From assembly GCA_000091205.1 (NCBI GenBank), contig AP006485.2: a stretch of DNA of 64,000 nt; one strand, written 5' to 3'. The stretch's first letter is position 1, and each line of letters opens with the position of its first letter. The stretch is from Cyanidioschyzon merolae (taxonomy: Eukaryota). Shown one piece after another: positions 1 through 64,000 of the stretch. The translations under genes and the position numbers were made by a program. Below the pieces are notes generated by a model. That model saw nothing but the letters and a program-made list of their open reading frames with translations, did not search any database and was not told the DNA's origin.

Positions 1-2445
1 CTTCTCGTCGTCGTCGTTACCCATTACGTCGTGCATCCAGACCAGAACCCATCGACTGCGATCTGCACGACTGTCTACTCGTCGATCCGTCCCACTACAT
101 ACCTCCTGTGAGCAAAGATATCAGAGGAGACACAGCGTGTGAAGTTTCGCGCATTTGGCACAAACAATGGCGAGCAGACACGAGTGCACGAAGGAGAAAG
201 CACGCTCCTGGAGGATATCGTCAGGCGTTGAAGGACACACGATCGATTTCGAACTGAAACGCGAAAGCCTTGAAGTGGAGCGGCGGATGCTCGTCTCAGT
301 CGACGAGACGTTATTCAGGACAAATGGTCAAACGATGTGTGCGTACTCAATGTGGAGCAAACTGTTGTGTATGAATAAACGGAAACCGAGCGTGACGTCA
401 ACGCGAGCTCTCGGGGCAGTTCAGTGGAGCGCTTTCCCACATAAATCACAGAATCGATACGCTCGTTCAACACAGCATCCTTCGTTGAACCACGCTTCGT
501 GGCTTCTCCGTCCCGCATTCCTCTGTCCAGCTGCTGCACGGCAACTTCGCTTTCCGCCACTCACAAGCGGTCAACAAGTGCGCTGCTGAGACTGGCGACG
601 AGCTGCCCTTCGTGACAACCTCTGTTCCCTCGTTCAGTGCAGTCGAATGCCTCCGCTCTGTTCGCAGAGGCAACGTCTGCGCTCTCGGATCCATAGACGG
701 GTCATTCGCGTGCACGTTGCGGTTCGTTCATAAACCGTTATTTCGACAGCCGTGCTCGCTCTCCTCAATCGCTAATCTGCTCTGTTGGTTCTGTGTTCGA
801 GAACCGGGGCGAACGGAAGGCCGCGCTTCGGTCCATGAGCGCGCACACCGTGGAAAAGAGGAGCAAGCGCCAAGTAGGCAGCAGTGGATACATATATCTT
901 TAGGAAAGGTACGCTCCGGTCCCGTCGTGCACCCCGTGCGCCCGAGTCCTGATGAAAACTAACCGATATGGCGCATCGTGATGATACACATGCCAACCTG
1001 CCAAATGGAGGACTCGCACTGGAAACCACCAGGCAGGCAAAGAAGCAAGAATGCTCCGGAATACGGGGACGAGCAGCGCCTGGAAGGAAAAATATCGGTG
1101 CAGCTATTGCTCAGTCTGGAACGGTCATCATAGCCTCGCTACCGAAACACACATCAACCGGGAGAATCACCCAAAAAGGAAGATACAGGGCGCCCTAAGG
1201 GGATGCGTAGCTTCTGACTCGAGCAGGGCTCGCTCCGCTTCCTTCGCTTTGACGTACCCTGTCAGGGTACGGCGCGTCGGCATCACCGGTGCAGCGCTGT
1301 CAGCTGTTCCAAAGCGTCTTGAAGGTTTCGATCAAATCGTCGTGCGACAACGTAACGGACACTCAGGGCAGACGATGCGAACCGTCCTGATTGTAGGATC
1401 AGTGATGTGTATACACGTTTCACAGAGGACCTCGAAGTTTCGGTGCGCCTGTCGTCGCTTCGAAGACCTACAGCGTCGGTGCCAATACGTACCAACGTGA
1501 ATCCCCGAAAGCCGAAATCATAGGCAGGCTCGTGTCGGGCGCTTCATGAGGCGCTGTATGTGCGTATTCGCGCCTCAGCTCACGGGCCCAGACTCGTGGC
1601 GACTAGTTCAAATGAATCTGCGTAACAGATACGCTACGAGTTTCCAGGCGGCGCATGTGAACCGTCTTTGGCAAGAGTACATGGGAGCGCGCCGGGGTTC
1701 ACAACGGTGTCTATCGTAAAGAGGCAGGAAACTTGCATTCGGCAACGTGTTGAATGCGTTGCAAGAAAAGGAATGGACTTGAACGTCGCGTTGTTTGATC
1801 GTAGCGTATTGGGCTGAGCGTGCTGTAGGACGCGAAAAGCGCACCCCTGTTCACTCGACAAGAGCGTACACCGAGTGCAGGAATCTGTGCTGCACGGTAT
1901 CTATCGAATCGTTCAGAACGACATACGAACACCGAGAGTGGGCGTGCACTGTGAAACTGGTAGAGAGGAAAACGCTGAAACACGGCCGAATGCACTTCAT
2001 GGTGTCCAGTACGCTGAGCGAACTTCACATACCGAAGCACTCGATGATCAGAGTCGTTGCTGTAGCGTACATCCAGCAGCCGTCGTAGGGAGACGCTCAA
2101 GCACATGCTGCACCGAGACTCTAATGCATCGATGAACCTACGGAAATGTCTTGCGCTTCCAGAATGTCTACCGGGTTGATGTCGAGCGAACGTTCAAGTA
2201 ACTGTTTCGAACTCGGACGAGGGAACGTCTCGAAACAATGAAGCCTTTGGGTGTGAAAAAATGTGGCAAGGGTAGCTGGCATTGGATTCTCGCCTGAAGC
2301 AAGGCACTGGTATGGTACATTTCGCAATGCAAAGTGACTGAAGCGCCCTATGTCTATATAGGTACCGGTACCAGTGTTCCTGTGTCATTGGTGAGCAGTA
2401 AAGATGATCCAGTATTCGATACTTTGAGCATACTCCATTTCGATG
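1..2445. repeat. Large dispersed or segmental direct repeat, copy A (at least 2,445 bp; left edge cut by the window start); about 98-99% identical to 27779-30223
   Basis: Direct comparison: positions 1-2445 align colinearly with 27779-30223 at a constant offset of 27,778 with only scattered substitutions. The ORFs inside (155-589, 1051-1500 and others) differ by mixed substitutions between the copies and match no family I recognise. A perfect hairpin acgtaccctg-t-cagggtacg lies at about 1253-1275. Confidence 0.9.
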
Positions 2446-3286
2446 TTTCCGGGGAACCCCGGTTAGACTTTTCGAGTGTATACCATAGAAAAATGGATCA
2501 CTGTTGTGAGGTCATTGTAGTTGACTCGTGAACGCGTTCGTGCAACGCTCGGTGCGACTCCACCAGTATCTGCGTCCGTCTATGTGTGTTCGTGTGTATC
2601 AGGGCATATGTTTTTCAACAAGTTCTGCGCATTGCTTTGCGACGCACATCAACGCCTGCGAAAAGCGTACACCATACCGTCGATACCGGGACTACGCGCT
2701 CAACCGCTGCGTCCGTCACTGCCACTAGACGTTGAGCCGCGCTCTCAGCTCTCCAGGCATTCATCTGCCGTATTCATGTTGCTGAGACTCCAAGAACTGT
2801 AGACCTAGCATGACAGTAAATGTTCACGTGCAGAGAGATGAGAAACTGCAGAGAAATACGAACCTTTCATATGTAGATATTAGGGATTGTGTAGCCTGCA
2901 CAGCATATCAAGCTTGTACTGCTCATCTCTACACATCCCATACAAAGCAAAACGAGACCCGGCTCCAGTCTTATATGCCAAATACCTCCTTTCCCGCACC
3001 TGCAATACCTTGTCAGTTCCATGCGAGTCTCCCATTCAAGAACGTCAAGACGAGAGCCTTGTTGCTACGAAGGTGCCGCGAACACTGCGGCGTCGACCGC
3101 ATCCAGAACACTCAGGTTTTCCGTTTAGTTGTTGCCCGAGCGACTGGATGTTTTGGACTTTTCCCGCAGATGCGAAACATCTTCGCCAAGACTCGATCCG
3201 AGAATAGCTCTCAGCGCAACTCTAGCGCGAATGTGAGAGATCGACCAACAGCCGTTCGGGAAACGGGTAGTTCGCAGACAAAACGC

Positions 3287-6200
3287 ATGGAGGTGTGGAA
3301 GCTTGCCGCCGAGCTGGGTTTCACTGATGCCCAGGTGGCGGTTGCCCTGAAACACGGTTGCCACTCGACAGAACAAATTTTAGACTACATTCTGACGCAC
3401 AAGATTCGCCCGGATGGCTCGAGCGCCGGCCCTGCGGCTGGAGCTCAGAGAACGTCACCGGAGCCTAACTCGGGCTTGCCTCCACCTGCCGACCGACACC
3501 GCGACCAGAAAGAAGGCACGAACGACCCGAACAACACAGAGCAGGCAGAGTTGCAAAGAGCAATCGAACTCTCACGCCGCGAGTACCTTCGGCCTAGAGA
3601 TGCATTGGCGTCCAGTACGGAGAACGCAGTTTCCAAACCCGTTGGTTCCCAAGCGCCGACCGCGGAGAGTCCGCTCGCTCTCGCCTCGGATACTGAACTA
3701 CAGCGCGCTATCGAAGCGTCCCTTGAAGAAGAACGAAAAGCCCGACAGCGCTTTGAACTCTCTCTCTTTAGGCCGTCGGAGGCATCGCTTGATCCGAATA
3801 CTGTCGTCCGAGTGTCACCGATGGAGCCAATTGGTCTCTGTAATGTCGGCAACACCTGCTACCTCAATTCCTTACTCCAAGTATACTACCATACCCCTTC
3901 TTTTGTTAGGCGTGTATTTTCGTGGCGCGAGGATCGAGTCGACACAGAAAAGACACCTCCGAAAGCCATTGATGTCGTTCGCGAGCTCCAACGCCTCTTC
4001 GCGTACCTGCTTCTCTCCGAGCGCCGTTACGCGGACCCTACCGGTTTCCTGTACGCGCTTGCGGAGACCTTGAATTCAGCTGCCCTGGATCTGGGAGCTC
4101 AACACGACCTCAGTGAGTTCAATGAGACGTTCCTGCGCTCCATAGAGGCTGCTCTGCAGACGGTAGACAACACGGAGCCATTGCAGCGCACATTTACGCA
4201 CTCCTTTGTTCAGGAATTGCATTGTCGAGTCATGGAGGGAGCGCATCAAGTCGCAATGGCGGTTGAAATGAATCCACAATGCTCATCCGATGGATCGGGC
4301 ACCCACGGGGCGCCCCAGTCCCCAGGAGCAAGCGATACACCAGCGCTCGACGCGATGCTGGAGCGGCTCAGCGGACTGCAGTCCGCAACGTGGCGGCTTG
4401 CCGACCGAGTTGAGGGAACCACCAGTGCGCTCATTCTCGATGTTGCTTCGGGTAACTGCCGGGACTTGTACGCTGCATTGGATGAGTATGTGCTCGCCGA
4501 TGTGGAGTATCAGCCAGAAAAGCTGACGCCGGGGACTCCTATACACGCAGATTCTAATCCGAGCGATACGCAGGCGTCGACGAGCGGGATAACAACAGCA
4601 CCAACGACGAATACCCGCACCGCAACCAAGTCTGTATGGTTTCAAACTCTGGCTCCAGTGCTTTTTATCTATCTTCAGCGATTGCGCTTCAACCAAGAGA
4701 CTCACATGCCGGAGAAGGTGAACGATTTCTTCGATTTCGCAGAGACAATCTATCTAGATCGGTACCTTGAGCGTAACCGTGAAGCAGCGCTCTTAGCACG
4801 ACTACAAGATGCGCAGTATTGCCGTGAATACGCTCAGTTAGAGCAGGAGCTCCAACGACTGCTTCACTTACCAGGGTTGCAAGAGCCATCGGATGTCGTC
4901 TACGAGGCGGTGCTTGAGCGACTACGCGCCCTGGATCCCGGAAATTCCTCACATCCGCCTGTCGTTGTCGACCAGAGCGAGACTGCACATCGGGAACAGG
5001 CCCTTGAGAGCTTGTCCTACGTCTACGTGACAGAGAAACAACAACGCGAACGGCTTGAGACACGAATGGCGTGTCTCGCGGAGGAAATGGTGCAAAACTT
5101 TGCCAGCCTGTCGAATGAAGCGTATCGGTTGCAGGCAGTGCTTGTACACGAGGGCGCCCCCGAGGCAGGTCATTATTTTGTTTTCATTCGATCGACTCGA
5201 GCGGGCGACTGGTACGAATTCAATGACCAACGAGTACGTCGCGTCTCGTGGGAGCATGTCCACTCGGTGGGGCGCGGTGGGCCCGGCACAGCCTCTGCCT
5301 ACGCGTTGCTCTACAGACGGGAAGAACACGGGGAGGCGAGCCAGCTTCCCTCCATCGAAGAGGCCAAGCGTCTGCTACCGGCGTCGCTCGTAGCGGAAAT
5401 CGCTGCGAACAACGCAGTGCTTCGGGAGGAGGTAGAACGCGAGAAATTGCGTCCAGTAGTTGAGAGCATCTCCGAACGCCTTCGACAACCGGAAAAGGAC
5501 GAGACATTCCTGGAGCGCCCTGAATGGCTTTGTCTTCATCAAGGTCAGGTCGCAGACGCTGTCCTCTTGGCAACATGTCATGTGTACAGCGACCAGACCC
5601 AGGGCGTAGATCTGTTCACGGCGCTGCGAAAACACCGTGCACTACGGACACATACAAACGACGAAACAGCAGGGAACACCGAGGCCAACGAGCCAGTGTT
5701 GCCGCCAACCAAGGCGTCAGCGTCCACGTTTCTCGGAGCGATGAAGTCCGCAGCGTCCGGGCCATTCTCCGACGACATTCGCGAACTTGCTACCCGTCTC
5801 GAGTGCGCAGACAACGAAACTCTGAACCAGCTGGAAAACGCATACACGCGAGCCCAACAAACGTATCGAGTGACGATTCTAGCGCTGATGCTCACCGGTA
5901 TCGCCGCAGAATGCATACGAGAAAGTTCCTGGCGCGATGCAGCGTCTGCGATCACCAGTATATACGATAAGGCGTCGGCGGGCATCTCGTATGCAGGGCT
6001 GACTGCCTCTCTTAGGAATTGTGTAGAGCAGCTTGTTTCCCAAACGAAAACCTCTGACCCGGAGCTGTCCAACTGGTTTGCGCACGAATACCTGCCAGAG
6101 AAGGCGCTTGAAAAGGAGCCAGCAGACAACTCGACACCAACGTCGACACCTGCACCCGCTTCCGGAGCTGCGCCTGGTAGCGAGATAGAGCGTTGCTCGC

Positions 6201-6343
6201 GACGCACGGCACCGCAGCGTCCAAGGTTACCTCCCTGTGATGAACGTATGGTCAGTGCCAGAATATCTGCGTTTGGAAGCCAAGAAGCGGCAGTTCGTTG
6301 GTACGATGGTCTCGTGCGGGGTTTGGGTTCGCCTCAGCGTTGA
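3287..6343 (+). CDS. Ubiquitin carboxyl-terminal hydrolase, USP25/USP28-like (UBA-like N-terminus, two UIMs, USP domain); the ORF is open from 2810 but the likely start is ATG 3287
   Basis: Cys box GLCNVGNTCYLNSLLQVYYH and His box GHYFVFIRS...WYEFNDQRV are present. Two UIM-like motifs EQAELQRAIELSRRE and DTELQRAIEASLEEE lie upstream of the USP domain. The N-terminus MEVWKLAAELGFTDAQVAVALKHG is UBA-like. The 1,019-aa ORF is uninterrupted. Confidence 0.85.
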   Translation: MEVWKLAAELGFTDAQVAVALKHGCHSTEQILDYILTHKIRPDGSSAGPAAGAQRTSPEPNSGLPPPADRHRDQKEGTNDPNNTEQAELQRAIELSRREYLRPRDALASSTENAVSKPVGSQAPTAESPLALASDTELQRAIEASLEEERKARQRFELSLFRPSEASLDPNTVVRVSPMEPIGLCNVGNTCYLNSLLQVYYHTPSFVRRVFSWREDRVDTEKTPPKAIDVVRELQRLFAYLLLSERRYADPTGFLYALAETLNSAALDLGAQHDLSEFNETFLRSIEAALQTVDNTEPLQRTFTHSFVQELHCRVMEGAHQVAMAVEMNPQCSSDGSGTHGAPQSPGASDTPALDAMLERLSGLQSATWRLADRVEGTTSALILDVASGNCRDLYAALDEYVLADVEYQPEKLTPGTPIHADSNPSDTQASTSGITTAPTTNTRTATKSVWFQTLAPVLFIYLQRLRFNQETHMPEKVNDFFDFAETIYLDRYLERNREAALLARLQDAQYCREYAQLEQELQRLLHLPGLQEPSDVVYEAVLERLRALDPGNSSHPPVVVDQSETAHREQALESLSYVYVTEKQQRERLETRMACLAEEMVQNFASLSNEAYRLQAVLVHEGAPEAGHYFVFIRSTRAGDWYEFNDQRVRRVSWEHVHSVGRGGPGTASAYALLYRREEHGEASQLPSIEEAKRLLPASLVAEIAANNAVLREEVEREKLRPVVESISERLRQPEKDETFLERPEWLCLHQGQVADAVLLATCHVYSDQTQGVDLFTALRKHRALRTHTNDETAGNTEANEPVLPPTKASASTFLGAMKSAASGPFSDDIRELATRLECADNETLNQLENAYTRAQQTYRVTILALMLTGIAAECIRESSWRDAASAITSIYDKASAGISYAGLTASLRNCVEQLVSQTKTSDPELSNWFAHEYLPEKALEKEPADNSTPTSTPAPASGAAPGSEIERCSRRTAPQRPRLPPCDERMVSARISAFGSQEAAVRWYDGLVRGLGSPQR

Positions 6344-6957
6344 GGCTCGTAGGTGCGAGCTTCGCCTGACGGGCTCGGTGTCCCTGGATGCGGAATGCAG
6401 GCATCGCCCCTGTGGCAGCAGCACGACCGCAGCCGCAGCCGATGATACGCACCGCCCCAGCATGTGCTCAGTGGTTCAGCAGACGACTCCGCATCGACTA
6501 TGACGGTTGTGAATTGCAGTGCATCTAGACGCATGTTCTGTCATTCGTGACGAGAGCGTGCTCCTCAGCGCAAGTGCGTCTTCTCGCACCTGATATCAGC
6601 GCACTACAATGCCTCGTGTTATTGCTGCACAGCGCCCGCTCACGATGTACCAGCCCGCAGATGCACTGGCTTGAGTGTGCGGCACGAATCGACGGCATGA
6701 GGGCACCACGATACCTACGTTCTTCCGCGCCGGGAGTAGAGCGCGCAGTCCAAGGTGTACGCACTTGGTGCCCGATACCAGTGTCCCAGCTTGAGACGCG
6801 AAGCTGCATACCAAACCGCGGAAAGAGGCGCTGGTGCATTGACAACTGCGATATACAACCGGAATAATCTCGGAAATACAAGTACGATGCGGATAGCGTC
6901 GAAGCGACGCAAAGCGGTCGACACTTTGCCTGTGCGTCTCTGCTCATGACGTTTCGT

Positions 6958-8598
6958 TCACAGCATGACCAATCCGTTTTCTTCACACCGCAAAACACTC
7001 GTCCGCCAGTTATACACATAATAGTGGAGTTCGCCATCACCCGGTGCAAATTTGAGCTGATCGAAAACCTCTCGATTTTCCATCAAGTGCAGTGCATTAA
7101 AAACATCGAATCCTGCATTTTTCGCGAGAATAAGGGCATCTTGCATGAGGTCCTGAAACGAGCAACTCGTCGCTACGTTGTAGAAGGAATACGCTGCTCG
7201 CAGGGTGCGGTGTTTGCTACTGTGAATCACGCTCGATGGGAGTGAGTAGAAACTAATGAGGTCGGTGACGCGTTCGTTTGAGGTACCGGTGGCGCTGGTG
7301 TTTCGCTGCACGCGCACGAAACTGTAAATGACGTCATCGCGTGGCAAAAACCAGTGTTCAAACTCGGTTTCTGAGAAGCATGGATGGAATTTGGTGTGCG
7401 TTTCCAAGTACTGAGAGAGCAGTGCCCGAGCCGATGCGCAATGCCTTCGTTCCAAGGGCATCACGTCCGGGTGTAGCGGTTTCTCCGGAAGCGCATAGAG
7501 TCTTTCAGTGAGTTTCATGGTCATGCGAGGTCGTAATCTACTAAAACCGCACTCAATCAGTTTTCGGGCATCCAGCGAGCGATGCCAATAGCGACAGGTA
7601 ACCAGCGGCCTGGGAAGCAGCGTACCCGCCGTGTATACCGCTTGGTAGATGCCTTGGCGGTGCGCTCGTCGGGTGATTTCGCGGATCAGCACAGGGGCCA
7701 GTCGTTTGTGCCGAAGCCTCTTATGGATGCAGAGAAAGTTCACCTCGACGACAGCAAGAGCTTTGACATCTCGAAGTCGCATGGTTACCGGCACTGCGGC
7801 AATGAAGGCTACCAGTTTGGAGCTCGTGCTCACGCGAACGCCAACATGCCAGACACGTTTCCAACCTGGTGGTGATAGCGCCCAACGCAGAAACGCAGGC
7901 GAATAGTCGAAACGAAACTGGGCATCGTCGTCTTCGACGTAGTTTGAACGAAGCAGTTCATACAGTTCCTGGATATCGCTTTCGGCACTGATATCGAGTT
8001 CACACCAAGAGAACCCGGCAAGCAACGGGTACGGCGCCTCCGGCACTGACGCCGGGTCCAAGCGGGGACGCTCGTCAATGGGTCCATCACACGTCACACA
8101 GGTCTCGTTGTACTGAGGTACCGGTTGTGAGGACCAAAAACGATGCTGGTGTCGCTGCTGTTGAGGCGGCGCTTCGGGCGCCTGGTGCTCGAGTCTCAGC
8201 TGCTGTTCACTGAGCGCGGTTGAAGCGTCGGTGCCTGCAGCGGTGCTCCGTAGACTTAAAGCCTTCGCCAACCGCTCTGCAATGTCCGGCACATGCAGAC
8301 CGTACGCAGAAAGCGGGGTACCCGTGTCCGGTGAACCACCTGAAGAGGCGCCGTTCTGGTCAGTTTGCTCAGGCTGCGTCCCAGCAGTGCCGACCTGGCG
8401 CTCCGTGTGCGTCCCTATGCAAGGCTCTTCATCGGTAACCGCAGCTGCCTTGTCTTCACCGTTTCCAGAAGCTTCGTGATCGCTTTTCGACGCTTCCATC
8501 AAACAAGCGTTTCTGCTCTTTTTCGGTCCGCGAACGCTGCAAAGTCGCCAGTTTCGCTGCAGCTCGAGTCGCTGAACACATTCTCCTGGCTGACGCAT
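6958..8598 (-). CDS. Glycylpeptide N-tetradecanoyltransferase (N-myristoyltransferase) with a low-complexity N-terminal extension; start uncertain
   Basis: NMT signature blocks FWSSQPVPQ, LRSNYVEDDDAQFRFDYSPAFLRWAL and KRLAPVLIREITRR are present, with a C-terminal ...GLVML end. Confidence 0.9.
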   Translation of the reverse strand: MRQPGECVQRLELQRNWRLCSVRGPKKSRNACLMEASKSDHEASGNGEDKAAAVTDEEPCIGTHTERQVGTAGTQPEQTDQNGASSGGSPDTGTPLSAYGLHVPDIAERLAKALSLRSTAAGTDASTALSEQQLRLEHQAPEAPPQQQRHQHRFWSSQPVPQYNETCVTCDGPIDERPRLDPASVPEAPYPLLAGFSWCELDISAESDIQELYELLRSNYVEDDDAQFRFDYSPAFLRWALSPPGWKRVWHVGVRVSTSSKLVAFIAAVPVTMRLRDVKALAVVEVNFLCIHKRLRHKRLAPVLIREITRRAHRQGIYQAVYTAGTLLPRPLVTCRYWHRSLDARKLIECGFSRLRPRMTMKLTERLYALPEKPLHPDVMPLERRHCASARALLSQYLETHTKFHPCFSETEFEHWFLPRDDVIYSFVRVQRNTSATGTSNERVTDLISFYSLPSSVIHSSKHRTLRAAYSFYNVATSCSFQDLMQDALILAKNAGFDVFNALHLMENREVFDQLKFAPGDGELHYYVYNWRTSVLRCEENGLVML

Positions 8599-9963
8599 AC
8601 GACTGCGGTGATGCGTATCATGGACAGTTTCTTCTTGTATTCGTCAAGGGCATTCCGTGGTAGCTGGAAACGATCATCCACCCTCATAGAAAGACAAGGT
8701 ACTTTACGATTCGTGTAAACGATTTGATATTTGCGGAAAATAGATAGGATCACGAGGAAAACGACCGCTCAAACCACAGCCGCATGCCTTGCGTTTCCAA
8801 CGAACACGACGTCGTGAAGCTTCAATATCAGGCATGCACGGTTTTGAACTGCAGGTTTTTCTGGCGAACCACTTGGCGGACTCCACGTCGCTTCGCGTTG
8901 GTTACATCGTTCAGCCTCGGTATGCAGCGCTGTCTGGATGCTTCCAGCTGCTGGCGATGACTGCCTTGCCACACGTCTTTCAGCGAGCGCTTACATAAGA
9001 AGCGTCCTGCAGCCACGTGTTTACGGTTGCCAGGTACAGTATGATGAACCGGCAGCGCACAGAACCCGTTGCCTCGTTACCTAAGAACGATGACGGGATC
9101 CGGGGAGAGCCTCTTTCCGATGAACGTCCGAGCCTCGAACTCGAGTGTCTTGCGGGCAGTGAGAGGACTCGCACGCAGCGCTCCGCTGGAACGTGCAACG
9201 ACCAGCCTGGGGAGTTTAGACCAAGCGGACAGGACGCAATCTGGTCTCCTGAGCATTCAAGTGATTTCCTGTCGTTTCCATTTACCATTGAGAGTACTTC
9301 GTACGTGCGCTGCGTCGAAAGTCGAGTGCAGATCGAATCCGATCACCGCGTCGTGAGCGCTACAGAAGCGCCTCGTCCCGATCTACCACCCGCTTGAGGC
9401 ACTTTGCGCGATACGTATCCAGCATACGACAATCATTGTGCTTCACCATGCGCGTATTCGATTTTGAGGATGACCTCATCGAGCCTTGCTGTCTGAACTC
9501 TACTGCAGCTGCTGCTGTCGTCCAGGCGAAGGTGAGCGATGCACGTCACCAAATCGATCGGTATGAAAGCGCTCAAGGGTGCTCTTGCGGATCCTCTCGG
9601 AGCATCGTTGACGAGTCCCATGCCTGGGACAAAGCCCTGACCTGACACACTCAGTGCAGTCATTGCTGCCACTGAAGGCACGGCTTGCGCAGAGCAACAG
9701 CTGCTGATATGCTGCTCGGAAACGGACTCGCTGTTGAGCGTCTCAAACCTGGGTGCAGCCGTTGTTCTGACGTCGCATAGGGTGTAGCGGCGAGCAGAGG
9801 CCTGTTCGCCCTCTCGCCAGGGTTTTCGTCGCTCGCATTCCAGGCCATGACGCAGTGCCTATGCAGCCGCAGAGGCTGCAGCGGTCTCCAGAAAGCCGCT
9901 TCGCGCGCCCCGGTTGACGAGGCACGTCACGGGACGTGCATTTTCAACGCGTACACTCTTCGT

Positions 9964-10701
9964 TTAAATCAGTTTCTTTGCCCTGAAGAAAGCGTTGAGG
10001 TAGCGTGCCTGCCAGATACCTGCTCCGATCATAACCAAGCAAGAGATGATGCTGTACCAGAGCACGCGCCGCGACACCGACTCGTTGATTGAGCGCATAG
10101 CCTCTTCACGAGCCCGCATATGCTCCAGTTCTTCCAGAATGGACTTCACTTCATCTTCCATGCGCCGCAGGGCGATTTCCAGGTTATCAAGGTGCTCTAC
10201 CTTGGCTACTGTTGAGTAGTCCTTCGCCGCGGCTCCCGTACTGACGTGGAGCGTAATTTTGCGTTTCGTCTCGGGCCCGTCACCGTTTTTTCCCGAAAGG
10301 CAAAACTGGTAGTTGTAGGTAGGCCATACGTCTCCGTAGTTTTCGTCGAACTCTTGGTGCTCTTTGTCCGCCTCTCCAACGTTACCGTGCGGGTGCTGAC
10401 CGCGCTGCGGTCCCGCTGGACTCTCGAACGTGAACTTTCCCTGATCGATGTTGTCTTTTTGAAAGATTACCTTACCGTCAGGTCCAGTGACCACCAGCTC
10501 GACATCAAGTTTACCTGGGCCGGCAGTGACGAGGTACTCGCCTAGAACGCGGGTCCCCGCGGTCACGTCCTCGCTGAAACACTTCTTTTGGCCACTTTTC
10601 AGGAAAAACTGAAGCGCGCCCGTCACCGGAACCCGAGCTAATACGCCCAGCACGAGCAAACACCAAACCAGAGTACACAGTCTACGCGAAACCGACGACA
10701 T
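9964..10701 (-). CDS. p24/emp24/gp25L (TMED) cargo receptor with GOLD domain; ORF open to 10929, likely start ATG 10701 (signal peptide MSSVSRRLCTLVWCLLVLGVLA)
   Basis: Architecture is signal peptide, GOLD-like beta region (LQFFLKSGQKKCFSEDV...), coiled coil, a single C-terminal TM helix (VLWYSIISCLVMIGAGIWQARYLNAFFRAKKLI) and a short cytosolic tail, as in the p24 family. Confidence 0.8.
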   Translation of the reverse strand: MSSVSRRLCTLVWCLLVLGVLARVPVTGALQFFLKSGQKKCFSEDVTAGTRVLGEYLVTAGPGKLDVELVVTGPDGKVIFQKDNIDQGKFTFESPAGPQRGQHPHGNVGEADKEHQEFDENYGDVWPTYNYQFCLSGKNGDGPETKRKITLHVSTGAAAKDYSTVAKVEHLDNLEIALRRMEDEVKSILEELEHMRAREEAMRSINESVSRRVLWYSIISCLVMIGAGIWQARYLNAFFRAKKLI

Positions 10702-11029
10702 TCTTGCCACGAGCGCTCGGATCCAGGCCTTGAGTAACGTCTGAGATGCGAGCACTGCCCGTTGTGTGATTGTTTGCGTGCGAGGGTGCGTTTGTGTCGG
10801 TATACCACCGGTAGAGCGGGCGCACAGTCGAACGATGCCACCGGTGTACAGAAGCGGCGAGAAACCCGCTTTCGAGGAAACGTCTCCAAGTGATGTGCAG
10901 ACGCCCCCTCGTCTTTCTCGGCGGGCCATCTTCTACTGATTCCAAGTTTTTCTCATATAGTTCGACTTGGGAAGGTTGTCCAACAACGTTCCCTCCTGTG
11001 GACTCTGGAGGTCTTTTCTCCATTACCAA

Positions 11030-13089
11030 TCATCTCCGTATATTGATTGCGGCGTTAAAGTCTCGGTTAAAAACCTCCATCCGTTTCTTGCGATTGGAAG
11101 TTGTACTCACTAATGCAAATAGCCCCTGCACTTTTGCCCTCCTTTCCATTTGCTCCTCCGTCAGCGGTCCGTACTTTGCTATATCCTCATGGCTCCTCTG
11201 GCACTTTTCCATCTCCACCCTCTGAAGTGTACACCCCAGCTCGTGGTGTGTATAGGACGTTCGGAACTCATCTATCGGTATTATAACAAAACGCCGTGCA
11301 CACTCCTTGCACGTTCTTGTCGTTGGAGCTGGTGTACACCCTTTTTGGGTCTTCCATCGCCCTGCTCCGTATGCCACTACCAGCCTCTGATTTTCATCCT
11401 CCTTCAGGGCACTCAACTGATTGAAAAAATTCGCGAGCGCCCGCTGCTTTCCACAATACAAATTCATTCGCAAACGAGCCCACCGGGGCTTTGCATACTC
11501 CTCGCACAGCGTATCTCAATGAGGAACGCGAACTTCCATGAATTTTCGAAAAGCTGCAAAGTCCGCTCCTCGGCTCGTCACCTCGCTCAAAGCTTCCAGG
11601 TGATCCTTCATTCCTACATTCCATGCAGCAATTTCCTTCCTTGCATTCATTGTTCCCGGTTCTCGATAGTATATTGCTCTCGAGAACCTCAAAAAAGACG
11701 CATGTCTTTCTGACGTAAGTTACCATCAGCACTATCTTCCGTACGCTTCGGTGCTGCGATGGTTATGATATTCGTATTCCCAGGGTCCGCGCCGACGACA
11801 AAGTCGTTATCCTGCACTTTCTGCGTGGCAAAATCCTCCTCCTTCTCATCTTCATGCATCGCCACGCCAACGACAAAGTCGTTAGCTTGCACCTCCTGCG
11901 TCGCAGCACCCGCCTCCTTCTCATCTTCATCGTTCGTCACGCCAAAGACAAGGTCGTTATCATGCACCTCCTGCGTCGCAGCATCCTCCTCTTTGTTTTC
12001 TTCATGCTTCGCCGCGTGAACGACAAGATCGTTATCCTCTACCTCCTGCATCGCTGGATCCGACTCCTTCTCATCTTCATGCTTCGTAACGGGCGAAGCC
12101 GAGGGCGGAACTGGACGATTTTTCTTCAAGCGCCGATATTGTACACACGTGGCTACTCCATCGGTTTCGATCATCCCAGTGAATACCTTTTGTTTGCTCA
12201 CTTCAGATGTTTGAAATCGAAGATATTCTTCCAGTACGTCTCACGATTTTCGCCGGAGAACTCCTCCTTGTTAGCATTGAACACCGGACTGATCTCCCTC
12301 ATGATGCCGTAAAGGATTCTGGAGTCCATACTCACAAAATGTGACTTGATGTTGCACATTGGAACCACGTTGAAGCGCTTCCCCACTAGGGCAGCCTTCC
12401 ATCTCTCCCACGCTTCATTTTTCCCCACTCAGCTTCACCTCTGCCTTGCGTTCGAGTTCACGGTCCAAAAACACGAAATACCGCAGGACGAGGCGATAGT
12501 ATCTTTCCTTATCTTCTCTCAACTCTGATATCTTGTCTGTTGGATTCGCTAACTCCAAGACTGCGCGGTGCTCTTGTATAGCCGCACGGATTACAGAAGC
12601 TTCATTTGTGCCCCTGCGTGACGCCTTCTCTCCGACGAATTCGATCTCATCTTCATGCTTGCGATCGTTCGTGATGCCGTTGATAATCGCCCATTTTCCG
12701 TTACGAGAGATGCCCGGGTACAGTGCAAACACGGCGCGTATCATGAAATGTTCGAGGTTCATTCTGAAATGGTTCTTCAGATTCGTCAGGTACTTCATCG
12801 CCCCATATGTGTAGATATCCGCGTCACCACTGTATCGGGTACCCTCGAGGAGGAATTCCGCGAAGTTTTCGTGGAGGACTTTCACCCGCTTATTTTCCCT
12901 CCGCGCTTCCTCTATGCCAAGCATCAAGTGACGAAAAAATGTGTTGTCGAAAAACTCGTCCGGAAGCTCGACCGTTTCCATGTTCGTCACGTAGCGATAC
13001 ATCTCCCTCACCAAATGCGTCGGTCCTGAAGAAGCCTTTATCATACTCATGGAGTACGACTCGAGACGGTTTTTGATGGCGTCCCGCAA
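11030..13089 (-). pseudogene. TnpB/Fanzor-like RuvC plus zinc-ribbon nuclease gene, near full-length but split over at least four reading frames (frameshifts)
   Basis: The C-terminal piece (11030-11473) ends ...CKECARRFVIIPIDEFRTSYTHHELGC...NRDFNAAINIRR*, i.e. a zinc ribbon, a TS-motif and the D-x-NAA-x-NI RuvC-III block typical of IS605 OrfB/TnpB and Fanzor. An upstream piece (11689-12201) carries FVVGADPGNTNIITIAA, which is RuvC-I GxDxG-like. The N-terminal pieces 12198-12428 and 12415-13089 are clean but joined by +1/-1 shifts at homopolymers (ggggaaaaa, aaacaaaag). A 26-aa x4 tandem repeat sits just before RuvC-I. Confidence 0.6.
11830..12125. repeat. About 78-bp x4 tandem repeat in-frame inside the Fanzor-like gene (peptide unit DNDLVVxxxxHEDEKEEDAATQEVx)
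   Basis: Repeated protein units in ORF 11689-12201 and a matching nucleotide periodicity (...gacaaagtcgttatcctgcac... recurring about every 78 bp). Confidence 0.7.
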
Positions 13090-13642
13090 CTTTTCCTTCT
13101 ACGGATCCTTGATATATTTAAGAACACAGGCTTTCACCACTATCTCGTTGTACAGTTGCCTTTCTTGCCGCCTTCGACGTAGAACCTCGCCCCCTTTTGA
13201 TTCCTCATCACTTCCTGTTCCTTTTCGCTCCGCCATGTTTATCCTTCTTTTCCGACGGCCGGCGATATCGGCCCTCCGGGATCCTCCACTTCCATTTCCA
13301 TGACTTTCCTTTTTTTATTTTTTTTGAAAACGAACGCTCTTTGAACGCTTCTGTTATATACTTCGAAAAAACACTTGAATATACTCAATTGAGGGTCGGA
13401 ATAGGATGGAACAAAAAACCTATACTTTGCTACGACCTCAACGCGAATACAACTTTTACAGTAGAATAGCACGCCAGTGATCAGGATCACTGTTCCCCTC
13501 AGGAGCGACCAGAGCGTCGTGTCTCGTGCCCGCCGGATCTGCCAGGTGCGCGTGCACGCGCAGCGGCTGACATGCGCCCCGCCGCCGATCAGGAGATTGC
13601 TTCTGGATATGTCTATCTCAAAGCGTGATAACCTGTTGCTGA

Positions 13643-15529
13643 ATGAACGCTCACCACAATGACTGGACTCCCGATAAAGTATTGGATACAGTGAGGGAAT
13701 ATGTAGACGCTGGAGCACTGTCGGAGTGTGCGGCACTGGACTTGCTGGAGCGTTTGCCGTTACCGCTGCTGGGCTGGACACTGGAGGAGTACGCGGTGCG
13801 GGCGTCGCTCGAGGCTTCAGACAGCGACGCGGTACCTTCTGACAACATATTTGATTCCATGCAGGTATTAACGAAAACAATGGAGAAACTGGTCAAGCTC
13901 TCTGCAACAAGTGCCCGAGTGCGTCACGTCGTACCTATAGAGCAGGTGCTCCAGCTCATCCACCTCGGTCTGAGCAGCCGGTACCCGCTGGTACGCACAG
14001 CTGCGCTCCGTCTGCTTTGTCTCCTTCTTGAACGGAATGACTTGCCTGAAGCGTTTTGTCAGCAAGTTGCAGACACTATTATCGAACGTTTTGAAAGTAC
14101 GAACGAGCTTCGTCCGGAGATAGAGGCCGCACAAGCGCCAGGTCCAGAAGTGAACGCTCCCAGCACAACTGCACAGCACGCCAGCGATATCCTGTCACTG
14201 GTGCTGCTGAGCTTCCGTGATGATCCATCCACCGAAGCTGCGGGAATTTGTGAAAAAATCCTGAAGAACCTGGTACAGCTGAAGCCGTTCCGCGGCGCAG
14301 TTGTGCTCTTCAGCGAAGCACGAGGCGCGCAAATCCTCGTACAGGAGATGCTCTCGGGTGCAGCGGGTGCGGTTGCGCATATCCGAGCCTTGAACTTGCT
14401 GCTTGAGATCTGCGACTACTCGTCTGTTGCAGAGATTGCCGCACGTCGGCTGTTGCCAACCGTGCTTGTAGCCAAAATCGCAGCTCCTGTTCGTTTGGAT
14501 GAGGACTTGCTACTCCGCTTGAACTTGCTGGATGTGCTTGGGGCTTTTATGCAACGCAGTGCAATAGCAGCCGAGTTGCTCGACCAAATTTCGGTATTCG
14601 ATGTGCTGCTACGCCAACACCTTGCCTATTTGTTGGCGCCAGACGAGCCTGCCTCGAGCGACTTGGCGGAACGCTGGTTTATTTGGATGTGTGGGATTCT
14701 GAGGTTCGTGCGCACCAGTGCCGGCTCCAGCCGTTGCGCCTTCCACGCTTGGATGAACGCCAGTCTCGTAGAGATTCTTGGGCGCTTTCTCTTGGTTCAC
14801 GTGGTAGATGGCGAGACTGAGACAGCACACTGGTCCGTACAACTTGATCAAGTTCGTCGGACGACGCTGCTGGTGCATCTGATCTCCGCGGTAGGCGCTC
14901 TGGGGCTCTGTGAACGCGGGATGGACGTGCTGCTTGCGGACGTTGACACCTTGAAACTAACGCTTCGTTTCATTCAAACGGCGAGCGTGTGCGATATTCG
15001 AGTGGCCTCCTTGCGCGCTTTGAGTGTGTTCCTGGCAGGTCTCGACGAGCCGCTTTCATCAGCAGCCGTCTCAGGGTACGGAGCCGCCGAATCCGACCTC
15101 GAATTTCGGCAGCAAAGGGTGCTGCATCTGTTCACTGATGCGATCAGGGATGCGGATCCCGTCAAGGCGTTCACGAATGCACTGCCCATTGTCCTGGACT
15201 GTGCACGGCATCCTTCGGAAGAAGAGCGGCTGGCTGCTGCGGCGGTATTCGCTGCGCTAAGTCTGTCGAGAATCGGAGTTGTCGCGTTGGCTAGTATGGC
15301 GGGCTTTGTGGAATGGCTCTGCGACCCGACGGACGCTTCTCTCGAGGTCCTGGAAGCTAAGATGCGCGTTGCACGACGCCTAGTTGAGCTGCACGCCAGT
15401 GACGGAGAAGTCGCATTCGGTGCGCTGAAATGGTCACGTATTGTCGCCGTGGTCTCGAATGGAAGCGATCCTCGAGCTGTGCGTCAGCGGCGCGTGCCTG
15501 CTGTAAACATTGCCACTCTGAATCGTTAG
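13643..15529 (+). CDS. Hypothetical ARM/HEAT-repeat-like protein (628 aa); function unknown
   Basis: Long clean ORF in GC-rich coding composition, with leucine-rich helical repeat character (LLCLLLERNDLPEAF..., LNLLLEICDYSSVAEIAARRLLPTVL...). No diagnostic motif recognised. Confidence 0.5.
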   Translation: MNAHHNDWTPDKVLDTVREYVDAGALSECAALDLLERLPLPLLGWTLEEYAVRASLEASDSDAVPSDNIFDSMQVLTKTMEKLVKLSATSARVRHVVPIEQVLQLIHLGLSSRYPLVRTAALRLLCLLLERNDLPEAFCQQVADTIIERFESTNELRPEIEAAQAPGPEVNAPSTTAQHASDILSLVLLSFRDDPSTEAAGICEKILKNLVQLKPFRGAVVLFSEARGAQILVQEMLSGAAGAVAHIRALNLLLEICDYSSVAEIAARRLLPTVLVAKIAAPVRLDEDLLLRLNLLDVLGAFMQRSAIAAELLDQISVFDVLLRQHLAYLLAPDEPASSDLAERWFIWMCGILRFVRTSAGSSRCAFHAWMNASLVEILGRFLLVHVVDGETETAHWSVQLDQVRRTTLLVHLISAVGALGLCERGMDVLLADVDTLKLTLRFIQTASVCDIRVASLRALSVFLAGLDEPLSSAAVSGYGAAESDLEFRQQRVLHLFTDAIRDADPVKAFTNALPIVLDCARHPSEEERLAAAAVFAALSLSRIGVVALASMAGFVEWLCDPTDASLEVLEAKMRVARRLVELHASDGEVAFGALKWSRIVAVVSNGSDPRAVRQRRVPAVNIATLNR

Positions 15530-16239
15530 ACCAAGGGCAGCATCGGCGATCGACACAGCGCTCTGCACGTTGAGCGCGACTCGTGTGCTTGCCAATGACC
15601 GGGCTTGGAGTCGCAGGGGAACCTGCTCGTCAGCTATCAGGTGCCGTGGACCTGGTCGGGATCGGTAGCATCTGCAGTCGTGCGGTCCAAGCGTCAGACA
15701 GCACCGTGCTGACAACAAACGCCTACTTGGCGCGCTTGTACGACAGGACGCTGTGCAGAAGCATGTTTGGTGTCGTTTTCGACGATCTGAGGATCGATGC
15801 AAGGTGCGTCTTCGAGGAAGGCATGCTCGGACGGCAAAACTTGGGTACCAAGGGCACTTCGATGCCTGTTCGCATCGATCGCTGGTATGCTGCGTATCTG
15901 GTAGAGGCGAATACCGTACATAGAGGTATGCGCTGGTGCGTCCGTTCACCGTCTCGATCCGCTGCTGGTACGCGGCTGCGTTAGAATTTCGAGTACCCGA
16001 CGCTGTTACGACGTAAAGGCGCTTCGGTTGATAGTCTTTCAACTCAATTTTGTTTCATCGCGGCTACGGTATATAGGAGGAGGACGAAATCACTAGGTAA
16101 TGTTCTGTATAGATTGTGGAGGAATTGCATACGGCATATGTATTCTTCACTGAACAATGCAATGATGATTGCATTGCACCTCGATGTCAATCATACCACT
16201 ATACGCAGATGCTGAACGAGCACTGAAAGAAACAAGTAT

Positions 16240-16608
16240 ATGCGCTCCGGGCCGAAACCTGATATTCTCAAAGCCTGCCTGCAATCAGTGATAGAAAACG
16301 ACCAGTTGATCAATTTACGGGAAGCAAATGCGTCCATAGTAGCCACCACGGGCGTCTCTGTTTCGCAACAGCTTATTCGCGTGATCCTGAAAACACCGGG
16401 ATCCAATCGCAATAAAGTGCTAGTTCATTCACAGCCAGCTTCTACCGAAATCGCAGGCACGGTGTTCCTGGAACGTCGCGATCGGTATGAAGCACAGGAA
16501 CATCAGTTTGTTTTCTCACTCGATGAGACTTGCTTCAAACGAGACAATCGCAGCGTAGATGAATACTTGCTGAGCGGGAGCCCGTTGCTCGTACGCTCGA
16601 AATCGTAG
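16240..16608 (+). mobile_element. Tc1/mariner-like transposase N-terminal fragment (HTH plus first catalytic-Asp region), degenerate
   Basis: HTH-like SIVATTGVSVSQQLIRVILK followed by FVFSLDETCFKRDN, which resembles the Tc1/mariner xFSDExxF block holding the first DDE Asp. It lies in an AT-rich island (about 15980-17600) next to Fanzor relic copy 2. The ORF is truncated. Confidence 0.35.
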
Positions 16609-17139
16609 AGAACGTCGACATCATCATCTGTTCTAGCTGCGGTGGATTCATTTGGCTGCCTCAGTTCCGCTGAAGAGAACACTCATGCAGCAGCGCCCTC
16701 TTTTTGTAGAGTCATTGAAGACTTGTCCCAGACGTCTGGTGAAGTCCTTCTATTGGACATAGTGGTATTTAGCCGTTCTGCTTCAGTTCGAGCATTTTTA
16801 GATTCTTTCGAGGGGTAGAGCTGGTTTCATTCCTTCTTCTCAACCATGGTTCATCCCCATAGAAGAAGAGTTTTGCGTCCTGAATCGTCACGATCGCTCC
16901 ACCGGGCGAATTGATGAAGCGTTCAGCACATGGTGACCAACCGGGGCACATTTGGTCTTTATTCCGCATGTGCTGCTCGATGCGGGAAGGTCGTCATCTC
17001 AGGCTATAAACAAATGCGTTCATTTTCGAAAAATCTAAGGGATGAGCTGGAATATACACCCTAGGATGTTGAGTTGGAGCGAGGCCAGTGGAGCGTTTCG
17101 TCGACAGATCAGCACGAAGAGCTAACAGAGCACCCAATG

Positions 17140-17252
17140 GCACAGCGTACACGGCTTCGTGGTCTCCTTGTATCGATTAGTTCAACCAGTGGCAACAAAC
17201 ACATGGAGTTCACGAACCGAGACTTTAACGCTGCGATCAGTACAAGACGGTG
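17140..17252 (+). pseudogene. TnpB/Fanzor-like C-terminal relic, copy 2 (RuvC-III block only)
   Basis: RLRGLLVSISSTSGNKHMEFTNRDFNAAISTRR aligns residue-for-residue with copy 1 AKVQGLFALVSTTSNRKKRMEVFNRDFNAAINIRR. Confidence 0.55.
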
Positions 17253-17795
17253 TGCGATGCTAAAGACGATACCCGATTGGCAGACGCGATCTAACTTTGT
17301 GGAGCAGCCTCTTAGGCATAAAATAAACAACGAGAAAATGAAACCGATCGCAGACAGCCGGTCTAAACAGACTGGAAGGCGTCTTCGAGTGGATTTTCAT
17401 CTACGCTCCATGGTTTTGAGGCATTCCTTTTTGTCTCACTGACGATGAGCCTAATCGAGAAGGAAATCAAGGCCAGTATCTGATATCGAAACTTGTTGCT
17501 GCCCAACAGATAGATTTAGGGTTCGTTCTTCTGTATCAGAAAACCTAGAGTGCGGCATCCGCGTATTCTGTATCCAGATATACTCACCCGCGAATAGCTG
17601 CCGCACTGCCGTGGCATTCGGGCGATATCTGTCTTTCAGACAACATTCTCGCTTCCACGCAAAGCCCCTGACGCACAGGCCGCGGGCAGCACAACCAGTA
17701 CCTGCAGAGAACATCGTGCAACGCTCCCCAGCGTTTGAAATCTGTCGAGGTTGCCGTGCTCTCGCTCCGATGAAAGCTCCAAACGCATGCAAAGC

Positions 17796-19058
17796 TCACA
17801 CGGGCCATTGGTGTTCTATCTCCGTCCGATGGGCTGTCTCAAAATCCAAGTGCACAAAGCAACGCTCCACGTAAGGCAAACACTCAATGCGGGCCTGGAG
17901 CGACTCCCCAATGTCATGAGAAACAACCAGCGGCATCTGCGGATCCAGCACAATATCGATTTCGGCAAAGCATGCTGGACCCACGTGGTACAGACAAACA
18001 CGATCGATCGCTCGAATCCGCGAATCATGCCAAAGCGCTGCAAAAGTTACCACAGAGTGCAGCCTACAGGATGCCGAGCGCGACAAAAACTGATCCAGAT
18101 GTCGTGAGGTCAGCCGCCACCAGTTGCGTAGGATAAAAGCAGAGATGAGCATGCCACCGAGAGGGTCTGCGGGCGGCCACCACTGCGCCAGAGCAGCAGC
18201 GCTCAGGGCACCCATATTCGACAGACAGTCATTCCAGTGGTCCATAGCCAACGCTGCAACCGAGTCCTGCACAGATACACGACAGTAGAGGAAGAGCGCT
18301 GCCTTGCTCAACAGGGCCACACCGATCCAGATGAGCACTGGGCGGGTAAATGGGTGCACTGTTGATGACCGTTCCGAGCCGCTCACGTACAGCACCAGCG
18401 ACTCTATGGACTGCGTCAGTACATTCAAGGTCAGTGCGGTCATGAGAACGGCCATGAGGATCACACCCACCGACTCGAGCCGCGTCCTACCGACCGGGTA
18501 TCGATAGCGAGTGGTGCGATCGTGTCGGTGGTGGCGCACATACCACGTCAGACCGATAATGACACCAGAGAAAAAGTCGAGGACGGCATCCACGGTATTG
18601 GCCAACAGCGCGAGACTTTGCATGGACACGTAGGCATACGCCTGCCCAAGGAGAAGCAGCAGGTTCGCTCCGTTGGATGCAAGGATCGCGCGTCGAGCGT
18701 AGTCTTCGGTGTCGACTCCTTGGTGCTGCGACTTGTTCGGAGGCATCACCGCGGTCCCTGGACGCTCCTCGGTCGACGTGCAGCTCGTGTAGGAGACGCT
18801 GGGCGTTGGCTCCGCAGTCAGCAGGTGCTTCGCTTCCTCAGGCGCTTCTGTCGAGAGGTTTGGCGTTGATGCCGCTGGCCAGCAGCTCGCATCCGCCGGG
18901 GCTGTCGGCAAAGACACGTACTGATCGAGCAGTTCATTCTGACGCTCATAAAACTTCCGGAGCGCAGCGTTCTCCAGATGCGTTGCATCCGCTCGAAAAA
19001 AGGCGCGTCTCCACTGTAGCGCCAACTGGTGACCCTGCACTGCGCTCGGTACGTCCAT
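17796..19058 (-). CDS. Cation diffusion facilitator (CDF/MTP/ZnT-like) metal efflux transporter
   Basis: Six-TM core with the CDF character (ALLANTVDAVLDFFSGVIIGLTWY, ...LMAVLMTALTLNVL...) and a C-terminal cytoplasmic domain. The N-terminal tail is Ser/Thr-rich. Confidence 0.75.
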   Translation of the reverse strand: MDVPSAVQGHQLALQWRRAFFRADATHLENAALRKFYERQNELLDQYVSLPTAPADASCWPAASTPNLSTEAPEEAKHLLTAEPTPSVSYTSCTSTEERPGTAVMPPNKSQHQGVDTEDYARRAILASNGANLLLLLGQAYAYVSMQSLALLANTVDAVLDFFSGVIIGLTWYVRHHRHDRTTRYRYPVGRTRLESVGVILMAVLMTALTLNVLTQSIESLVLYVSGSERSSTVHPFTRPVLIWIGVALLSKAALFLYCRVSVQDSVAALAMDHWNDCLSNMGALSAAALAQWWPPADPLGGMLISAFILRNWWRLTSRHLDQFLSRSASCRLHSVVTFAALWHDSRIRAIDRVCLYHVGPACFAEIDIVLDPQMPLVVSHDIGESLQARIECLPYVERCFVHLDFETAHRTEIEHQWPV

Positions 19059-19930
19059 TCAGTGATTTTATGGTAGGCTGCCCGGATTTTGCAAGTGCAC
19101 AAGGAAGAAAACGCCTGGTTTTCTGGATGAAGCGCTTCCCTGGTGGTACCTACCCGCCAAGTATAACGCGCTTTCCCGGTGGAAATGGCACCCGGGTAGA
19201 GCGCGTAGCTCCCGATGCGTAGCTGACTTCTCTACTCGAGCGTAGAGCAGCTACAGGCCTTGTGCATTCGCTAGGCTTTCCACTTAGTGCCTCTTTGACA
19301 AGAAAGTAGTTCGACTCGGAAGCACGTCGCTCCTAGCGGGTGCAGCAGCGAAAAACGCTCTGCCCGCAACCCAGGTGACTAGTGCGCTGGACGACGAGGC
19401 GTCGGTGTTTCGCTTCAAGCGACACTAGAGCTGAGCTCAGCGTGGACGCGAACGAGTCTCGAGGTTCGCAGCTTCCATCGTCGTATAGCGGTCAGTTGTC
19501 TATCTGGTAGACTGTTGACACTTGCCGTCTGTGTAGGAGACAAGGAGTCTGTACCTGGGTTGCTCTTCGGGACGAAGCACCAGCACCTGCATCAACGTAG
19601 CCGCGCTTCGTCTCTGCAAACGAACGCTTTGCGGAAAGCGACGCGTTTAGCTAAAGCACAGGACTCGGGTGTTTTTGGAGACGCTGTTTGAAAATCCGAG
19701 AATAAGAGGCTCTGCGTTAGAAGCGGACTCTGTAGGGTGCATAGACGCTAGGGCAGCACGCTTGGGCTCTGGAAAGCACACGAGCGCGCAGCCGGAGCAA
19801 CAGCAGCTGCAACCGAACTCGAAACGCTCTACGCACACTCGAAGAAGCACTGATTCGGGTTTGTGCTGTTTTCGTGCAGCGCTGGATAGGGCTCGCGGCG
19901 GTACGACTCTCCCGCTTCCGGTGACCGGGC

Positions 19931-21238
19931 GTGAAGGCGGCGTCACAGCCAGGCAAAACCGTTGCAACTGACGCGATGCAGCACGTCAAGCGCGGGCAGC
20001 AGCAGCAGCAGCAGCAGCGAATCGTGCTCTCCAGAACTGCAATGAGTATGGCAAGGGCACCAGTGGTGCGTTCTTGGGGTGCGACAGGTCAAGTTTCTGA
20101 ACTATGGAGAGACGCGCTCCAGCGGGATAACCGACTATCTGGCCCGGTTATGAGGCTGCTGGGTGTACGGACTCAGGTTGCCAGCATTCTGTCGTTCGCG
20201 GCACCTGTCTTGCAGCCGAGCTCGATATCGGAGACCAGTTTCCCGCGTACTCTAGAAACATGCAGGACAAAGGCGATATGCTGGTTGAGCGTTCGGGCGG
20301 CTGCATGTACGGCATCGTCGTCGTTCGGCTCGAAACGCAAAAACATGATACAGCGGAACTGCGACCGCTCCGCACCGCTGTTGACTGTTGCAGCTGGATG
20401 GTCAATGCAGAGGAACGCCAAAATCATGTTTTTGGGTCCCAGGACGCCTTTCAGAAAGCTTACCACTGTCGGGGTGGTGCTACTCAAGGCCACCGCTCCG
20501 ACCGAGCAGAAAGAGACCCAACCGCTGTGGTATACAGGTGTTATTCGGAGGAATCGTCCAGAGGCTGAAGATCTCTTCCTTCTGGAGTGCGTTGTTCCCC
20601 AGGAAATCGTCACGAGTTATCACGTACCTGGTCAGTATGTGATGCTTCGACGCGATTCGATGCAAGCGAAACCGGGTTTCTTCTCGATAACCTCACCACC
20701 GCATCATCATCCTGACGCCGCAGACTGTATCGAACTGCTGGTGAAACAGGTAGATCGAACGCGTTGGCTATGCGCTTTAACGCCTGGATCATCGGTGGAG
20801 GTCACAGTGGCGCAGGGCTCGGGCTTCGCGCTCCGGTCTGATACCCGTGACGCTATCCGACATGTGCTGCTCTTCGCGACTGGAAGCGGTATTGCGCCAA
20901 TCCGAGCGGTATTGGAGGATGATCGCTTTTTGGCTCATATGGATTCCGTCAAGCTTTACTATGGATGCCGCAACCTGCACCGAATGGCCTACCAGGAACG
21001 CTTTGCACAATGGCAACAGGAGCGCGGTGTCCAGGTGGTTCCCGTCTTGAGTCAACCGGACACCTCCTGGACAGGCGAACGCGGTTACGTTCAGCACGCG
21101 TTAGAACGGGACGGTGTGCAGACGCCTCCTGAGCAAACACTCGTGTTTTTGTGCGGTCTCCCGGGAATGACGTCAGCAGTAGAAGCGTACCTCTTGAAGC
21201 AGGGCTTGAAGAAGCAACATATTCTCTATAACTTTTAA
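19931..21238 (+). CDS. Ferredoxin-NADP(+) reductase-like FAD/NAD(P)-binding oxidoreductase with an N-terminal extension (poly-Q; possible transit peptide)
   Basis: FAD-binding R-x-Y-S-like GQYVMLRRDS...GFFSITSPP, NAD(P)-binding LLFATGSGIAPIRAVLE, and a C-terminal LCGLPGMTSAVEAYLLKQG. A (CAG)7 run at 19997-20018 encodes QQQQQQQ. Confidence 0.7.
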   Translation: MKAASQPGKTVATDAMQHVKRGQQQQQQQRIVLSRTAMSMARAPVVRSWGATGQVSELWRDALQRDNRLSGPVMRLLGVRTQVASILSFAAPVLQPSSISETSFPRTLETCRTKAICWLSVRAAACTASSSFGSKRKNMIQRNCDRSAPLLTVAAGWSMQRNAKIMFLGPRTPFRKLTTVGVVLLKATAPTEQKETQPLWYTGVIRRNRPEAEDLFLLECVVPQEIVTSYHVPGQYVMLRRDSMQAKPGFFSITSPPHHHPDAADCIELLVKQVDRTRWLCALTPGSSVEVTVAQGSGFALRSDTRDAIRHVLLFATGSGIAPIRAVLEDDRFLAHMDSVKLYYGCRNLHRMAYQERFAQWQQERGVQVVPVLSQPDTSWTGERGYVQHALERDGVQTPPEQTLVFLCGLPGMTSAVEAYLLKQGLKKQHILYNF

Positions 21239-23035
21239 AGAGATCGCTGGACACAAATCTGGGCAGTTGCACGTCGAACAAGGCGTTGGGTTCGCAGCTC
21301 CTGACCGACAGCCTCTAAGGACGTGCACGCTGCAGCATTCGCTCCGAGTCCGACGAGATCAGCAGCAAAGCAACCCCGTGGATATTCGTCCACGACCCGT
21401 GACGCATAGGTCGAAAGTGCCGCACCGAACCAGACGCGCTCTTCAGTACACTCGGACTGCTTGATTAACAGGATGTTTACGCCCGGTATCCGCGCTTGCT
21501 CACAAGTTTGTTATCCGCGTCCGCCAGCGCGTCGATACGGAACTTTCGAACTGGGCGATAACAAAGCCGCTCCGCGAGTCTCAGATGCAAGGATACGGTT
21601 AGCGCTGCAGCAGTTGCAACGCTGGAAGCTTGTTTATATGATTCATTTAGGTTCAATATTGAACAATAGTACCCCATCCATGGGCATTCATGATTGTCGC
21701 TAGGTGCTGCTGCTGCTGCTGGGCACTTTCCCGTGCACGACCATTCGACATAGCCGTGATTCATGTGTACCAACCGGGACACGAGGTTGCTATCCAGCAC
21801 CTCACCATGTATCCAAGCGCGGCTCGTCGTCCTCTCGTCCGTTCAAAGGCAGAAAATCAGTAAGCATTTGCAGACGCGCTCGGGAGTGAAGTCTGCTCGG
21901 GGTCTAGGTGCGCTCACCGCGCGGAGGTACACCTGCAGAGCCGATCAGCACGCTCCGCAGCGGCAGCGAGTCGAGGTTCGTCGACGGAATTTGGAGTCAT
22001 TCGGTCTCGGTGAAGCGACGATGGTGACGGAGCATCCATCGCCACCGCGAGCGTGTGAGACAAGCACGGCATCTGGAAGTTTCGTAGATCGATGGAGCAG
22101 GCGGTAGCCATCGGTATCCAAAGCGCCGCGGTAATCGCTTCTCTTGTCGGTAACAGCAAGCACACATCCGAAGAAAAATCCTGGTCGATGTATTGATCCT
22201 AGACCGCCAAAGGGTATTGCAACGACACCGCCACGGGGCAAGCATGCTTTGCTTTTACTTGAGCATGAATGCTTTCGCACTGCGCTTGTTGTGTGCACTA
22301 TCCTAATATGGTTTATCCCAGCGCCTTTGCGAACAGTGCTCCGCTCTTAAGATCACACTGCGCACCCAATCGCGACTGGTACTTGTTTAATCTACGAGCG
22401 CGGTTCGACACGCAACGATCCATTGATGACGTTGCATGGGCGATTGGCGCTCGCGTCTAGTTCAAGCATCCTTGCTGCTCATATGGGGCCACTTTGGCGA
22501 GCTTTCGACGTGCTCGCGCCGAAATGAGTGTCGGCTTCTGCGAAAGATGCAATGCGCAGCTCGAGGATTGGCACATGCCACTTTTGTAATGGGCATGCTT
22601 TTGCGTCCAGCACAGGCGTTAGGGATCGTCGTGAGCAGCCTCAGTGGGCAGTCGCTTGCGTGGCAAGTCCGAATGCACAACAACGATGCGTTGATTACCG
22701 TTCGTGGCCGTTTTTCGCAACATGCACATGGACTGATTTTGAAACAAAGGTCTCGCGTCACTGAAAAATGCTTGAGCGCCGTCTACAGGTTGCTGCGGCT
22801 TCGGATGCCGGCAACGCCGCGGTGATACCGGAGAGGCGGCCTCGCGGCACGATTTCGTCCCTGAGGGTTTCGCATCACCTGCTCCATTCCTGCTCATCGC
22901 CAGCGCCCGCCGTGCATCTTCTATGGCATTCACGACAGCTATAGCGCTTCGTGGAAATCCTTCGGGGTCTGCATCGCACGCCAGGTGCCAGTAGATAGCG
23001 CACTCAAGCACGCTGCACGCGAAACACCTGCAGAG

Positions 23036-23310
23036 AGCACTCTCTCATCGGATGAGCGAGCGTCTCGCTGTTCCACGTGCCTGCATCATAGATGAAGCGT
23101 CCAGGCATATGGACTCAAGTTGCTGACCGAACTTTCTCTGATAGCGCCTCAGCTGGGTGGCATTGCCTTCGGGATAGCACTCTCTCATCGGATGAGCGAG
23201 CGTCTCGCTGTTCCACGTACCGGCATCATAGATGAAGCGTCCAGGCATATGGACTCAAGTTGCTGACCGAACTTTCTCTGATAGCGCCTCAGCTGAGTGG
23301 CATTGCCTTC
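23036..23310. repeat. 140-bp x2 tandem duplication copying the last ~40 codons plus stop of the downstream minus-strand gene
   Basis: agcactctctcatcggatgagcgagcgtctcgctgttccacgt...ggcattgccttc occurs twice back-to-back. ORFs 23045-23248 and 23185-24330 end with the same peptide NATQLRRYQRKFGQQLESICLDASSMM..RGTARRSLIR. Confidence 0.85.
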
Positions 23311-24330
23311 AGAACCGCCAGTAGCGACGTACAGCACATCTCTCAACCGTTCCGGGGCATCTGCAAAGTATGCACTGAGCGCGAGGAGCGTCGGCGGTGC
23401 GTAAATCAAATCAAAATAAGACGGTAATGCCCGCCACAACCTGTAGAGTTCCGATTTCAGCGTCCCGAAACCACCGGACTCGTTCGGCAACACTTGTACG
23501 CTCCGTCGTAGCGACACCGCTGTGCCTCGAGAAGCTGCATGGGTACGTGCTTCCAGTCGCCGAAACTGGGCCTTCAGGTATTGGGAATCACCTACACAAG
23601 CGACTGCCAGTACTTGCACATTCGCTGGCAGGTACTGTTGCAGGTACCACGCGGTCGTGCCAGTGCCTGCTGGGACACACACCATTCGGATATCACGCAG
23701 GTCCTCTGCGGCAATAGACTCCGCCAGTCTGCGCAAACCAACCGCTGCCTCCGGACAAGCAACGCCTTGCGGCACGAATAACTTCTGCGGGTAGCCGATC
23801 TGCTCGCTTTGCCGCTGGTACTCCTGCTCGAGCTCGGAAACGGTGCTTTGATATTCGGTAAAGGTTCGGCACTCCCAGAGCTCCATACCAAGGGAAAGTG
23901 CCCGCTTGAGGTTCCCGCACGGCCGCTCTCGAAGCCAGCGCGGCAGCGGACGGGTTACGTACTGGAACCGGACCCCTAAAGCACTAGAGAAACCTGCAAG
24001 TGCGAGCATTGCGTTGCTCTGGGCCCCACCGTGGCTAACGAGGCGCTCGACCTTCATCGACGTGTTGCTAGCGGCTTCCGCAAAGGCCGCGAGTTTGCGA
24101 GCCTTGTTTCCACAAACAGCACCCAGCGGTCCATCACCTCCAAGACAGTTAATATCGTCGCGGAATACCTTGAGCGGAACAGGTGTCGCTCCAGCACAGG
24201 TGAAGAGCCACGGCGGGAGCAACACCGTCTCTATAAAAGTCGCCGCTCTGCTCGCAGGTTGTTGTGCTGCGACTTTCCTGTGCGCCCGACGAAGCCGGGT
24301 ACTGTCGCTGGTGCGGGGAGAACGCATCAA
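23185..24330 (-). CDS. PLP-dependent ACC deaminase / D-cysteine desulfhydrase family enzyme
   Basis: GGNKARKL (the PLP lysine motif of the ACCD/DCyD family) and GGAQSNAMLALAGFSSALGVRFQYV, with a tryptophan-synthase-beta-like fold pattern. Confidence 0.7.
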   Translation of the reverse strand: MMRSPRTSDSTRLRRAHRKVAAQQPASRAATFIETVLLPPWLFTCAGATPVPLKVFRDDINCLGGDGPLGAVCGNKARKLAAFAEAASNTSMKVERLVSHGGAQSNAMLALAGFSSALGVRFQYVTRPLPRWLRERPCGNLKRALSLGMELWECRTFTEYQSTVSELEQEYQRQSEQIGYPQKLFVPQGVACPEAAVGLRRLAESIAAEDLRDIRMVCVPAGTGTTAWYLQQYLPANVQVLAVACVGDSQYLKAQFRRLEARTHAASRGTAVSLRRSVQVLPNESGGFGTLKSELYRLWRALPSYFDLIYAPPTLLALSAYFADAPERLRDVLYVATGGSEGNATQLRRYQRKFGQQLESICLDASSMMPVRGTARRSLIR

Positions 24331-24533
24331 TGGCTCGGAAGCGCCTTTTCATCCACGCTGAGCTTGCCTTTAGCCAAAGCGTGTACGCACGGCGAACGCC
24401 AGTAGAGCCAGATACGAACGAGACCTTCGTACCAGGACAAGCGTTCCACGTAAGCCTGCGAAGAACGACAACACCGCCGCGCTTTCAGCGACGCGTCACT
24501 AGTCGTTTCCGAGCTCCGAGGTATCCAACGCGG

Positions 24534-25223
24534 ATGTTTTCGTTGCAGAATCCGTGGTATGATGCATCAGCGGCAGCAGCTGCAGCAGCAGCACCGCTAC
24601 TTGTTTCAAAGCGGCAGGCACTGTGCGTCGGCCTGGGGACCTCCAGTGCGCTGCTTCTCTACGTAACCTACTGGATCGCTCTCGGCCGTCTCCAGAGACG
24701 AGGAAACGTACCCGATATGCTGTCTGAACCAAAAGTGCGGCAAATCTTCCGCATCCTTGCTTTCATGGAACTCTTCGTCGTCTACTTGGCTCCGTTGCTT
24801 GCGACGGCGTTCGCACAGCTCAGCGGCGGTGCGAGCGTACCCCCGCTCGGGTCGACACTGAGCCTCGCTGCCCTGTACTTTCTCCCGAATATGGTCATGA
24901 CTGCAGTAAATATTCGATTGGAAGGTTTATTTCGAAAGCGAAAGCAATTGCTCGTTAACTACAGCTCCACTGCTGTCAATAATCTGTGGCGACTCATAGC
25001 ATATGTTCTGATTCTCCTGGATACGCAACGACGACGCCTGCAGGCACCTGCATCGGCTTCAGCCTCGGATATCCGGGCTCTCGCAGGCTTTCGGCTTGTT
25101 GCATACGCTGGTATCCTGATAAGTGTGCTCATTATGATCGTGTTCGAACCAGTTGCAGTCTGGGTACTTGCGCCTGCATCACTGCAGCGGGTCACTGCGA
25201 AGAAGGATCACCCGGGTTCTTGA
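24534..25223 (+). CDS. Hypothetical multi-pass membrane protein (ORF open from 24264; likely start ATG 24534)
   Basis: Four or five hydrophobic helices (ALLLYVTYWIALG, ILAFMELFVVYLAPLLATAF, LAALYFLPNMVMTAVNI, LIAYVLILL, LVAYAGILISVLIMIVF). Divergent from the upstream gene. Confidence 0.4.
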   Translation: MFSLQNPWYDASAAAAAAAAPLLVSKRQALCVGLGTSSALLLYVTYWIALGRLQRRGNVPDMLSEPKVRQIFRILAFMELFVVYLAPLLATAFAQLSGGASVPPLGSTLSLAALYFLPNMVMTAVNIRLEGLFRKRKQLLVNYSSTAVNNLWRLIAYVLILLDTQRRRLQAPASASASDIRALAGFRLVAYAGILISVLIMIVFEPVAVWVLAPASLQRVTAKKDHPGS

Positions 25224-25967
25224 TCCGGAGCGTTCAGGAGAATGCCCTCCATTTTCGCCAGGTCACACACGATTGTCGCAATACTTCCATTCTGGACCAT
25301 GGTGATGAGCTGCACGGAGGTCGTGCAGGGCTTTCTGGTCTCCAGCGTGTTGAACACTGAGATGCGCCCTGGATCCGTGAGCCATTGTGTTAACGTCGCG
25401 AACGTAGCGTTTCCGGAGCAAGTTGTGCCTCTGCATCGTTGATGTGCATCGGACAGAGCATTCAGTGTGTTGTGAGTGTAGCATGGCAAATGTGAGCAGG
25501 AGGAGCGATTATCCGTTGCGTCTCAAACGTGCCATTCCAGGCAAAACTGCTGTTTCGCGGTGTTTTGGCGCGTAGCTACGCTTCCCGCATCATTTCCTGT
25601 GCTTTCATGTAATGAGGGCTGTGCTTGATCGAGAAAATACTTGTGGTCATCGGATACATCCGCGATATACCTGACGAACATGTTGTGCTGAGGCCGATCA
25701 CACGAGCCGCACCGACGCGTTCTCCATACTAGCGAGGCGACTGATATAGCTCGTGTGCTGAAGCCAGACGCATGAGCTCTATTCATACCCTGGTCATCCC
25801 GGTTACATGTCTGATGACACCTCTCTATTCGAGACGCTCAGTCGCAGGTTCTCATGGGCTTCAGTCTAAAAAAAGCAGCTGAACGCGTACGTTCACGGAT
25901 TCGCTCGGGAGCAACAAGTCGCCTTGCCGTCTCGCACAGCCTTTTACCAGGCAGGACGCCCTGTTGC

Positions 25968-26354
25968 CTACAGCGGCGGCGCACCTGAGTCTAGTAGAGA
26001 CGTTCGCCACGTGTAAACGAGCGTCCAAACCAAAACAAATAACAGGAAAGCAGGCCACAGGTTTTCTGTGAAGCACAGCCAAGCAGTGTTCTCTCCGTAG
26101 GTTTCCAACTGCACGCCGATGAACTTGCGTAGCACAGTGGTCGGTAGAAAGCACGTGACCAGAATGTACGCTGATAGTGCCCCAACGCCCGTCAAAGGAA
26201 CCAGACCGAAGAGTAGCGCAAAACCTAGCGCACAGAGCAAACGCAAGTAGAACACCAGCGTCAAAAGCCTGGAGCGGTCCCACGAAGCTACCTCAACTCG
26301 AAGCCGCTTTCTCCACCGGTGTAGCACTGCACGCTGATGTGCTTGATCTGGCAT
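25968..26354 (-). CDS. Possible small multi-pass membrane protein (128 aa), unsupported beyond hydrophobicity
   Basis: Three hydrophobic helices (LLTLVFYLRLLCALGFALLFGLVPLTGVGALSAYILVTCFLPTTVL; FLLFVLVWTLVYTW). No homology recognised. Confidence 0.2.
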   Translation of the reverse strand: MPDQAHQRAVLHRWRKRLRVEVASWDRSRLLTLVFYLRLLCALGFALLFGLVPLTGVGALSAYILVTCFLPTTVLRKFIGVQLETYGENTAWLCFTENLWPAFLLFVLVWTLVYTWRTSLLDSGAPPL

Positions 26355-27778
26355 AGATCAGAGCCTGAAAGCGAGTGAACTTGTGTGTTCGTGTATAACC
26401 GACCTTTGGAGAGAACGTATGCGTTGGAGGACGCGAAGCACCAACCAAACACGTATCCTCTCTCAAAGCCGAGGATGCGATACTGTCGCAGAGGAACTGC
26501 TGCTGACGCCCAACGTACCGAGATGATCTGTTTATATAAGCTGTGGCATAGGGCGAGAGTTAAAGATCCTCCTCCATCAAGAATGAGCAATGGATACATT
26601 GTTCTGGTGCTGGTTTATGGAAGTGTGGATGCCCTTGTAGAGGATCCGCGGTCGATACCCTGCGTAACGACGGCTGGTGCGTATGTCGTCAATAGACTGA
26701 CTGACTGTCGAGGAGGCGGGAATCCGTGTCCCCATTGAAAGAACAGCACACCCGTAAACGAGCTCGTCCGCACCGCAAGTTCAGTCCTTGATCTGGTGGA
26801 GGAACCTGGCACCCGTTCGGAGTCGAGGCGAGCGGTCTATGGAACGCCCATTTGCGGGTTTCTCGGAAAGATATAGAAACACTCCCGCTGCGCGGCAGCA
26901 GCTGCAGACTGAAGTCTATTGGGCGACGCGCACTCTGAGTTGTGTTCCCTCTGGGCGCACGTGCTCATGAATGCCATTACATTGTCAGCCATGATGATGC
27001 CTCAAGGACGTCCGAGTTCACTTGGCACTATTCAGGTCCAGTTGACTGATCATAGCGGGACGGCGTCCAATGAACTGCGCAGAGCGGGTCCGCTGCACCA
27101 GACACGACGATCAGTTCGCTCACTGGCCAGAATGAACGCTTCCAACCAAATGCTTCGTATTGTGCAAACGCTACCGTTTACCTGGATACCGATACCAGCC
27201 TCTGGACGGGCGCCTCCGTGCTCCACTGTTGACGCTGGTGCGATGCACAAATCGATGATCCCGTTGGCGTCAACACTCGAACGATTCCGCGACCTGCCGG
27301 GGACGGCTCGGAGGCACCAGAGTCTCCTGAAACGTGACTCCTGTTAAATGCACTACATCTGCCGTTTTACGCAGTGCATCGGCATTGTGTCTGGGCCTTG
27401 TATCGAGCCGGTGCGAAGGCGCTCCGGGTCGAAAGCCAAGGCGATGTGCACCGTACGCATCTGGTGTCAGGAGGTCGCGCACTTGCGCCTCAAGTGAAGC
27501 GAGGAACACTGAGCACCTGTCTTTCAGACATGAGTGCGACGATGAATTCCTATTCCTCAATATCCAGGAAATCGTCTATGATACACAGAATAGTGAGTCC
27601 TGGAATGCAGAGGGCAGCACAACCTTTTTGGTTTTTCTCGAAGATATTTAAAATACAGAATTGGAACATTTTGATTCGAGAACGATCATGGTAGGGTTTT
27701 ATGTGTTCATGGCTCGCTTGAGACATAAAAGCCTCATACAAGTCAGCCATTCGACGGTTAGCGGGTGGATAAACCACC

Positions 27779-30223
27779 CTTCTCGTCGTCGTCGTTACCC
27801 ATTACGTCGTGCATCCAGACCAGAACCCATCGACTGCGATCTGCACGACTGTCTACTCGTCGATCCGTCCCACTACATACCTCCTCTGAGCAAAGATATC
27901 AGAGGAGACACAGCGTGTGAAGTTTCGCGCATTCGGCACAAACAATGACGAGCACACACGAGTGCACGAAGGAGAAAGCACGCTCCTGGAGGATATCGTC
28001 AAGCGTTGAAGGACACACGATCGATTTCGAACTGAAACGCGAAAGCCTTGAGGTGGAGCGGCGGATGCTCGTCTCAGTCGACGAGACGTTATTCAGGACA
28101 AATGGTCAAACGATGTGTGCGTACTCAATGTGGAGCAAACTGTTGTGTATGAATAAACGGAAACCGAGCGTGACGTCAACGCGAGCTCTCGGGGCAGTTC
28201 AGTGGAGCGCTTTCCCACATAAATCACAGAATCGATACGCTCGTTCAACACAGCATCCTTCGTTGAACCACGCTTCGTGGCTTCTCCGTCCCGCATTCCT
28301 CTGTCCAGCTGCTGCACGGCAACTTCGCTTTCCGCCACTCACAAGCGGTCAACAAGTGCGCTGCTGAGACTGGCGACGAGCTGCCCTTCGTGACAACCAC
28401 TGTTCCCTCGTTCAGTGCAGTCGAATGCCTCCGCTCTGTTCGCAGAGGCAACGTCTGCGCTCTCGGATCCATAGACGGGTCATTCGCGTGCACGATGCGG
28501 TTCGTTCATAAACCGTTATTTCGACAGCCGTGCTCGCTCTCCTCAACCGCTAATCTGCTCTGTTGGTTCTGTGTTCGAGAACCGGGGCGAACGGAAGGCC
28601 GCACTTCGGTCCATGAGCGCGCACACCGTGGAAAAGAGGAGCAAGCGCCAAGTAGGCAGCAGTGGATACATATATCTTTAGGAAAGGCACGCTCCGGTCC
28701 CGTCGTGCACCCCGTGCGCCCGAGTCCTGATGAAAACTAACCGATATGGCGCATCGTGATGATACACATGCCAACCTGCCAAATGGAGGACTCGCACTGG
28801 AAACCACCAGGCAGGCAAAGAAGCAAGAATGCTCCCGAATACGGGGACGAGCAGCGCCTGGAAGGAAAAATATCGGTGCAGCTATTGCTCAGTCTGGAAC
28901 GGTCATCATAGCCTCGCTACCGAAACACACATCAACCGGGAGAATCACCCAAAAAGGAAGATACAGGGCGCCCTAAGGGGATGCGTAGCTTCTGACTCGA
29001 GCAGGGCTCGCTCAGCTTCCTTCGCTTTGACGTACCCTGTCAGGGTACGGCGCGTCGGCATCACCGGTGCAGCGCTGTCAGCTGTTCCAAAGCGTCTTGA
29101 AGGTTTCGATCAAACCGTCGTGCGACAACGTAACGGACACTCAGGGCAGACGATGCGAACCGTCCTGATTGTAGGATCAGTGATGTGTATACACATTTCA
29201 CAGAGGACCTCGAAGTTTCGGTGCGCCTGTCGTCGCTTCGAAGACCTACAGCGTCGGTGCCAATACGTATCAACGTGAATCCCCGAAAGCCGAAATCATA
29301 GGCAGGCTCGTGTCGGGCGCTTCATGAGGCGCTGTATGTGCGTATTCGCGCCTCAGCTCACGGGCCCAGACTCGTGGCGACTAGTTCAAATGAATCTGCG
29401 TAACAGATACGCTACGAGTTTCCAGGCGGCGCATGTGAACCGTCTTTGGCAAGAGTACATGGGAGCGCGCCGGGGTTCACAACGGTGTCTATCGTAAAGA
29501 GGCAGGAAACTTGCATTCGGCAACGTGTTGAATGCGTTGCAAGACAAGGAATGGACTTGAACGTCGCGTTGTTTGATCGTAGCGTATTGGGCTGAGCGTG
29601 CTGTAGGACGCGAAAAGCGCACCCCTGTTCACTCGACAAGAGCGTACACCGAGTGCAGGAATCTATGCTGCACGGTATCTATCGAATCGTTCAGAACGAC
29701 ATACGAACACCGAGAGTGGGCGTGCACTGTGAAACTGGTAGAGAGGAAAACGCTGAAACACGGCTGAATGCACTTCATGGTGTCCAGTACGCTGAGCGAA
29801 CTTCACATACCGAGGCACTCGATGATCAGAGTCGTTGCTGTAGCGTACATCCAGCAGCCGTCGTAGGGAGACGCTCAAGCACATGCTGCACCGAGACTCT
29901 AATGCATCGATGAACCTACGGAAATGTCTTGCGCTTCCAGAATGTCTACCGGGTTGATGTCGAGCGAACGTTCAAGTAACTGTTTCGAACTCGGACGAGG
30001 GAACGTCTCGAAACAATGAAGCCTTTGGGTGAGAAAAAATGTGGCAAGGGTAGCTGGCATTGGATTCTCGCCTGAAGCAAGGCACTTGTATGGTACATTT
30101 CGCAAGGCAAAGTGACTGAAGCGCCCTATGTCTATATAGGTACCGGGACCAGTGTTCCTGTGTCATTGGTGAGCAGTAAAGATGATCCAGTATTCGATAC
30201 TTTGAGCATACTACATTTCGATG
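27779..30223. repeat. Large direct repeat copy B (partner of 1-2445)
   Basis: Colinear about 98-99% identity to 1-2445. Similarity ends at 30223 / 2445, and the flanks beyond are unrelated. Confidence 0.9.
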
Positions 30224-30733
30224 CAGCAACATGTCCGCACTTTTGCCCTGCAACGAAACCGCACGACCGATAGGTCTCCCATCTGAAGATTCTCGTTCGA
30301 GGAAGGAACGAAAACATCGCGGATCAGGCCTTGTGATGGAAAGCATGCACTTGCACGGTAGCATTGAGAAGAACGTCCAAGAAATTGTTGGCAAGGCTCG
30401 TTCCCTTCTGCTTGAATACTCGGATACCTAACAATGCAACGGATACCTAACAATGCACCAAACTGCGACTGCTACTGCCGCTGCTGCCAAAGGACCCGAT
30501 ACCTACTCGCCAGTTGCTAAGCAATGAACGATGTTATAAAGCGCCATAGCAGCTAGCCTGATCTTGCACGTTACCTGCATCAAAGCGCATGACTTTGTTT
30601 GCAGTGCTCCAGCACAACAGGCGCTTGAGTACGGCAAACGCCGGAGCGACGCTCTCGAGTTCCCCGGTCAATGGCATACAGCGGGCCGTCCGGAGTCTTG
30701 TTGGCATGCATAGACCGTGTGTGAACTTTCTCA

Positions 30734-32136
30734 TCAAAAAAGGACGAGGTGGACTCCACGCTTGAACCTCAATCTGTTTTGCTCTCTGCATATGACAGCG
30801 CTACGGAGGCACAAAACACTCGAAACGGAAAACGCCCGTGGAACGCAACACGACGCGTTTGAGGTCAGCTTGAAGGCTTTCGAACTTGTTCGTTTCGAGT
30901 CTGGGACCATGCTTGCAGCGTATCGCCACAAACCGCAGGTGCGTTTCGTTTTTCCGCAGCCTCCGCCCGGCTGCTTCAGTGACACGATTCCGGTGGTATC
31001 CACGTATACGTATCTGCTGTTTCTGCAGAGTGCTTCTCGGATTTTATACCTGACGTGTTCAAACATCACCGCATTGGACGTGTTGTCGCAGGTCGCAGTG
31101 CTCGTGGTGCATTCGCAGTCCTGGGCAACGTGCTGCATCAAGGCCTGCACCAGCGCGACCTGCTCCTGATGCAATCCAGATACAGCGTGAGCGTGGATGC
31201 GCCTCACAAAGAAAACGTCGCCTACATTGCTTGTGGATGCCGTGGCCCGCCAGGTATCGCTTGTGGCAACCACTCTCGCAGCAACACATCCCAAGACGAG
31301 TCCCTGTTCCTCGCCTGATCCTTACACTGGGCAGAGCACGCGTGCTTGTGCTGCAGGCCCAGGCGAGGCGCAAGCCAGGTAACTCGAGATTTCAGATCCT
31401 CCTGAAAGAGCTCCATGATTCGAAAATCATCATCTGAACGACTGCGACATGCTCGAAAGTCCCACTCGAGACCAAGGAAGAGTGCACAGCCGCAGGCCGC
31501 AAGCGTATGCGAAGCAACCAAGTGGTCAGGCCCCAAGGCAACTACCCAGGTGTCCGTTTCATCCTTTTTCCGCAGTATCGGCTGCGAGGTGTCAGTCTCA
31601 TGATCTTGACTGGTTCCCTTGGAGAAGCAATCGGGGCGAGCCCCTTCAGGAGCCGTGTGCATTTCCTGGGACATCGATGAATATGCGGCAGCTATCCTAT
31701 CGTGCCGGACAGTTTCCACGAGAAACTGCTGATCCGCGTCCGCACTATGATGCGCTACACTGCAAGGTTCATCGTGTGTGTAGGTACGAGCTGCAGGCTC
31801 AGAATCTTCGTCTTCGAACAGAGTGCGCTCGAGCGTCTCCACAAAACTCCGCATCGAAGTCAAAGCCTTCACGATCTCGACGACGTGTTCTCGAGGATCA
31901 GTCTCTACCTCAGGACCGAAAGAAACAAAAGCATATACTTGTTCGTGATCAGCAGCAAAACCTCGTTCTCGTTGTATCTTCTCGTCGGGACAAGTTGCGG
32001 TGTACACGAACAGCGTACCGCGCAGCTGCTGGCGTGGTGTGTCGCGCCAGCGCAACCACCACCATGGTTCCCGGAGGCTCTGTTGCACCTGCTCCTCTAC
32101 ACAATTGGACTCTAGATGATTGGCGTCATTCGTCAT
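30734..32136 (-). CDS. Hypothetical protein encoded in two overlapping frames (31222-32136 then 30734-31294); frameshift or short intron; function unknown
   Basis: Two protein-like minus-strand ORFs overlap by 72 nt in different frames. The antisense plus-strand ORF (31449-32498) is Arg-rich junk. No diagnostic motif recognised. Confidence 0.3.
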
Positions 32137-32427
32137 GCACCTCCCGTCGAGGGAACACCCCGTTCGCTCACTTCAAGCACCACGTCCGGCGCTGGGCAGT
32201 AGTGCTGTACCAGCGGCAGCGCAGAGGCGTCGAACTGGACCGCTCGCCGAACCGGGCACTTGCCCACGAAGCAACGCAGGTCAGTGGGCGTTCACAAGGC
32301 CTGGTCCAACTCGTCGATACTAGGGGCCTGTTTTGCGACCTGAAAACGTTGTTTCCTCTGCGCGAAACTCACTTTGAAGCCGTTGCGTATACGTACGCGA
32401 GAAACGTAGGGAGCACTGTCACGTCCG

Positions 32428-33546
32428 GTGCTAGCGCAGCTGGGATGCATGACGAGCGACAAGTTCGCTTTGCCCCGACGTCTTCTGGTCTACTGTGACT
32501 CATTGGCCCGACGGCAGCGACTCCTGGAGACGCATTCAGCGACACTGGTGCGTTTACGGGATGCGGGCTATCTGGTGCAGTTGCCGCAAGGCTGGAAACC
32601 GGAAACCACCGCTGACTCGACCTCGGGCGTTGCGAGCGGAAACGTCACCGCTTTCGCAGTGCACTCCTTCTTCGTCGAGCTGGAACGCTATCGACATCAA
32701 CAGCAACCAGGTGCTGCCTGGGTCGGACATACGCTCGTCCACGCACCTCTGCTCGAGTCGACGCAAGACCTGATACGATCTTTTGCGTTTCCCGACGGCA
32801 CGGTTGTCGTGGCAGATCGTCAAGTTTCGGGTCGAGGGCGGCGTGGTGCGACCTGGGACTCGCCCGGTGGAAGTCTCGCGTTTTCGTTGCAACTGGAGCT
32901 GCAGAATGGGTGCGATCAACCCGTGCAGTTCATTCAGTATATCGCTGGACTTGCGTTAGCGGAAAGCATTCCCAATGAAAGTCCCGAGGCCGAGCAGGAG
33001 GCAGCGCGAGCGTTGCATATCAAGTGGCCGAATGATCTCCTTGTGGACGGTCTGAAAGTCGCCGGTATCCTGTGTGAGTCGAGCGTGTTTCGTGATCGCT
33101 TCACCGTCTACGTTGGTATTGGCGTGAACGTTGCCAATGCTGCTCCAACTGCTGCGTTGGCGCAGTTTTCATGGGCAAGTGCTTTGACGCGAGAGCGGTT
33201 GCTTGCGCGTTTTCTGGTAAGGTTTGAACGCTTCCTGACTATATTTCTTGATAAGGGCTGGGTGGCATCGGGTCTTGGGGCTCGCTATACTGCCAGGTGG
33301 TTACATCAGCGACAGCTCGTGCTGCTCGCGGAGACGAACCAGCGCGGGCGAATCATAGGTCTGAGTCAACAGGGCTGTTTGCTCGTTGAACTGGACCCGT
33401 TGTCTGGAGAACGTGGTCGCTCTGGGGCATCTGCCATCGCTGGTCAGGCACAGTGCGAAGCAGGGACATGTTCCCAGTATATTGAAGTGGAGCCAGATGT
33501 CTCCAGTTTTGACTGGCAGCGTGGAATCGTGCAACGCAAGCAATGA
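32428..33546 (+). CDS. Biotin-protein ligase (BirA / holocarboxylase synthetase-like)
   Basis: Biotin-binding loop VVVADRQVSGRGRRGATWDSPGGSLAFSL (GRGRRG-x-W), and the overall BPL catalytic domain plus C-terminal domain length. Confidence 0.8.
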   Translation: MLAQLGCMTSDKFALPRRLLVYCDSLARRQRLLETHSATLVRLRDAGYLVQLPQGWKPETTADSTSGVASGNVTAFAVHSFFVELERYRHQQQPGAAWVGHTLVHAPLLESTQDLIRSFAFPDGTVVVADRQVSGRGRRGATWDSPGGSLAFSLQLELQNGCDQPVQFIQYIAGLALAESIPNESPEAEQEAARALHIKWPNDLLVDGLKVAGILCESSVFRDRFTVYVGIGVNVANAAPTAALAQFSWASALTRERLLARFLVRFERFLTIFLDKGWVASGLGARYTARWLHQRQLVLLAETNQRGRIIGLSQQGCLLVELDPLSGERGRSGASAIAGQAQCEAGTCSQYIEVEPDVSSFDWQRGIVQRKQ

Positions 33547-35232
33547 ACATATCGCTATTCAGGGAGATGTACGGAATACTCGGATCGCGACATTTCGCAT
33601 CCCGCAATCACGAACGAATGTGATCAGTGAGTGGTCCGGAACCCCGCACTGGCACAATGGACGGTATCGGCATGGTATCTCGGAGCGTCCATGGATTCCA
33701 GGAAGAGTCGGACGGAACAGGCGCTGTTCAGCACCAGTCGCCGCTCTGAGCAAACATGCCTAGACCTCCTTTTGTGGAACAGAGCTTGCTATATGCGCTT
33801 CACCTTGACGTTTTGAAACGCATCGTCGAGGCGTTTGCATATCCTTTTATGCCTACGCGACAGCATTTGTGAGTGGCCTCGGGCCTGCTGCCACAGTTGC
33901 GACTGAACGCATACGCATGAAGCGCGTGCCCGAGTTGCCCGCAGCAACCTGTCTACCTGATGGACGACGAGGCGCGAACGTTCATGACGGGATTCGCATC
34001 GATTTCGTCACTCCAGGTGCTCTCGATATCGTTTCCCAGAGTCCATTTCAGGGAAATAATAGGTAAGAAAGAACTGGCTGCACTCATTTCAGATACAGAC
34101 TTTGTCCTGTTATCGACATGTGTCGTTGCGAAGCTCTGCATCCCTCGTTTATATGGGTGTTCTCTTGATACAAACGTGTATGTCATATCCGTACCGGATG
34201 AAAATGCAATACTGAACAGTGCGCTCTGTTCTTAGCTTTCGATTGTTCACCAAACTTGTTTTAGACGTAAAGTCTTGGTATCCTGGTTCCAGTACTGCGG
34301 CATTAGGGATACATACCCCGTTTTAGAGCGAGAGGTCGTTTTCTTTCAAAATGGCTCCCGCGACGCCTTGCCGGTGGATTTCGATATATCGCCGGCATCA
34401 CGACGATGCGCAACGCTCTCGACAAGGACTTGTTTACGTAACCGACATCACTATCCAGCTCAGTTGCATGAGCCCCCTGTCTTCTCCTTTGCTCGCGTTT
34501 GGCACGTTCGCGTCATACATTCTTCAAGTTTTATACATCTGTGTTGCAACGCAACCCACTGGGGCGTCCAATTGTGCCAACGGATCGATAGAGAAAAATA
34601 GGCAACGTCGTACTGTGATGACTTTTCACGGCCTCATGCCTCATGATTACCGCACTTGTCCGGTCAAATCATCGACTACTCTAGGATGACAATGCCTCCT
34701 CTGTTTCTGGCCGTCGATGCACCCGCATACGATAACTGCAAGGTACCTCTTAGGACAGGGGACCTTAGACGCATACATTCCTTCTCTTCCCAAGGAAAAG
34801 GGTCATGGACTCGAAATATATAGCCACCGGCAGCGATCGCCCTCAGAGTCAATTGCGTCAAAGCTTTGCACGAACGCAGCGTAGACGAATCGGAATGGTA
34901 CGACTTGTTCTCGAGCCTGGATCTTCGTTCCCGTATCTGTTTCATTATATACGATGTCGAATTCCACATATCCTCTATCCATTAGAACAGCATGCGCTTG
35001 CGCATGCGGCAGAATGAATACTTTCCCAAAGATCGGTTCGGAAGATGCCCGTGATCGTACAGCACGGTACTCGACGCAGGAACGGATGCAGGTGTTGAAG
35101 CGAGCTTCCTGTACCCGTCAAGCGCATGTACAGAGCGATGAAGCAAGCTTTCGAGTGCCACGGGGCAGCGCACAGAGAAAAAGGAATCGGACTAGTAGTC
35201 ATATATTAGAATACCTGACTGCCTTCATGAAT

Positions 35233-35382
35233 AATGGCTGCGACATCTGCACCGATGCACGACACATTGAAGATGAACATGGCGAGCGAGGCGTCAACCA
35301 CGACGTCCATATCTGCTCCAAGAGCGTCGACAACAATCGAAACGAACGAAATCTTGACTTGAACGCTGCCATCATCACGATC
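35233..35382 (+). pseudogene. TnpB/Fanzor-like C-terminal relic, copy 4 (zinc finger plus degenerate RuvC-III)
   Basis: GCDICTDARHIEDEHGERGVNHDVHICSKSVDNNRNERNLDLNAAIITI has CxxC...C plus LDLNAAI. At nucleotide level gacttgaacgctgccatca matches copy 3 gactttaacgcagccatca at 17 of 19. It lies in an AT-rich 2.3-kb intergenic island. Confidence 0.45.
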
Positions 35383-35994
35383 ATCATCATCATCATCCTT
35401 CGACTCCTGATCATGGAGCTCGAGGGACACCAGAGGCCAGCATCGTGAAAGCCGGAGATACGACAGAGAAGAAAGGAGGCAGTCGTCCAAAAATCCCGAT
35501 AACGCTCATGTTGACAACACTGGGAACATACGCAGAATTTCGTATGTGCATCCGAGGTATCTATCTAGAAACTCTATCCTCTCTGTCTAACTAGAATATG
35601 AAGCATCGACGTCTCATTGGAATGCAGCGCTGCCGATCCAGCGCAACCCCGAAGGACGTCGTGCGGCATACCGTCGACGCTGTTACACCGGCTTTTGCGT
35701 TGTTGCAGGCACAAGGGCACCAACACAGGCGAGCAAGCAGTTCATGATCATCATCAAGTCGTTTCTTGGGGCTTACTGCTGTCTTAAAGTGTACACACAA
35801 CGTTGATCTAGAAAAGACGGAGCTTTCAGAGAGCTGCTTCCGATTTGGACACCACGGGAAGGATCGCTTTCACCGGCTACCTCATTTAGCGAGTGCTCGC
35901 TTCCATAAACCGTGCGTCGCCTTTTCATCGAGCGAGCGAACACCAAGAAGCAGCTTTTATGAAACTGAATCAAGCGCATTCGTCTCAAGCTACC

Positions 35995-38823
35995 ATGGCA
36001 AAGCGTCGGACCAAATCCACCGGGCACAGCAGCTCGGCACCGTCCGTCGTCGTTCAGGACAACGCACTACAGCAGGACATTTTGGCCGTGATGCAAGAAA
36101 TTGGCCTCGAAAATCCGGTGCAGGACATCCAAACGCCTTCAGTACCAGAAGTCTCGCCCACGAGCTCTGCTGCTGGCTCTCAGCGAAGGAAGCGCCAACG
36201 TCTCGCAGCGGAGGTCGCTGCCGGGCCCCAGAGCACCGAGGGCATGCAGCGCAGGCACCATGAACCCGCCGGAACAACCGTGGAACACGCTACATTCGAA
36301 ACGCGAATACCATCGAAACCGTTCATCGCGACGCCGCGTCTGCCAGAGCTACCCGTCCCGGTGAAAGCACTGCTCCGGGACGAAGACCTTCAAGCCGAGC
36401 ACTGGTATGAAGCTATCCCGGCTGCTGTGCCGCCGCTCAAGTCCTCGTGTCAACCCAAGGCATCTGAGGAAGTCGCAGCAGACATCATTCGTCGTCTGGA
36501 AGAAACCGGCCTGGAAACATTGCGTGCAGTGAGCCAACTCTATCATGAGCGGAAACAACGCCATGTACCGTCACGGACGCCGCTCAGTGGACCTGAGCTT
36601 GCATCCTTGCCGGCTCTGGGTGCTAAACAGCTGACCCTCATGGATCGCATTGCAACATTGGCTATGGATATCCGACGAGCACCGCTGTATTACCTGGATG
36701 AGCTGACGCAACTCATTGACGTGGCGACGACGACGTGCAAGAAACGGCGTAAGGAGCGATGGACGGCAATCGAAGCTCTGAAGGAGCTCTTCATCGAGCA
36801 GCTGCTTCCTCCGAGTCGGAAGCTGTGCGCTTTCCAGCAACGTGACTGGGCAACCTGGTATGCTGAGCAAGGCGCACAGGTGGTGGCGGTAGCGGTAACG
36901 AATGAGAGGACGTCACAGGCGCCACCATCAATGACGGCAACGGAACGTGCTCAGGTCTGCAGCGCGTTCCGAGTCCTCATGTTCAGTGCCTTCGAGTCCG
37001 CTGTGAAGGCCCAGTATGCGCGCTTTCTTGTCGAGGCACTCACGGATAGCGCTCAGGACCCGATAGAGTTCCTGGCGACGCGTGCACTCGGTGCCGCGTT
37101 GGACTTGCTGGTAGCTTGTCCCGAGCAAGAGCAAGCCCTGCTCGATCTGCTGGTTACCAAGCTGGGTTCACCCCATCGTGCGCTTTCCAGCAAAGCGTAC
37201 CATTCTTTGGAACTCTTGATCCAAAAGCACCATCCAGCAATGCGTTTGGTTGTTGCTCGGCATATTTTGCAGCTCGGTATCGAGTCGCTTCCGAACTTGA
37301 CCACGGACCGTTCCAATCGTCTGCTCTACCTCTGCGTTCGCTTCCTGGCTCATGTGATGCTCCATCGAGACCGGCCTGGTGATCGAGCGTTTGCTGCAAC
37401 GCTGCTCTCCTTTTACCTGGGCACCTTTCGAATCCTCCTGGAACGGCAGCGCTTTGACAGCCGTCTCTGCACAGCGGTGCTGGAAGGTCTCCAACGGGTG
37501 CTTCCCTTCATCTCTGAAGGCATCTCCAACAACAACAACAGGGATAACTCCGATTTTGCGCAACAGCAAGAGACACTCAAGAACCAGATCGATGGGCTGT
37601 ACCTGCTGGTGCACCGCGGGAACCTCGAGACCTCGATACGCTCACTGATGGTGCTTTATCGTCTCGGTGCAACGGATCGGTTTTATCGGGCACTATACGA
37701 GACGCTTGCATCACCCAGGTTATGGTATGCTGCTGGGTCTCGGATTACAGCGCTGTGTAATATCTGTTATTGGAGCATGAAAGCGGACACATGTGTCTCA
37801 CGTCTGCTCGCACTGGTGAAACGTCTGTTGAGTTTGGCCCTGCAGGCACCGGCAGCGACGGCAGCAGGCATCTTGCTGATGCTCAGCGAGCTGATTTTTC
37901 GCTCAGGACAGGAAGCATTCCGTTTGGACGCGCAGAAGCAACTTTTGCGGATACGACAAGCATTAGGCGAGGGCTCGTCTGAAGAGCGCGTGGTAGCACC
38001 GCATCAGCGCACAGCGCCGAGGACGTTCGAAGCAACACCAGACCAAGTGCCGTCGACGTCGCTGGTAGTTGCGCAAACCGTGGATGCACGAGCGTCTGTT
38101 GTACGGACAGCAGCTCGACAAGAAAGCGCATCGAACTGGACGACGACGACGACAACGACAACAACAACCTACGATATGAGCAAGCGTGAGCCCAAGTTCG
38201 CGGGAGCGGAGGCAGCTGCATGGTGCGAGCTTGCGCTCCTGCGATGCCACTACCAGCCCACGGTAGCCGCTTTCGCGGAAGCACTCATTCAGGGTCAAGC
38301 GATTCACTACAAAGGGGACCCGCTCGAAGATCACGCACATGCTGCGTTTCTTGATCGCTTGGTACGCAAAAAACCCAAATCATCGCCACCGATTGCCAGA
38401 ATGCATAGCGCTTTCGCGGAGCCTCGTTCATTGCCGGGAACGCCTTCTGTCTTGGATGTGGCGACGGGACGCACAAGTGCAGCACCAGCGAGCACATCGC
38501 GTGAAGGCGCTGAGGTGCGGCACTTGCACACTGCCGACGCCGAGGTCATTCCCAGCATGGACAAAGCACCTAACTTGCATGCGCTCTCTGTGCCCGCAGC
38601 TGAACGGTCGCCTCGCGGGCGAACGTCCATAATGGCGAATGGGATGCAAGGAGCTCCTCAAGAGGTCGCACATCATCTCCGTATCGATAGCCTCGAGGCG
38701 AGTCATCGAAGCACAAGCGCCGACGAGTCCTCCTTAGCGCATAGCAGTGAAGATGAAGAAGAGCAAGCCATATGGGCAGCGATGGAGGATTCACTCGCCA
38801 AACAGGGTATGCTGCTTTCGGAT

Positions 38824-38858
<35 letters not shown>

Positions 38859-39135
38859 ACTGTCATCTTCCGAGTCCGAGTCCGAGTCCGAGTCAGCGAT
38901 ACCACCAAGGCGTGCCGCTGCAACGCGTCCGCAGCGCACGTCACCGCATGCTGCTGCTCAAGGCACGCGAGCGCTGGGCGTTGTACCGACTACACGCAAC
39001 GGGCCTCGAGGCGCCTCTGTTGCAAGCAGGAGCAAAAAGCCCAGCACCCAGCGGAAGCGTATTCGAGAGCCGGGGCGAGCCAGTCGGCGTGTTCCGGATC
39101 GATCCAAGGTACCACGTGCACGGCTGCTCTCATGA
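35995..39135 (+). CDS. Large nucleolar CBF/Mak21 (Noc1/CEBPZ)-like ARM-type protein with acidic poly-D/SE tracts and a basic C-terminus (tentative); start uncertain (ORF open from 35893)
   Basis: 1,046-1,080-aa uninterrupted ORF. Helical repeat body (ILLMLSELIFRSGQEAFRLDAQKQLL), a poly-Thr stretch, DDDDDDDDDDDDELSSSESESESES and a Lys/Arg-rich tail, as in ribosome-biogenesis Noc proteins. Confidence 0.4.
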
Positions 39136-39880
39136 GGTAAAGTGAGGTAAAGCGCACCGTAAGAATCCTCGTGTTGCAGGAGTAGCGAAGATCACACGGC
39201 ATGACCAGGCCAACACGTTTCACTGCGCACTGGTCACCGTCGTACGGTATCGCTAGCAACGCTTTCCGCGACACTTGTTTACATTCCAGAGCAGGAAAGC
39301 GTCATCGCGTTCGATGCTGGGTGCCATGACCCATCATCATCATCATGACGAGACAGCTTCCGAACAGAGAGAGCAGTCCACCAGCGGGCGCAGCCGTTGT
39401 ATGCACACAGGCTTCGTCGCCAAGGCATCATAGGTAACATCGTTCGACTACGATGGTGTGTCTGCTGGTCTTGGTGCAGGTCGAGAAAGTACCGGCCCCC
39501 CGGACGGAAACACAGCGGCGCCTCTTGCGATAACCTGGTTCATTGAAAGCGTCAGCTGCGCACAAGGAATCACCAAAGGCGAGCTTGCGCGTGAGCAAGC
39601 ATCCGCTGCCTGGCTTTCAAGGCCGTACTGGTGATTTCATCCACGAAAGAGTATTCCTGGTACGGAAATGCCCAGGTACAGATCGATTTCGCGATTCGAC
39701 GTATGCGGGAAAGCGCAGCAGCGGTCTACGGGAATACGTCCAGTGCGCACACAAGTAGCTTCTAGGAAAGCGCTCCACGTGGGTACGTCTACCCAGAGCA
39801 TATGTCAACGAAGGATCGCGAAAGGTCACCGCTTACCGCAACGATGCGCTTTGCTCGGATACTTTGGCTTGTTCATGCAC

Positions 39881-39942
39881 ACACACACACACAAACGCAG
39901 AGAAACACATCCATCTATCTATCCATCTATCTATCCATATAG
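39881..39942. repeat. Compound microsatellite (CA)n followed by (ATCT/ATCC)n
   Basis: cacacacacacacaaacgcagagaaacacatccatctatctatccatctatctatccat. Confidence 0.85.
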
Positions 39943-40059
39943 CGAACACTGCATTGGGCATCCCAGCGCCCTTTCGCAGTCGACAGACCTGTCTTGGATG
40001 CGGTTCGTTACCGCAGCTGCATTCCGCGAAACTTGCACGACTTGAACAACACGCTGTGT

Positions 40060-42474
40060 CTAATTGCCGAGGCCGTTGCGTTGCTGAACTTGTGGCTGCT
40101 CCGTTCGTCCATCTGGAATCTCGATAAACTGCATCACATCGCCTTCACGCAGCCACATTTGGTCACAGCGGTAGTAGCCGCGGCGTTCAAACTGAATCAC
40201 CGAACCCACCGAGAGCAAACGAGTATTGATATCGGCCCAGACGGGAGTGATTCGTTTGGAAACCTCGTTGGGAACGGCGTACGTGGCAAGTTCGTCGCCT
40301 TCTTCGAGTTTTTCCTTGTTCAATACGTACCCGTAACGAACGAGCTCTGCGAGAACGAGCTCCGGATCCATCGTTAACCATGTCAGTTTCTTGGTCTTCT
40401 TGAAATCCCTATCTTCGGGCATGAAACGTAGCGATAGCCGCCTAGCTGGGCGATCCACTTCCTCAACGCGAGCGTTGCCAAGATCCATGAGCGTCACGAT
40501 CTCACCGATGGTGAGCGATTCAGCATCGTCGGGTTCCAGAATGATGCTAGTTCCAAGTACCAGCACCTTGGTGCCCAGCTCGGGGTTCTTCTTGTGACGT
40601 GGAACACTCCGCAGGAGTGGCTCCGAATCAGCGCGCTGGTGCCAGTCCGGCAACGACTCCAGTCCCGTGAGCGTCGCAGCCCAGTGCTCGTGACGTGCAA
40701 TCGCTGTATGCCGAGGGGCTATCGGATCGATTACCCGCTTATTTGTTGTCCATATCTTGTCCCACTGCTGGAAGGTGATGTTGCGGCTGGGGCCCTGCGA
40801 AAGGATGAATGCACGGAGCGCATTGACGTGCATGCCACGCCTCAGGATGCCGCGCACCGTTGGCATACGTGGATCATCCCAACCGTCCACATAGCCGTGA
40901 TCGACTAGCCAGGTTAACTTGCGTTTGCTCAATACCGTATACACGAAGCTGAGACGTGAATAGGTCCAGACTCGAGGGCAGCGTAGACCTGCCGCTTGGC
41001 ACATCCAGATATATTGGGCCTCACGATCCTGGTATTCGCTGGTACGCAAGGCATGTGTGACACCCTCGAGAGAGTCCACAATCGGACATGCAAAGTCGTA
41101 TGACGGATATACCCGGTACCGGGTGCCGGTCCGGTGGTGTGAAACTGCTGTTCCAGCACCGGTTTGAGCGTCGGCAGGCGCTCCGGCAATACGATAGATG
41201 ACCGGGTCACGGAGTGAAGCGTTCTTTGATTGCATATCAATCTTAGCCCGGACACAACAACCGGATGCCTCTGGCAGACCCTCTTTCATAGCCTTCCACA
41301 AACGGAGGTTTTCCTCAACGCTCTGATTGCGATAGGCGCTCTCAATGCAATGCAGACGCTGTTCGCGCATGACAGCAACCTCTGTACGGTCTACGTAGGC
41401 GTTGCCGTCTCGAATAAACTTTTCGCACCACTCCAGGAGCACATCGAAGTAGTCACTCGTCCATTCGATGCGATCAGGCCGAACGTCGAGTGCTGCGCAA
41501 TCAGCCAGGATGCTCTCCTCGTACTCCATTTTCTCTTTCGAGGGATTGGTATCATCGAATCGCAGGATGAGCTCACCACCGTAGATCCGTGCAAAATAGT
41601 CGTTCAGGAGCAGCGCTTTGGCATGGCCGATGTGCAGGTAACCAGATGGCTCTGGCGGAAAGCGCGTCACCACACGGCCAAACTGAGCGTCCGGCAACTG
41701 GATATCAAAAGAGGCAGCTGCTCCAACCAAACGCATCACCTGATCCCACCCGCCTACCGTCTGGGAGAGTGCATCTGCCGCTCGTTCCAGCGCAGATGCT
41801 ATAAATGGCTGATTCTCCATGAAGTTCATCCATCGGGCCAGGTGAACAAACTTGGTGCGCGCTTTCCCGAGAGTGTCGGCAGGCAGAACACAGAGTTCCG
41901 CCTCTACCAGATCCATCAGGTGACCTTTGGGGTTCCCCGCTTGCTGCTCGAGCTTTGCGCGCTGCCCAGCGGTGAGCCCTCGGCGATTTCGAAGCCGTGC
42001 GAACAGGTAGAGATCAGCAACCGTTGGCTCGTAGTCTACGAGAAAACTGCGCAACACGAACCTTTCATCGAGTGCTGCTAGATACGCCTCTAGCGCAGCG
42101 CCAGCCAACGAGCCTGTGCGAGCGAGTTCCTTGATCGTACTGCGTGTTTCATCCATGCACGCTTTTACCAGTGACTCGATGACCGGTGTCCAGCCAAGCA
42201 GTGCGCGCATTGACCCGTCCATGTGAAGGATCCTGGCCAATTCCAGAGACACCTCATAGTCACCGGTAATAAAGTTTGCGTTTTGAAGCTCCGGCAGCGA
42301 CACGTCTCTGGACAACGACACCGTTATGTCCACAGGCCACGCTAATTGCGCGTTTTCAACATAAGCGACGATAAGGCTTGCAGCGTGCAGCTCTCCGTTA
42401 GCCGGTAGACGCAACGACCAGTGGTCGCGTGACGTGTCATCAGTACTGGGCACCATGAATGATCTCAGCTGCAA
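40060..42474 (-). CDS. Glutaminyl-tRNA synthetase (class I), eukaryotic type with an N-terminal appended domain
   Basis: HIGH region FPPEPSGYLHIGHAKALLLN (nearly identical to the canonical GlnRS block), KMSKS variant VLSKRKLT, and an 804-aa length. Confidence 0.95.
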   Translation of the reverse strand: MQLRSFMVPSTDDTSRDHWSLRLPANGELHAASLIVAYVENAQLAWPVDITVSLSRDVSLPELQNANFITGDYEVSLELARILHMDGSMRALLGWTPVIESLVKACMDETRSTIKELARTGSLAGAALEAYLAALDERFVLRSFLVDYEPTVADLYLFARLRNRRGLTAGQRAKLEQQAGNPKGHLMDLVEAELCVLPADTLGKARTKFVHLARWMNFMENQPFIASALERAADALSQTVGGWDQVMRLVGAAASFDIQLPDAQFGRVVTRFPPEPSGYLHIGHAKALLLNDYFARIYGGELILRFDDTNPSKEKMEYEESILADCAALDVRPDRIEWTSDYFDVLLEWCEKFIRDGNAYVDRTEVAVMREQRLHCIESAYRNQSVEENLRLWKAMKEGLPEASGCCVRAKIDMQSKNASLRDPVIYRIAGAPADAQTGAGTAVSHHRTGTRYRVYPSYDFACPIVDSLEGVTHALRTSEYQDREAQYIWMCQAAGLRCPRVWTYSRLSFVYTVLSKRKLTWLVDHGYVDGWDDPRMPTVRGILRRGMHVNALRAFILSQGPSRNITFQQWDKIWTTNKRVIDPIAPRHTAIARHEHWAATLTGLESLPDWHQRADSEPLLRSVPRHKKNPELGTKVLVLGTSIILEPDDAESLTIGEIVTLMDLGNARVEEVDRPARRLSLRFMPEDRDFKKTKKLTWLTMDPELVLAELVRYGYVLNKEKLEEGDELATYAVPNEVSKRITPVWADINTRLLSVGSVIQFERRGYYRCDQMWLREGDVMQFIEIPDGRTEQPQVQQRNGLGN

Positions 42475-42935
42475 AGCCCAGCTGAGAACGTCACCGGTTG
42501 TGGTATGGAAGCCAAGAGCTAGCGAGTTTTTCGACGCGCCGCAGCGTCGATGCTACGATCGGGATTCAAGCAGCAGTGGGCGCTTTTCGAGGAGGAGTCA
42601 GCTGATTCGTTGGTAGGAATAACGAGGATTTCTTTTGTTCTTTTTGACGGAAAGATTGTTTATAGGAATCCTTGGGAGCCCATACTGATCAGCGCACGTT
42701 AGCTTCTAGGGAAGCGCGTGGCACAGAGCTTCGTGGATACGGCACGAGACCGCTCGGGAGTAGATTTCGAAGGTTGCGTTTCATTATCAGGAATCGCAAT
42801 CTAATGGAAGACAGCGCACTTTATGTATGCATGAAATAAGTTCAGTATGCAACGAATCATTGTCTTGCAACAGAGTGAGCACTGGAGGCGCCTCCCAAAG
42901 AGACCCTGGGTGCTCTGAAAGCGCTTCGACAATAC

Positions 42936-43497
42936 GTCAGCGTTGGAAAAGACCTGATTTCGGAAACAGATAAGAGAAGCAGAACCTTCGCATATGTTTC
43001 GCAGGCCGATGATGTATCAGCGTTGGCAAAAAGACCTGATTTCGGAAACAGATAAGAGAAGCAGAACCTTCGCATATGTTTCGCAGGCCGATGATGTATC
43101 AGCGTTGGCAAAAAGACCTGATTTCGGAAACAGATAAGAGAAGCAGAACCTTCGCATATGTTTCGCAGGCCGATGATGTATCAGCGTTGGCAAAAAGACC
43201 TGATTTCGGAAACAGATAAGAGAAGCAGAACCTTCGCATATGTTTCGCAGGCCGATGATGTATCAGCGTTGGCAAAAAGACCTGATTTCGGAAACAGATA
43301 AGAGAAGCAGAACCTTCGCATATGTTTCGCAGGCCGATGATGTATCAGCGTTGGCAAAAAGACCTGATTTCGGAAACAGATAAGAGAAGCAGAACCTTCG
43401 CATATGTTTCGCAGGCCGATGATGTATCAGCGTTGGCAAAAAGACCTGATTTCGGAAACAGATAAGAGAAGCAGAACCTTCGCATATGTTTCGCAGG
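42936..43497. repeat. Minisatellite, 82-bp unit x about 6.8
   Basis: Unit gccgatgatgtatcagcgttggcaaaaagacctgatttcggaaacagataagagaagcagaaccttcgcatatgtttcgcag recurs with exact 82-bp spacing, about 460 bp upstream of the GlnRS start on the opposite strand. The overlapping ORFs are repeat artefacts. Confidence 0.95.
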
Positions 43498-45063
43498 CGT
43501 ATTGCGGTGAGCCGTTCTAGTGAGTCCACGAGCGATCATGTCTTCCAACCCGAGAATCATCTCTAGAGTCCGGATGGCTTTCTGGTGTGTGTCCTGGGTT
43601 CTCCAGTGGCACCGGAGAGCTCCCGTTCCGTCGAGGTGTCATCGTCTGGCGGTGATCACCAGCGCCCCTTGAACGTTTTCTCGCCATTAACCGACGCTCA
43701 CCAGCATGTGGCTGCATTATTCGAGCTCCATGTCATACGTGAACCATGAGGTTACCTGAAAGAGCGTCTTGAAATCAGCCAGAGCTTCGTTATCAAGAAA
43801 GAGGGATACATCGACATGACCTGATGGAATGTGACAAGGTCCCGTGGGTAAACTAGGGTTTTTTATAGTTACCGAATGGTATTTGCGCATCCAAAACGCC
43901 TGGATCAGTCGCATCAGTCCTGCTGTCTCAAAGAGAGAATCGTGCCCTCGTAAAGTGCATACCTTGCACAGCCGCTGACACATGCATCAAAAGTCGCCAA
44001 GTTCTAGTCTCTGACACCGTGGTCATTGCTCTGGAAACCCCGCTACGCCCCGTGTTCCTGAGTTCAAGTCGTTCCAATAGATGCTGAGGCAGCATTGCGG
44101 ACAAATCGCTTTACATGGCTATGCAGGTATGTTTATCCTGGTGTACCTTTTCCAAGAGGTGCTGAACGCGCATTTCCGAAAAATCCCTTTACACGACTCT
44201 CCAGTCATATTTATCCTGATCGTCGCCATGCATGATTGGAAGCACAGCACTCAGAGCCACATCGACATGGAAGGACGCGTAATGCTTCAGAGTAACAGCA
44301 ATGCGATGCGGGGGCATGAACCAGTGCTTTGAAAAACACCCAACCTTAACACCTCTCTCAGATGAGTTGTATTTCTCCATTCCAAGGATAACCGAGAGCT
44401 TTGGGTCGCGATATGATCCCCACACTGGTGCGAGGTAGCCATACCGTTCTCGCTCTGCGAAGAAACCGGTCGTTCATGGATACAGAAATAGTATCCAATG
44501 TGTTGAAACGTGTGTCGCATGATGTTCGTCATCGCACAGCGTCTTTGATGCTAAACTACACTGAAGCGAACAGAAGCGTTTAAAGACAAGTTCCAGGATA
44601 AATGAGCTCCACCAGTTGGGTAACTTGTATGCCGAGCCGACCCCATTCGAACGTGTCTCTCTCTGAGGATAGAGGCAGAGATCCGCTCCTTCGGACCTGA
44701 GTGACGTTCGATTCCGCTGGTAGAAGCGGCTCAGGCGGTACTGCGTTGGCCTTGGCGACACCGTCTCCACCTTTGAGTATACGTAGCGCTTTGCGGGGCG
44801 TCTTACAGTTTCGCGCTTCGCGAACAAGACTCCTTTCGGTTCCGTTTCGTGCTACTGGCGAGTGCTGCTGCGTTCGCTTCAGCTGGTGCAACAGCGCGTC
44901 GGCACGAGTTTCGGGAACGAAAATGCTACGCTTGGGTTTCCTGCTGGGGCCGTTCGCTCCTAGTCACCGAACCTGCCCCTTTTCGAACTTTCAACGAGTC
45001 TACAGGGCAACGAGCAACGCTGAACGTGTTTTTCTGTTTCGCACCGGGAGGGCAAGTCTATCC

Positions 45064-45342
45064 ATGAGTGGCTGGGCACGAGGCTCCGTCGTGGACGTGG
45101 TTGAACAGCGAATCAGAGACGCGCTTAAACCGCAGAGCATTCGCGTGGAACCGACCTACGGTGACCCGAACGGCACGCACGTGAGCATCCGGGTTGTTGG
45201 GGACTGTTTTCGAGGCAAGCGACCTGTAGCTCGGCACCAGCTGGTGTACCGTGCCATCTGGAAGGAGATGGACGCAGGTCTCATTCACGCTGTTGATTCT
45301 TTGGAGACGTTGACCCCGGAAGAGGAGGGAGAAGGCAAGTGA
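45064..45342 (+). CDS. BolA-like protein (ORF open from 44701; likely start ATG 45064)
   Basis: VVEQRIRDALKPQSIRVEPTYGDPNGTHVSIRVVGDCFRGKRPVARHQLVYRAIWKEM...IHAVDSLETLTPEE fits the BolA pattern (SGGH-like ...H..I.V.S..F, HRLVY, IHAL...T). Confidence 0.7.
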   Translation: MSGWARGSVVDVVEQRIRDALKPQSIRVEPTYGDPNGTHVSIRVVGDCFRGKRPVARHQLVYRAIWKEMDAGLIHAVDSLETLTPEEEGEGK

Positions 45343-46780
45343 TGAACGAGCGCATTATTGGAACCATGGTACAGCAAAAGAGATCCAGAAACAGGTAAAG
45401 TCTCGAGGACGGGCGTCACCATGACCTTTGTCCATGAATGGGTCGCTTCTTCCACGGAGAAAAGTGGGCGGCATTGGAGCATGCCCATCCATACGCCTTC
45501 TAAACAAACGATCACGTATTCAGGATGTGTCGGGTCACTCGCTCCCACAGAGCATAGTACAGCATTCGTCCGGACATGGAAGGCACAGGCGTTGGAAGAC
45601 GCCAATGCCTAAAGCGACCTAGTGCTGCCTGGTGGTACCCCTGACGACGCTGTGCGAGTCGGCGCTCTGGACCTGTTCGCGAACGCTCATGTTCGGCAGT
45701 GGCTGTCGTACCCTCTGTTGTCGCTGCATCTGAAGGTTTAGGTTCTAGAGATTTTGTTCTCGTGCTCTAGAGTCGCGCTCACGAACCGGGCACTGTGCAG
45801 CGACCATCTCAGCGGCAAGCCTTGCTCGTACGGCCAAGTCCTAGATTCCCTAGTCATCATGGCGCTCTTGCGATGGTTCATGGTAAAAACTGCAAGAATA
45901 TTTCGGCAATATTTCTCCGCGAAAGCTAGGTTTAAACTGTAAACATAAGCATGAACGGCATCTCACGCTGAACGCGGTTTCCTGACAACTTGACGACCAC
46001 CAGTGTCTGGCGAAGCGCAGCAAGCACATGCAAAGCGTCATCCATGGAAAGCACTGCTTTCCACGTCGGGTGACCAGAGCTAGGAGCGCCCCAAACATTA
46101 CTCCATGCGTCCTCGCAAATCACACACAAGCACTTGAACGTATTAGGTCAAGGGTCTTCTCTACATCATTTAGTTTCAAAGGACGATGTCATCCGTACAC
46201 CAGGACGCTTACTGGGTTTCCAGCTCACTATCTAGCTTGCGTACATCCGCAGATGACGTGAAACGTTCACAGTGCTCTGCGTCGACTACGGCGTTCACGC
46301 CCGTTCAGGGAGACTATCTGACCGCTCTGTGCAAGTGACGTCCGAACAAAAACGTGCCAGCTTGGTGTAAGAATTCTCTCAGACAAAGAGAATCGCACGG
46401 GTACCGATGTCGAGCGACAAACCCAGCGGTACCTGCGCTCACAGGAAACAATGCTCAGGTGCGTTTCTTTGGAAAAGCGCAGCGCGGTGGACCAGTGGGG
46501 AGCCAGTCCTCAGGAGTCTCGTTAGCGTCACCATCAGTAGTGAGAGCGCTTGCCATTGCTTGACAACGCACGCTTGGAGTCTGCATCGGGGACACACCGC
46601 CAGCCTTGCGTAATATGGCCGTTTTCATAGTGCTCCCCGGAAATCGTGTCAAGACGGCTACCATGGAACCATTTATCTCTGGTGATCACAGTACCTTGCT
46701 GCTTGCGCACTGCAGCCACACTGCGCACTCGATAATTGTATTTGCACACATACACATTGTATGCTAGTCTGTGCATATCG

Positions 46781-46811
<31 letters not shown>

Positions 46812-46906
46812 CCAAAGCCATCAAGTGGATCATGGAACAAGAGGGCAGCGCGAGCAACACTGGACGTCGAGCATTGCGAACCTGCCACGCGATCCATCCC
46901 GTGCGT

Positions 46907-46932
46907 TGCTGCTGCTGCTGCTGCTGCTGCTG
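46907..46932. repeat. (CTG)9 microsatellite; an (ATGT)7 run lies at about 46785-46811 and an AT/TG-rich compound tract at 46740-46812
   Basis: Directly visible tandem tri- and tetranucleotide runs. The ORFs across them are artefacts. Confidence 0.9.
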
Positions 46933-47000
46933 AGTTTCCCCTGGTATCGTTCAACGTTGTTTCAAGGTGTTTTGCCTAGTTCCCTGTCGACACTGACTGA

Positions 47001-47666
47001 TTGAGATGTCTCATGCCTCGTTCGCAGGCACGCGAGCTGCTACAACGCATCGGAGACTGGCTCCTGTCTCGGCGTCTGGTCGGCACGGACGAAGCCGGGA
47101 ATCGCTACTATGAAGCATACCGAGGTGCCGGTTTGCCGCTGCGACGCTACCGCGAGCGGCCTAGTCGCAGCAACTGGTTTTCGGCAGCTTCAGGTACAGA
47201 CTATGCTGGTGAGGGTGCAGACTCTGTGAACATCCTCTGGTGGCAATGGTTGATTGGTGCGCGCACGCAGCCGCCAAGCGCGGAGGAGTTGGTACACCTC
47301 GAGCGCCAGCAGGCACAGGTACGTGAACGAGTTGCAGCTCTGGCCGAGAAAGAACGTAGTGCTTTGGAAACAGAGCAGCTGAACGTGCTGAGTGTTCACG
47401 AGCGGGTGGCAGTGCTGTCGAAAAATTCGCGGAAGAGTTACGGGCGGGCGCAGGTCACCCCAGTGAGTGCAGAGGCGCTACTGGCGACGGGCACTGTTTA
47501 CCGTGAATGGACGAGTGCGTACGCGGAAAAGCCGGTTACGAGTGACGGCGGCGTGGACGGAGTTTCATCCCGGGAGCAAGCTAGTTCAGGTAAAACAAGC
47601 GTCGAGGCGACGTCGACGCAGGAACCTCCTATCTGGATCTCGAATCGTCGACGGCCTCGAACGTGA
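47001..47666 (+). CDS. NDUFA12 family protein (complex I subunit A12 / assembly factor NDUFAF2-like)
   Basis: LVGTDEAGNRYYEAYRGAG...RRY matches the NDUFA12 signature (G-x-D-x-x-G-N-x-Y-Y-E ... RRW). Confidence 0.65.
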   Translation: MRCLMPRSQARELLQRIGDWLLSRRLVGTDEAGNRYYEAYRGAGLPLRRYRERPSRSNWFSAASGTDYAGEGADSVNILWWQWLIGARTQPPSAEELVHLERQQAQVRERVAALAEKERSALETEQLNVLSVHERVAVLSKNSRKSYGRAQVTPVSAEALLATGTVYREWTSAYAEKPVTSDGGVDGVSSREQASSGKTSVEATSTQEPPIWISNRRRPRT

Positions 47667-48526
47667 AGTGCTCAGCGTGAAGCTATGAGGTAGTCGCAGG
47701 TGACCCAGGAGCGTGCCTTTTTCCCTGCACCATGGACACTGTGCAATATGGAAATAGTCGCTGGAGCGCGCCCTCGTTATGTTTTGCGGCCATGACGTGC
47801 TCGTCTACGCTACAATGCCGCTGGCAAGCCATGCTGGCGCGCTTGTCCCAGTCAGTCTACACGGGAGCGCTCCAGGGCGTCAAAGGTACCATGACCAAGG
47901 CCAATGGACATCAAACGGAAACGAGAATCCCCCGCCGAACCACGCATCGCTTGTCGGAAACCTGTGTAGCGAAAGGCCTCGGTGGTGGACACCTCCATAC
48001 AAAGCGCATGTTTCCAGAAGCCGCTGCGTAACAGCTCGGGTTTGTCGCGTGCTCTGCGTTCGGGAAAGCGATTGTATGATGCCCAGGGTACCTGTATTGG
48101 GAGGTGCATCGTCCTGCACACATCGCACAGGTCATATATTCGTACGCATCCCCGTTGCGTATGGTCAATGTGCGGAGCAATATGTAGAGCGAAAGCCATT
48201 GTCCAGAACAAATCCACAACCTGCATGAACGGAACAACATACACGTGCATCCCTTTACGAGGAATACGACGTGAATGCTGAATACATTGCGGATCGAGCT
48301 CGTGGAGCGACCGTCTCGCAACGCTCCTGCGATACTTTAAGGTACGCAAGGAATCGCCTGTGGACGTGACCTAGGCATGCGAGAAACGGTCTTGCGCAAG
48401 CGGCCTCAGTCAGCCTGCTTTCGCGTTATCGGAAACCTCTCTGATTCGCATGTCGCGTTTCGATCATTTGTACATGGTAAACAAAAACAGTGCTTGCGGA
48501 AAGCACTCCATACCTTGCGTTCGAGT

Positions 48527-51100
48527 TCATTGTTTCTGTGCCATTGGCGTTGCACCTGGTGCCGCGGGGCTCCCCGGAGAGGCGCGCTTGCTCCGGTCTG
48601 GTTTGTTTCTCCATGCCAGGTTCTTCGGTTCTACGTACGTACCAGCTTCAAAATCGTACTCCAAATCCGTCTCGGCCTCTGAGTCGCTGTCACATGCAGG
48701 TTCTGCTGGCGGGACACCTGTCGTTGGCTGACTGGATGTTTCAGGACGAGGCTGCTGGGAGCTGTCGGACTCGGAGGATGAAGAGGTTGCCCCAGGCACT
48801 AACGGTGGTTCGGTTCCTTGCAGTTGGTCCGGATCCTGAACACGAAGCTGCCCATGTGGAGCTCGAGTGTTCCCCTCAGAATCGGCACGAGTTTCGTCCT
48901 GTTCCCGTGTCTGCACCGAAGCATTTCCGTGTTCAGCGTGTGCGGATGCGTCTCGTCTGACGTCTCGCTCTGGTAATGTTTCTGAGAAGGAGGAGGAGGA
49001 GGAGGAGGCCATCGTTGCCTCGGCCGCCCCTGTGCGCAACTGCAGTGTCTCCGTTTCTGGCAGCGCATGCGGCGAACCTGGGGGCGTCGCGTTCGTGACT
49101 GCCTGCTCCGTGCACCACGAGGACGGTCTGGGGCTAGTCGCGGAGCGTGCCTCGTCTACTTTGGAGGTACCGGTCACGTTCGCTGCACGCTGCTGACCAG
49201 AAGCAGCGACGGACGCAGATTTGGTTATCGCTCCACCGGTGAAGACGACTGCATCGGCATACGCAGACTCGTCAATGTCGCGGTACTGGATGAGATGGGG
49301 ATTCCGTTTGCGGCTCGCGAGCAGTTCCGGCGGGATCGAGTAGTGCCACTTCTTGTCCTGGCCACGTATGAGCAGCGGTTGGCGGTGCTCGTTATCCACA
49401 AACACATCTGTCTCATCCAAAACCTCCTCTTTGATCATCTCTTCAACGATATCTTCCAAGGTGACAATGCCCAGAAATCGCCTGGTGCCGTGATCCGCTG
49501 GAGGTTCCAGACTCTCCACCACAATCGCCATGTGAGATCGCCCAACCTGAAACTCGTTCAAAAGATCCAGCAAATTGCACTGCTTGGATACGTATACGGG
49601 GCTCACAACCTTTTTCTTGTGGCTGCGTTTTTTTCGACGAATAATCGCTCGAATAGGCAGTGCTTTGTTCGGATCGACGAGAAGCAACTGTTTCACCAAC
49701 AGGATAGCAATGATGTTATCGCGACAGCCGTCATAGATGGGGATTCGTGAATGACCCAGCCGCAGGATGCGTTTCAGTAATCGACGATCGAGACAATCAT
49801 CAACCGAGAGACAGAACACGTCATCGGCCTTGGTCATGATCTGAAACACAGTCTTCGATGATAATTCTAGAATACCGACCAGCATGGATGCCTCATCGGC
49901 GGAAAGCACGCTAAATCCAGAAGGGCGTCCTCCGTCTGAGGCAACAGCCGGTGCTCGCTCGGTACCAGTAGACGCAGCACGCTCCCAGCTGGTACCGAAC
50001 GACTTGTCGGCAACGGCATTTGAACCCACGTTCGGACTGTCTCTTCGAACTGCCTGTGTCGAAGACGCTCTGGGCATCGTCGATGACGTTGACGCGTAGC
50101 CAGGCGAAGGCTCCTGGATCCGCAGCTCGGTGCGTTCAGCTCCAGCTGCAACGACAGGAGCCCACTCCAGGTCCGGAGCATCCGGAGATGCCACTGTGCC
50201 TGAACCTGCTGCTGCTGCTGCTCCTGGTGCTGGTGTTGCGGCTCTGGTGACGCCCGCTGGTCCGTGCATCTGGATCAGAGCCTTGAGTCGATCGCGATCG
50301 TAACCCGTACGCAGCTCCTTGCCCAGCATTTTGTCAAGCATCCAAGCAGCTGGGGCAGCCACTGGCCAAAAAATCGTCATCAGGGTTCTTGTGAAGCCAG
50401 CGGTGGCAGCGCCCACCTTCAGTCCATATCGACTGCAGACTGCCTGTGGCAGGACTTCTCCGAAAACAACCACGCTCACTACAGAGAGCACCAGGGCGGC
50501 GTATCCGCCAGGAAATAGGGTATCGAGCACGAGAGGCAGTAGCTCATTCGCAAGCGTGTTGGTCAGCAGCAACGTTACCAACAGTTGGTTTCCCTTCGCC
50601 CGCAACGGGGCAATAGCCCGAGCTGCGGATTTTTCCTCCGGATTCGCCCCAGAAACCGCCAGGAGTTCCAATTGAAACAAGTCAAGAGACATGAGGCCCA
50701 GAGTAAGGCCCGCCATGAGTGCACCCAGCAAGATGCAACTCAGCGCCAAAACGAATAGAAGCGGACGCGGAACCGCCTCCAACCATGAAGCCGCTTGCGC
50801 TAACTCATCATCCGGCGTGCGCTGAAGCTTGGACGCCCAGCACACCCACAACAGGTACTTAGCCCCGCTGCAGGTAAGCAGCGGTAGTGGCATGCTGGCA
50901 AGGCGCGCGTCCAGCACCGTTCCCCGGTAACGACTTCGTCTCTGGACAAGGGTCACCGCCAAAGTGACCGCTTGCCCCGTTCCACGGTGTATGGGAACGT
51001 TCCACTCAATTGGAGTGCTCTGGAAGCTGCCTCCAGCCGCAGCTGAGTAGACGCGGGTACCAACGTGCTCTCCCTGCGGACCTGTGGTCGCTCTCAGCAC
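48527..51100 (-). CDS. CNNM/Mam3-type metal transporter (DUF21 transmembrane domain plus CBS pair) with a long Ser/Thr-rich C-terminal tail
   Basis: DUF21 block LTLGLMSLDLFQLELL...GNQLLVTLLLTNTLANE...FGEVLPQAVCSRYGL followed by CBS-pair sequence (VFQIMTKADDVFCLSVDD..., GHSRIPIYDG...). Confidence 0.8.
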   Translation of the reverse strand: MLRATTGPQGEHVGTRVYSAAAGGSFQSTPIEWNVPIHRGTGQAVTLAVTLVQRRSRYRGTVLDARLASMPLPLLTCSGAKYLLWVCWASKLQRTPDDELAQAASWLEAVPRPLLFVLALSCILLGALMAGLTLGLMSLDLFQLELLAVSGANPEEKSAARAIAPLRAKGNQLLVTLLLTNTLANELLPLVLDTLFPGGYAALVLSVVSVVVFGEVLPQAVCSRYGLKVGAATAGFTRTLMTIFWPVAAPAAWMLDKMLGKELRTGYDRDRLKALIQMHGPAGVTRAATPAPGAAAAAGSGTVASPDAPDLEWAPVVAAGAERTELRIQEPSPGYASTSSTMPRASSTQAVRRDSPNVGSNAVADKSFGTSWERAASTGTERAPAVASDGGRPSGFSVLSADEASMLVGILELSSKTVFQIMTKADDVFCLSVDDCLDRRLLKRILRLGHSRIPIYDGCRDNIIAILLVKQLLLVDPNKALPIRAIIRRKKRSHKKKVVSPVYVSKQCNLLDLLNEFQVGRSHMAIVVESLEPPADHGTRRFLGIVTLEDIVEEMIKEEVLDETDVFVDNEHRQPLLIRGQDKKWHYSIPPELLASRKRNPHLIQYRDIDESAYADAVVFTGGAITKSASVAASGQQRAANVTGTSKVDEARSATSPRPSSWCTEQAVTNATPPGSPHALPETETLQLRTGAAEATMASSSSSSFSETLPERDVRRDASAHAEHGNASVQTREQDETRADSEGNTRAPHGQLRVQDPDQLQGTEPPLVPGATSSSSESDSSQQPRPETSSQPTTGVPPAEPACDSDSEAETDLEYDFEAGTYVEPKNLAWRNKPDRSKRASPGSPAAPGATPMAQKQ

Positions 51101-51130
51101 TTCTACAGCAAACAGGGCGCTGGCGCTTGT

Positions 51131-51160
51131 GGCTGCTGCTGCTGCTGCTGCTGCTGCTGC
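51131..51160. repeat. (GCT)10 microsatellite just upstream of the CNNM ORF
   Basis: ggctgctgctgctgctgctgctgctgctgc. Confidence 0.9.
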
Positions 51161-51306
51161 GCATCCCGACTAGTCGCGGGACCTGTACGGGTGTCGATGG
51201 TATTTCAGGCATCCTACGCACCGGAATGTGTCGTTTTCAACATGGACGCACACGCTATATTTTGGATGTCTTCTCACTGTTTTGGACATGAGCCGTTGTG
51301 GCCTCT

Positions 51307-51717
51307 TTACGACAGTGTCCTTTTCCTATCTCTCATCTGAGGCTCGGCATTCGCCAGTTTATCGCATCCCTCTACCGCTATCTTCAACAGTCGCTGGATA
51401 TTGATGGCTGCGTTAAAGTCTCGATTTCGCTGCTTGGGGCATTTCTCGAAACCTATGATGTCGAGATGGTCGTTGCGATCAACGCTTCGCGTGACATGCT
51501 CATCTTGTTTGCATACGGTATCAGAGAACGCTGAGCGACCGTGACTCAGATGTCTAGCGGGGTCTTGCTTTACGACCAGCAGGTATGCTTCTCCGAGAAT
51601 CGCATTGTGGTACGTGAACGCCTGCTTCATGATTCGTTCCTTGCTCTTGACGGGCACAGGAGGTTCCATTCGTTTTCTATTTTCGTTTCCGTTTCTGGTG
51701 CCGTACCCTAGGGTCAT
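51307..51717 (-). pseudogene. TnpB/Fanzor-like C-terminal relic, copy 3 (zinc finger plus RuvC-III)
   Basis: ...TVCKQDEHVTRSVDRNDHLDIIGFEKCPKQRNRDFNAAINIQRLL... The nucleotide block gcgttaaagtctcg is shared with copy 1. It lies in an AT-rich island between divergent genes. Confidence 0.55.
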
Positions 51718-52928
51718 TTTTTGTCTAGGCGATCCCGTTTACGAGAACTCTGTTTGGTATGCACGCAAGCGGGCGTTACTCCACTCGTTTGAGGATTCTT
51801 GGAACGAGATGCTGTCCGTGATGAAACAAGTTCTGGAACTACGATCCAGAACGGAGATCAAGTTGTGAATTTTCCATTCCTCTACGCTTTCTTCGTCGAA
51901 AGCGGTAACGCATTCACCACTGGAAGCGATCGCTGCGACGGCTGATTTCCGAATGCAACAGCCTTTGCCATGCAAACAGAAGAGACGTGAGCTTCTGCGG
52001 ACATATCTCGTGAGAGCCCTCATGCCGGTGACCAGGTTGGATTCGCAGGCGGCCACAATGGGCGTTGGATTCGCCTTTCAAACGGAAACGATCGTTTCGT
52101 TGTGACTGGTGCAGAGAGGCCTCGGCATGAGCTTACGATCAAGTCACCAACGGCTGACGTCGACTATTTTTCGTCATCCATCCATCCATCCAGCCGTGCG
52201 AATCGCTGCGACCACGAGTCGCCTTGGAACACACAAGATCGAGGCATTGAAAAAGGCATGATTTGAGCGTGCTCCATATAAGGGATGGGGAAGTATGGCT
52301 GCTTGTACGCATGAATTGGATAATGACAGGGGCTTTTTTACGAACGCTTCTTCGACGGCGTGGCGAATGCTCTGGATTTCAGTGACTCGACGATTCCCAG
52401 CCACGGAGCGTTGAAGTGGCCACTCAGAAAAGATGACCAAGAATCCTGTAAAAACTCGCGAATATCCGAGCCTTTGTTGCTGCACTTTGAATATCGAGGC
52501 TGGGAATCTATAATAAACTCCGGAGAATCCAAAGACGGGAACAGCGTAACCAGTGCCGTCTTCGATTTCCATCGAGATCGATGAGACTTTTTTTTCTGTC
52601 CGATAGGCCCAAACTAGCGTCGCTGGAATCTGCGGGCTGTCTGAACAACCAGCGATGAATCCCCTCTGATGACGGATACCATTCGGATCCAAGCGTGACT
52701 TTGTGGATCAAATACTATCAGTCATAGATAAATCTTGTCCAGCGGCTGGATAACCACGGGCTGCGTTCTGGCCGACGTGCGCCAGTTTCGGCTGTTCAGG
52801 TCGTTTCGTACACAGCGCTGGTGCGCGCTCTCGTCAGCTGGAACAACTGACTGAGCCCGTCATTCGTGTGGCGGTAGCGCTGGACGCGTGGAGGTTAGAT
52901 CACAGCGCTTGATGCTCCAACACAGACA

Positions 52929-53306
52929 ATGGGACAACTTGGTGTCGCATTGCGTACGCTCCGTTCCAACGTGAACCTCTTCCGGGCTATAGCCAAGTGC
53001 CAGGTGGCTTTCGATCCCTACGATTATCGTTCCGTGAGCGCACGCGAGTTCTTGCGGCGTGTGAATAGTCCGCGCGTTCGACGAGCGAACCCGCGTCTCG
53101 TGGTTGAGGCTACTGTTCGAGACGGCGGTGGCTCTGGAGGCGCCGAGCTCGTCATCAGCTTCCTTGACGGGAGAACGCTGACGCTTCAGCCGCTGGATGT
53201 GGATGTGAAAACGATTGAACGTGAGATTGCGCTGAATATTCCTGTTCTAACTATTTACAAGCTATTTGAAGAGGAGACCTCGGGGTCAGCGGGCTTCAAG
53301 GGATAG
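52929..53306 (+). CDS. Mitochondrial ribosomal protein mL53 (MRPL53/MRP-L44 family)
   Basis: VAFDPYDYRSVSAREFLRRVNSPRVRRANPRLVVEATVRDGGG...LVISFLDGRTLTL parallels human MRPL53 [57 protein letters not shown]. Confidence 0.55.
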   Translation: MGQLGVALRTLRSNVNLFRAIAKCQVAFDPYDYRSVSAREFLRRVNSPRVRRANPRLVVEATVRDGGGSGGAELVISFLDGRTLTLQPLDVDVKTIEREIALNIPVLTIYKLFEEETSGSAGFKG

Positions 53307-54339
53307 TGGAGCGAGTACGCTGCTTCGTGGGCGAACTTGTTTGGGCGCGCCGCGCGATTGTCGCGTGATCACAAGGGACTGCATACGTTACTGTGCGTTT
53401 CGTGGCCAGTGACGAGCGGTTACGCATTGGGCAGAGTTCCGCTATCCGTCAGCGTGCCAGCCAAACAGGCAGCTAACATGGAAGTCAGCCTGCTTGTTCG
53501 ATTGTCAGCGGTCCGGGTAGCACGCAACCACCCCGGCGTTGTGCACCGTGGCCCACGGCATCGTTCGCAGAGCCGAACGTGACGCCCAAAGCACCATGAG
53601 CCGCATTTTGTCAGCACATGCCAAATAGCTCGCAGACCTGCGTGCAGTTCGTCGGATATGCATAGACGAAAACCCGTGGACAATGCGCCAGGTGGCAAGT
53701 TTCTCCTTTGCATAGGTGCGCAGTGCCATACAAACGCTGGCGTCTATGACGACACGCTATACGCACTTGCTCCATTGGAAACCTATTTCGATACATAAAA
53801 CAGCGAGGGCGCTTTTGTGCCGAACGCTGCGGCTCTGGTGGCGTTACCTGAGTCTATGCGGCGGTGTCGTCGGCTGCAACACTTTTGGAGCGCGCACTGC
53901 TCCGCCCGTGCAACACAGAGTTTTCTGTGCCATTTACGCTATAGCTGCGCAATCGCGTCTGACTGCTGCCTAGTAATCGTTATAGGAACTGAACACGTCT
54001 TCACGCGGGCAAGCACTGTAGCTGCAACGCAACTGACCAGCAGCGAACTCTTGTGCATGTATTCGCAATCAAAATGGACAGTGTCCGTTTCTCGAAACGA
54101 ATGCGATGATGTTTCCGCGCACTCGCAAAAAGAAAACATACCGCACTTTGCACGTGTTACCATGGCTCTCGTGCGCGGACTCTAGACTAGTGCACCAGCG
54201 TTGCATTGATCCAGAGTATACGCTCAAGATGCGTCCCATGGTACGCGATGATTTATCAGCCTGCTGACGCCTACGGCCAAGGCGACGATAACCACCTGGG
54301 ATACGCGCTCACGGACTGGATTCTGTATAAAATACGACA

Positions 54340-55638
54340 ATGATAGTCAGTGCATTCTCGTATATGAAGAAACGGACAGAAGCCGTTCCAGCGATGCACT
54401 GCGCGTGTTCGATGCGGGCCACATCGCCAGCCAAATCCGCGGTGATAGCGTCTCTCCACAGCGCGTCATGCGGTGCGGATACGGCTGCTCGCTTCGACGA
54501 AGGCAGTTCACTGTGCAAACTCCGGTTGAACGAGTATCCAGAGGTTGTCATGGCAAGTCGTCTGACTGATATTGCCGTATTTGGGGGAGGCGGCTTCATC
54601 GGAAGGCACCTGCTGCGAGCGCTCTTGCGACTCGCACCAGAGACCTCACCAGAAGCGCTTCGGATTCGCGTTATCTGTAGGAATGCTGTCAAGGTGCGCG
54701 TCCAACTGGCAGTTGACTCGGATCAGCGTCTACAGCAGGCGGTAAGATCGTCCCAAATAACGTTTGTTACCGCTGATGTTACACAGGAGGAGCAGGTTCT
54801 GCAGGCACTGCGCCCGCTGCCGCAGAGCGTTGCGAACCTGGTGGGTCTGCTGTACGAGACCCCGCCAGAGCGAACGTTTGAAAAAGTGCACGTCAAAGCC
54901 GCTGAGAATATTTCAAAGGCTTTTAAACTGAACGAGCAGGCTGAACATACGGCAAGCAGTGAACTAGAGCGACCGATCATGACGCAAGTCTCGGCGATAG
55001 GTGCGGATTTCACGGCTGTTCATTCCGCGTACGCACGTTCAAAAGGACTCGCAGAGCAGGCTTTGCTGAGCCATCTTGGAAAACAGGTCTTGATTATCAG
55101 GCCTTCGATTGTGTTCGGTCCAGGTGATCAATTCTTCACGCGCTTTCGGGACATGGCACGCTTTTCTCCCGCATTGCCGCTGATCGGAACCGGAGACACC
55201 CGTTTTCAGCCGGTCTATGTGGAGGACCTGGCGCTGGCTCTAGCTCGCAGTATCCTTCCCGCGGAGCGAAAGAAATATGTGGCCATGGAATCTAGCGCGG
55301 AATCTTCAATGGATTCCGAACACGAACAGATTTTTGAACTCGGTGGACGAGATATTCTGACGTTTCGGGAGCTTATGGCTCGGATGCTCTCTGTGATGCA
55401 AATGCGCCGTTTGCTGGTTCCGATTCCTTTGAGCGTCGCCAACATTCAGGCACAAGCATCGGAGCTGCTGCACCGGATGGTACCCAGTATACCACCCATG
55501 CTGACTCGCGATCAGATCGCGCTATTACAGCGGGACAATGTCGTCCATACGGGTTATCGAACGTTTCGTGACCTCGGCATCGATCAGCCCAGAGGAGTCG
55601 ACGCTGAAACCCTCACATATCTTGCTGAACGCCGGTGA
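54340..55638 (+). CDS. NAD(P)-binding Rossmann protein, NDUFA9 (complex I 39-kDa subunit)-like / NmrA-type; start may be ATG 54550
   Basis: IAVFGGGGFIGRHLLRAL (GxxGxxG) and RPSIVFGPGDQFFTRF, compare NDUFA9 RPSDIFGREDRFLNSF. The ~70 aa upstream of 54550 could be a targeting peptide or spurious. Confidence 0.65.
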   Translation: MIVSAFSYMKKRTEAVPAMHCACSMRATSPAKSAVIASLHSASCGADTAARFDEGSSLCKLRLNEYPEVVMASRLTDIAVFGGGGFIGRHLLRALLRLAPETSPEALRIRVICRNAVKVRVQLAVDSDQRLQQAVRSSQITFVTADVTQEEQVLQALRPLPQSVANLVGLLYETPPERTFEKVHVKAAENISKAFKLNEQAEHTASSELERPIMTQVSAIGADFTAVHSAYARSKGLAEQALLSHLGKQVLIIRPSIVFGPGDQFFTRFRDMARFSPALPLIGTGDTRFQPVYVEDLALALARSILPAERKKYVAMESSAESSMDSEHEQIFELGGRDILTFRELMARMLSVMQMRRLLVPIPLSVANIQAQASELLHRMVPSIPPMLTRDQIALLQRDNVVHTGYRTFRDLGIDQPRGVDAETLTYLAERR

Positions 55639-56230
55639 GAGCAGTCGCCGAAAGTGCACTATTCGTGTTCGCTTTCACTGAAAGCATGCTATCAATCCAG
55701 CGTAGTGCCTTTGTGAACGAGCCGAAGCCGAGAGACGCGTCGATCGGTTTCTCGCCTCCAGAATCCCTCGCTAGGTACTTGAATTGCAGTAGAATATGCC
55801 CATAGAAGCATACTCTTGTATTTACGAATCCCGAACGATGTGCTGGCCTGCGCAGATCTGAAACGAGTGCTCATGCCTCACCCAGAAGAGGTCGTACCTG
55901 CGGAGCGGCAGTGACGGCCAACGAGATTCCTTCACCCACAAGTCGCTTTCGTAGGCGAGCATGACGCTCTCCGTACACGCGGAGCACCGTATCTCTGGAG
56001 AACCTAGGGCGACCAATGAAATTCTTTTACGCGCCGCTTTCTTCGGAGATTATGAACCTTGGAATCCCACGGCTCCCGTGGACTGGACGCTGTTCGCGCC
56101 ATATCCGCATCCGCTCAACTCTTGGACCCATACGGATCAGAAGACGTGGACGCTGGGACGTGACCTGCGCATCCGCTCCGCCCCTTTCCACGGTTTATTG
56201 ACGCTTGTAGCGTATGCATTGAGCGCTCGC

Positions 56231-57055
56231 TCAGATGCTGGGATGCAGGATGTTATCCGCGGCATCTTCCAATAACGCGTGAATGTTCTGTCTCTGAAAT
56301 TCAACGACATAGTTCTGATGATCAAAGGTTTCCCCTGTGATCCGCAGCGTCCATGTGGTCGCTGCGCCCTCCTTGGAGACTGCGTTGGCCTCTTCAACGA
56401 GCATGCGCAGCTCATCTTCCTCGAATAGATGATAGAACCGGAAGTATGTTTGAGATGGACTGTCCGATTTTTTCTGTGGTAAAGCGTCGGCGCCTGTTGA
56501 CCGCTTGTGATGCCACGGTAGCAGGTACCCGTCCATGGTTGATTGTGCACGTGATCGTAGCTTCAGCGGTATCGCTCTCAAAGCCCAGACGTACACCAGG
56601 GCATGCCCAGTAGGGCGAAGTACTCGCCCCAGCTCCACCACAGCACCAACGCGGCGTCGTGCCGTTGCCACATGGTGGATCACCGCAATGCTCAGGGCAA
56701 CATCGAACACCCCAGAGCGGAACGGCAAAAATAGGCAATCCGCTTGTACGCATTCAACGGGTAGCAGCGCCGTCTCTTGAGCCTCCAAAGCATCAGACTG
56801 CCAACGAGCGCGGAGCAGGAGTCTACGGCAACGATCCGCAGCGATGTAGTAACCGTGTTGGCGCAGAACAGGCAGCGCATACTTGCCATTGCCGGCACCA
56901 CTGTCCAGGACGAGCGCCTCATGTGCGAGTTGTTCCAGAAACGCTTGAACTCTTGGCCATGTGCGATATCGAGTGGCACTGAAATGGTCTCCGATAGCCT
57001 CGTAAACGGCATGCACGTATCGGTTTTCGTGCTCAAACGCGTCCATGCGGAACAA
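56231..57055 (-). CDS. tRNA (uracil-5-)-carboxymethyl methyltransferase Trm9 / ALKBH8-MT-like SAM-dependent methyltransferase
   Basis: RYVHAVYEAIGDHFSATRYRTWPRVQAFLEQLAHEALVLDSGAGNGKYA closely parallels the Trm9/ALKBH8 block YVH.VY..IA.HFS.TR...WP.V..FL..L..GSL..D.GCGNGKYL. Confidence 0.8.
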   Translation of the reverse strand: MFRMDAFEHENRYVHAVYEAIGDHFSATRYRTWPRVQAFLEQLAHEALVLDSGAGNGKYALPVLRQHGYYIAADRCRRLLLRARWQSDALEAQETALLPVECVQADCLFLPFRSGVFDVALSIAVIHHVATARRRVGAVVELGRVLRPTGHALVYVWALRAIPLKLRSRAQSTMDGYLLPWHHKRSTGADALPQKKSDSPSQTYFRFYHLFEEDELRMLVEEANAVSKEGAATTWTLRITGETFDHQNYVVEFQRQNIHALLEDAADNILHPSI

Positions 57056-58656
57056 TACGATACCAGTCCGCGCTGCCAGCGTAGGAAGCGGGTACCTTCA
57101 AGCGAGCCAAAGTGCCCGCAGTGTGGGTCTAGTGCGCCAAACCTGGGGTTTTGCCACCACTCAACCGGGTTCAGAGCAAGCGGTTCGCTTGATGCGTGTA
57201 CCCTGCGAAACAGCCGTCAGTCTCTCGTTTGTGGCTCAGTGTGGGGACGCAGCTTCGGCTTTGCAAACGTGTACCAGAATCCGGATAGCGCTGAAAAACT
57301 GAGCGAGTGGGTAGCACTTCGCTTCTTCTGAACAGCAGCTCGTCAGCGCCCAGGAGAGGGGGCGCACCGCCCGCCGTGGACCGCACCAACGTCCCAGCGG
57401 GCGTACGGCGAGAGCGTTGTTCTCTCGCCGTTCCTAACTCGACGCAAGCTCGCTTCGGGGCTAGTGTGGAACCTGAACTCCAGCCCCTCCCCCGCTCCAG
57501 GACAAACTCGCGCCCCGCACGCAAACGACGTTCAAAGACGTTGCCTCGTTCCCCACAGCGGCTCGGAGCTAGAACCCGAAGCACATCGATGAGTTTCGGC
57601 AAATTGCTACGCAGATACTCTTTAGTCTTCAGGGACTGACTTGGACTCGCGAGACACGTAACAGCTTTGCTATCGACATAAATGTTCTACTTGACAAGTG
57701 TCAAGCGCAACAATCGAATATGATTCTTCTGTGGTAGATGGTGCATTGATCGGCACTGAGGATAACCATCTTCATGCTTGTACTAGCTGGACGCTTTACA
57801 ACCTCTGGGTACATGCTACTGCTGCTCGTGGATGCTCATCGCGAAGCAGCTTCAGTGATGCGGTGCCTTGATTGCTTCGCACCAAGACCCCGTCACGAAC
57901 ACACTCCGGTACCACCGTCGAGGTCACCCAGCGAAACTCGCACGTTTGTACGCTCACAGATAACCAAAGTGCATGATGGATACGAAGCCTGTGACTGTCG
58001 CTGTTACGGCGAAGAGACAGTTCAAGCGCTCGCTGTGCGCTTGTGCAGAATACGCGTGAACCATGTTTCTAGCGAACCCGCAACTTGCGTGTCTTGTGTA
58101 GTTTCGTGATAGCTGTACGCACTGCGCACCATGGTACGTCCGGAGAACAAGTCTCCAGCACCGAAGCAGTACACTAGTCCATCGCCGAGCGCTCTCCGTT
58201 CGGGTGCGGATCACATCAACCGCAACGCTTCATAAAATCGTCTATGTACCTGGTGCAAGTAGGTGCAGTTGAAGAATCAATAGAAGCCAACACGACGATA
58301 TTCATAGGTTACTCTGTCACTGCACGCGACTTGAGGCCGGTGAGAGCGCACCAAGGCAACGGTTCCGCTGGGGCCGCTTTCGTTCCAGCAGGCAAGCATC
58401 TGATCAGCGGTTCGTCGACTTGTTCGCTACGTCATCTTGCCTTACGCTGCGCGCCTTCTTGGGTATAGAGACGCCTGCTGCACCCCCGTGCCAGGGCCAT
58501 ATGGAACGCTCGTAATTGCGTTACGCGGGCGTACACCATCAAGTTTCGGTTTCTGGCTACGCTCATCAACACCAGCATTTGCGGGTTCTTTTTCTCATTC
58601 TGCTTCCCTCTCCTTCCTCTAGTCGCCGGCTTGGAATACGCCGACGTCTTCGGTTC

Positions 58657-58779
58657 CTGTAAAATCGTCGCCAGCAGTCGACAGATGTTGATGGCAGTGT
58701 TCGTGTCTCGATGTCGCAGCCTTCTGCTGCTGTTCACGCATTTCATGCACAGGCTGGAGTTGCGATAGAGGCATTGCAT
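58657..58779 (-). pseudogene. TnpB/Fanzor-like C-terminal relic, copy 5 (degenerate zinc finger plus RuvC-III)
   Basis: QCLYRNSSLCMKCVNSSRRLRHRDTNTAINICRLL. The RD-x-N-x-AINI-x-RLL matches copy 3 (NRDFNAAINIQRLL). It lies in the 2.9-kb ORF-poor interval between Trm9 and the GOLD-like gene. Confidence 0.45.
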
Positions 58780-59973
58780 GGCATTTTCATTTTAGTTGTG
58801 CTCAGACTTGGAGCGCTCTTGGCATCAGTGGCACTTGACGTGGCTAAAGTGTTTCCCCATGCCCAGCCAAAATTCTTCATCCGTGGACTTCGCTCGGGCC
58901 TGCTTGATCGCTGCATACATACCCGTTCAGGGGTACAGTGGGGCCCCGCCTCAATACCCCGTTCCGTTTTCGAGTCCGCTGCAGTACCGCACCGTTTCGT
59001 AAGATCACTGGCTTCCTCTGACAAATACCCGCGTTGAATACGCTGTACGCTGCAAACGCAAACGCACGCTGTTCCATTCGATAGCGCATTTGTGGAATGC
59101 GGTGTTCTTCACGCGGAAGCAATGCCCCGAAGCAGAATCTAGGCTGGAGATCAGGTCTTGGAATTTCGATTCGTCAACGCTCCCGTCGTGCAAAGGAGTG
59201 ATGCACGCTCGATTGGAAGCGATTGCTGGGATGAATCTAGTCCGATTCCGTTACTCCTTTCGATGTGAACAGAAGATACGGGGGCCCCTGTGAGCGTGCT
59301 CCATGAGCGCTGTTATGCTGGTAGCGCATGCCGTTTCGTCAACGGCCACAACCACAGGAGGATTTTTCATTCGAACGGATTCGATTATTTGGAGTGAGGA
59401 TTTCAGTCAGCTTTTGGGGCTCGGCCTGTGAACATTTCGTCAACGGACCAAGTCGTGTATTTTTCCTCGACAAGACAACAGCTCGAATGGCTGTTCGCAT
59501 GAGTTGCCTCGAAGTAGAACGATCGAAAACTTGGAGGTTGCTTGATTTGAGCATACTGCACGAAAGAAAACGAGAACACAAAACACTTGTACACAGGCAT
59601 TGGATAATGTCATCGGTTATTTTAGAAACCCTTGTTCGCCGGCGTCGCGATTCATCTTGATTCCGGTGGCGTACCGAATGCCATCGGCACACCGTGGAAG
59701 GCACCAATCAGGAAAAACGACCGAGAATCCTAGAACTACACATGAATCCGTGATCCCTACTTGCTGCGCTTCGAATGTTGAGTCTGCTTATCTAACAAGT
59801 TCAGAAAAATAATCCAAAGGCGGTAACGGAGCGAGCACTTCAGGGTCCCATTTTCATCTGACACAGGCGTAGAGCGTCCCCGGCAATCAACATTCCCATC
59901 AGAGCGCTTACGCGAAGCCCTCTCGTCGTTTCACATTCAGCTGTATCAGACAAAAGCGCTCGTGCGACGACCG

Positions 59974-60828
59974 CTAGACTCGTGGCCAGCCACCGGGTGA
60001 AATCCGTCGCTCGAGTAATGGCTTGGTTGGTTTCTGGTGTTGCCCCAGAAGCTTTGATACGCCAGGAAAGCTCCAACCTGTCGGCGCAGCAGCACTCGGA
60101 TCCAGCATCCTCTTGACACGACTCACTTTCCACCAGCTGATCGCCATAAAAGCGAGCGTTTTCAACAGAGCTGTCCACGCGAGCGCCGTGGATGATCCAT
60201 AAAGTGCCTCGAGCATGAGCCCAAGGCGATGGTTGAAGTAGTAGGCTGCGCCACCTACTTGCGCAACCCTATCTTGAAGATGATCGACCGCCGCTTCCAG
60301 GTCCTGTATGTGGCCGACTTTGATGGGCTCCTTCTTGTCAGCGTGCACGCCCGATACGACCTCGTCAACGACACCACCCTGCCACTCGAAGAGGATCTTC
60401 CGTGGTGGCCCATACGCACCAGCAAAGCAGATTCGATATAGGGGAAACCCGTCTTCCGTCACCTCAAAAGAGAAAGACTCTCCGGCGTGTGCGGGTAACG
60501 CGAGCACCGGCACGGAGCGCGACTCGTCGTCGATAGCGTCACGCGGCAGCTTCGAGACAATCATTTCTACCGCTGCACCTTTTGGTGGCTCTACCACCAA
60601 GTAGTGACCGCTTATGAGATCCCCTTTTGCTCCAGTCGTAAAGAAGCAGTTCGGATTACGGTTGTGGTCACGGGCGTCTCTAAGACCTACCCGCGGAACC
60701 GGCACGTAGTCGAACGTTAGCGCTTCTGCAGGAACGGCTGCGAGTTGTATCCCGAGTACCATAGCAACGATAACGAACACGAGGCAGACACAGGTAAGGG
60801 TCCAAACATATCGAGTACAGCGAGACAT
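59974..60828 (-). CDS. Signal-anchored GOLD/p24-like membrane protein (tentative); ORF open to 61032, likely start ATG 60828
   Basis: N-terminal hydrophobic segment MSRCTRYVWTLTCVCLVFVIVAMVLGIQLAAV, a luminal beta-rich region, a coiled-coil-like HADKKEPIKVGHIQDLEAAVDHLQDRV, and a C-terminal TM plus short tail (LAWTALLKTLAFMAISWWKVSRVKRML). The order resembles p24 but the sequence is divergent. Confidence 0.35.
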   Translation of the reverse strand: MSRCTRYVWTLTCVCLVFVIVAMVLGIQLAAVPAEALTFDYVPVPRVGLRDARDHNRNPNCFFTTGAKGDLISGHYLVVEPPKGAAVEMIVSKLPRDAIDDESRSVPVLALPAHAGESFSFEVTEDGFPLYRICFAGAYGPPRKILFEWQGGVVDEVVSGVHADKKEPIKVGHIQDLEAAVDHLQDRVAQVGGAAYYFNHRLGLMLEALYGSSTALAWTALLKTLAFMAISWWKVSRVKRMLDPSAAAPTGWSFPGVSKLLGQHQKPTKPLLERRISPGGWPRV

Positions 60829-61691
60829 TATGAATATACACTGCACAAGTTTCCGAGGAACAACACTAGGGCCCCGAACGACGTTGAGGAGGCGGCTCGC
60901 GTTGAAGCCAAAAATGGTTTTTGTACCGTGCCCCGCAAGTGCAGGGCACGTCCATCGCCAGTCCTCGCGGCTGGCGGCGAGCGCGTCGCAGTTGTCTGCA
61001 ACAGTCGCGCTGCGATCGGGCAAGCGCTGCATCGCGTCAGCACATCGGGAGAGACGTGTGCGGACGCCTTTGGAAAAGAAAAATTGTAATTAATGGTATA
61101 ACACTGCATGTTTATGTACTTTTTGGATAGGAACTAGATATACGGGGAGCGAGAGAGGTACCAAATTGGATATTTATAGACTTTTTGGACACAAACTCGA
61201 CAGTCGTAATGACGAGATCATTCCAGACGGCGTATTGAGTTTCTTTGATCTAAAGCGGATGCATGCAGGCCTGGTGCCCCCGCCCCTAACCCCGCCCCCC
61301 GGTTATCCCCAGGGCGCTCCACTGTCTTTATTCCGGGTTCGTTCGATGGTGTATGCAGGGCCCTGGTACGGCGTTCTTTGGGACTTGAGCGAAACGAGCT
61401 GTTGTGAACATATGCGCACCGAATAAGCGTGACCGTGCCGGACATCAGAGCGAGCATTCGCGTGGAGGCGCATGAATGCGGACTCCGTTCCGCGACCGGC
61501 ACTCGCTGAGGAACGAAAGCTATAGCGCTAGATGCGATCGCGAGCGCGTCCACACGCGGTACCCCAGAGTGGTCAAAAAACCTCGCGCAGCTCGCAGAAA
61601 GCGCCACCAGCCAGGGAATGCACCTCGCTGGCGCACCCGCGCCCAGGAAACATTCCGACACGTGTGCTAGGGTATGCGCTACAAACGCTAT

Positions 61692-62633
61692 TCAGCGGCT
61701 GCCGCGACGACGCTGTCGGTTACGGCGCTCGTTTCGTGACCCGGTCCGAGCTAGCTTCTCAGGTTGGCGCCCTGTTGTGAAGAGCTGTAGATCCCCGGTT
61801 ACCGCGTCGATGCGACCCGTTGCGGCTGGCCCGATCGCGATACAGGTGCATGTACGTGGTGGTACTTCAGTGTGACCTGCGTCCACCACTTGAAAGAGCG
61901 GGAGACCCAAAGCGCGCGCCTCACGCGCGAGCGCCTCTAGCATCCGAGCGCCGCTGCCGCTCTCGGCAACAGATGGTGCAGCAGTTGATGCGCGGTCCGA
62001 AGCAGGGCGCTTGAACGTCGACAACACAACAATTTTCTCACCTTCACGCTTCCAACGATTGCATACGAGAGCTTGCTCAGTATCGCCCGTCGATTCGACG
62101 CAGTGCCGGCGATAGGCACCAACAGCGGCGTGTGCAGCCTGCGCAGCCAACTTGCCTGCACTCATGGGTATGTCGTTTCGACATACGATCACAAGCTTTG
62201 GGGCATCTAAATCTTCGGGACGCAAGACGACACCGGCGCTGTGGGCAACCACATGATGATTACGCGGATTTTCATTGGAGGCACTGATCTGCAGGCTCGG
62301 GTCTGCTGTATGCAACAGAGGCCTAGCAGAACAGACCGCGGAAAATTGCAGGTGCATAGGTGCTGCGGACCGCAGCTCCGCGGGCGGTTCCTGTGGAGTC
62401 CACACGAGCTCCGATACACCTTCATCTTGCAAACGAGATCGCAAAACACTGCCAACTGCAGCGTCGAGCGCATAGACGTACCCGTGGAGTCCGCTCTTAC
62501 CGAGGCTGCTCGCAAGCGCCACTCGCTGCGGTAGCAGCTGCTGATGCTGATGCTGCCGCCGGCCCGACTGCTGAGTCATGTGTTTCGGTCCCAGCGGGCA
62601 AAGAGCGCAACCGTTCCCCGAAAAAAGAACCAA
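61692..62633 (-). CDS. Peptidyl-tRNA hydrolase PTH2 family protein with N- and C-terminal extensions
   Basis: LVIVCRNDIPMSAGKLAAQAAHAAVGAY ... LFQVVDAGHTEVPPRTCTCIAIGPAATGRIDAVTGDLQLF matches the PTH2 core (K-x-V-x-V-R-x-D-L-x-M-x-x-GK-x-AAQ-x-H-A ... DAG-x-T ... T-x-L-x-IGP). Confidence 0.8.
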   Translation of the reverse strand: MVLFSGNGCALCPLGPKHMTQQSGRRQHQHQQLLPQRVALASSLGKSGLHGYVYALDAAVGSVLRSRLQDEGVSELVWTPQEPPAELRSAAPMHLQFSAVCSARPLLHTADPSLQISASNENPRNHHVVAHSAGVVLRPEDLDAPKLVIVCRNDIPMSAGKLAAQAAHAAVGAYRRHCVESTGDTEQALVCNRWKREGEKIVVLSTFKRPASDRASTAAPSVAESGSGARMLEALAREARALGLPLFQVVDAGHTEVPPRTCTCIAIGPAATGRIDAVTGDLQLFTTGRQPEKLARTGSRNERRNRQRRRGSR

Positions 62634-64000
62634 GCTGCTTACAGCGGCACGCCTCGCGGTTTCCTATGCCTCTCGCGGTACTCTCGAGGCAGCGGCTGCA
62701 GCGCAACGAACCCGCACCCTGCAACCTACGTGTACGCTGGTGAGTACGGCACACCGGTGCTTCACCAGAACCTATCGCTTTTGGCGTGCTAGCATGCAGT
62801 CCGACAGCCGACGAGCGTTCTACGCCGAGCGGTGTTTCCCGGAACACTAGTATTAGCACGCTCTTTTCTGTTTCTGTTTGTTGGTGTTCGCAGGTACACC
62901 GCGAACAGATTGTACGCCACGAACCGGCAAAAAGTTCCGTAAAAATTTAACGATATCATTGGAAGTTGGCCGTTGCCGCATTACTTGTACAAGGCAGTTA
63001 TTCTGCGGTCAGTAGATAGGTGGAATACCCAACTTGTCGTGACCCGTGGAGAATTTCGTCCACCAAAGCCAGAACATATCGAGTTCTATTGTCACGAATG
63101 TCGCCTCGTCCATTGATTCCACTCCATACGTTCTTGAAGAACTATCAGCAAAGAGGCCACAGGATGTGAAGCCTCCGTACCAACAGTACGAACTGAATTG
63201 AAGAGACAAGGCTGGGCACAGGAAACCAGATGCTTCAGTGTGAGTCCGTCACGCTCGGAACCGTACACCGTCGAGTGCGTACTTCATTGTGAACCCTAAC
63301 GACAGAAGCGACAGCTGATGATCTCATCGCAAGAACATGCATCCAGTGGAAACGGTAGAACAGTGTATGGGTTGTCGAAGAGGGCCAAACCGCCGTTTTG
63401 CAACAGAGGGACGAGGAAGTGTTCCGAAAACATCAGCGTTTGGAGCGAGTTTTTCGTGTGCTCTCCCATGATTCGCCAGAAGAGGTGAATCGTTCAGCAC
63501 CACAGCCTTTGTCGACAAAGTACGCATCGTGGCTCTATCGTCACCGATTTCTCGGACCTGCTGATTGGCAACATCGCTTTCCATCGCCTAAAACCGATCA
63601 AAGCGTGCCCGACTGAGACTGGTGCTAAGCTGCTCACCGGTCTAGCCTGTTCTGCTTATGTCAACCCAGTCAAATGCGTCTCCTCTATTGTCGAGCGCAT
63701 TTTTCACCCGCACCTAACAGTGAACGAGTCGTTTGCATGCGTGAAACCGGAAGCTACAGGACGACATTAAAAGTCGCGTTGCTTCTTCTTCGAATAAGGC
63801 TCGCTCAGCTTCTTTCGCCTTGACGCATCTTGCCCAGCAATTATTCGTTTAAATTACGGGCGCACGGTTGCAAGCTGGGTACATCCCTCTAAAATTTTCG
63901 ACCAAATCCACGTGAGGCAACTGATGATCTGGAGAGGAAATCCAACACTGCCTGATTGAAGGATCCTGGATTTGCGCAAACGACAACCCGAGTTTCCTGA

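Follow-up and report, generated by a model that had tools for sequence, protein, structure and literature searches.

Two copies of a 2,623-bp Fanzor1-bearing repeat on chromosome 3 of Cyanidioschyzon merolae 10D, probably two insertions of one element

The window analysed here, a 64,000-nucleotide stretch of C. merolae 10D chromosome 3 (AP006485.2), contains a long direct repeat, R, whose two copies are best explained by a single discrete mobile element of 2,623 bp, from a Fanzor1-bearing family, having inserted twice; the probability of this reading is put at about 0.7. Copy A lies in the intergenic region upstream of the USP gene (BAM79009.1) and copy B between CMC078C and CMC079C, and each position would represent one insertion. 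Other ORFs of the window correspond to BAM79008.1, BAM79017.1 and BAM79018.1 of the same chromosome. Under the preferred explanation R, already dead, would have been copied in trans by a transposition machinery that leaves neither TIR nor TSD, and neutral drift would since have brought the two copies to about 1% divergence, with occasional homogenisation by gene conversion.

Extent of the repeat and the block it encloses

A BLASTN self-comparison aligned window positions 1-2445 with 27779-30223 in the same orientation, with 98.978% identity, 25 mismatches, no gaps and an E value of 0, which upholds the near-identical, colinear direct repeat described in the sequence-only reading. Base by base, the differences comprise 13 transitions and 12 transversions spread over the whole unit, and four of the five nucleotide differences falling within its 149-aa ORF alter the amino acid, a pattern of neutral decay that agrees with the earlier description of scattered substitutions free of codon bias.

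The similarity between the copies breaks off sharply past positions 2445 and 30223, which marks the right boundary of R. The left boundary was placed at 27601 using L014, a contig of a related strain in which the genes upstream of copy A, SRP54 and Yip1 among them, lead into R. Positions 8764-11395 of this contig align with copy B at 27601-30223, and its flank to the left of 27601 diverges completely from the window. Taken together with the right boundary, the comparison of L014 with the window flanks therefore defines R as a discrete 2,623-bp unit. For 10D itself, the sequence to the left of copy A was deduced from L014 and the annotated gene order. An earlier suspicion that the repeat might be longer was correct in that the window edge does cut copy A, but only its first 178 bp are removed.

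The termini of R read TGGAATGCAG... and ...CATTTCGATG. Copy B is flanked by GAGTCC on the left and CAGCAA on the right, and copy A by AAATGA and TTTCCG. No inverted repeat joining the two termini was found, comparison of the flanks of A and B revealed no TSD at either copy, and no empty site for R was found. The coordinates of R, its parts and related features are listed in Table 1.

Table 1. Positions of R, its Fanzor1 remnants and associated features in the window
Feature	Position	Strand	Remarks
Copy A of R	1..2445	+	3' 2,445 bp of the 2,623-bp unit; 98.98% identical to 27779-30223; left extension deduced from L014
149-aa ORF, copy A (N-terminal Fanzor1 stub)	1051..1500	+	CMC069C, hypothetical protein in 10D; exact match to BAM79008.1
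C-terminal Fanzor1 remnant, copy-A equivalent	1624-1974
RuvC-III remnant, copy-A equivalent	2096-2164
Junction TTTCCGGG	2446..2453	.	8 bp from the end of copy A to D2; with the next bases forms the palindrome CCGGGGAACCCCGG
D2, second repeat adjoining copy A	2454..3158	+	705 bp; 11 bp separate its end from the USP start codon (3170)
Fanzor island	11006..13176	-	Fanzor1 pseudogene, almost full-length, from a different subtype; A2 positions 18-390 and 385-592, E = 7e-59 and 5e-65
Decayed Fanzor1 C-terminal remnant	16948..17397	+	A1 positions 110-255, E = 4e-30; tblastn E = 7e-11
Copy B of R	27601..30223	+	Complete, 2,623 bp; 5'-TGGAATGCAGAGGGCAGC...CATTTCGATG-3'; flanks differ on both sides; no TIR, no TSD
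149-aa ORF, copy B	28829..29278	+	Unannotated in 10D; 5 nt and 4 aa different from the copy-A ORF
C-terminal Fanzor1 remnant with stop codons, copy B	29402..29752	+	RuvC-II / 'VDEFRTT'-type region, profile positions 435-549; A2 E = 2e-13, A1 E = 5e-20
Frameshifted RuvC-III remnant 'HRDSNASMNLRK', copy B	29874..29942	+	Family consensus 'NRDLNAAxNIRR'; weak profile matches, positions 567-589
Isolated RuvC-III motif remnant 'NRDFNAAINIQR'	51385..51429	-	Weak matches
Copy C, old copy of the R subtype	62821..64000	+	About 70% identity; nhmmer E = 1.7e-48 and 3e-17; leaves the window at its right edge

The block between the two copies contains eight annotated host genes (CMC070C-CMC078C) and one Fanzor pseudogene island. 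The earlier gene list of this block rightly named ordinary host genes and the island, but missed CMC078C at 24330-25220. An LTR retrotransposon, which had already been excluded, is rejected here as well, since host genes such as USP, NMT, p24 and CDF take the place of gag and pol, an outgroup keeps the gene order without the repeats, and a TSD is absent.

Fanzor1 content and family membership

R matches the C. merolae Fanzor1 family profile A1 (E = 5e-20) and the full-length Fanzor1 profile A2 (E = 2e-13), the latter of which matches in turn the solved Fanzor1 structures of Parasitella (PDB 9cf0, E = 4.8e-17) and Guillardia (9cer, E = 2.5e-4); the motifs 'IESFRTT' and 'HRDSNASMNL' are readable in the translation. 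Judged by these matches, R carries a Fanzor1 (TnpB-like) pseudogene. The previous statement that nothing in the repeat is recognisably coding has to be withdrawn, the more so as the 10D annotation even calls CMC069C, which is a spurious annotated ORF supplied by R.

From left to right, R comprises about 1.2 kb of non-coding 5' sequence, an N-terminal stub of 149 aa, an internal deletion, a stop-ridden and frameshifted C-terminal remnant, and a tail of about 280 bp. The stub of copy B matches the Fanzor1 profile at 28925-29128 in the same frame, although weakly (positions 37-101, E about 0.007), and the C-terminal remnant of that copy matches the ORF of the Fanzor island (tblastn E = 1e-10). 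Read from the translation, the RuvC-III remnant lies in a frame different from that of the preceding C-terminal remnant. Profile positions from about 101 to 435 are skipped, which corresponds to an internal deletion of about 0.9-1 kb, or some 330 central codons. The longest ORF of R is thus 149 aa, compared with about 600-700 aa and a RuvC catalytic triad for an intact Fanzor/OMEGA gene, and an active Fanzor/OMEGA nuclease locus is rejected given the missing profile positions, the stops and the frameshift. The last 244 nt of R, inspected for an omega-RNA, fold no better than shuffled sequences (z = -0.75), and no Rfam match was found in R. A nuclease function of R today would not be expected.

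All of these lesions are common to copies A and B; therefore R was already dead and non-autonomous at the time of duplication. No 3-base periodicity was found in the differences between R and copy C.

The genome of C. merolae was reported to contain an interspersed element in 253 copies of about 3.2 kb, transcribed and carrying a truncated WSV486/Fanzor1-like ORF (Nozaki 2007, PMC1955436). The Fanzor1 family CMe-1A was described as about 3 kb long, with no TIRs and with its TSD undetermined; most members are old, about 80% identical to the consensus, and no transposase is known for the family (Bao and Jurka 2013, PMC3627910). One criterion of CMe-1A is a 5' 635 bp shared with TE-N2_CMe. From its sequence, R is assigned to this already known 253-copy Fanzor1-bearing interspersed family (Nozaki element / CMe-1A). 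It resembles the family in sharing the same genome, an intergenic location, a truncated WSV486/Fanzor1-type ORF, the lack of TIRs and of a recognisable TSD, and the presence of annotated spurious ORFs, and a length of about 3 kb may also be shared once the R deletion is restored; transcription is reported for the family. Unlike the family, which is about 20% diverged from its consensus, R is internally deleted and present in just two copies about 1% apart. No intact autonomous partner of R was identified in this analysis. The family being mostly old, recent mobility of a dead R copy is somewhat unexpected.

Six remnants of the Fanzor1 family were found within the 64-kb window. The Fanzor island, a frameshifted sequence with a 75-bp tandem repeat in its middle, represents the abundant type: its C-terminal ORF has 208 homologous 90% clusters, consisting of ORF fragments of 90-280 aa that are 62-99% identical to it, compared with 2 clusters when the protein CMC069C was the query. 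With the island-type copies, R and copy C have only the Fanzor C-terminal region in common, at about 30% amino acid identity, and DNA of R aligns with them over only about 440 bp. In metagenomes, a 28-mer conserved between R and copy C matches loci of the R and C types only. P0099, a variant of the ORF, was read on 24 contigs, and the 10 places listed represent only two contexts. The R subtype is accordingly represented by only two young copies and one old one, copy C. The earlier suggestion of a widespread intergenic repeat family holds at the level of the family with its 253 copies, but not for the low-copy R subtype.

Two related systems set these features in context. TnpB-only or decayed IS200/IS605-IS607 derivatives of prokaryotes are similar to R in that a remnant of the TnpB superfamily (RuvC) fills most of a short element lacking TIR and TSD, so that any mobilisation must be in trans. 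R differs from them in its eukaryotic host, its 1.2-kb non-coding 5' region and the lack of a known Y1 or serine recombinase partner, and subterminal hairpins or an omega-RNA-like structure were not detected in it. The functional RNA-guided Fanzor1 endonucleases of Parasitella and Guillardia (PMC11423790) are homologous to the R gene through the chain of profile matches, whereas the latter is a pseudogene with stops and a frameshift that has lost the RuvC-I region among its missing codons, and no guide RNA was detected.

Origin of the two copies

The evidence for a discrete element comes in part from copy C, an independent member of the family. Its homology with R starts at 27582-27734, 20-130 bp from the left end of R, and remains alignable to about 30106, fading about 117 bp before the right end; over this terminal stretch and past it copy C cannot be aligned, and its own alignment to R is weak left of about 62985. 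Contig L004 extends copy C past the window edge and recovers Fanzor1 profile positions 45-586, including the central part lost by R; adding the approximately 0.9 kb that copy C keeps to the length of R gives about 3.5 kb. Since both boundaries of R lie no more than about 130 bp from the points at which homology to this independent family member sets in and fades, it is better regarded as a discrete mobile element than as a segment of host DNA, and a segmental duplication of host DNA with arbitrary boundaries is disfavoured. The repeat had been described as a recent segmental or dispersed one; at about 1% divergence it is indeed young, but it is better explained otherwise than by a duplication of host DNA.

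The direction of the change can be read from outgroup GCA_041825655.1, in which the genes follow the order SRP54-Yip1-311aa-USP-NMT-p24-ARM-CDF and the locus contains neither R nor any Fanzor profile match. Because R is absent there between SRP54-Yip1 and USP, copy A represents an insertion.

Copy A is followed after 0-8 bp by a second repeat, D2, the twin of which (D1) is situated beyond the window, some 30 kb upstream, between CMC057C (HAD) and CMC059C (EngA). Contig L013 shows the order HAD, a 705-bp D with 14 mismatches, and EngA, and HAD is also followed by D in contigs L002, L024 and L025. This abutment of copy A and D2 is not predicted by simple independent insertion and hints at a more complex event.

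One such event, which we consider unlikely, is a duplication by recombination or replication, in which a 27,778-bp segment from D2 and USP to CMC078C, the X flank and R was tandemly duplicated, producing a joint of R and D2 with TTTCCGGG as filler, after which all of the upstream unit except R was deleted; in broader form it includes any complex MMBIR/NAHR-type rearrangement that also gave D1. The two copies are spaced 27,778 bp apart, which is what one obtains by measuring from position 2454, where D2 begins, to position 30223, where copy B ends, and adding the 8 bp of the junction; the junction of copy A and D2 therefore looks exactly like the joint of a tandem duplication, and a filler that makes a palindrome is typical of end-joining. 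Two recent repeats interleaved within 60 kb (R about 1% and D about 2% diverged) and a family that is otherwise old and has no known transposase (PMC3627910) point the same way. However, a second event would be needed with its right breakpoint at the 5' end of the element, some 20-130 bp from the start of copy C homology. Moreover, a second USP, NMT or p24 is absent from the 10D proteome clusters (one NCBI member each), CMC059C-CMC068C stand upstream of copy A in the ancestral order of the outgroup, and duplication alone leaves D1 unexplained. A tandem duplication of 27.8 kb that the window edge would truncate is rejected, the upstream genes being EngA, TIP30-like, NEP1, eIF3i, SRP54 and others instead of USP to CMC078C.

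Improbable, too, is the capture of R at a double-strand break, by which a break upstream of USP was patched, through copying or ligation, with extrachromosomal or ectopic R and with no transposase involved, D perhaps arriving at the same time or in a connected event. An 8-bp junction that is non-templated or of snap-back type, and the lack of a TSD, are in keeping with such a repair, the donor, copy B, is only 25 kb away, and RNA, cDNA or excised DNA could be at hand given that the elements are transcribed (Nozaki, PMC1955436) and that CMC069C has low expression (PMC6606799 supplement). Filler, however, seldom covers a whole element, both R boundaries match the element within about 130 bp, and neither poly(A) nor a sign of truncation is present.

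The junctions of both left flanks (T and X) with R, and of R with CMC079C, recur in independent metagenome contigs, which break off precisely where R begins or ends, as a true two-copy repeat would cause them to do. An assembly duplication or collapsed allele, raised earlier as a possible artefact and for which no support was found, is very hard to reconcile with these contigs, which recover both left contexts and the right context of copy B, with the 25 fixed differences and the distinct flanks on both sides, and with the finished telomere-to-telomere status of the 10D sequence (PMC1955436).

Exchange between the copies and implications

Insertion of a mobile element remains the preferred reading, and the two copies, once in place, offer direct homology over 2.6 kb, at a distance of 25 kb, through which they can recombine. 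At 14 'aabb' sites the 10D copies A and B agree with each other while the wild copies A and B agree with each other, and no site supporting orthology of the A copies was found between 10D and the wild copies. This distribution suggests gene conversion between copies A and B, and bears out the exchange part of the earlier idea that the copies recombine. In being direct, 2.6 kb long, about 99% identical and 25 kb apart, and in showing signs of non-crossover exchange, they resemble the low-copy repeats that mediate NAHR in human genomic disorders and in yeast Ty/delta deletions. In contrast to those, no verified deletion or duplication allele of the block was found, and a deletion product is unlikely to persist, as it would deprive a haploid organism of NMT and further genes that, like NMT, are probably essential.

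A further proposal, speculative and rather unlikely, is that R-type Fanzor1 was mobilised on a within-species timescale, without TIR or TSD, and that the abutment of copy A and D records a duplication of the flank initiated at the element end, through a transduction-like process or a circular or tandem intermediate. If true, the locus would offer a first natural way into the question of how Fanzor1 transposons of the 'unclassified' kind move and rearrange host promoters, and the alga that carries it is haploid and genetically tractable.

Extent and Fanzor1 content of the repeat

The two copies of the repeat R in the window are dead, internally deleted copies of a Fanzor1 transposon, belonging to a family described before in C. 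merolae, and are not an LTR pair, a large segmental duplication or an artefact. Self-comparison of the window by BLASTN aligned 1-2445 with 27779-30223 without a gap; the 25 mismatches leave an identity of 98.978%, and both coordinates and identity agree with those reported from the sequence alone. On base-by-base comparison the 25 differences comprise 13 transitions and 12 transversions, distributed along the whole length, and the likeness stops abruptly beyond 2445 and 30223. In the metagenome contig L014, from a related strain, R was aligned with copy B over 27601-30223 with unrelated flanks left of 27601; therefore, the unit is 2,623 bp long, and 178 bp of copy A are missing beyond the window edge. 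The termini of R are 5'-TGGAATGCAGAGGGCAGC ... CATTTCGATG-3'. L014, the end part of a contig of 30.3 kb, carries SRP54, Yip1, a conserved 314-aa gene and R, and its last base is the equivalent of window position 2445. In contigs L015-L023, R is followed by CMC079C and CMC080C, and each contig begins at the 5' end of R, slightly upstream of it, or among the first 200 bp of R. A variant of the 149-aa ORF of R (P0099) is present on 24 metagenome contigs, with two contexts only among the 10 places listed. No target-site duplication was found (GAGTCC/R/CAGCAA for copy B versus AAATGA/R/TTTCCG for copy A), and no inverted repeat links the ends of R.

The sequence-only reading, which saw nothing coding in the repeat, was mistaken on this point, since a Fanzor1 remnant was revealed by tblastn and by two profiles. 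Using the ORFs of the Fanzor island, a Fanzor1 pseudogene of another subtype, as queries, tblastn detected a stretch of about 30% identity in both R copies (E = 1e-10) and more remnants at 17.0 kb and 51.4 kb. Short ORFs from Cyanidioschyzon-bearing metagenomes form 208 clusters (90% identity) that are homologous to the C-terminal ORF of the island, and 30 of them were used to build the family profile A1. This profile matched R at 29420-29749 (E = 5e-20), with a weak second match in another frame at 29868-29981. A search with A1 against 1.84 billion representative proteins found 1,051, many of them 590-740 aa long and matched in their C-terminal third.

A full-length profile, A2, was made from 37 full-length members and reached the solved Fanzor1 structures of Parasitella parasitica (9cf0, E = 4.8e-17) and Guillardia theta (9cer, E = 2.5e-4). 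Presumably both entries are structures described in the three-organism Fanzor structure paper. That paper reports Fanzor structures from three organisms (PMC11423790). Among the PDB queries only this full-length profile reached the Fanzor1 structures; sequence searches of the PDB with the short ORF, the C-terminal profile and the single full-length relative P0265 returned nothing. Pfam gave only PF07282 at E = 0.07 (0.0023 for a full-length relative), and NCBIfam gave no match to the Fanzor remnant. The AlphaFold2 model of the island C-terminal ORF was unusable (pLDDT 44). A search for non-coding RNA, including omega-RNA, gave no Rfam match and no tRNA, and folding of the 3' end was no better than that of shuffles.

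A2 was then mapped onto six-frame translations of the island, copy C (an old relative of R) and R. Because R keeps only the three A2 segments listed in the table, it is, as judged from this alignment, an internally deleted, stop-ridden derivative missing about 330 codons.

Features of the window and their coordinates
Feature	Position	Strand	Remarks
Copy A of R	1-2445		cut by left window edge
CMC069C	1051-1500		149-aa ORF within copy A; annotated 'hypothetical protein' in 10D
D2, copy of repeat D	2454-3158		705 bp
Long USP ORF	2810-6343		identical over 1,057 residues to BAM79009.1 (C. merolae 10D)
Fanzor island	13176 to 11006	-	A2 positions 18-592; near full-length, frameshifted Fanzor1 gene
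Tandem repeat inside island	11790-12086		4 copies of 75 bp (~80% identity); acidic 25-aa repeat in the Fanzor frame
Tandem duplication	23036-23310		140 bp, 2.0 copies, 97%; over 3' end of ACC deaminase-like CMC077C, stop near 23185
CMC078C	24330-25220
Left flank of copy B	25224-27600		2.4 kb between CMC078C and copy B, without long ORFs
Copy B of R	27601-30223
R N-terminal remnant	28925-29128		A2 positions 37-101, weak; frame of the 149-aa ORF
R C-terminal remnant	29402-29752		A2 positions 435-549, E = 2e-13
R third remnant	29874-29942		A2 positions 567-589, frameshifted
CMC079C	31225-32136	-
1-kb family copy	34186-35140	+
82-bp tandem array	42937-43498		intergenic; 6.9 copies, nearly perfect (99% matches); diverged copies either side, 42865-43602
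1-kb family copy	51639-52573	-
1-kb family copy	58894-59962	-
Copy C	62821-64000		~70% identical to R
Copy C Fanzor1 region	in copy C		A2 positions 45-586 kept

Family membership and genomic context

At the family level the finding is already known. Nozaki et al. described a C. merolae element present in 253 copies and averaging 3.2 kb, which makes up about 5% of the genome, is transcribed, and carries in each copy a truncated ORF weakly similar to WSV486 of WSSV (PMC1955436). WSSV was listed among the Fanzor1-bearing genomes by Bao and Jurka (2013), whose C. merolae Fanzor1 family CMe-1A comprises about 150 copies of about 3 kb, about 80% identical to the consensus, with no terminal inverted repeats, an undetermined target-site duplication and an unknown class (PMC3627910). 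R fits the published description of this element. The subtype to which R belongs is not a generic repeat of high copy number: with a 28-mer shared by R and copy C, the metagenome contigs yielded two R-type loci, four C-type loci and no others, and a protein search with CMC069C gave two clusters only.

Copy C was detected by nhmmer with copy B as query (E = 1.7e-48 and 3e-17) and continues beyond the window in contigs L004, L005, L007 and L008. Its alignment to R starts at 27582-27734, being weak before 27734, and ends at about 30106; beyond 30106-30111, where the exact 3' terminus was sought, neither the final 117 bp of R nor the flanks are significantly like copy C. As aligned, the young pair starts and ends within about 130 bp of the limits of an independent family member. 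Such near-coincident limits are predicted for a discrete mobile element and would be rare for an arbitrary segmental duplication. What had been read as a non-coding segmental duplication is a pair of dead transposon copies.

The 10D gene order was taken from the supplementary expression table of PMC6606799. It runs CMC053C (RPL35), 054 (GlyRS), 055 (lathosterol oxidase), 057 (HAD-type hydrolase), CMC059C (EngA), 060, 062 (TIP30-like), 063 (NEP1), 064 (eIF3i), 065, 066 (SRP54), 067, 068, 069, CMC070C (USP), 071 (NMT), 072 (Tmp21/p24), 074 (ARM-like protein), CMC075C (CDF/Mn transporter), 076 (Nqr6-like), 077 (ACC deaminase), 078, CMC079C and 080 (biotin ligase). Exact ORF matches identified BAM79008.1 as CMC069C, BAM79017.1 as CMC079C and BAM79018.1 as CMC080C. 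Copy B, between CMC078C and CMC079C, has no annotated protein, and its twin of CMC069C is unannotated. The sequence left of copy B has no likeness to the rest of the window or the fetched loci; metagenome contig L006 starts exactly at 25192.

Four of the five differences between the 149-aa ORFs of copies A and B are non-synonymous, and the differences between R and copy C have no codon periodicity, and so no signal of coding constraint; the decay is neutral. CMC069C is almost certainly the N-terminal stub of a dead Fanzor1 gene, and is probably not a real protein-coding gene.

A second interspersed family, of about 1 kb, was found by nhmmer in the window and at 7262-8318 of L014 (E = 1e-59 to 1e-80); it matches no Fanzor profile. 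The L014 member is upstream of copy A, separated from it by 445 bp, and may be the counterpart of CMC068C; another copy adjoins the RuvC-III remnant at 51.4 kb.

Insertion polarity and the junction with repeat D

In the outgroup genome GCA_041825655.1 (JBBELT010000080.1), the genes SRP54, Yip1, a 311-aa gene, USP (55% identical), NMT, p24, ARM-like and CDF follow one another, and neither R-like DNA nor a Fanzor profile match was found in this SRP54-to-CDF region. Since this order is intact without R, the genes around copy A stand in their ancestral arrangement, into which copy A was inserted, as was the Fanzor island; the outgroup has neither, so the R and island insertions postdate the split from its lineage. 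Copies A and B are about 1% diverged versus about 20% in the rest of the family. Because the pair is far younger than the family, for which no transposase is known, at least one Fanzor1-type element has been copied recently. R would have been copied by transposition in trans.

Copy A is followed directly, after 8 bp, by D2, and another 11 bp separate D2 from the USP start codon at 3170. The twin of D2, D1, lies beyond the window, about 30 kb upstream, between the HAD hydrolase CMC057C and EngA CMC059C, so that each D copy is directly upstream of a gene start. Contig L013 carries HAD, D (3258-3962, 14 mismatches) and EngA (CMC059C). The 62-kb contig L002 (locus 7651-13534, D at 9645-10349) carries HAD, D and USP, skipping CMC059C-069C, which include EngA, NEP1, eIF3i and SRP54; its D copy is like L013 on the left and like 10D D2 on the right. 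Contigs L024 (D at 3539-3658) and L025 end 120 bp into D, and L001 begins 101 bp before the right end of D. The layout of D in these five contigs leads to the following order in 10D: HAD - D1 - (CMC059C..067C) - 1-kb repeat of the other family - copy A - TTTCCGGG - D2 - USP...CMC078C - 2.4 kb - copy B - CMC079C. For the HAD/USP join of L002 there are two readings: an assembly chimera by way of D, or a natural deletion or rearrangement haplotype from D1 x D2 recombination. The reading of L002 as an empty site, in which some strains would be without copy A and 10 genes (with a macrotransposon or a 30-kb insertional translocation as variants), is rejected, because L013 shows the join to pass through the two-copy repeat D. 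That D belongs to the element, for a total of 3.3 kb (R + D), is not supported, since copy C and the other remnants are without D-like sequence.

At 2446-2462 (TTTCCGGG/GAACCCCGG), where copy A meets D2, there is a perfect palindrome, CCGGGGAACCCCGG; the corresponding 8 bp of the HAD-side D copy are TATGCGAA. The end of copy A lies 0-8 bp from the start of D2, and if those 8 bp are added to the stretch between the D2 start and the copy B end, the sum is the copy spacing, 27,778 bp; the joint therefore looks head-to-tail. Because of this appearance, recombination or replication is kept as a rival origin of the R pair, less likely than transposition because it requires another breakpoint exactly at the 5' end of the element and leaves D1 unexplained. 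The upstream genes differ and 10D has no second USP, NMT or p24, so a tandem duplication of 27.8 kb truncated at the window edge was rejected.

Probable exchange between the copies

Five R sequences were compared: copies A and B of 10D, the wild sequences L014 (SRP54 context) and L015 (CMC079C context), and L006. Ten sites are private to copy A and nine to copy B; at 14 sites the two 10D copies agree while L014 and L015 share the other state, and at none do copy A and wild A share one state and copy B and wild B the other. The duplication should predate the split of the two genomes, because both carry R beside the same left flank. Combined with this earlier duplication, the pattern of 14 versus 0 sites, in metagenome contigs that can be mosaics, indicates concerted evolution, i.e. 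gene conversion between the R copies. The idea in the sequence-only reading that the repeats could serve as recombination substrates is therefore supported, from the site patterns, as far as exchange without crossover is concerned. In contig L016 (1-6794), a B-type R and CMC079C-CMC080C follow 94 bp of flank from the SRP54 side; L016 may be an A x B crossover product with the 25-kb block deleted, or an assembly chimera. Among the genes that the two copies enclose, NMT and others are probably essential, and the organism is haploid.

The finding is mainly a correction, as both the original Fanzor paper and the papers on the C. merolae genome already describe the family, and the R/D junction is the sole component that could lead somewhere new. 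Given the signs of gene conversion, the R copies are real substrates for recombination on either side of eight host genes, in a model alga in which gene targeting is practised.

Follow-up and report, generated by a model that had tools for sequence, protein, structure and literature searches.

We identified a fixed, non-functional copy of CMe-1A, a Fanzor1-carrying, transposase-less and TIR-less transposable element family of Cyanidioschyzon merolae, in the 64,000-nucleotide stretch of DNA analysed here (hereafter the window), and we assign this reading a probability of about 95%. The copy lies on chromosome 3 of C. merolae 10D, in the spacer between the divergent genes for p24/Tmp21 and CMC074C. 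The element family is already known: it was published in 2013 as a C. merolae Fanzor1 family of about 150 copies, each ~80% identical to a 3169-bp consensus that encodes the 734-aa Fanzor1 protein CMe-1 and has neither TIRs nor a transposase, while its termini and classification were left unsettled (Bao & Jurka 2013, Mobile DNA 4:12, PMC3627910).

The CMe-1A consensus and the CMe-1 protein used for our comparisons were taken from the supplement of Bao & Jurka 2013. Alignment with blastn and global alignment showed 85-86% identity between the window copy and the consensus over positions 658-3144/3169, which is 79% of the 3169-bp consensus; the absent part is the TE-N2_CMe module. Consensus and window copy come from the same organism, and the ~14% divergence of the latter is typical of the family (~14-20%). 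Moreover, once its frames are corrected, the translated copy runs collinear with CMe-1: by BLASTP, residues 1-448 are 72% and residues 405-734 are 80% identical. The sequence-only reading had proposed a solo gene of Fanzor/TnpB type, and the 86% DNA and 72-80% protein identity to CMe-1A, together with profile matches to solved Fanzor1 structures, bear it out. The window copy departs from the consensus in that TE-N2_CMe is missing from its 5' end, its ORF is broken by eight lesions, and its terminal hairpin no longer has a 3' arm. It also has four units of a coding repeat that is present once in the consensus. The repeat, found by TRF, a repeat search and consensus alignment, is an in-frame tandem array of 4 x 75 bp (25 aa per unit) ending in DNDFVVG at 11790-12089 on the minus strand, just before RuvC-I; relatives carry 1, 3, 4 or 5 units.

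Searches for relatives gave 47 close homologues (54-81% identity), 368 related stretches in metagenome contigs and 1464 representative proteins matched at E <= 0.001. In the RuvC half of 46 distinct copies, identity is highest at the second codon position, lower at the first and lowest at the third, a pattern that places the CMe-1A family under coding selection.

The element spans 10801-13561 on the minus strand, as delimited by blastn and global alignment to the consensus, and is a degenerate Fanzor1 unit of CMe-1A from which the 5' module TE-N2_CMe is absent. It is flanked by the p24/Tmp21 CDS (9964-10701, minus strand; annotated as BAM79011, 245 aa, start at 10701) and by the CDS of the ARM-protein gene CMC074C (13643-15529, plus strand). 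The annotated C. merolae 10D proteins BAM79010, BAM79011, BAM79012 and BAM79013 were matched exactly. An apparent p24 start at 10929 was rejected as an extension of the ORF into the 3' end of the element, the annotated CDS beginning at 10701. The repeat measures ~2.74 kb and runs from ~13561 to 10801 on the minus strand, with its 3' limit uncertain within 10801-10826; metagenome copies L001 and L002 are homologous over window positions 13553-10826. Bounds of 10931-13490, as proposed from the sequence alone, are thus too short at both ends, given homology from ~13561/13553 to ~10826-10801. An AT-rich island of 2.5 kb, proposed at the same time, is evident in the GC content (0.44-0.53 inside the region vs 0.55-0.60 outside). 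No TIRs were found at the element ends, and neither the ORF list nor Pfam revealed a second ORF with a family match inside the element, in agreement with the proposal of a solo OrfB-type element lacking a recombinase. The copies in L001, L002 and L083-L088 are likewise flanked by host genes. Other Fanzor relics are also present in the window.

The 5' end of the copy consists of a non-coding leader (13302-13547, minus strand) that aligns to consensus positions ~660-905, preceded at the 5' junction of the common unit by a perfect 14-nt GC palindrome, GCGCGTGCACGCGC, read from the sequence at 13548-13561 (minus strand). A 5' palindrome of at least 5 bp is present in 12 of 40 distinct copies and is a weak feature. 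The published consensus has 657 further 5' bases, the TE-N2_CMe module being 635 bp, and some metagenome copies, for example L002, L016, L025 and L065, carry TE-N2_CMe contiguously; the window copy might on these grounds be what remains of a full 3.2-kb CMe-1A after 5' truncation and not a complete short-form unit. We regard truncation as unlikely. The 5' ends of copies without TE-N2 are not scattered but cluster tightly at consensus 638-688, and the sequences upstream of the junction, which include at least four recurrent ones (TE-N2 forward, TE-N2 inverted and two other repeats), vary in a manner that fits a modular junction and not random truncation. A few copies, including that in the window, have unique sequence upstream of the junction. 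Because the upstream contexts are a few recurrent repeats, they offer too few independent insertion sites for TAM or target-site inference.

At the other end of the element, a terminal hairpin characterizes the intact members of the family. It comprises 13-19 bp at the extreme 3' end of ~20 of 48 distinct copies, relies on G.U pairs and folds on the sense strand at -17 to -30 kcal/mol, and none of 200 shuffled sequences was equally stable. On the antisense strand of these copies the fold is far weaker, indicating that the structure is strand-specific. In the window copy, compared with 47 other distinct copies, only a decayed remnant of this hairpin is found (10801-10850, minus strand): the 5' arm TGTACACCGGTGGCATCGTTCGAC persists but its partner on the 3' side has diverged or disappeared, and folding of 10790-10850 gave z = -0.19 vs -3.3 to -7.6 in intact copies. 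These conclusions rest on per-sequence folds and on the comparison of sense and antisense strands. RNAalifold on the 47-copy 3'-end alignment (A3), which is spoiled by decayed copies and indels, returned 0 pairs. In a MAFFT alignment of 25 intact hairpins (A4), the pairing registers of the two sequence variants are offset by three columns, and classical covariation is therefore not countable. An Rfam search with the window element and the intact copy L024 gave no match except a chance CRISPR-DR (E 0.34). The 3' hairpin of intact copies may form the last stem of a guide-RNA scaffold, act as a single-strand signal for transposition, or do both.

We also observed an identity breakpoint at ~13000 inside the window copy. 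A broader hypothesis, which we put forward tentatively and at less than even odds, is that the published 3.2-kb CMe-1A consensus is a composite, and that the true unit of mobility would be 2.5 kb long and hairpin-ended, in the style of IS200/IS605 or Helitron2. Such a unit would start near consensus 646 and end in a 14-19-bp G.U-containing hairpin ~10 nt past the published 3' end; the hairpin would form the last stem of the guide-RNA scaffold, with the guide read from the 3' flank. Given the breakpoint at ~13000, the copies may also serve as substrates for ectopic recombination. The hypothesis is about the family and ascribes no function to the window copy, which is dead.

The insertion is old. 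The orthologous ARM-element-p24 locus in the environmental relatives L083 and L084 is 98% identical to the window and carries the insertion, and all p24-locus relatives compared do so, with no empty site among them. The insertion was thus fixed between the two housekeeping genes before the sampled strains split, and the ORF lesions predate the split from the environmental relatives. Divergence from L083 amounts to 3.3% in the element, 0-1.4% in the flanking CDSs and 0.7% in neighbouring intergenic DNA; the window copy gathers substitutions faster than its flanks and is under relaxed constraint. Its position nevertheless raises the question of whether the dead element has been co-opted as a promoter, UTR or insulator for p24 or CMC074C and retained for that reason. 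The element makes up ~2.74 kb of the 2.94-kb divergent spacer, p24 lies 100-125 bp downstream in the same orientation, CMC074C is ~80 bp away, environmental relatives have kept the insertion at the orthologous locus, and the 99 bp that separate the element from the p24 start are 100% conserved. However, the element body has diverged more than the neighbouring intergenic DNA (3.3% vs 0.7%) and the CDSs, the opposite of what is expected under constraint, and an old insertion can become fixed without a function. Co-option is quite improbable in our judgement.

We next consider the coding sequence of this CMe-1A copy, in which four nonsense codons and four frameshifts interrupt the ORF on the minus strand. 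Three-frame translation and BLASTP against the CMe-1 protein place the original start ATG at 13299-13301 (MEMEVEDPGG..., MEKEVEDPGG in the consensus), upstream of the start at 13089 proposed earlier. Downstream of it lie a premature TAA stop at 13239-13241, replacing one codon of the N-terminal Lys/Arg-rich stretch and shared with L083; a +2 frameshift in AAAAGGGGGCG at 13189-13190, detected by consensus alignment and found in identical context in L083; and a premature TAG stop at 13099-13101, where the consensus has Tyr (TAC), also shared with L083. The N-terminal, non-RuvC half follows at 12090-13098 in three frames (translation, BLASTP) and includes a 76-aa ORF and the 224-aa ORF that had been noted from the sequence, located at 12415-13089; a profile of a wider family alignment (A2, below) matches the element at 13179-11668 and 12419-12183. 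Consensus alignment further revealed a -2 frameshift in GGGGAAAAA at 12422-12423, with the same break in L083 and L084, and two frameshifts in identical context in both relatives, namely -1 at 12204-12205 and +2 in CTTTTTTG at 11695-11696. Two TGA stops shared with L083 and L084 replace Trp (TGG) at 11516-11518 and Cys (TGT) at 11030-11032. The ancestral ORF was ~52 codons longer than this last stop allows, and a remnant of its C-terminal tail (..EKRPPE..VELYEK..RLHITWRRF) is detected at 10874-11029 by tblastn and BLASTP to CMe-1 residues 683-734.

All eight lesions are common to the independently assembled environmental relatives L083 and L084, which shows them to be genuine and old and excludes assembly errors and introns. 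Splitting of the gene by shifts at homopolymers had been proposed; this holds for three of the four frameshifts (GGGGG, GGGGAAAAA and TTTTTT), and the gene additionally has four in-frame stops. Likewise, the call of a pseudogene stands, with four nonsense codons and four frameshifts, but it is not a recent one, being 14% off the consensus and sharing its lesions with strains 2-3% apart. The homopolymer runs are the one point in favour of a gene that is intact in the organism, its breaks reflecting homopolymer errors, short introns, programmed frameshifting or read-through. This alternative is virtually excluded: the four nonsense codons arose by substitution and cannot be made by indel errors, the same lesions occur in two independent metagenome assemblies, and the 14% of sites that depart from the consensus include the tail and the 3' hairpin. 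An assembly-error explanation thus fails on the nonsense codons and on the lesions shared with L083 and L084, and a short-intron explanation fails on the same grounds and because the shifts (+2, -2, -1 and +2) have no intervening sequence.

Despite these lesions, the active-site motifs of Fanzor1 can be read from the minus strand. RuvC-I is GADPG, within FVVGADPGNTNIITIAA, at 11779-11793, as the earlier suggestion of a RuvC-I-like motif had it (11793-11779 in the direction of the gene), and its catalytic Asp codon is kept. In A2, a 40-sequence alignment that covers the CMe family and distant relatives, this Asp is the invariant D484 and aligns with DPGR of the solved Fanzor1 structures. The canonical RuvC-II strand is VVAYGAG (11360-11380), in which Gly replaces the catalytic Glu; this Gly, G623, is invariant in all 40 sequences of A2. 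The relocated catalytic Glu lies 33 residues further on in IDEFRT (11258-11275), followed by the [TS][TS] motif; it is E656 of A2, found in 40 of 40 sequences and matched by IDEFRTS in the structure of Parasitella Fanzor1. RuvC-III is NRDFNA (11051-11068), within NRDFNAAINIRR, which ends in a stop; the catalytic Asp codon is kept and R724 and D725 occur in 39 of 40 A2 sequences. The C-terminal D-x-NAA-x-NI signature described from the sequence is present as NRDFNAAINI at 11068-11039. A rearranged RuvC active site and RNA-guided cleavage have been described for Fanzors (PMC10530073), and the RuvC-II Glu that could not be placed in the sequence-only reading is indeed explained by this rearrangement, with Gly in VVAYGAG and an invariant alternative Glu in IDEFRTS.

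Profile searches of the PDB connect the clade with solved Fanzor1 proteins. The A2 profile matched Parasitella Fanzor1 (9cf0, E 2e-19), Spizellomyces Fanzor1 (8gkh, E 1.4e-10) and Guillardia Fanzor1 (9cer, E 8.4e-6), with alignments that cover RuvC-I, the alternative Glu and RuvC-III. The family-only profile A1 found no Fanzor in the PDB, its best match being angiogenin (E 0.53), so the link to solved structures needs the wider alignment. An AlphaFold2 model of the relative P0001, built on an 18-sequence alignment, was too poor for a fold search (mean pLDDT 33.3, pTM 0.19). Like CMe-1, the solved Fanzor1 proteins (9cf0, 8gkh SpuFz1 and 9cer) have RuvC-I DPG and RuvC-III (N)RD..A..N, Gly at the canonical RuvC-II position with a relocated Glu in (I/V)DE(F/Y)(R/K)TS, and a long helical N-terminal half. 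They differ in having CxxC...CxxC between Glu and RD, which the CMe-1 clade lacks, and sequence identity is low.

A C4 zinc finger is part of the Fanzor/TnpB motif in Bao & Jurka 2013 (PMC3627910), and a zinc ribbon had been taken as a hallmark of the window gene. This claim does not hold. The CKEC of the window reads YKEC in the consensus and all relatives, a copy-specific Tyr-to-Cys change, and CxxC...CxxC between [TS][TS] and RD is absent across the 40-sequence A2 clade alignment, where Cys is conserved only at positions 645, 708 and 735, the second of these being Leu in the CMe family; the CMe-1 protein reads THHELGC...EKC. The Pfam check proposed with the sequence-only reading was also negative for the five ORF pieces: OrfB_IS605 gave no match, and PF07282 (OrfB_Zn_ribbon, now named Cas12f1-like_TNB) scored 14.6 bits (E 0.039), below its cut-off of 26.3 bits, over 12 residues only, at RuvC-III. 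Pfam found no match in five close relatives and, among distant relatives, one PF07282 match of 18.5 bits (E 0.0023), below the cut-off. Pfam is too insensitive to decide membership for the CMe-1 clade. The short PF07282 match and the missing canonical CxxC...CxxC would suit a C-terminal block from an unrelated zinc-ribbon protein that resembles TnpB/Fanzor by chance, but such an origin is hardly credible and is refuted by full-length collinearity with the published Fanzor1 protein CMe-1 and by profile matches to three solved Fanzor1 structures (E down to 2e-19) with aligned motifs, the D, G, E and RD columns being invariant or nearly so.

Taken together, the window copy corresponds to the common 2.5-kb unit of the CMe-1A family, composed of leader, Fanzor1 ORF and 3' end, without the 635-bp TE-N2_CMe. 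By analogy with other Fanzors, the intact family protein would be an RNA-guided dsDNA endonuclease with a rearranged RuvC triad, whose putative counterparts in the window copy are D of GADPG, E of IDEFRTS and D of NRDFNA. On the same analogy, the guide RNA would derive from the 3' end of the element, and the nuclease probably aids persistence of the element. Because its ORF is destroyed and its hairpin decayed, the window copy is inert as a nuclease gene and probably not mobilisable.

Among mobile elements, prokaryotic TnpB of IS200/IS605 and IS607 has a homologous RuvC core and is a passenger gene with its guide RNA at the 3' end of the element; like the CMe-1A family, IS200/IS605 elements are free of TIRs, and they carry subterminal hairpins. 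In contrast to these systems, CMe-1A is without a TnpA gene (Y1 or serine recombinase), another residue stands in place of the canonical RuvC-II Glu, Pfam scores stay below threshold, the host is eukaryotic, and an N-terminal KKRK/RRRR stretch resembles a nuclear localisation signal. The Helitron2 non-autonomous Fanzor1 carriers of Chlamydomonas (CRe-1, -2 and -3) similarly combine a Fanzor1 passenger with a 3' terminal hairpin and no classical TIRs. A 3' terminal hairpin of this type is found in CMe-1A at the level of the family and not in the window copy; a Helitron2-type 5' palindrome may also occur, weakly, given its presence in 12 of 40 copies, and no asymmetric terminal inverted repeats were recognised by eye at the ends of CMe-1A copies, nor was a RepHel partner seen in the sequences compared.

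The locus itself is ordinary, one decayed copy of ~150 in a family published in 2013. It illustrates that a TnpB/Fanzor gene is recognisable from motifs alone even where Pfam fails. Moreover, the hairpin at the 3' end and the modularity of the 5' junction provide a starting point for settling how CMe-1A ends and how it should be classified. The host, C. merolae, is thermoacidophilic and has a tiny genome with almost no introns, and intact relatives occur in hot-spring metagenomes, such as P0001, a 752-aa ORF lacking only the first residues. A Fanzor adapted to heat and acid could be sought among these hot-spring relatives.

Sequence comparison places the element in the published CMe-1A family, the single Fanzor1 family reported for C. 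merolae by Bao and Jurka in 2013 (PMC3627910). Searching protein sequences with the frame-corrected translation returned 47 relatives (54-81% identity), all from hot-spring-type metagenomes, including P0001, a near-complete 752-aa open reading frame in which only the first residues are missing. CMe-1A comprises ~150 copies, each ~80% identical to a consensus of 3169 bp that codes for the 734-aa protein CMe-1; it has no TIRs, its TSDs were left unassigned, and the first 635 bp (5') of the consensus are another repeat, TE-N2_CMe (PMC3627910). DNA alignment with the consensus, which was taken with the CMe-1 protein from the supplementary files of that study (PMC3627910), matched the window copy to positions 658-3144 or 658-3169 at 85-86% identity, and the conceptual translation was collinear with CMe-1 residues 1-734 at 72-80% identity. 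The window copy thus belongs to a published family, which is also its nearest known counterpart. The sequence-only reading, which had called a Fanzor/TnpB-like gene, was correct in substance, as confirmed by these DNA and protein matches and by profile matches to solved Fanzor1 proteins.

The window copy is a single long broken reading frame on the minus strand, and the repeat spans ~13561 to 10801 rather than the interval first assigned to it. From the start codon (ATG, 13301-13299; MEMEVEDPGG...), the frame runs through three frames and carries eight ORF-breaking lesions, all on the minus strand: four shifts (+2 near 13190, -2 near 12422, -1 near 12204 and +2 near 11696) and four in-frame stops (TAA at 13241-13239, TAG at 13101-13099, and TGA at 11518-11516 and 11032-11030). 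The motifs quoted in the sequence-only reading are present on this strand, and the catalytic blocks are RuvC-I GADPG (11793-11779), IDEFRT with the relocated Glu (11275-11258) and RuvC-III NRDFNA (11068-11051). GC content is 0.44-0.53 in the element region versus 0.55-0.60 outside. With its eight lesions and a decayed 3' end, the window copy is without nuclease function; it is a fixed relic.

The neighbouring ORFs are exact matches to C. merolae 10D proteins BAM79010 (N-myristoyltransferase, NMT), BAM79011 (Tmp21/p24-like, 245 aa; annotated CDS 9964-10701), BAM79012 (CMC074C) and BAM79013 (manganese transporter). A 321-aa p24 ORF that reaches 10929 spuriously prolongs this CDS into the repeat; since the annotated CDS begins at 10701, the element fills nearly the whole spacer between the divergent p24 and CMC074C genes (~2.74 of 2.94 kb). 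Its two ends lie 100-125 bp upstream of the start of p24 and ~80 bp from that of CMC074C. The 99-bp spacer between element and p24 start (10702-10800) is 100% identical in 10D and the environmental contig L083, next to an element that differs by 3.3%.

Environmental contigs encode an identical p24 protein. One of them, L083 (ENA ERZ27247228), matches window 15098-9001 collinearly at 98.0% identity, spanning CMC074C, the whole element and p24, and L084 (JGI 3300005573) matches 13082-9001 at 98.2%. L083 carries 4/4 premature stops and 4/4 frameshift contexts of the window copy, and every lesion within the coverage of L084 is also present there. The lesions are therefore real, and homopolymer assembly errors or introns, both suggested earlier as causes of the frame breaks, are ruled out; the lesions predate the divergence of 10D and the environmental strains. 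Nor is this a recent pseudogene, as had been supposed: the copy is old, differing by 14% from the consensus of its family. Divergence between 10D and L083 is 3.3% in the element, 1.4% in the CMC074C CDS, 0% in the p24 CDS, 0.1% in the NMT CDS and 0.7% in neighbouring intergenic DNA. At the least, the element is free of constraint.

Pfam leaves the Fanzor/TnpB membership of the element undecided: the window pieces gave only a 12-residue PF07282 match (E 0.039), close relatives gave no match, and the best-scoring distant relative reached 18.5 bits, below the cut-off of 26.3. A search for solved Fanzors with a family-only profile found none. An exhaustive profile search recovered 1464 representative proteins at E <= 0.001. 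A profile of P0001 and 39 full-length distant relatives with 23-40% identity to it (alignment A2) matched the Fanzor1 proteins of Parasitella parasitica (9cf0, E 2e-19), Spizellomyces punctatus (8gkh, E 1.4e-10) and Guillardia theta (9cer, E 8.4e-6), and the DPG, DEFRTS and NRD..A..N motifs align in the matches to these three solved structures. Three residues do not vary in A2: Asp in GADPG, Gly in AYGAG and Glu in DEFRTS. The RuvC-III RD is present in 39 of its 40 sequences. In Fanzors, the catalytic site is reported to be rearranged: an inert residue occupies the position of the canonical RuvC-II glutamate, and an alternative glutamate lies further downstream (PMC10530073). The CMe-1 clade has the same arrangement, with Gly in AYGAG and Glu in DEFRTS. 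This accounts for the RuvC-II glutamate that could not be placed with confidence before.

The C4 zinc finger was one of the defining features of Fanzor1 in the 2013 paper (PMC3627910). No CxxC...CxxC occurs between the Glu and RD in A2, where the only conserved Cys positions (within P0001 residues 636-735) are 645, 708 and 735; at 708 the CMe family has Leu. Whereas the solved Fanzor1 proteins have CxxC...CxxC zinc-finger cysteines, the whole CMe-1-containing Fanzor1 clade lacks them. The CKEC taken for part of a zinc ribbon reads YKEC in the consensus and every relative, and is thus a change specific to the window pseudogene. An AlphaFold2 model on a shallow family alignment was unusable (pLDDT 33).

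Family anatomy was compiled from ~46-48 distinct copies at 80 metagenome loci. Codon-position identity among 46 distinct copies follows p2 > p1 > p3 across the RuvC half; this pattern shows that the protein was under selection as the family diversified, in agreement with the report that some old CMe-1A copies remain intact (PMC3627910). Over the last ~100 nt of the ORF (consensus 2951-3050; window ~11030-10930), the pattern flattens to 0.876 / 0.908 / 0.854 in the 46 copies, which could reflect constraint at the nucleotide level, for instance from an RNA scaffold that overlaps the ORF, or simply a protein tail under little constraint. Directly upstream of GADPG, the window copy carries an in-frame tandem repeat of four 75-bp units (11790-12089, minus strand), each unit encoding 25 aa of acidic sequence (...HEDEKE..ATQEVQDNDFVVG). 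Unit number varies (one in the consensus, three in the metagenome relative P0007, four in the window and P0001, five in the relative P0010), and the unit is in frame in every copy compared (window; P0001, P0007 and P0010; loci L001-L082).

Intact copies (L024, L010, L040, L073, L068, L062 and others) carry a 13-19-bp hairpin at the 3' end, which reaches ~10 nt past the published consensus end and occurs in two sequence variants that pair in shifted registers. In five examples the folding energy is -17 to -30 kcal/mol (z -3.3 to -7.6; 0/200 shuffles as stable), and their reverse complements are much weaker (-6 to -21 kcal/mol); the sense strand folds far better because the stems are rich in G.U pairs, with up to six. 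This strand specificity fits an RNA or top-strand single-stranded DNA signal. The guide RNAs of TnpB and Fanzor end at the right end of the element. By analogy, we infer that the hairpin may be the last scaffold stem of a guide RNA, a transposition signal, or both. In the window copy (10801-10850) the hairpin is lost, its 3' arm missing (z -0.19).

The 5' ends of copies fall into two classes, one at consensus 1-7 (including TE-N2) and one, containing the window copy, tightly clustered at 638-688. The short-form junction is preceded by one of at least four different recurrent sequences or by unique DNA; across L001-L082, the upstream sequences include inverted TE-N2_CMe and two other recurrent repeats. 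TE-N2 is also found 3' of some copies (L051, L058). The two classes and the varied upstream sequences suggest to us that the published consensus is a composite and that the common unit begins near position 646. A short GC palindrome at the junction (window 13561-13548) reaches at least 5 bp in only 12 of 40 copies.

Other repeats and relics occur in the window. Direct repeats at 1-2445 and 27779-30223 (plus strand; 99% identical, separated by 27.8 kb, the first truncated at the window edge) are near-identical, which suggests a recent segmental duplication. Each holds a heavily decayed Fanzor1-like relic (A2-profile matches at 1147-2167 and 28925-29945), only ~33% identical to CMe-1 (E 2e-13), with the catalytic DEF changed to ESF; as Bao and Jurka list only one C. 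merolae Fanzor family (PMC3627910), these may represent a second, older one. Between CMC074C and the manganese-transporter gene, a CMe-1-like C-terminal remnant (16960-17397, plus strand) is 42% identical to residues 589-730 (E 4e-26), and the adjoining ~950 bp (16086-17025) are 70% similar to sequences beside CMe-1A copies in L077 and L063. Small Fanzor1-like fragments lie at 51382-51426 (minus) and 63742-63992 (plus); the latter aligns with the N-terminal portion of the profile and reaches the window edge, where a further copy may begin. Unrelated to the element are a tandem repeat at 42865-43602, with ~9 copies of an 82-nt unit that are up to 100% identical, and a 138-nt segment duplicated in tandem at 23033-23310 (97% identity).

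On the metagenome contig L023, a CMC074C-like gene adjoins a CMe-1A copy as in the window; its protein is identical to the window's at 621 of 628 residues and to the paralogue CMQ418C at 617 of 628. L023 and the window are 97-100% identical from 16000 to ~13000, after which identity falls abruptly to 78-88% for the remaining element, and p24 is not downstream in L023. From this sequence comparison, a duplication, gene-conversion or ectopic-recombination boundary is therefore placed inside the element, at ~13000.

By homology to characterised Fanzors (PMC10530073), intact CMe-1A would encode a Fanzor1 RNA-guided dsDNA endonuclease with a D/E/D triad, whose N-terminal basic stretch KKRK...RRQRLQERR resembles, by inspection, a nuclear localisation signal; it would be carried by an element with hairpin ends that has no transposase and no TIRs. 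Relative to what was known of this family, the 3' hairpin, the apparently composite consensus, the variable-number coding repeat and the recombination breakpoint add minor detail.

What the first reader, a model, noticed from the sequence alone, without database searches (positions are those of the whole stretch)
17140..17252. Five dispersed relics of the same Fanzor-like family, all keeping only the zinc-finger/RuvC-III end and 3' flank, which may mark a conserved omega-RNA region
Besides copy 1, C-terminal fragments are at 17140-17252 (+), 51307-51717 (-), 35233-35382 (+) and 58657-58779 (-). Their peptides align: TTSNRKKRMEVFNRDFNAAINIRR / STSGNKHMEFTNRDFNAAISTRR / EKCPKQRNRDFNAAINIQRLL / SVDNNRNERNLDLNAAIITI / RRLRHRDTNTAINICRLL. 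They also share nucleotide blocks, for example gactttaacgcagccatca versus gacttgaacgctgccatca, and copy-1 and copy-4 3' flanks both carry ...tggag...ccagagNcca.... In TnpB/Fanzor systems the guide RNA scaffold is encoded across the ORF 3' end and the downstream terminus. Systematic retention of exactly this part, while the 5' parts are lost, suggests either 5'-truncating decay or selection on the RNA-coding end. Every relic sits in an AT-rich, ORF-poor island in a GC-rich gene-dense genome.
Basis: partly seen in the sequence, partly recalled or inferred. Interest (0 to 1): 0.85.

Follow-up and report, generated by a model that had tools for sequence, protein, structure and literature searches.

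The report
Dead Fanzor/mariner transposon copies, red alga

Summary
The motifs and peptides are at the stated coordinates.

- **Source:** the window is C. merolae 10D chromosome 3. One ORF is exactly CYME_CMC074C.
- **Copy 1** (10837-13553, -) is an 85-86% identical pseudogene of CMe-1A, the Fanzor1 element published by Bao & Jurka in 2013.
- **The other four are not bare 3' fragments and not one family.**
  - 35k, 51k and 58k are complete copies of a ~1.37 kb element, here called family B. It has a truncated Tc1/mariner-type DDE_3 transposase joined to a ~135-aa Fanzor C-terminal stub.
  - The 17k relic is the stub of a different ~1.43 kb element, family D (16005-17435), with probably the same layout; its transposase match is weak.
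- **One deletion per family:** copies in related metagenome contigs are colinear with B and D, and some D copies cross the junction, so each deletion probably happened once in a progenitor.
- **The "3' flank" similarity** between copy 1 and 17k is the coding C-terminal tail.
- **No extra conservation:** stubs and tails are no better conserved than the rest of the elements.
- **RNA structure:** tests on the CMe-1A right end are weak or inconclusive.

Verdict: ordinary transposon decay, low interest.

The parts
17068..17400 (+). Fanzor1 C-terminal stub of family D; the finding's 17140-17252 lies inside it. It covers the segment after RuvC-II, the RuvC-III motif NRDFNAAISTRR and the C-terminal tail. 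RuvC-I, RuvC-II and the zinc finger are absent.
   Evidence: The CMe-1 family HMM matches positions 594-705, E=1.5e-25. tblastn against copy 1 gives 44% identity over 70 aa, E=7e-9. blastn to the CMe-1A consensus matches 2851-2971 (76%) and 3055-3082.
16005..17435 (+). Whole family D element (~1.43 kb): a decayed HTH and DDE_3-like transposase (~16250-16930) followed by the Fanzor stub.
   Evidence: It is colinear at 68-70% DNA identity with L052 5912-4558(-), L054, L050, L049 and L066. Pfam DDE_3 is weak (E=0.032). tblastn with the L002 transposase hits 16826-16927 at E=0.047. The LDET and LLLD..F.RS motifs were read by eye.
10837..13553 (-). 'Copy 1': a CMe-1A (Fanzor1) pseudogene covering consensus positions 658-3144. 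It has GADPG, IDEFRTS and NRDFNAAINIRR, with at least 3 frameshifts, in-frame stops, and two extra 75-nt acidic repeats. It lacks the 5' TE-N2_CMe part and the last 25 nt.
   Evidence: blastn to the published consensus gives 85-86% identity. The HMM matches positions 11-708 in three frames.
34187..35569 (+). Family B copy (B35): truncated DDE_3 transposase plus a Fanzor C-terminal stub (CxxC...CxxS, NLDLNAAI at 35353-35373).
   Evidence: It aligns to B consensus positions 460-1813 at 71%. Colinear similarity with B51 and B58 is shown.
51239..52573 (-). Family B copy (B51): truncated DDE_3 transposase plus stub (NRDFNAAINIQRLL at 51403-51423).
   Evidence: It aligns to B consensus positions 470-1802 at 73%.
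58499..59876 (-). Family B copy (B58): truncated DDE_3 transposase plus stub (HRDTNTAINICRLL at 58690-58710). It lies directly 3' of an emp24 gene.
   Evidence: It aligns to B consensus positions 452-1825 at 74%. tblastn with the L002 transposase hits 59370-59092 at E=5e-4. It matches L001 12458-13319.
1..2445 (+). Family C copy 1, cut by the window start: DDE_3 remnant at 245-412, an internally deleted CMe-1-like Fanzor at 1165-2158 (HRDSNASMN at ~2113), and a right end at 2445.
   Evidence: It is 99% identical to 27779-30223. Colinear HMM pieces span positions 35-659, best E=5e-13. The transposase tblastn hit is E=1e-5.
27660..30223 (+). Family C copy 2; the start is approximate. It holds a decayed transposase at 27673-28190 and an internally deleted Fanzor at 28943-29936.
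63000..64000 (+). Family C-like copy 3, which runs off the window end; the start is approximate. A DDE_3 transposase at 63117-63752 is immediately followed by the Fanzor N-terminus at 63748-63846.
   Evidence: tblastn with the L002 transposase matches aa 72-280, E=4e-11. The HMM matches positions 39-71, E=8e-4. blastn links it to C1 and C2.

Best explanation
The window is a stretch of Cyanidioschyzon merolae 10D chromosome 3 in which about 22% of the DNA is dead DNA-transposon sequence.

**Ancestral element (inferred).** It was probably a Tc1/mariner-type transposon with a DDE_3 transposase gene followed, on the same strand, by a Fanzor1 (TnpB-like, RuvC nuclease) gene that ends next to the right terminus. 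This layout is intact on one metagenome contig and recognisable in decayed form in family C copy 3.

**Derivatives seen here.**
- CMe-1A (copy 1) is a Fanzor-only element. It was published in 2013 and has ~150 copies in the genome.
- Family C lost the middle of the Fanzor gene.
- Family B lost the end of the transposase and roughly the first 500 codons of Fanzor.
- Family D lost Fanzor up to just after RuvC-II.

**Why the Fanzor 3' end persists (inferred).** It abuts the right end, which any derivative must keep in order to be mobilised. The deleted progenitors were then copied, presumably in trans. After insertion, all copies decayed neutrally and uniformly.

**Shown:** family identities, element extents, colinearity with copies in related genomes, and uniform decay.
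**Inferred:** the direction of the deletions, trans-mobilisation, and the cis-requirement for the right end.
For: **Organism**
- The ORF at 13643-15526 is exactly XP_005535298.1, CYME_CMC074C.

**CMe-1A identity**
- The published consensus and protein were read.
- The consensus aligns to 13553-10837 at 85-86% identity.
- A profile of the family hits Fanzor structure 8GKH, E=1.8e-5.

**Family B**
- The 10-copy consensus gives Pfam DDE_3 at 39.4 bits (gathering score 28.6), covering profile positions 3-113 of 146.
- Its stub gives Cas12f1-like_TNB at 26.6 bits (gathering score 26.3).
- All three window copies span consensus positions ~452-1825.
- B copies also occur in at least 8 related metagenome loci.

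**Family D**
- It is colinear with L052, L054, L050, L049 and L066. L063 and L073 align across the stub junction.

**Ancestral gene order**
- In L002, an intact DDE_3 gene is immediately followed by an intact 652-aa Fanzor homologue.
- In C3, the transposase (E=4e-11) is directly followed by the Fanzor N-terminus.

**Uniform decay**
-.

**Literature**
- Fanzor1 carried in Mariner elements is described in PMC3627910.
Against: - No terminal inverted repeats or TA duplications could be found in these ~70%-identical old copies.
- Bao & Jurka also found no TIRs for CMe-1A, so the mariner classification of the ends is unproven.
- The DDE_3 signal in family D is weak (E=0.03-0.05).
- Two families (B, D) independently keeping 330-420 nt of the Fanzor 3' end is also what a functional 3' RNA would predict.
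- In metagenome loci, secondary CMe-1A fragments mostly include the 3' end. That sample is biased towards the 3' part of the protein.
- One RNA structure model of the CMe-1A right end shows modest covariation.
Confidence: 0.85

Rival explanations
1. Ghost omega-RNA loci. The stubs persist because the last ~100-250 nt of the Fanzor gene plus the right end encode an omega-RNA scaffold. Intact CMe-1 Fanzor proteins elsewhere in the genome would use it in trans, as with the Spu-1 'ghost' loci of Spizellomyces.
For: - Fanzor omega-RNAs come from the right-end region, and ghost loci exist (PMC10432273).
- Families B and D, and several 5'-truncated CMe-1A copies in metagenome loci, all keep the 3' part.
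- Most CMe-1A copies can form a hairpin at the extreme right end, although the sequence and register differ between subfamilies.
- The structure predicted from the consensus shows more pair types than shuffles (48 against 42, 2 of 500 shuffles).
- Bao & Jurka note that some CMe-1A ORFs remain intact.
Against: - The stub and tail are no better conserved than the rest of B or of CMe-1A.
- No non-coding block is shared between families A, B, C and D.
- RNAalifold finds no consensus structure.
- Folding z-scores of the tail do not differ from ORF controls (p=0.057 after controlling for dinucleotide composition).
- A local three-hairpin model shows no covariation.
- Window copy 1 has lost the 3' arm of the terminal hairpin.
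- Rfam finds nothing.
Confidence: 0.08
2. Independent 5' truncation of each copy. Each relic would once have been a full-length Fanzor element that separately lost its 5' part through random deletion or a 5'-truncating insertion mechanism.
For: 5'-truncated CMe-1A copies with various start points (HMM positions 136, 349-378, 415-418 and 613) do exist in metagenome loci.
Against: - The four window stubs are each preceded by ~0.9-1 kb of element sequence that is colinear with copies in other genomes.
- In B this upstream sequence is a DDE_3 transposase at Pfam level; in D the transposase call is weak.
- The three B copies cover the same consensus interval without large gaps.
Confidence: 0.04
3. 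Chance resemblance. The short RDxNAA-like peptides at 35k and 58k would be coincidental matches chosen by eye.
For: - Neither peptide is detected by tblastn with copy 1 or by the CMe-1 HMM.
- A loose regular expression also picks up an unrelated site at 27021.
Against: - 35k, 51k and 58k align to each other and to a 10-copy consensus over ~1.35 kb.
- The consensus stub reaches the Pfam TNB gathering score, with the CxxC...CxxC and NRDLNAAINI motifs restored.
Confidence: 0.02

Closest known systems
CMe-1A, the Fanzor1 element of Cyanidioschyzon merolae (Bao & Jurka 2013, Mob DNA 4:12; 3169-bp consensus, ~150 copies, 734-aa CMe-1 protein)
   Same: Copy 1 is a member: 85-86% identity to the consensus over positions 658-3144, with the same protein motifs, acidic repeats and right end (...GAAAGGCG). 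The family D stub is a diverged relative of the same protein lineage, at 76% DNA identity over 120 nt.
   Different: Copy 1 lacks the 5' 657 bp (the TE-N2_CMe part) and the last 25 nt, and it is a pseudogene. B and D are not CMe-1A copies, since their upstream sequence is decayed DDE-transposase-like DNA that CMe-1A lacks (firm for B, weak for D). B also keeps a CxxC zinc ribbon that CMe-1 has lost.
Mariner-Fanzor1 composite transposons (PGv-1, PUl-1, PUl-2; Bao & Jurka 2013)
   Same: A Tc1/mariner-type transposase gene is followed by a Fanzor1 gene on the same strand. This is seen intact in metagenome locus L002 and in decayed form in families C, B and D.
   Different: Those published elements have 24-33-bp TIRs and TA duplications, and none could be found here. 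B and D carry only a C-terminal Fanzor stub. No such family was mentioned for C. merolae in the papers I could read.
'Ghost' Spu-1 loci of Spizellomyces punctatus (Saito et al. 2023, Nature 620:660)
   Same: These are multi-copy loci that lack a complete Fanzor ORF but keep the transposon right-end region, which is where the omega-RNA is encoded.
   Different: Ghost loci have strongly conserved IRs and omega-RNA regions and are expressed and functional. The stubs and tails here are no better conserved than the rest of the element, have no detectable IRs, and their expression is unknown.
Internal-deletion (non-autonomous) derivatives of cut-and-paste DNA transposons, such as Ds from Ac or deleted P and mariner elements
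   Same: Internally deleted copies would keep both ends and spread in trans, and each family shares one deletion junction.
   Different: This is general established knowledge. Here the ends themselves are too decayed to define, so mobilisation in trans is inferred rather than shown.

Membership tests
Fanzor1 (Bao & Jurka motif D-X(125,275)-[TS]-[TS]-X-X-[C4 zinc finger]-X(5,50)-RD) | RuvC-I aspartate (GxDPG-type motif) | tested here: met
   This is met only for copy 1 (VVGADPGNTNI) and for the family alignment. It is absent from the four stubs (17k, 35k, 51k, 58k), where no HMM match lies upstream of positions 594 or 638.
Fanzor1 (Bao & Jurka motif D-X(125,275)-[TS]-[TS]-X-X-[C4 zinc finger]-X(5,50)-RD) | RuvC-II glutamate followed by [TS][TS] | tested here: met
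   Copy 1 has IPIDEFRTSY. The B consensus has only a degenerate VDIWEHLTT. The family D stub starts after this motif.
Fanzor1 (Bao & Jurka motif D-X(125,275)-[TS]-[TS]-X-X-[C4 zinc finger]-X(5,50)-RD) | C4 zinc finger (OrfB_Zn_ribbon / TNB) between RuvC-II and RuvC-III | tested here: not met
   CMe-1, copy 1 and D have no CxxC...CxxC (TSYTHHELGC...). Only the B consensus has one (KCHGC...LCMKC), with Pfam PF07282 at 26.6 bits against a gathering score of 26.3. Bao & Jurka nevertheless place CMe-1 in Fanzor1.
Fanzor1 (Bao & Jurka motif D-X(125,275)-[TS]-[TS]-X-X-[C4 zinc finger]-X(5,50)-RD) | RuvC-III RD motif (RDxNAAxNI) | tested here: met
   All five sites carry it: NRDFNAAINI (copy 1, 51k), NRDFNAAIST (17k), NLDLNAAI (35k, with R changed to L) and HRDTNTAINI (58k).
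Fanzor1 (Bao & Jurka motif D-X(125,275)-[TS]-[TS]-X-X-[C4 zinc finger]-X(5,50)-RD) | Sequence homology to an experimentally characterised Fanzor | tested here: met
   The family profile hits 8GKH (SpuFz1) at E=1.8e-5, aligning HMM positions 272-645 to chain residues 653-1006. The B stub alone gives no Fanzor hit in the PDB.
Fanzor1 (Bao & Jurka motif D-X(125,275)-[TS]-[TS]-X-X-[C4 zinc finger]-X(5,50)-RD) | Intact ORF able to encode an active nuclease | tested here: not met
   Copy 1 needs three reading frames and has in-frame stops. The four stubs lack RuvC-I, and D also lacks RuvC-II.
Fanzor/OMEGA system | Omega-RNA transcribed from the 3' end of the ORF and the right end, with a conserved structure | tested here: inconclusive
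   - RNAalifold finds no structure.
- Folding z-scores match ORF controls.
- Covariation is absent for the hairpin model and modest for the consensus-MFE model.
- Expression cannot be tested with these tools.
Tc1/mariner-type (DDE_3) transposon | DDE_3 transposase domain | tested here: met
   - B consensus: PF13358 at 39.4 bits against a gathering score of 28.6.
- C3: tblastn with a bona fide DDE_3 protein gives E=4e-11.
- C1 and C2: E=1e-5.
- B58: E=5e-4.
- D is only weak (E=0.03-0.05).
Tc1/mariner-type (DDE_3) transposon | Terminal inverted repeats | tested here: inconclusive
   No terminal inverted repeat was found at the inferred ends of B, C or D. The copies are only ~70% identical to their consensus, so the ends are poorly defined.
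Tc1/mariner-type (DDE_3) transposon | TA target-site duplication | not tested
   The ends could not be placed to the nucleotide, apart from the C right end at 2445/30223.
Ghost omega-RNA loci (Saito 2023) | Right-end / omega-RNA region more strongly conserved than the rest of the locus | tested here: not met
   In family B, pairwise identity is 0.59 for the DDE core, 0.51-0.54 for the stub and 0.49-0.57 for the tail. The CMe-1A conservation profile is flat up to the right end.

The most novel reading that the evidence does not exclude
In C. merolae, mariner-derived elements that keep only the last ~130 codons of a Fanzor gene plus the right end (families B and D) could be 'ghost' guide-RNA donors. 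Their 3' regions would be transcribed into omega-RNAs that the few intact CMe-1 Fanzor proteins use in trans. On this reading the recurrent retention of the 3' end in independent families reflects a function rather than only the need for a transposon end.
Probability: 0.07. Interest if true: 0.55.

Novelty: new member of a known kind. Interest (0 to 1): 0.15.

Why it matters
It matters little as it stands. CMe-1A has been described since 2013, and Fanzor genes carried in mariner elements, as well as Fanzor-less 'ghost' loci, are also published.

There are two modest gains:
- C. merolae also holds mariner-type (DDE_3) elements with whole, internally deleted or stub Fanzor genes. This gives a plausible origin and mobilising partner for CMe-1A, which was left unclassified. 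This link is inferred, not shown.
- Any C. merolae small-RNA dataset could test in one step whether Fanzor right ends and stubs are transcribed, because the genome is tiny and the copies are now mapped.

Tried and rejected
- **Rfam and tRNA scans of the window** found nothing.
- **Exact-protein look-ups** for six ORFs: only one matched, and that was enough to name the organism.
- **Pfam on single decayed ORFs** of copy 1 and family C gave no or marginal hits. Multi-copy consensus sequences were needed.
- **Pfam on intact homologues:** the local library lacks PF26935 (DUF8286), so there were no hits.
- **RNAalifold on the MAFFT alignment of 38 right ends** predicted no structure, because hairpin registers shift between subfamilies.
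- **Folding-energy z-scores** of the tail against ORF controls showed no difference. The raw MFE is lower only because the end is GC-rich.
- **Consensus fold** of the last 102 nt gave z = -1.1.
- **Inverted-repeat search** at the element ends found no terminal repeats.
- **PDB sequence search with the B stub** returned only a spurious lectin-repeat hit.
- **TE-N2_CMe** (the first 635 bp of CMe-1A): no copy in the window at E<0.01.
- **Considered and rejected:**
  - A trypanosomatid or oomycete origin.
  - Bare 5'-truncated fragments.
  - Chance motif matches.
- **Not run:** structure prediction, judged unnecessary after the 8GKH profile hit and the literature identification.

Full report

A six-frame scan finds RDxNAA-type motifs at 11045-11065(-), 17218-17238(+), 35353-35373(+), 51403-51423(-) and 58690-58710(-). 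The quoted nucleotide blocks are also present.

The statistical support is uneven:
- A conceptual protein from 'copy 1' matches 17044-17250 at E=7e-9.
- It matches 51391-51426 over only 12 residues (E=0.14) and does not detect 35k or 58k.
- A profile HMM built from 72 database homologues gives 17068-17400 E=1.5e-25 and 51388-51444 E=0.19. It gives nothing at 35k or 58k.

**2. Which organism and which family?**

The window holds long intron-free eukaryotic genes, including NMT, GlnRS, two emp24 genes, CBF/Mak21 and CNNM. The ORF at 13643-15526 is exactly XP_005535298.1, CYME_CMC074C of Cyanidioschyzon merolae 10D, which sits on a 481,791-bp contig.

Copy 1's conceptual protein has 72 homologues, and the precomputed Pfam tag on them is DUF8286 (weak). 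A profile of the family hits the solved Spizellomyces punctatus Fanzor structure 8GKH at E=1.8e-5.

Bao & Jurka (2013, PMC3627910) described CMe-1A in C. merolae as follows:
- about 150 copies, each ~80% identical to the consensus;
- a 3169-bp consensus encoding a 734-aa Fanzor1 protein;
- no TIRs and an unknown classification;
- a 5' 635 bp that equals another element, TE-N2_CMe.

Their consensus aligns to window 13553-10837(-) at 85-86% identity over positions 658-3144. Copy 1 is therefore a known element. It is a pseudogene, because it needs three reading frames and has several in-frame stops.

**3. The '3' flank' is coding sequence.**

Intact homologues continue ~45-60 aa past NAAINIR, as CAVLExRPPExTRxNFxGQPLKVELYE...GRSKKTGRRLH. 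The consensus stop lies only ~60 nt before the element end.

The 'tggag...ccagag' block encodes VMEKRPPES. The similarity between copy 1 and 17k ends at consensus position ~3082, still inside this tail.

**4. The relics at 35k, 51k and 58k form a separate element family (B).**

Self-comparison of the window shows colinear DNA similarity 350-1100 bp upstream of the motif in all three. They align over ~1.35 kb.

A consensus built from ten copies (three from the window and seven from related metagenome contigs) gives:
- upstream, Pfam DDE_3 at 39.4 bits (gathering score 28.6), covering profile positions 3-113 of 146, plus a weak Tc3-type HTH;
- downstream, a 139-aa stub with KCHGC...LCMKC...NRDLNAAINI that reaches the Cas12f1-like_TNB gathering score.

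The three window copies cover the same consensus interval:
- B35: 34187-35569
- B51: 51239-52573
- B58: 58499-59876

They are therefore complete copies of a ~1.37-kb element: a truncated mariner-type transposase joined to the last ~135 codons of a Fanzor gene. The Fanzor lineage involved kept its zinc ribbon, unlike CMe-1.

**5. The 17k relic belongs to yet another family (D).**

Window 16005-17435 is colinear at 68-70% identity with elements in L052, L054, L050, L049 and L066. L063 and L073 align straight across the junction into the stub.

The upstream part shows the LDET... and LLLD..F.RS... motifs of a DDE transposase. The formal support is weak: Pfam E=0.032, and tblastn with a real DDE_3 protein gives E=0.047. 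The stub (HMM positions 594-705) is CMe-1-like.

**6. Family C and the ancestral layout.**
- 1-2445 and 27779-30223 are 99% identical.
- Both carry a transposase remnant (E=1e-5) followed by a CMe-1-like Fanzor that is missing HMM positions ~178-486.
- At the window's right edge, a better-preserved transposase at 63117-63752 (E=4e-11) is immediately followed by the Fanzor N-terminus.
- Metagenome locus L002 has the same order with both genes intact.
- This is the Mariner-Fanzor1 architecture already described for other species.

**7. Why is the 3' end kept?**

The shared interval of the B copies, and the colinearity of B and D with copies in other genomes, mean that each deletion probably happened once in a progenitor and was then copied. 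The Fanzor gene ends next to the right terminus, so any deletion derivative that can still be mobilised keeps some of the Fanzor 3' end. This last step is inference from general transposon biology.

Selection on the retained part is not visible:
- Among B copies, pairwise identity is 0.59 in the DDE core, 0.51-0.54 in the stub and 0.49-0.57 in the tail.
- Across 38 non-redundant CMe-1A ends, the majority-base frequency is flat at 0.85-0.9 through the ORF. It stays there to ~+250 nt past the RD codon and then drops to ~0.3.

**8. RNA structure at the CMe-1A right end.**
- Most copies can form a hairpin at the extreme end. Sequence and register differ between subfamilies, which is suggestive.
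- RNAalifold finds no consensus structure.
- Tail z-scores equal those of ORF controls.
- The terminal window is more stable mainly because of its base composition. After dinucleotide control, p=0.057.
- A three-hairpin model shows no covariation.
- The MFE structure of the published consensus shows a modest excess: 48 pair types against 42 in shuffles (2 of 500), and 13 pairs changed on both sides against 8.3 (8 of 500).
- Most differences between copies are neutral decay after insertion, so this test has little power.
- An omega-RNA at the CMe-1A right end remains plausible by analogy with Saito et al. 2023. It is not demonstrated here, and the window's relics add no support.

**9.

In the metagenome loci, secondary CMe-1A fragments mostly include the 3' end. 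Their start points fall at HMM positions 136, ~349-378, 415-418 and 613. Only one clear internal fragment lacks the 3' end. The sampling was biased towards the 3' 60% of the protein, so this is only a lead.

**10. Verdict.**

The finding is a set of dead copies of known-type transposons that together make up 22% of the window. 'Fanzor-like' is correct. 'One family', 'only the 3' end retained' and 'conserved omega-RNA region' are not supported. Families B and D are not mentioned in the papers I could read, but their kind is known.

Noticed in passing
window 1-2445 and 27779-30223: There is a 2445-bp direct repeat at 99% identity, 27.8 kb apart. Both copies are decayed transposase-plus-deleted-Fanzor elements, and the similarity stops sharply at 2445/30223. 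A dead element was therefore duplicated recently, either by trans-mobilisation or by conversion. The left boundary is hidden by the window edge.
   Followed up: partly
window 42865-43602: A tandem array of an 82-nt unit has about 9 copies, and the central copies are 100% identical. It lies in a low-GC stretch (0.485). Its nature was not examined.
   Followed up: no
window 11787-12091 (inside copy 1) and the metagenome homologues: A 75-nt tandem repeat encodes an acidic 25-aa unit (..HEDEKE..ATQEVQDNDFVVG..) just before the RuvC-I motif. The number of units varies between copies, from 1 in the published consensus to 3 in copy 1 and up to 5-6 in P0010 and P0069. Many 5'-truncated copies in metagenome loci begin in this zone.
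   Followed up: partly
metagenome loci L003-L077, tail of CMe-1A (codon after RPPE): One codon varies among copies between TGG (W), TTG (L), TCG (S) and a stop (RPPE*TR). Many copies carry the stop at this same position.
   Followed up: no
L041 2521-3494(-) / 3446-4450(+), and L060: Two 5'-truncated CMe-1A copies lie head-to-head. Both start at HMM positions ~367-378, giving a palindromic arrangement of two 3' halves.
   Followed up: no
window 9964-10929(-) and 59974-61032(-): Two emp24/GOLD paralogues each lie directly next to a transposon relic. Copy 1 ends within ~100 bp upstream of the first, and B58 starts ~100 bp after the stop codon of the second.
   Followed up: no
window 13643-15526(+): CYME_CMC074C shares a 90%-identity cluster with CYME_CMQ418C on another chromosome, and both are 628 aa. 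Part of this region may therefore be a segmental duplication.
   Followed up: no
window 51129-51167, 46903-46940, 19996-20018, 24567-24597: Short CAG/CTG-type trinucleotide microsatellites recur and cross-match in the self-comparison. One of them abuts the right end of B51.
   Followed up: no
window 23033-23310: A 138-nt tandem duplication at 97% identity lies at the 3' end of a PALP-domain ORF.
   Followed up: no
right-end flanks of CMe-1A copies in L003-L077: Immediately after the published end (...GGCG), many copies continue with TT/GT followed by G(A/T/G)TGGTG-like or (GGT)n/(GCT)n sequence. This could mean the true end lies ~10 nt further out, or that the element prefers such sites for insertion.
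   Followed up: no
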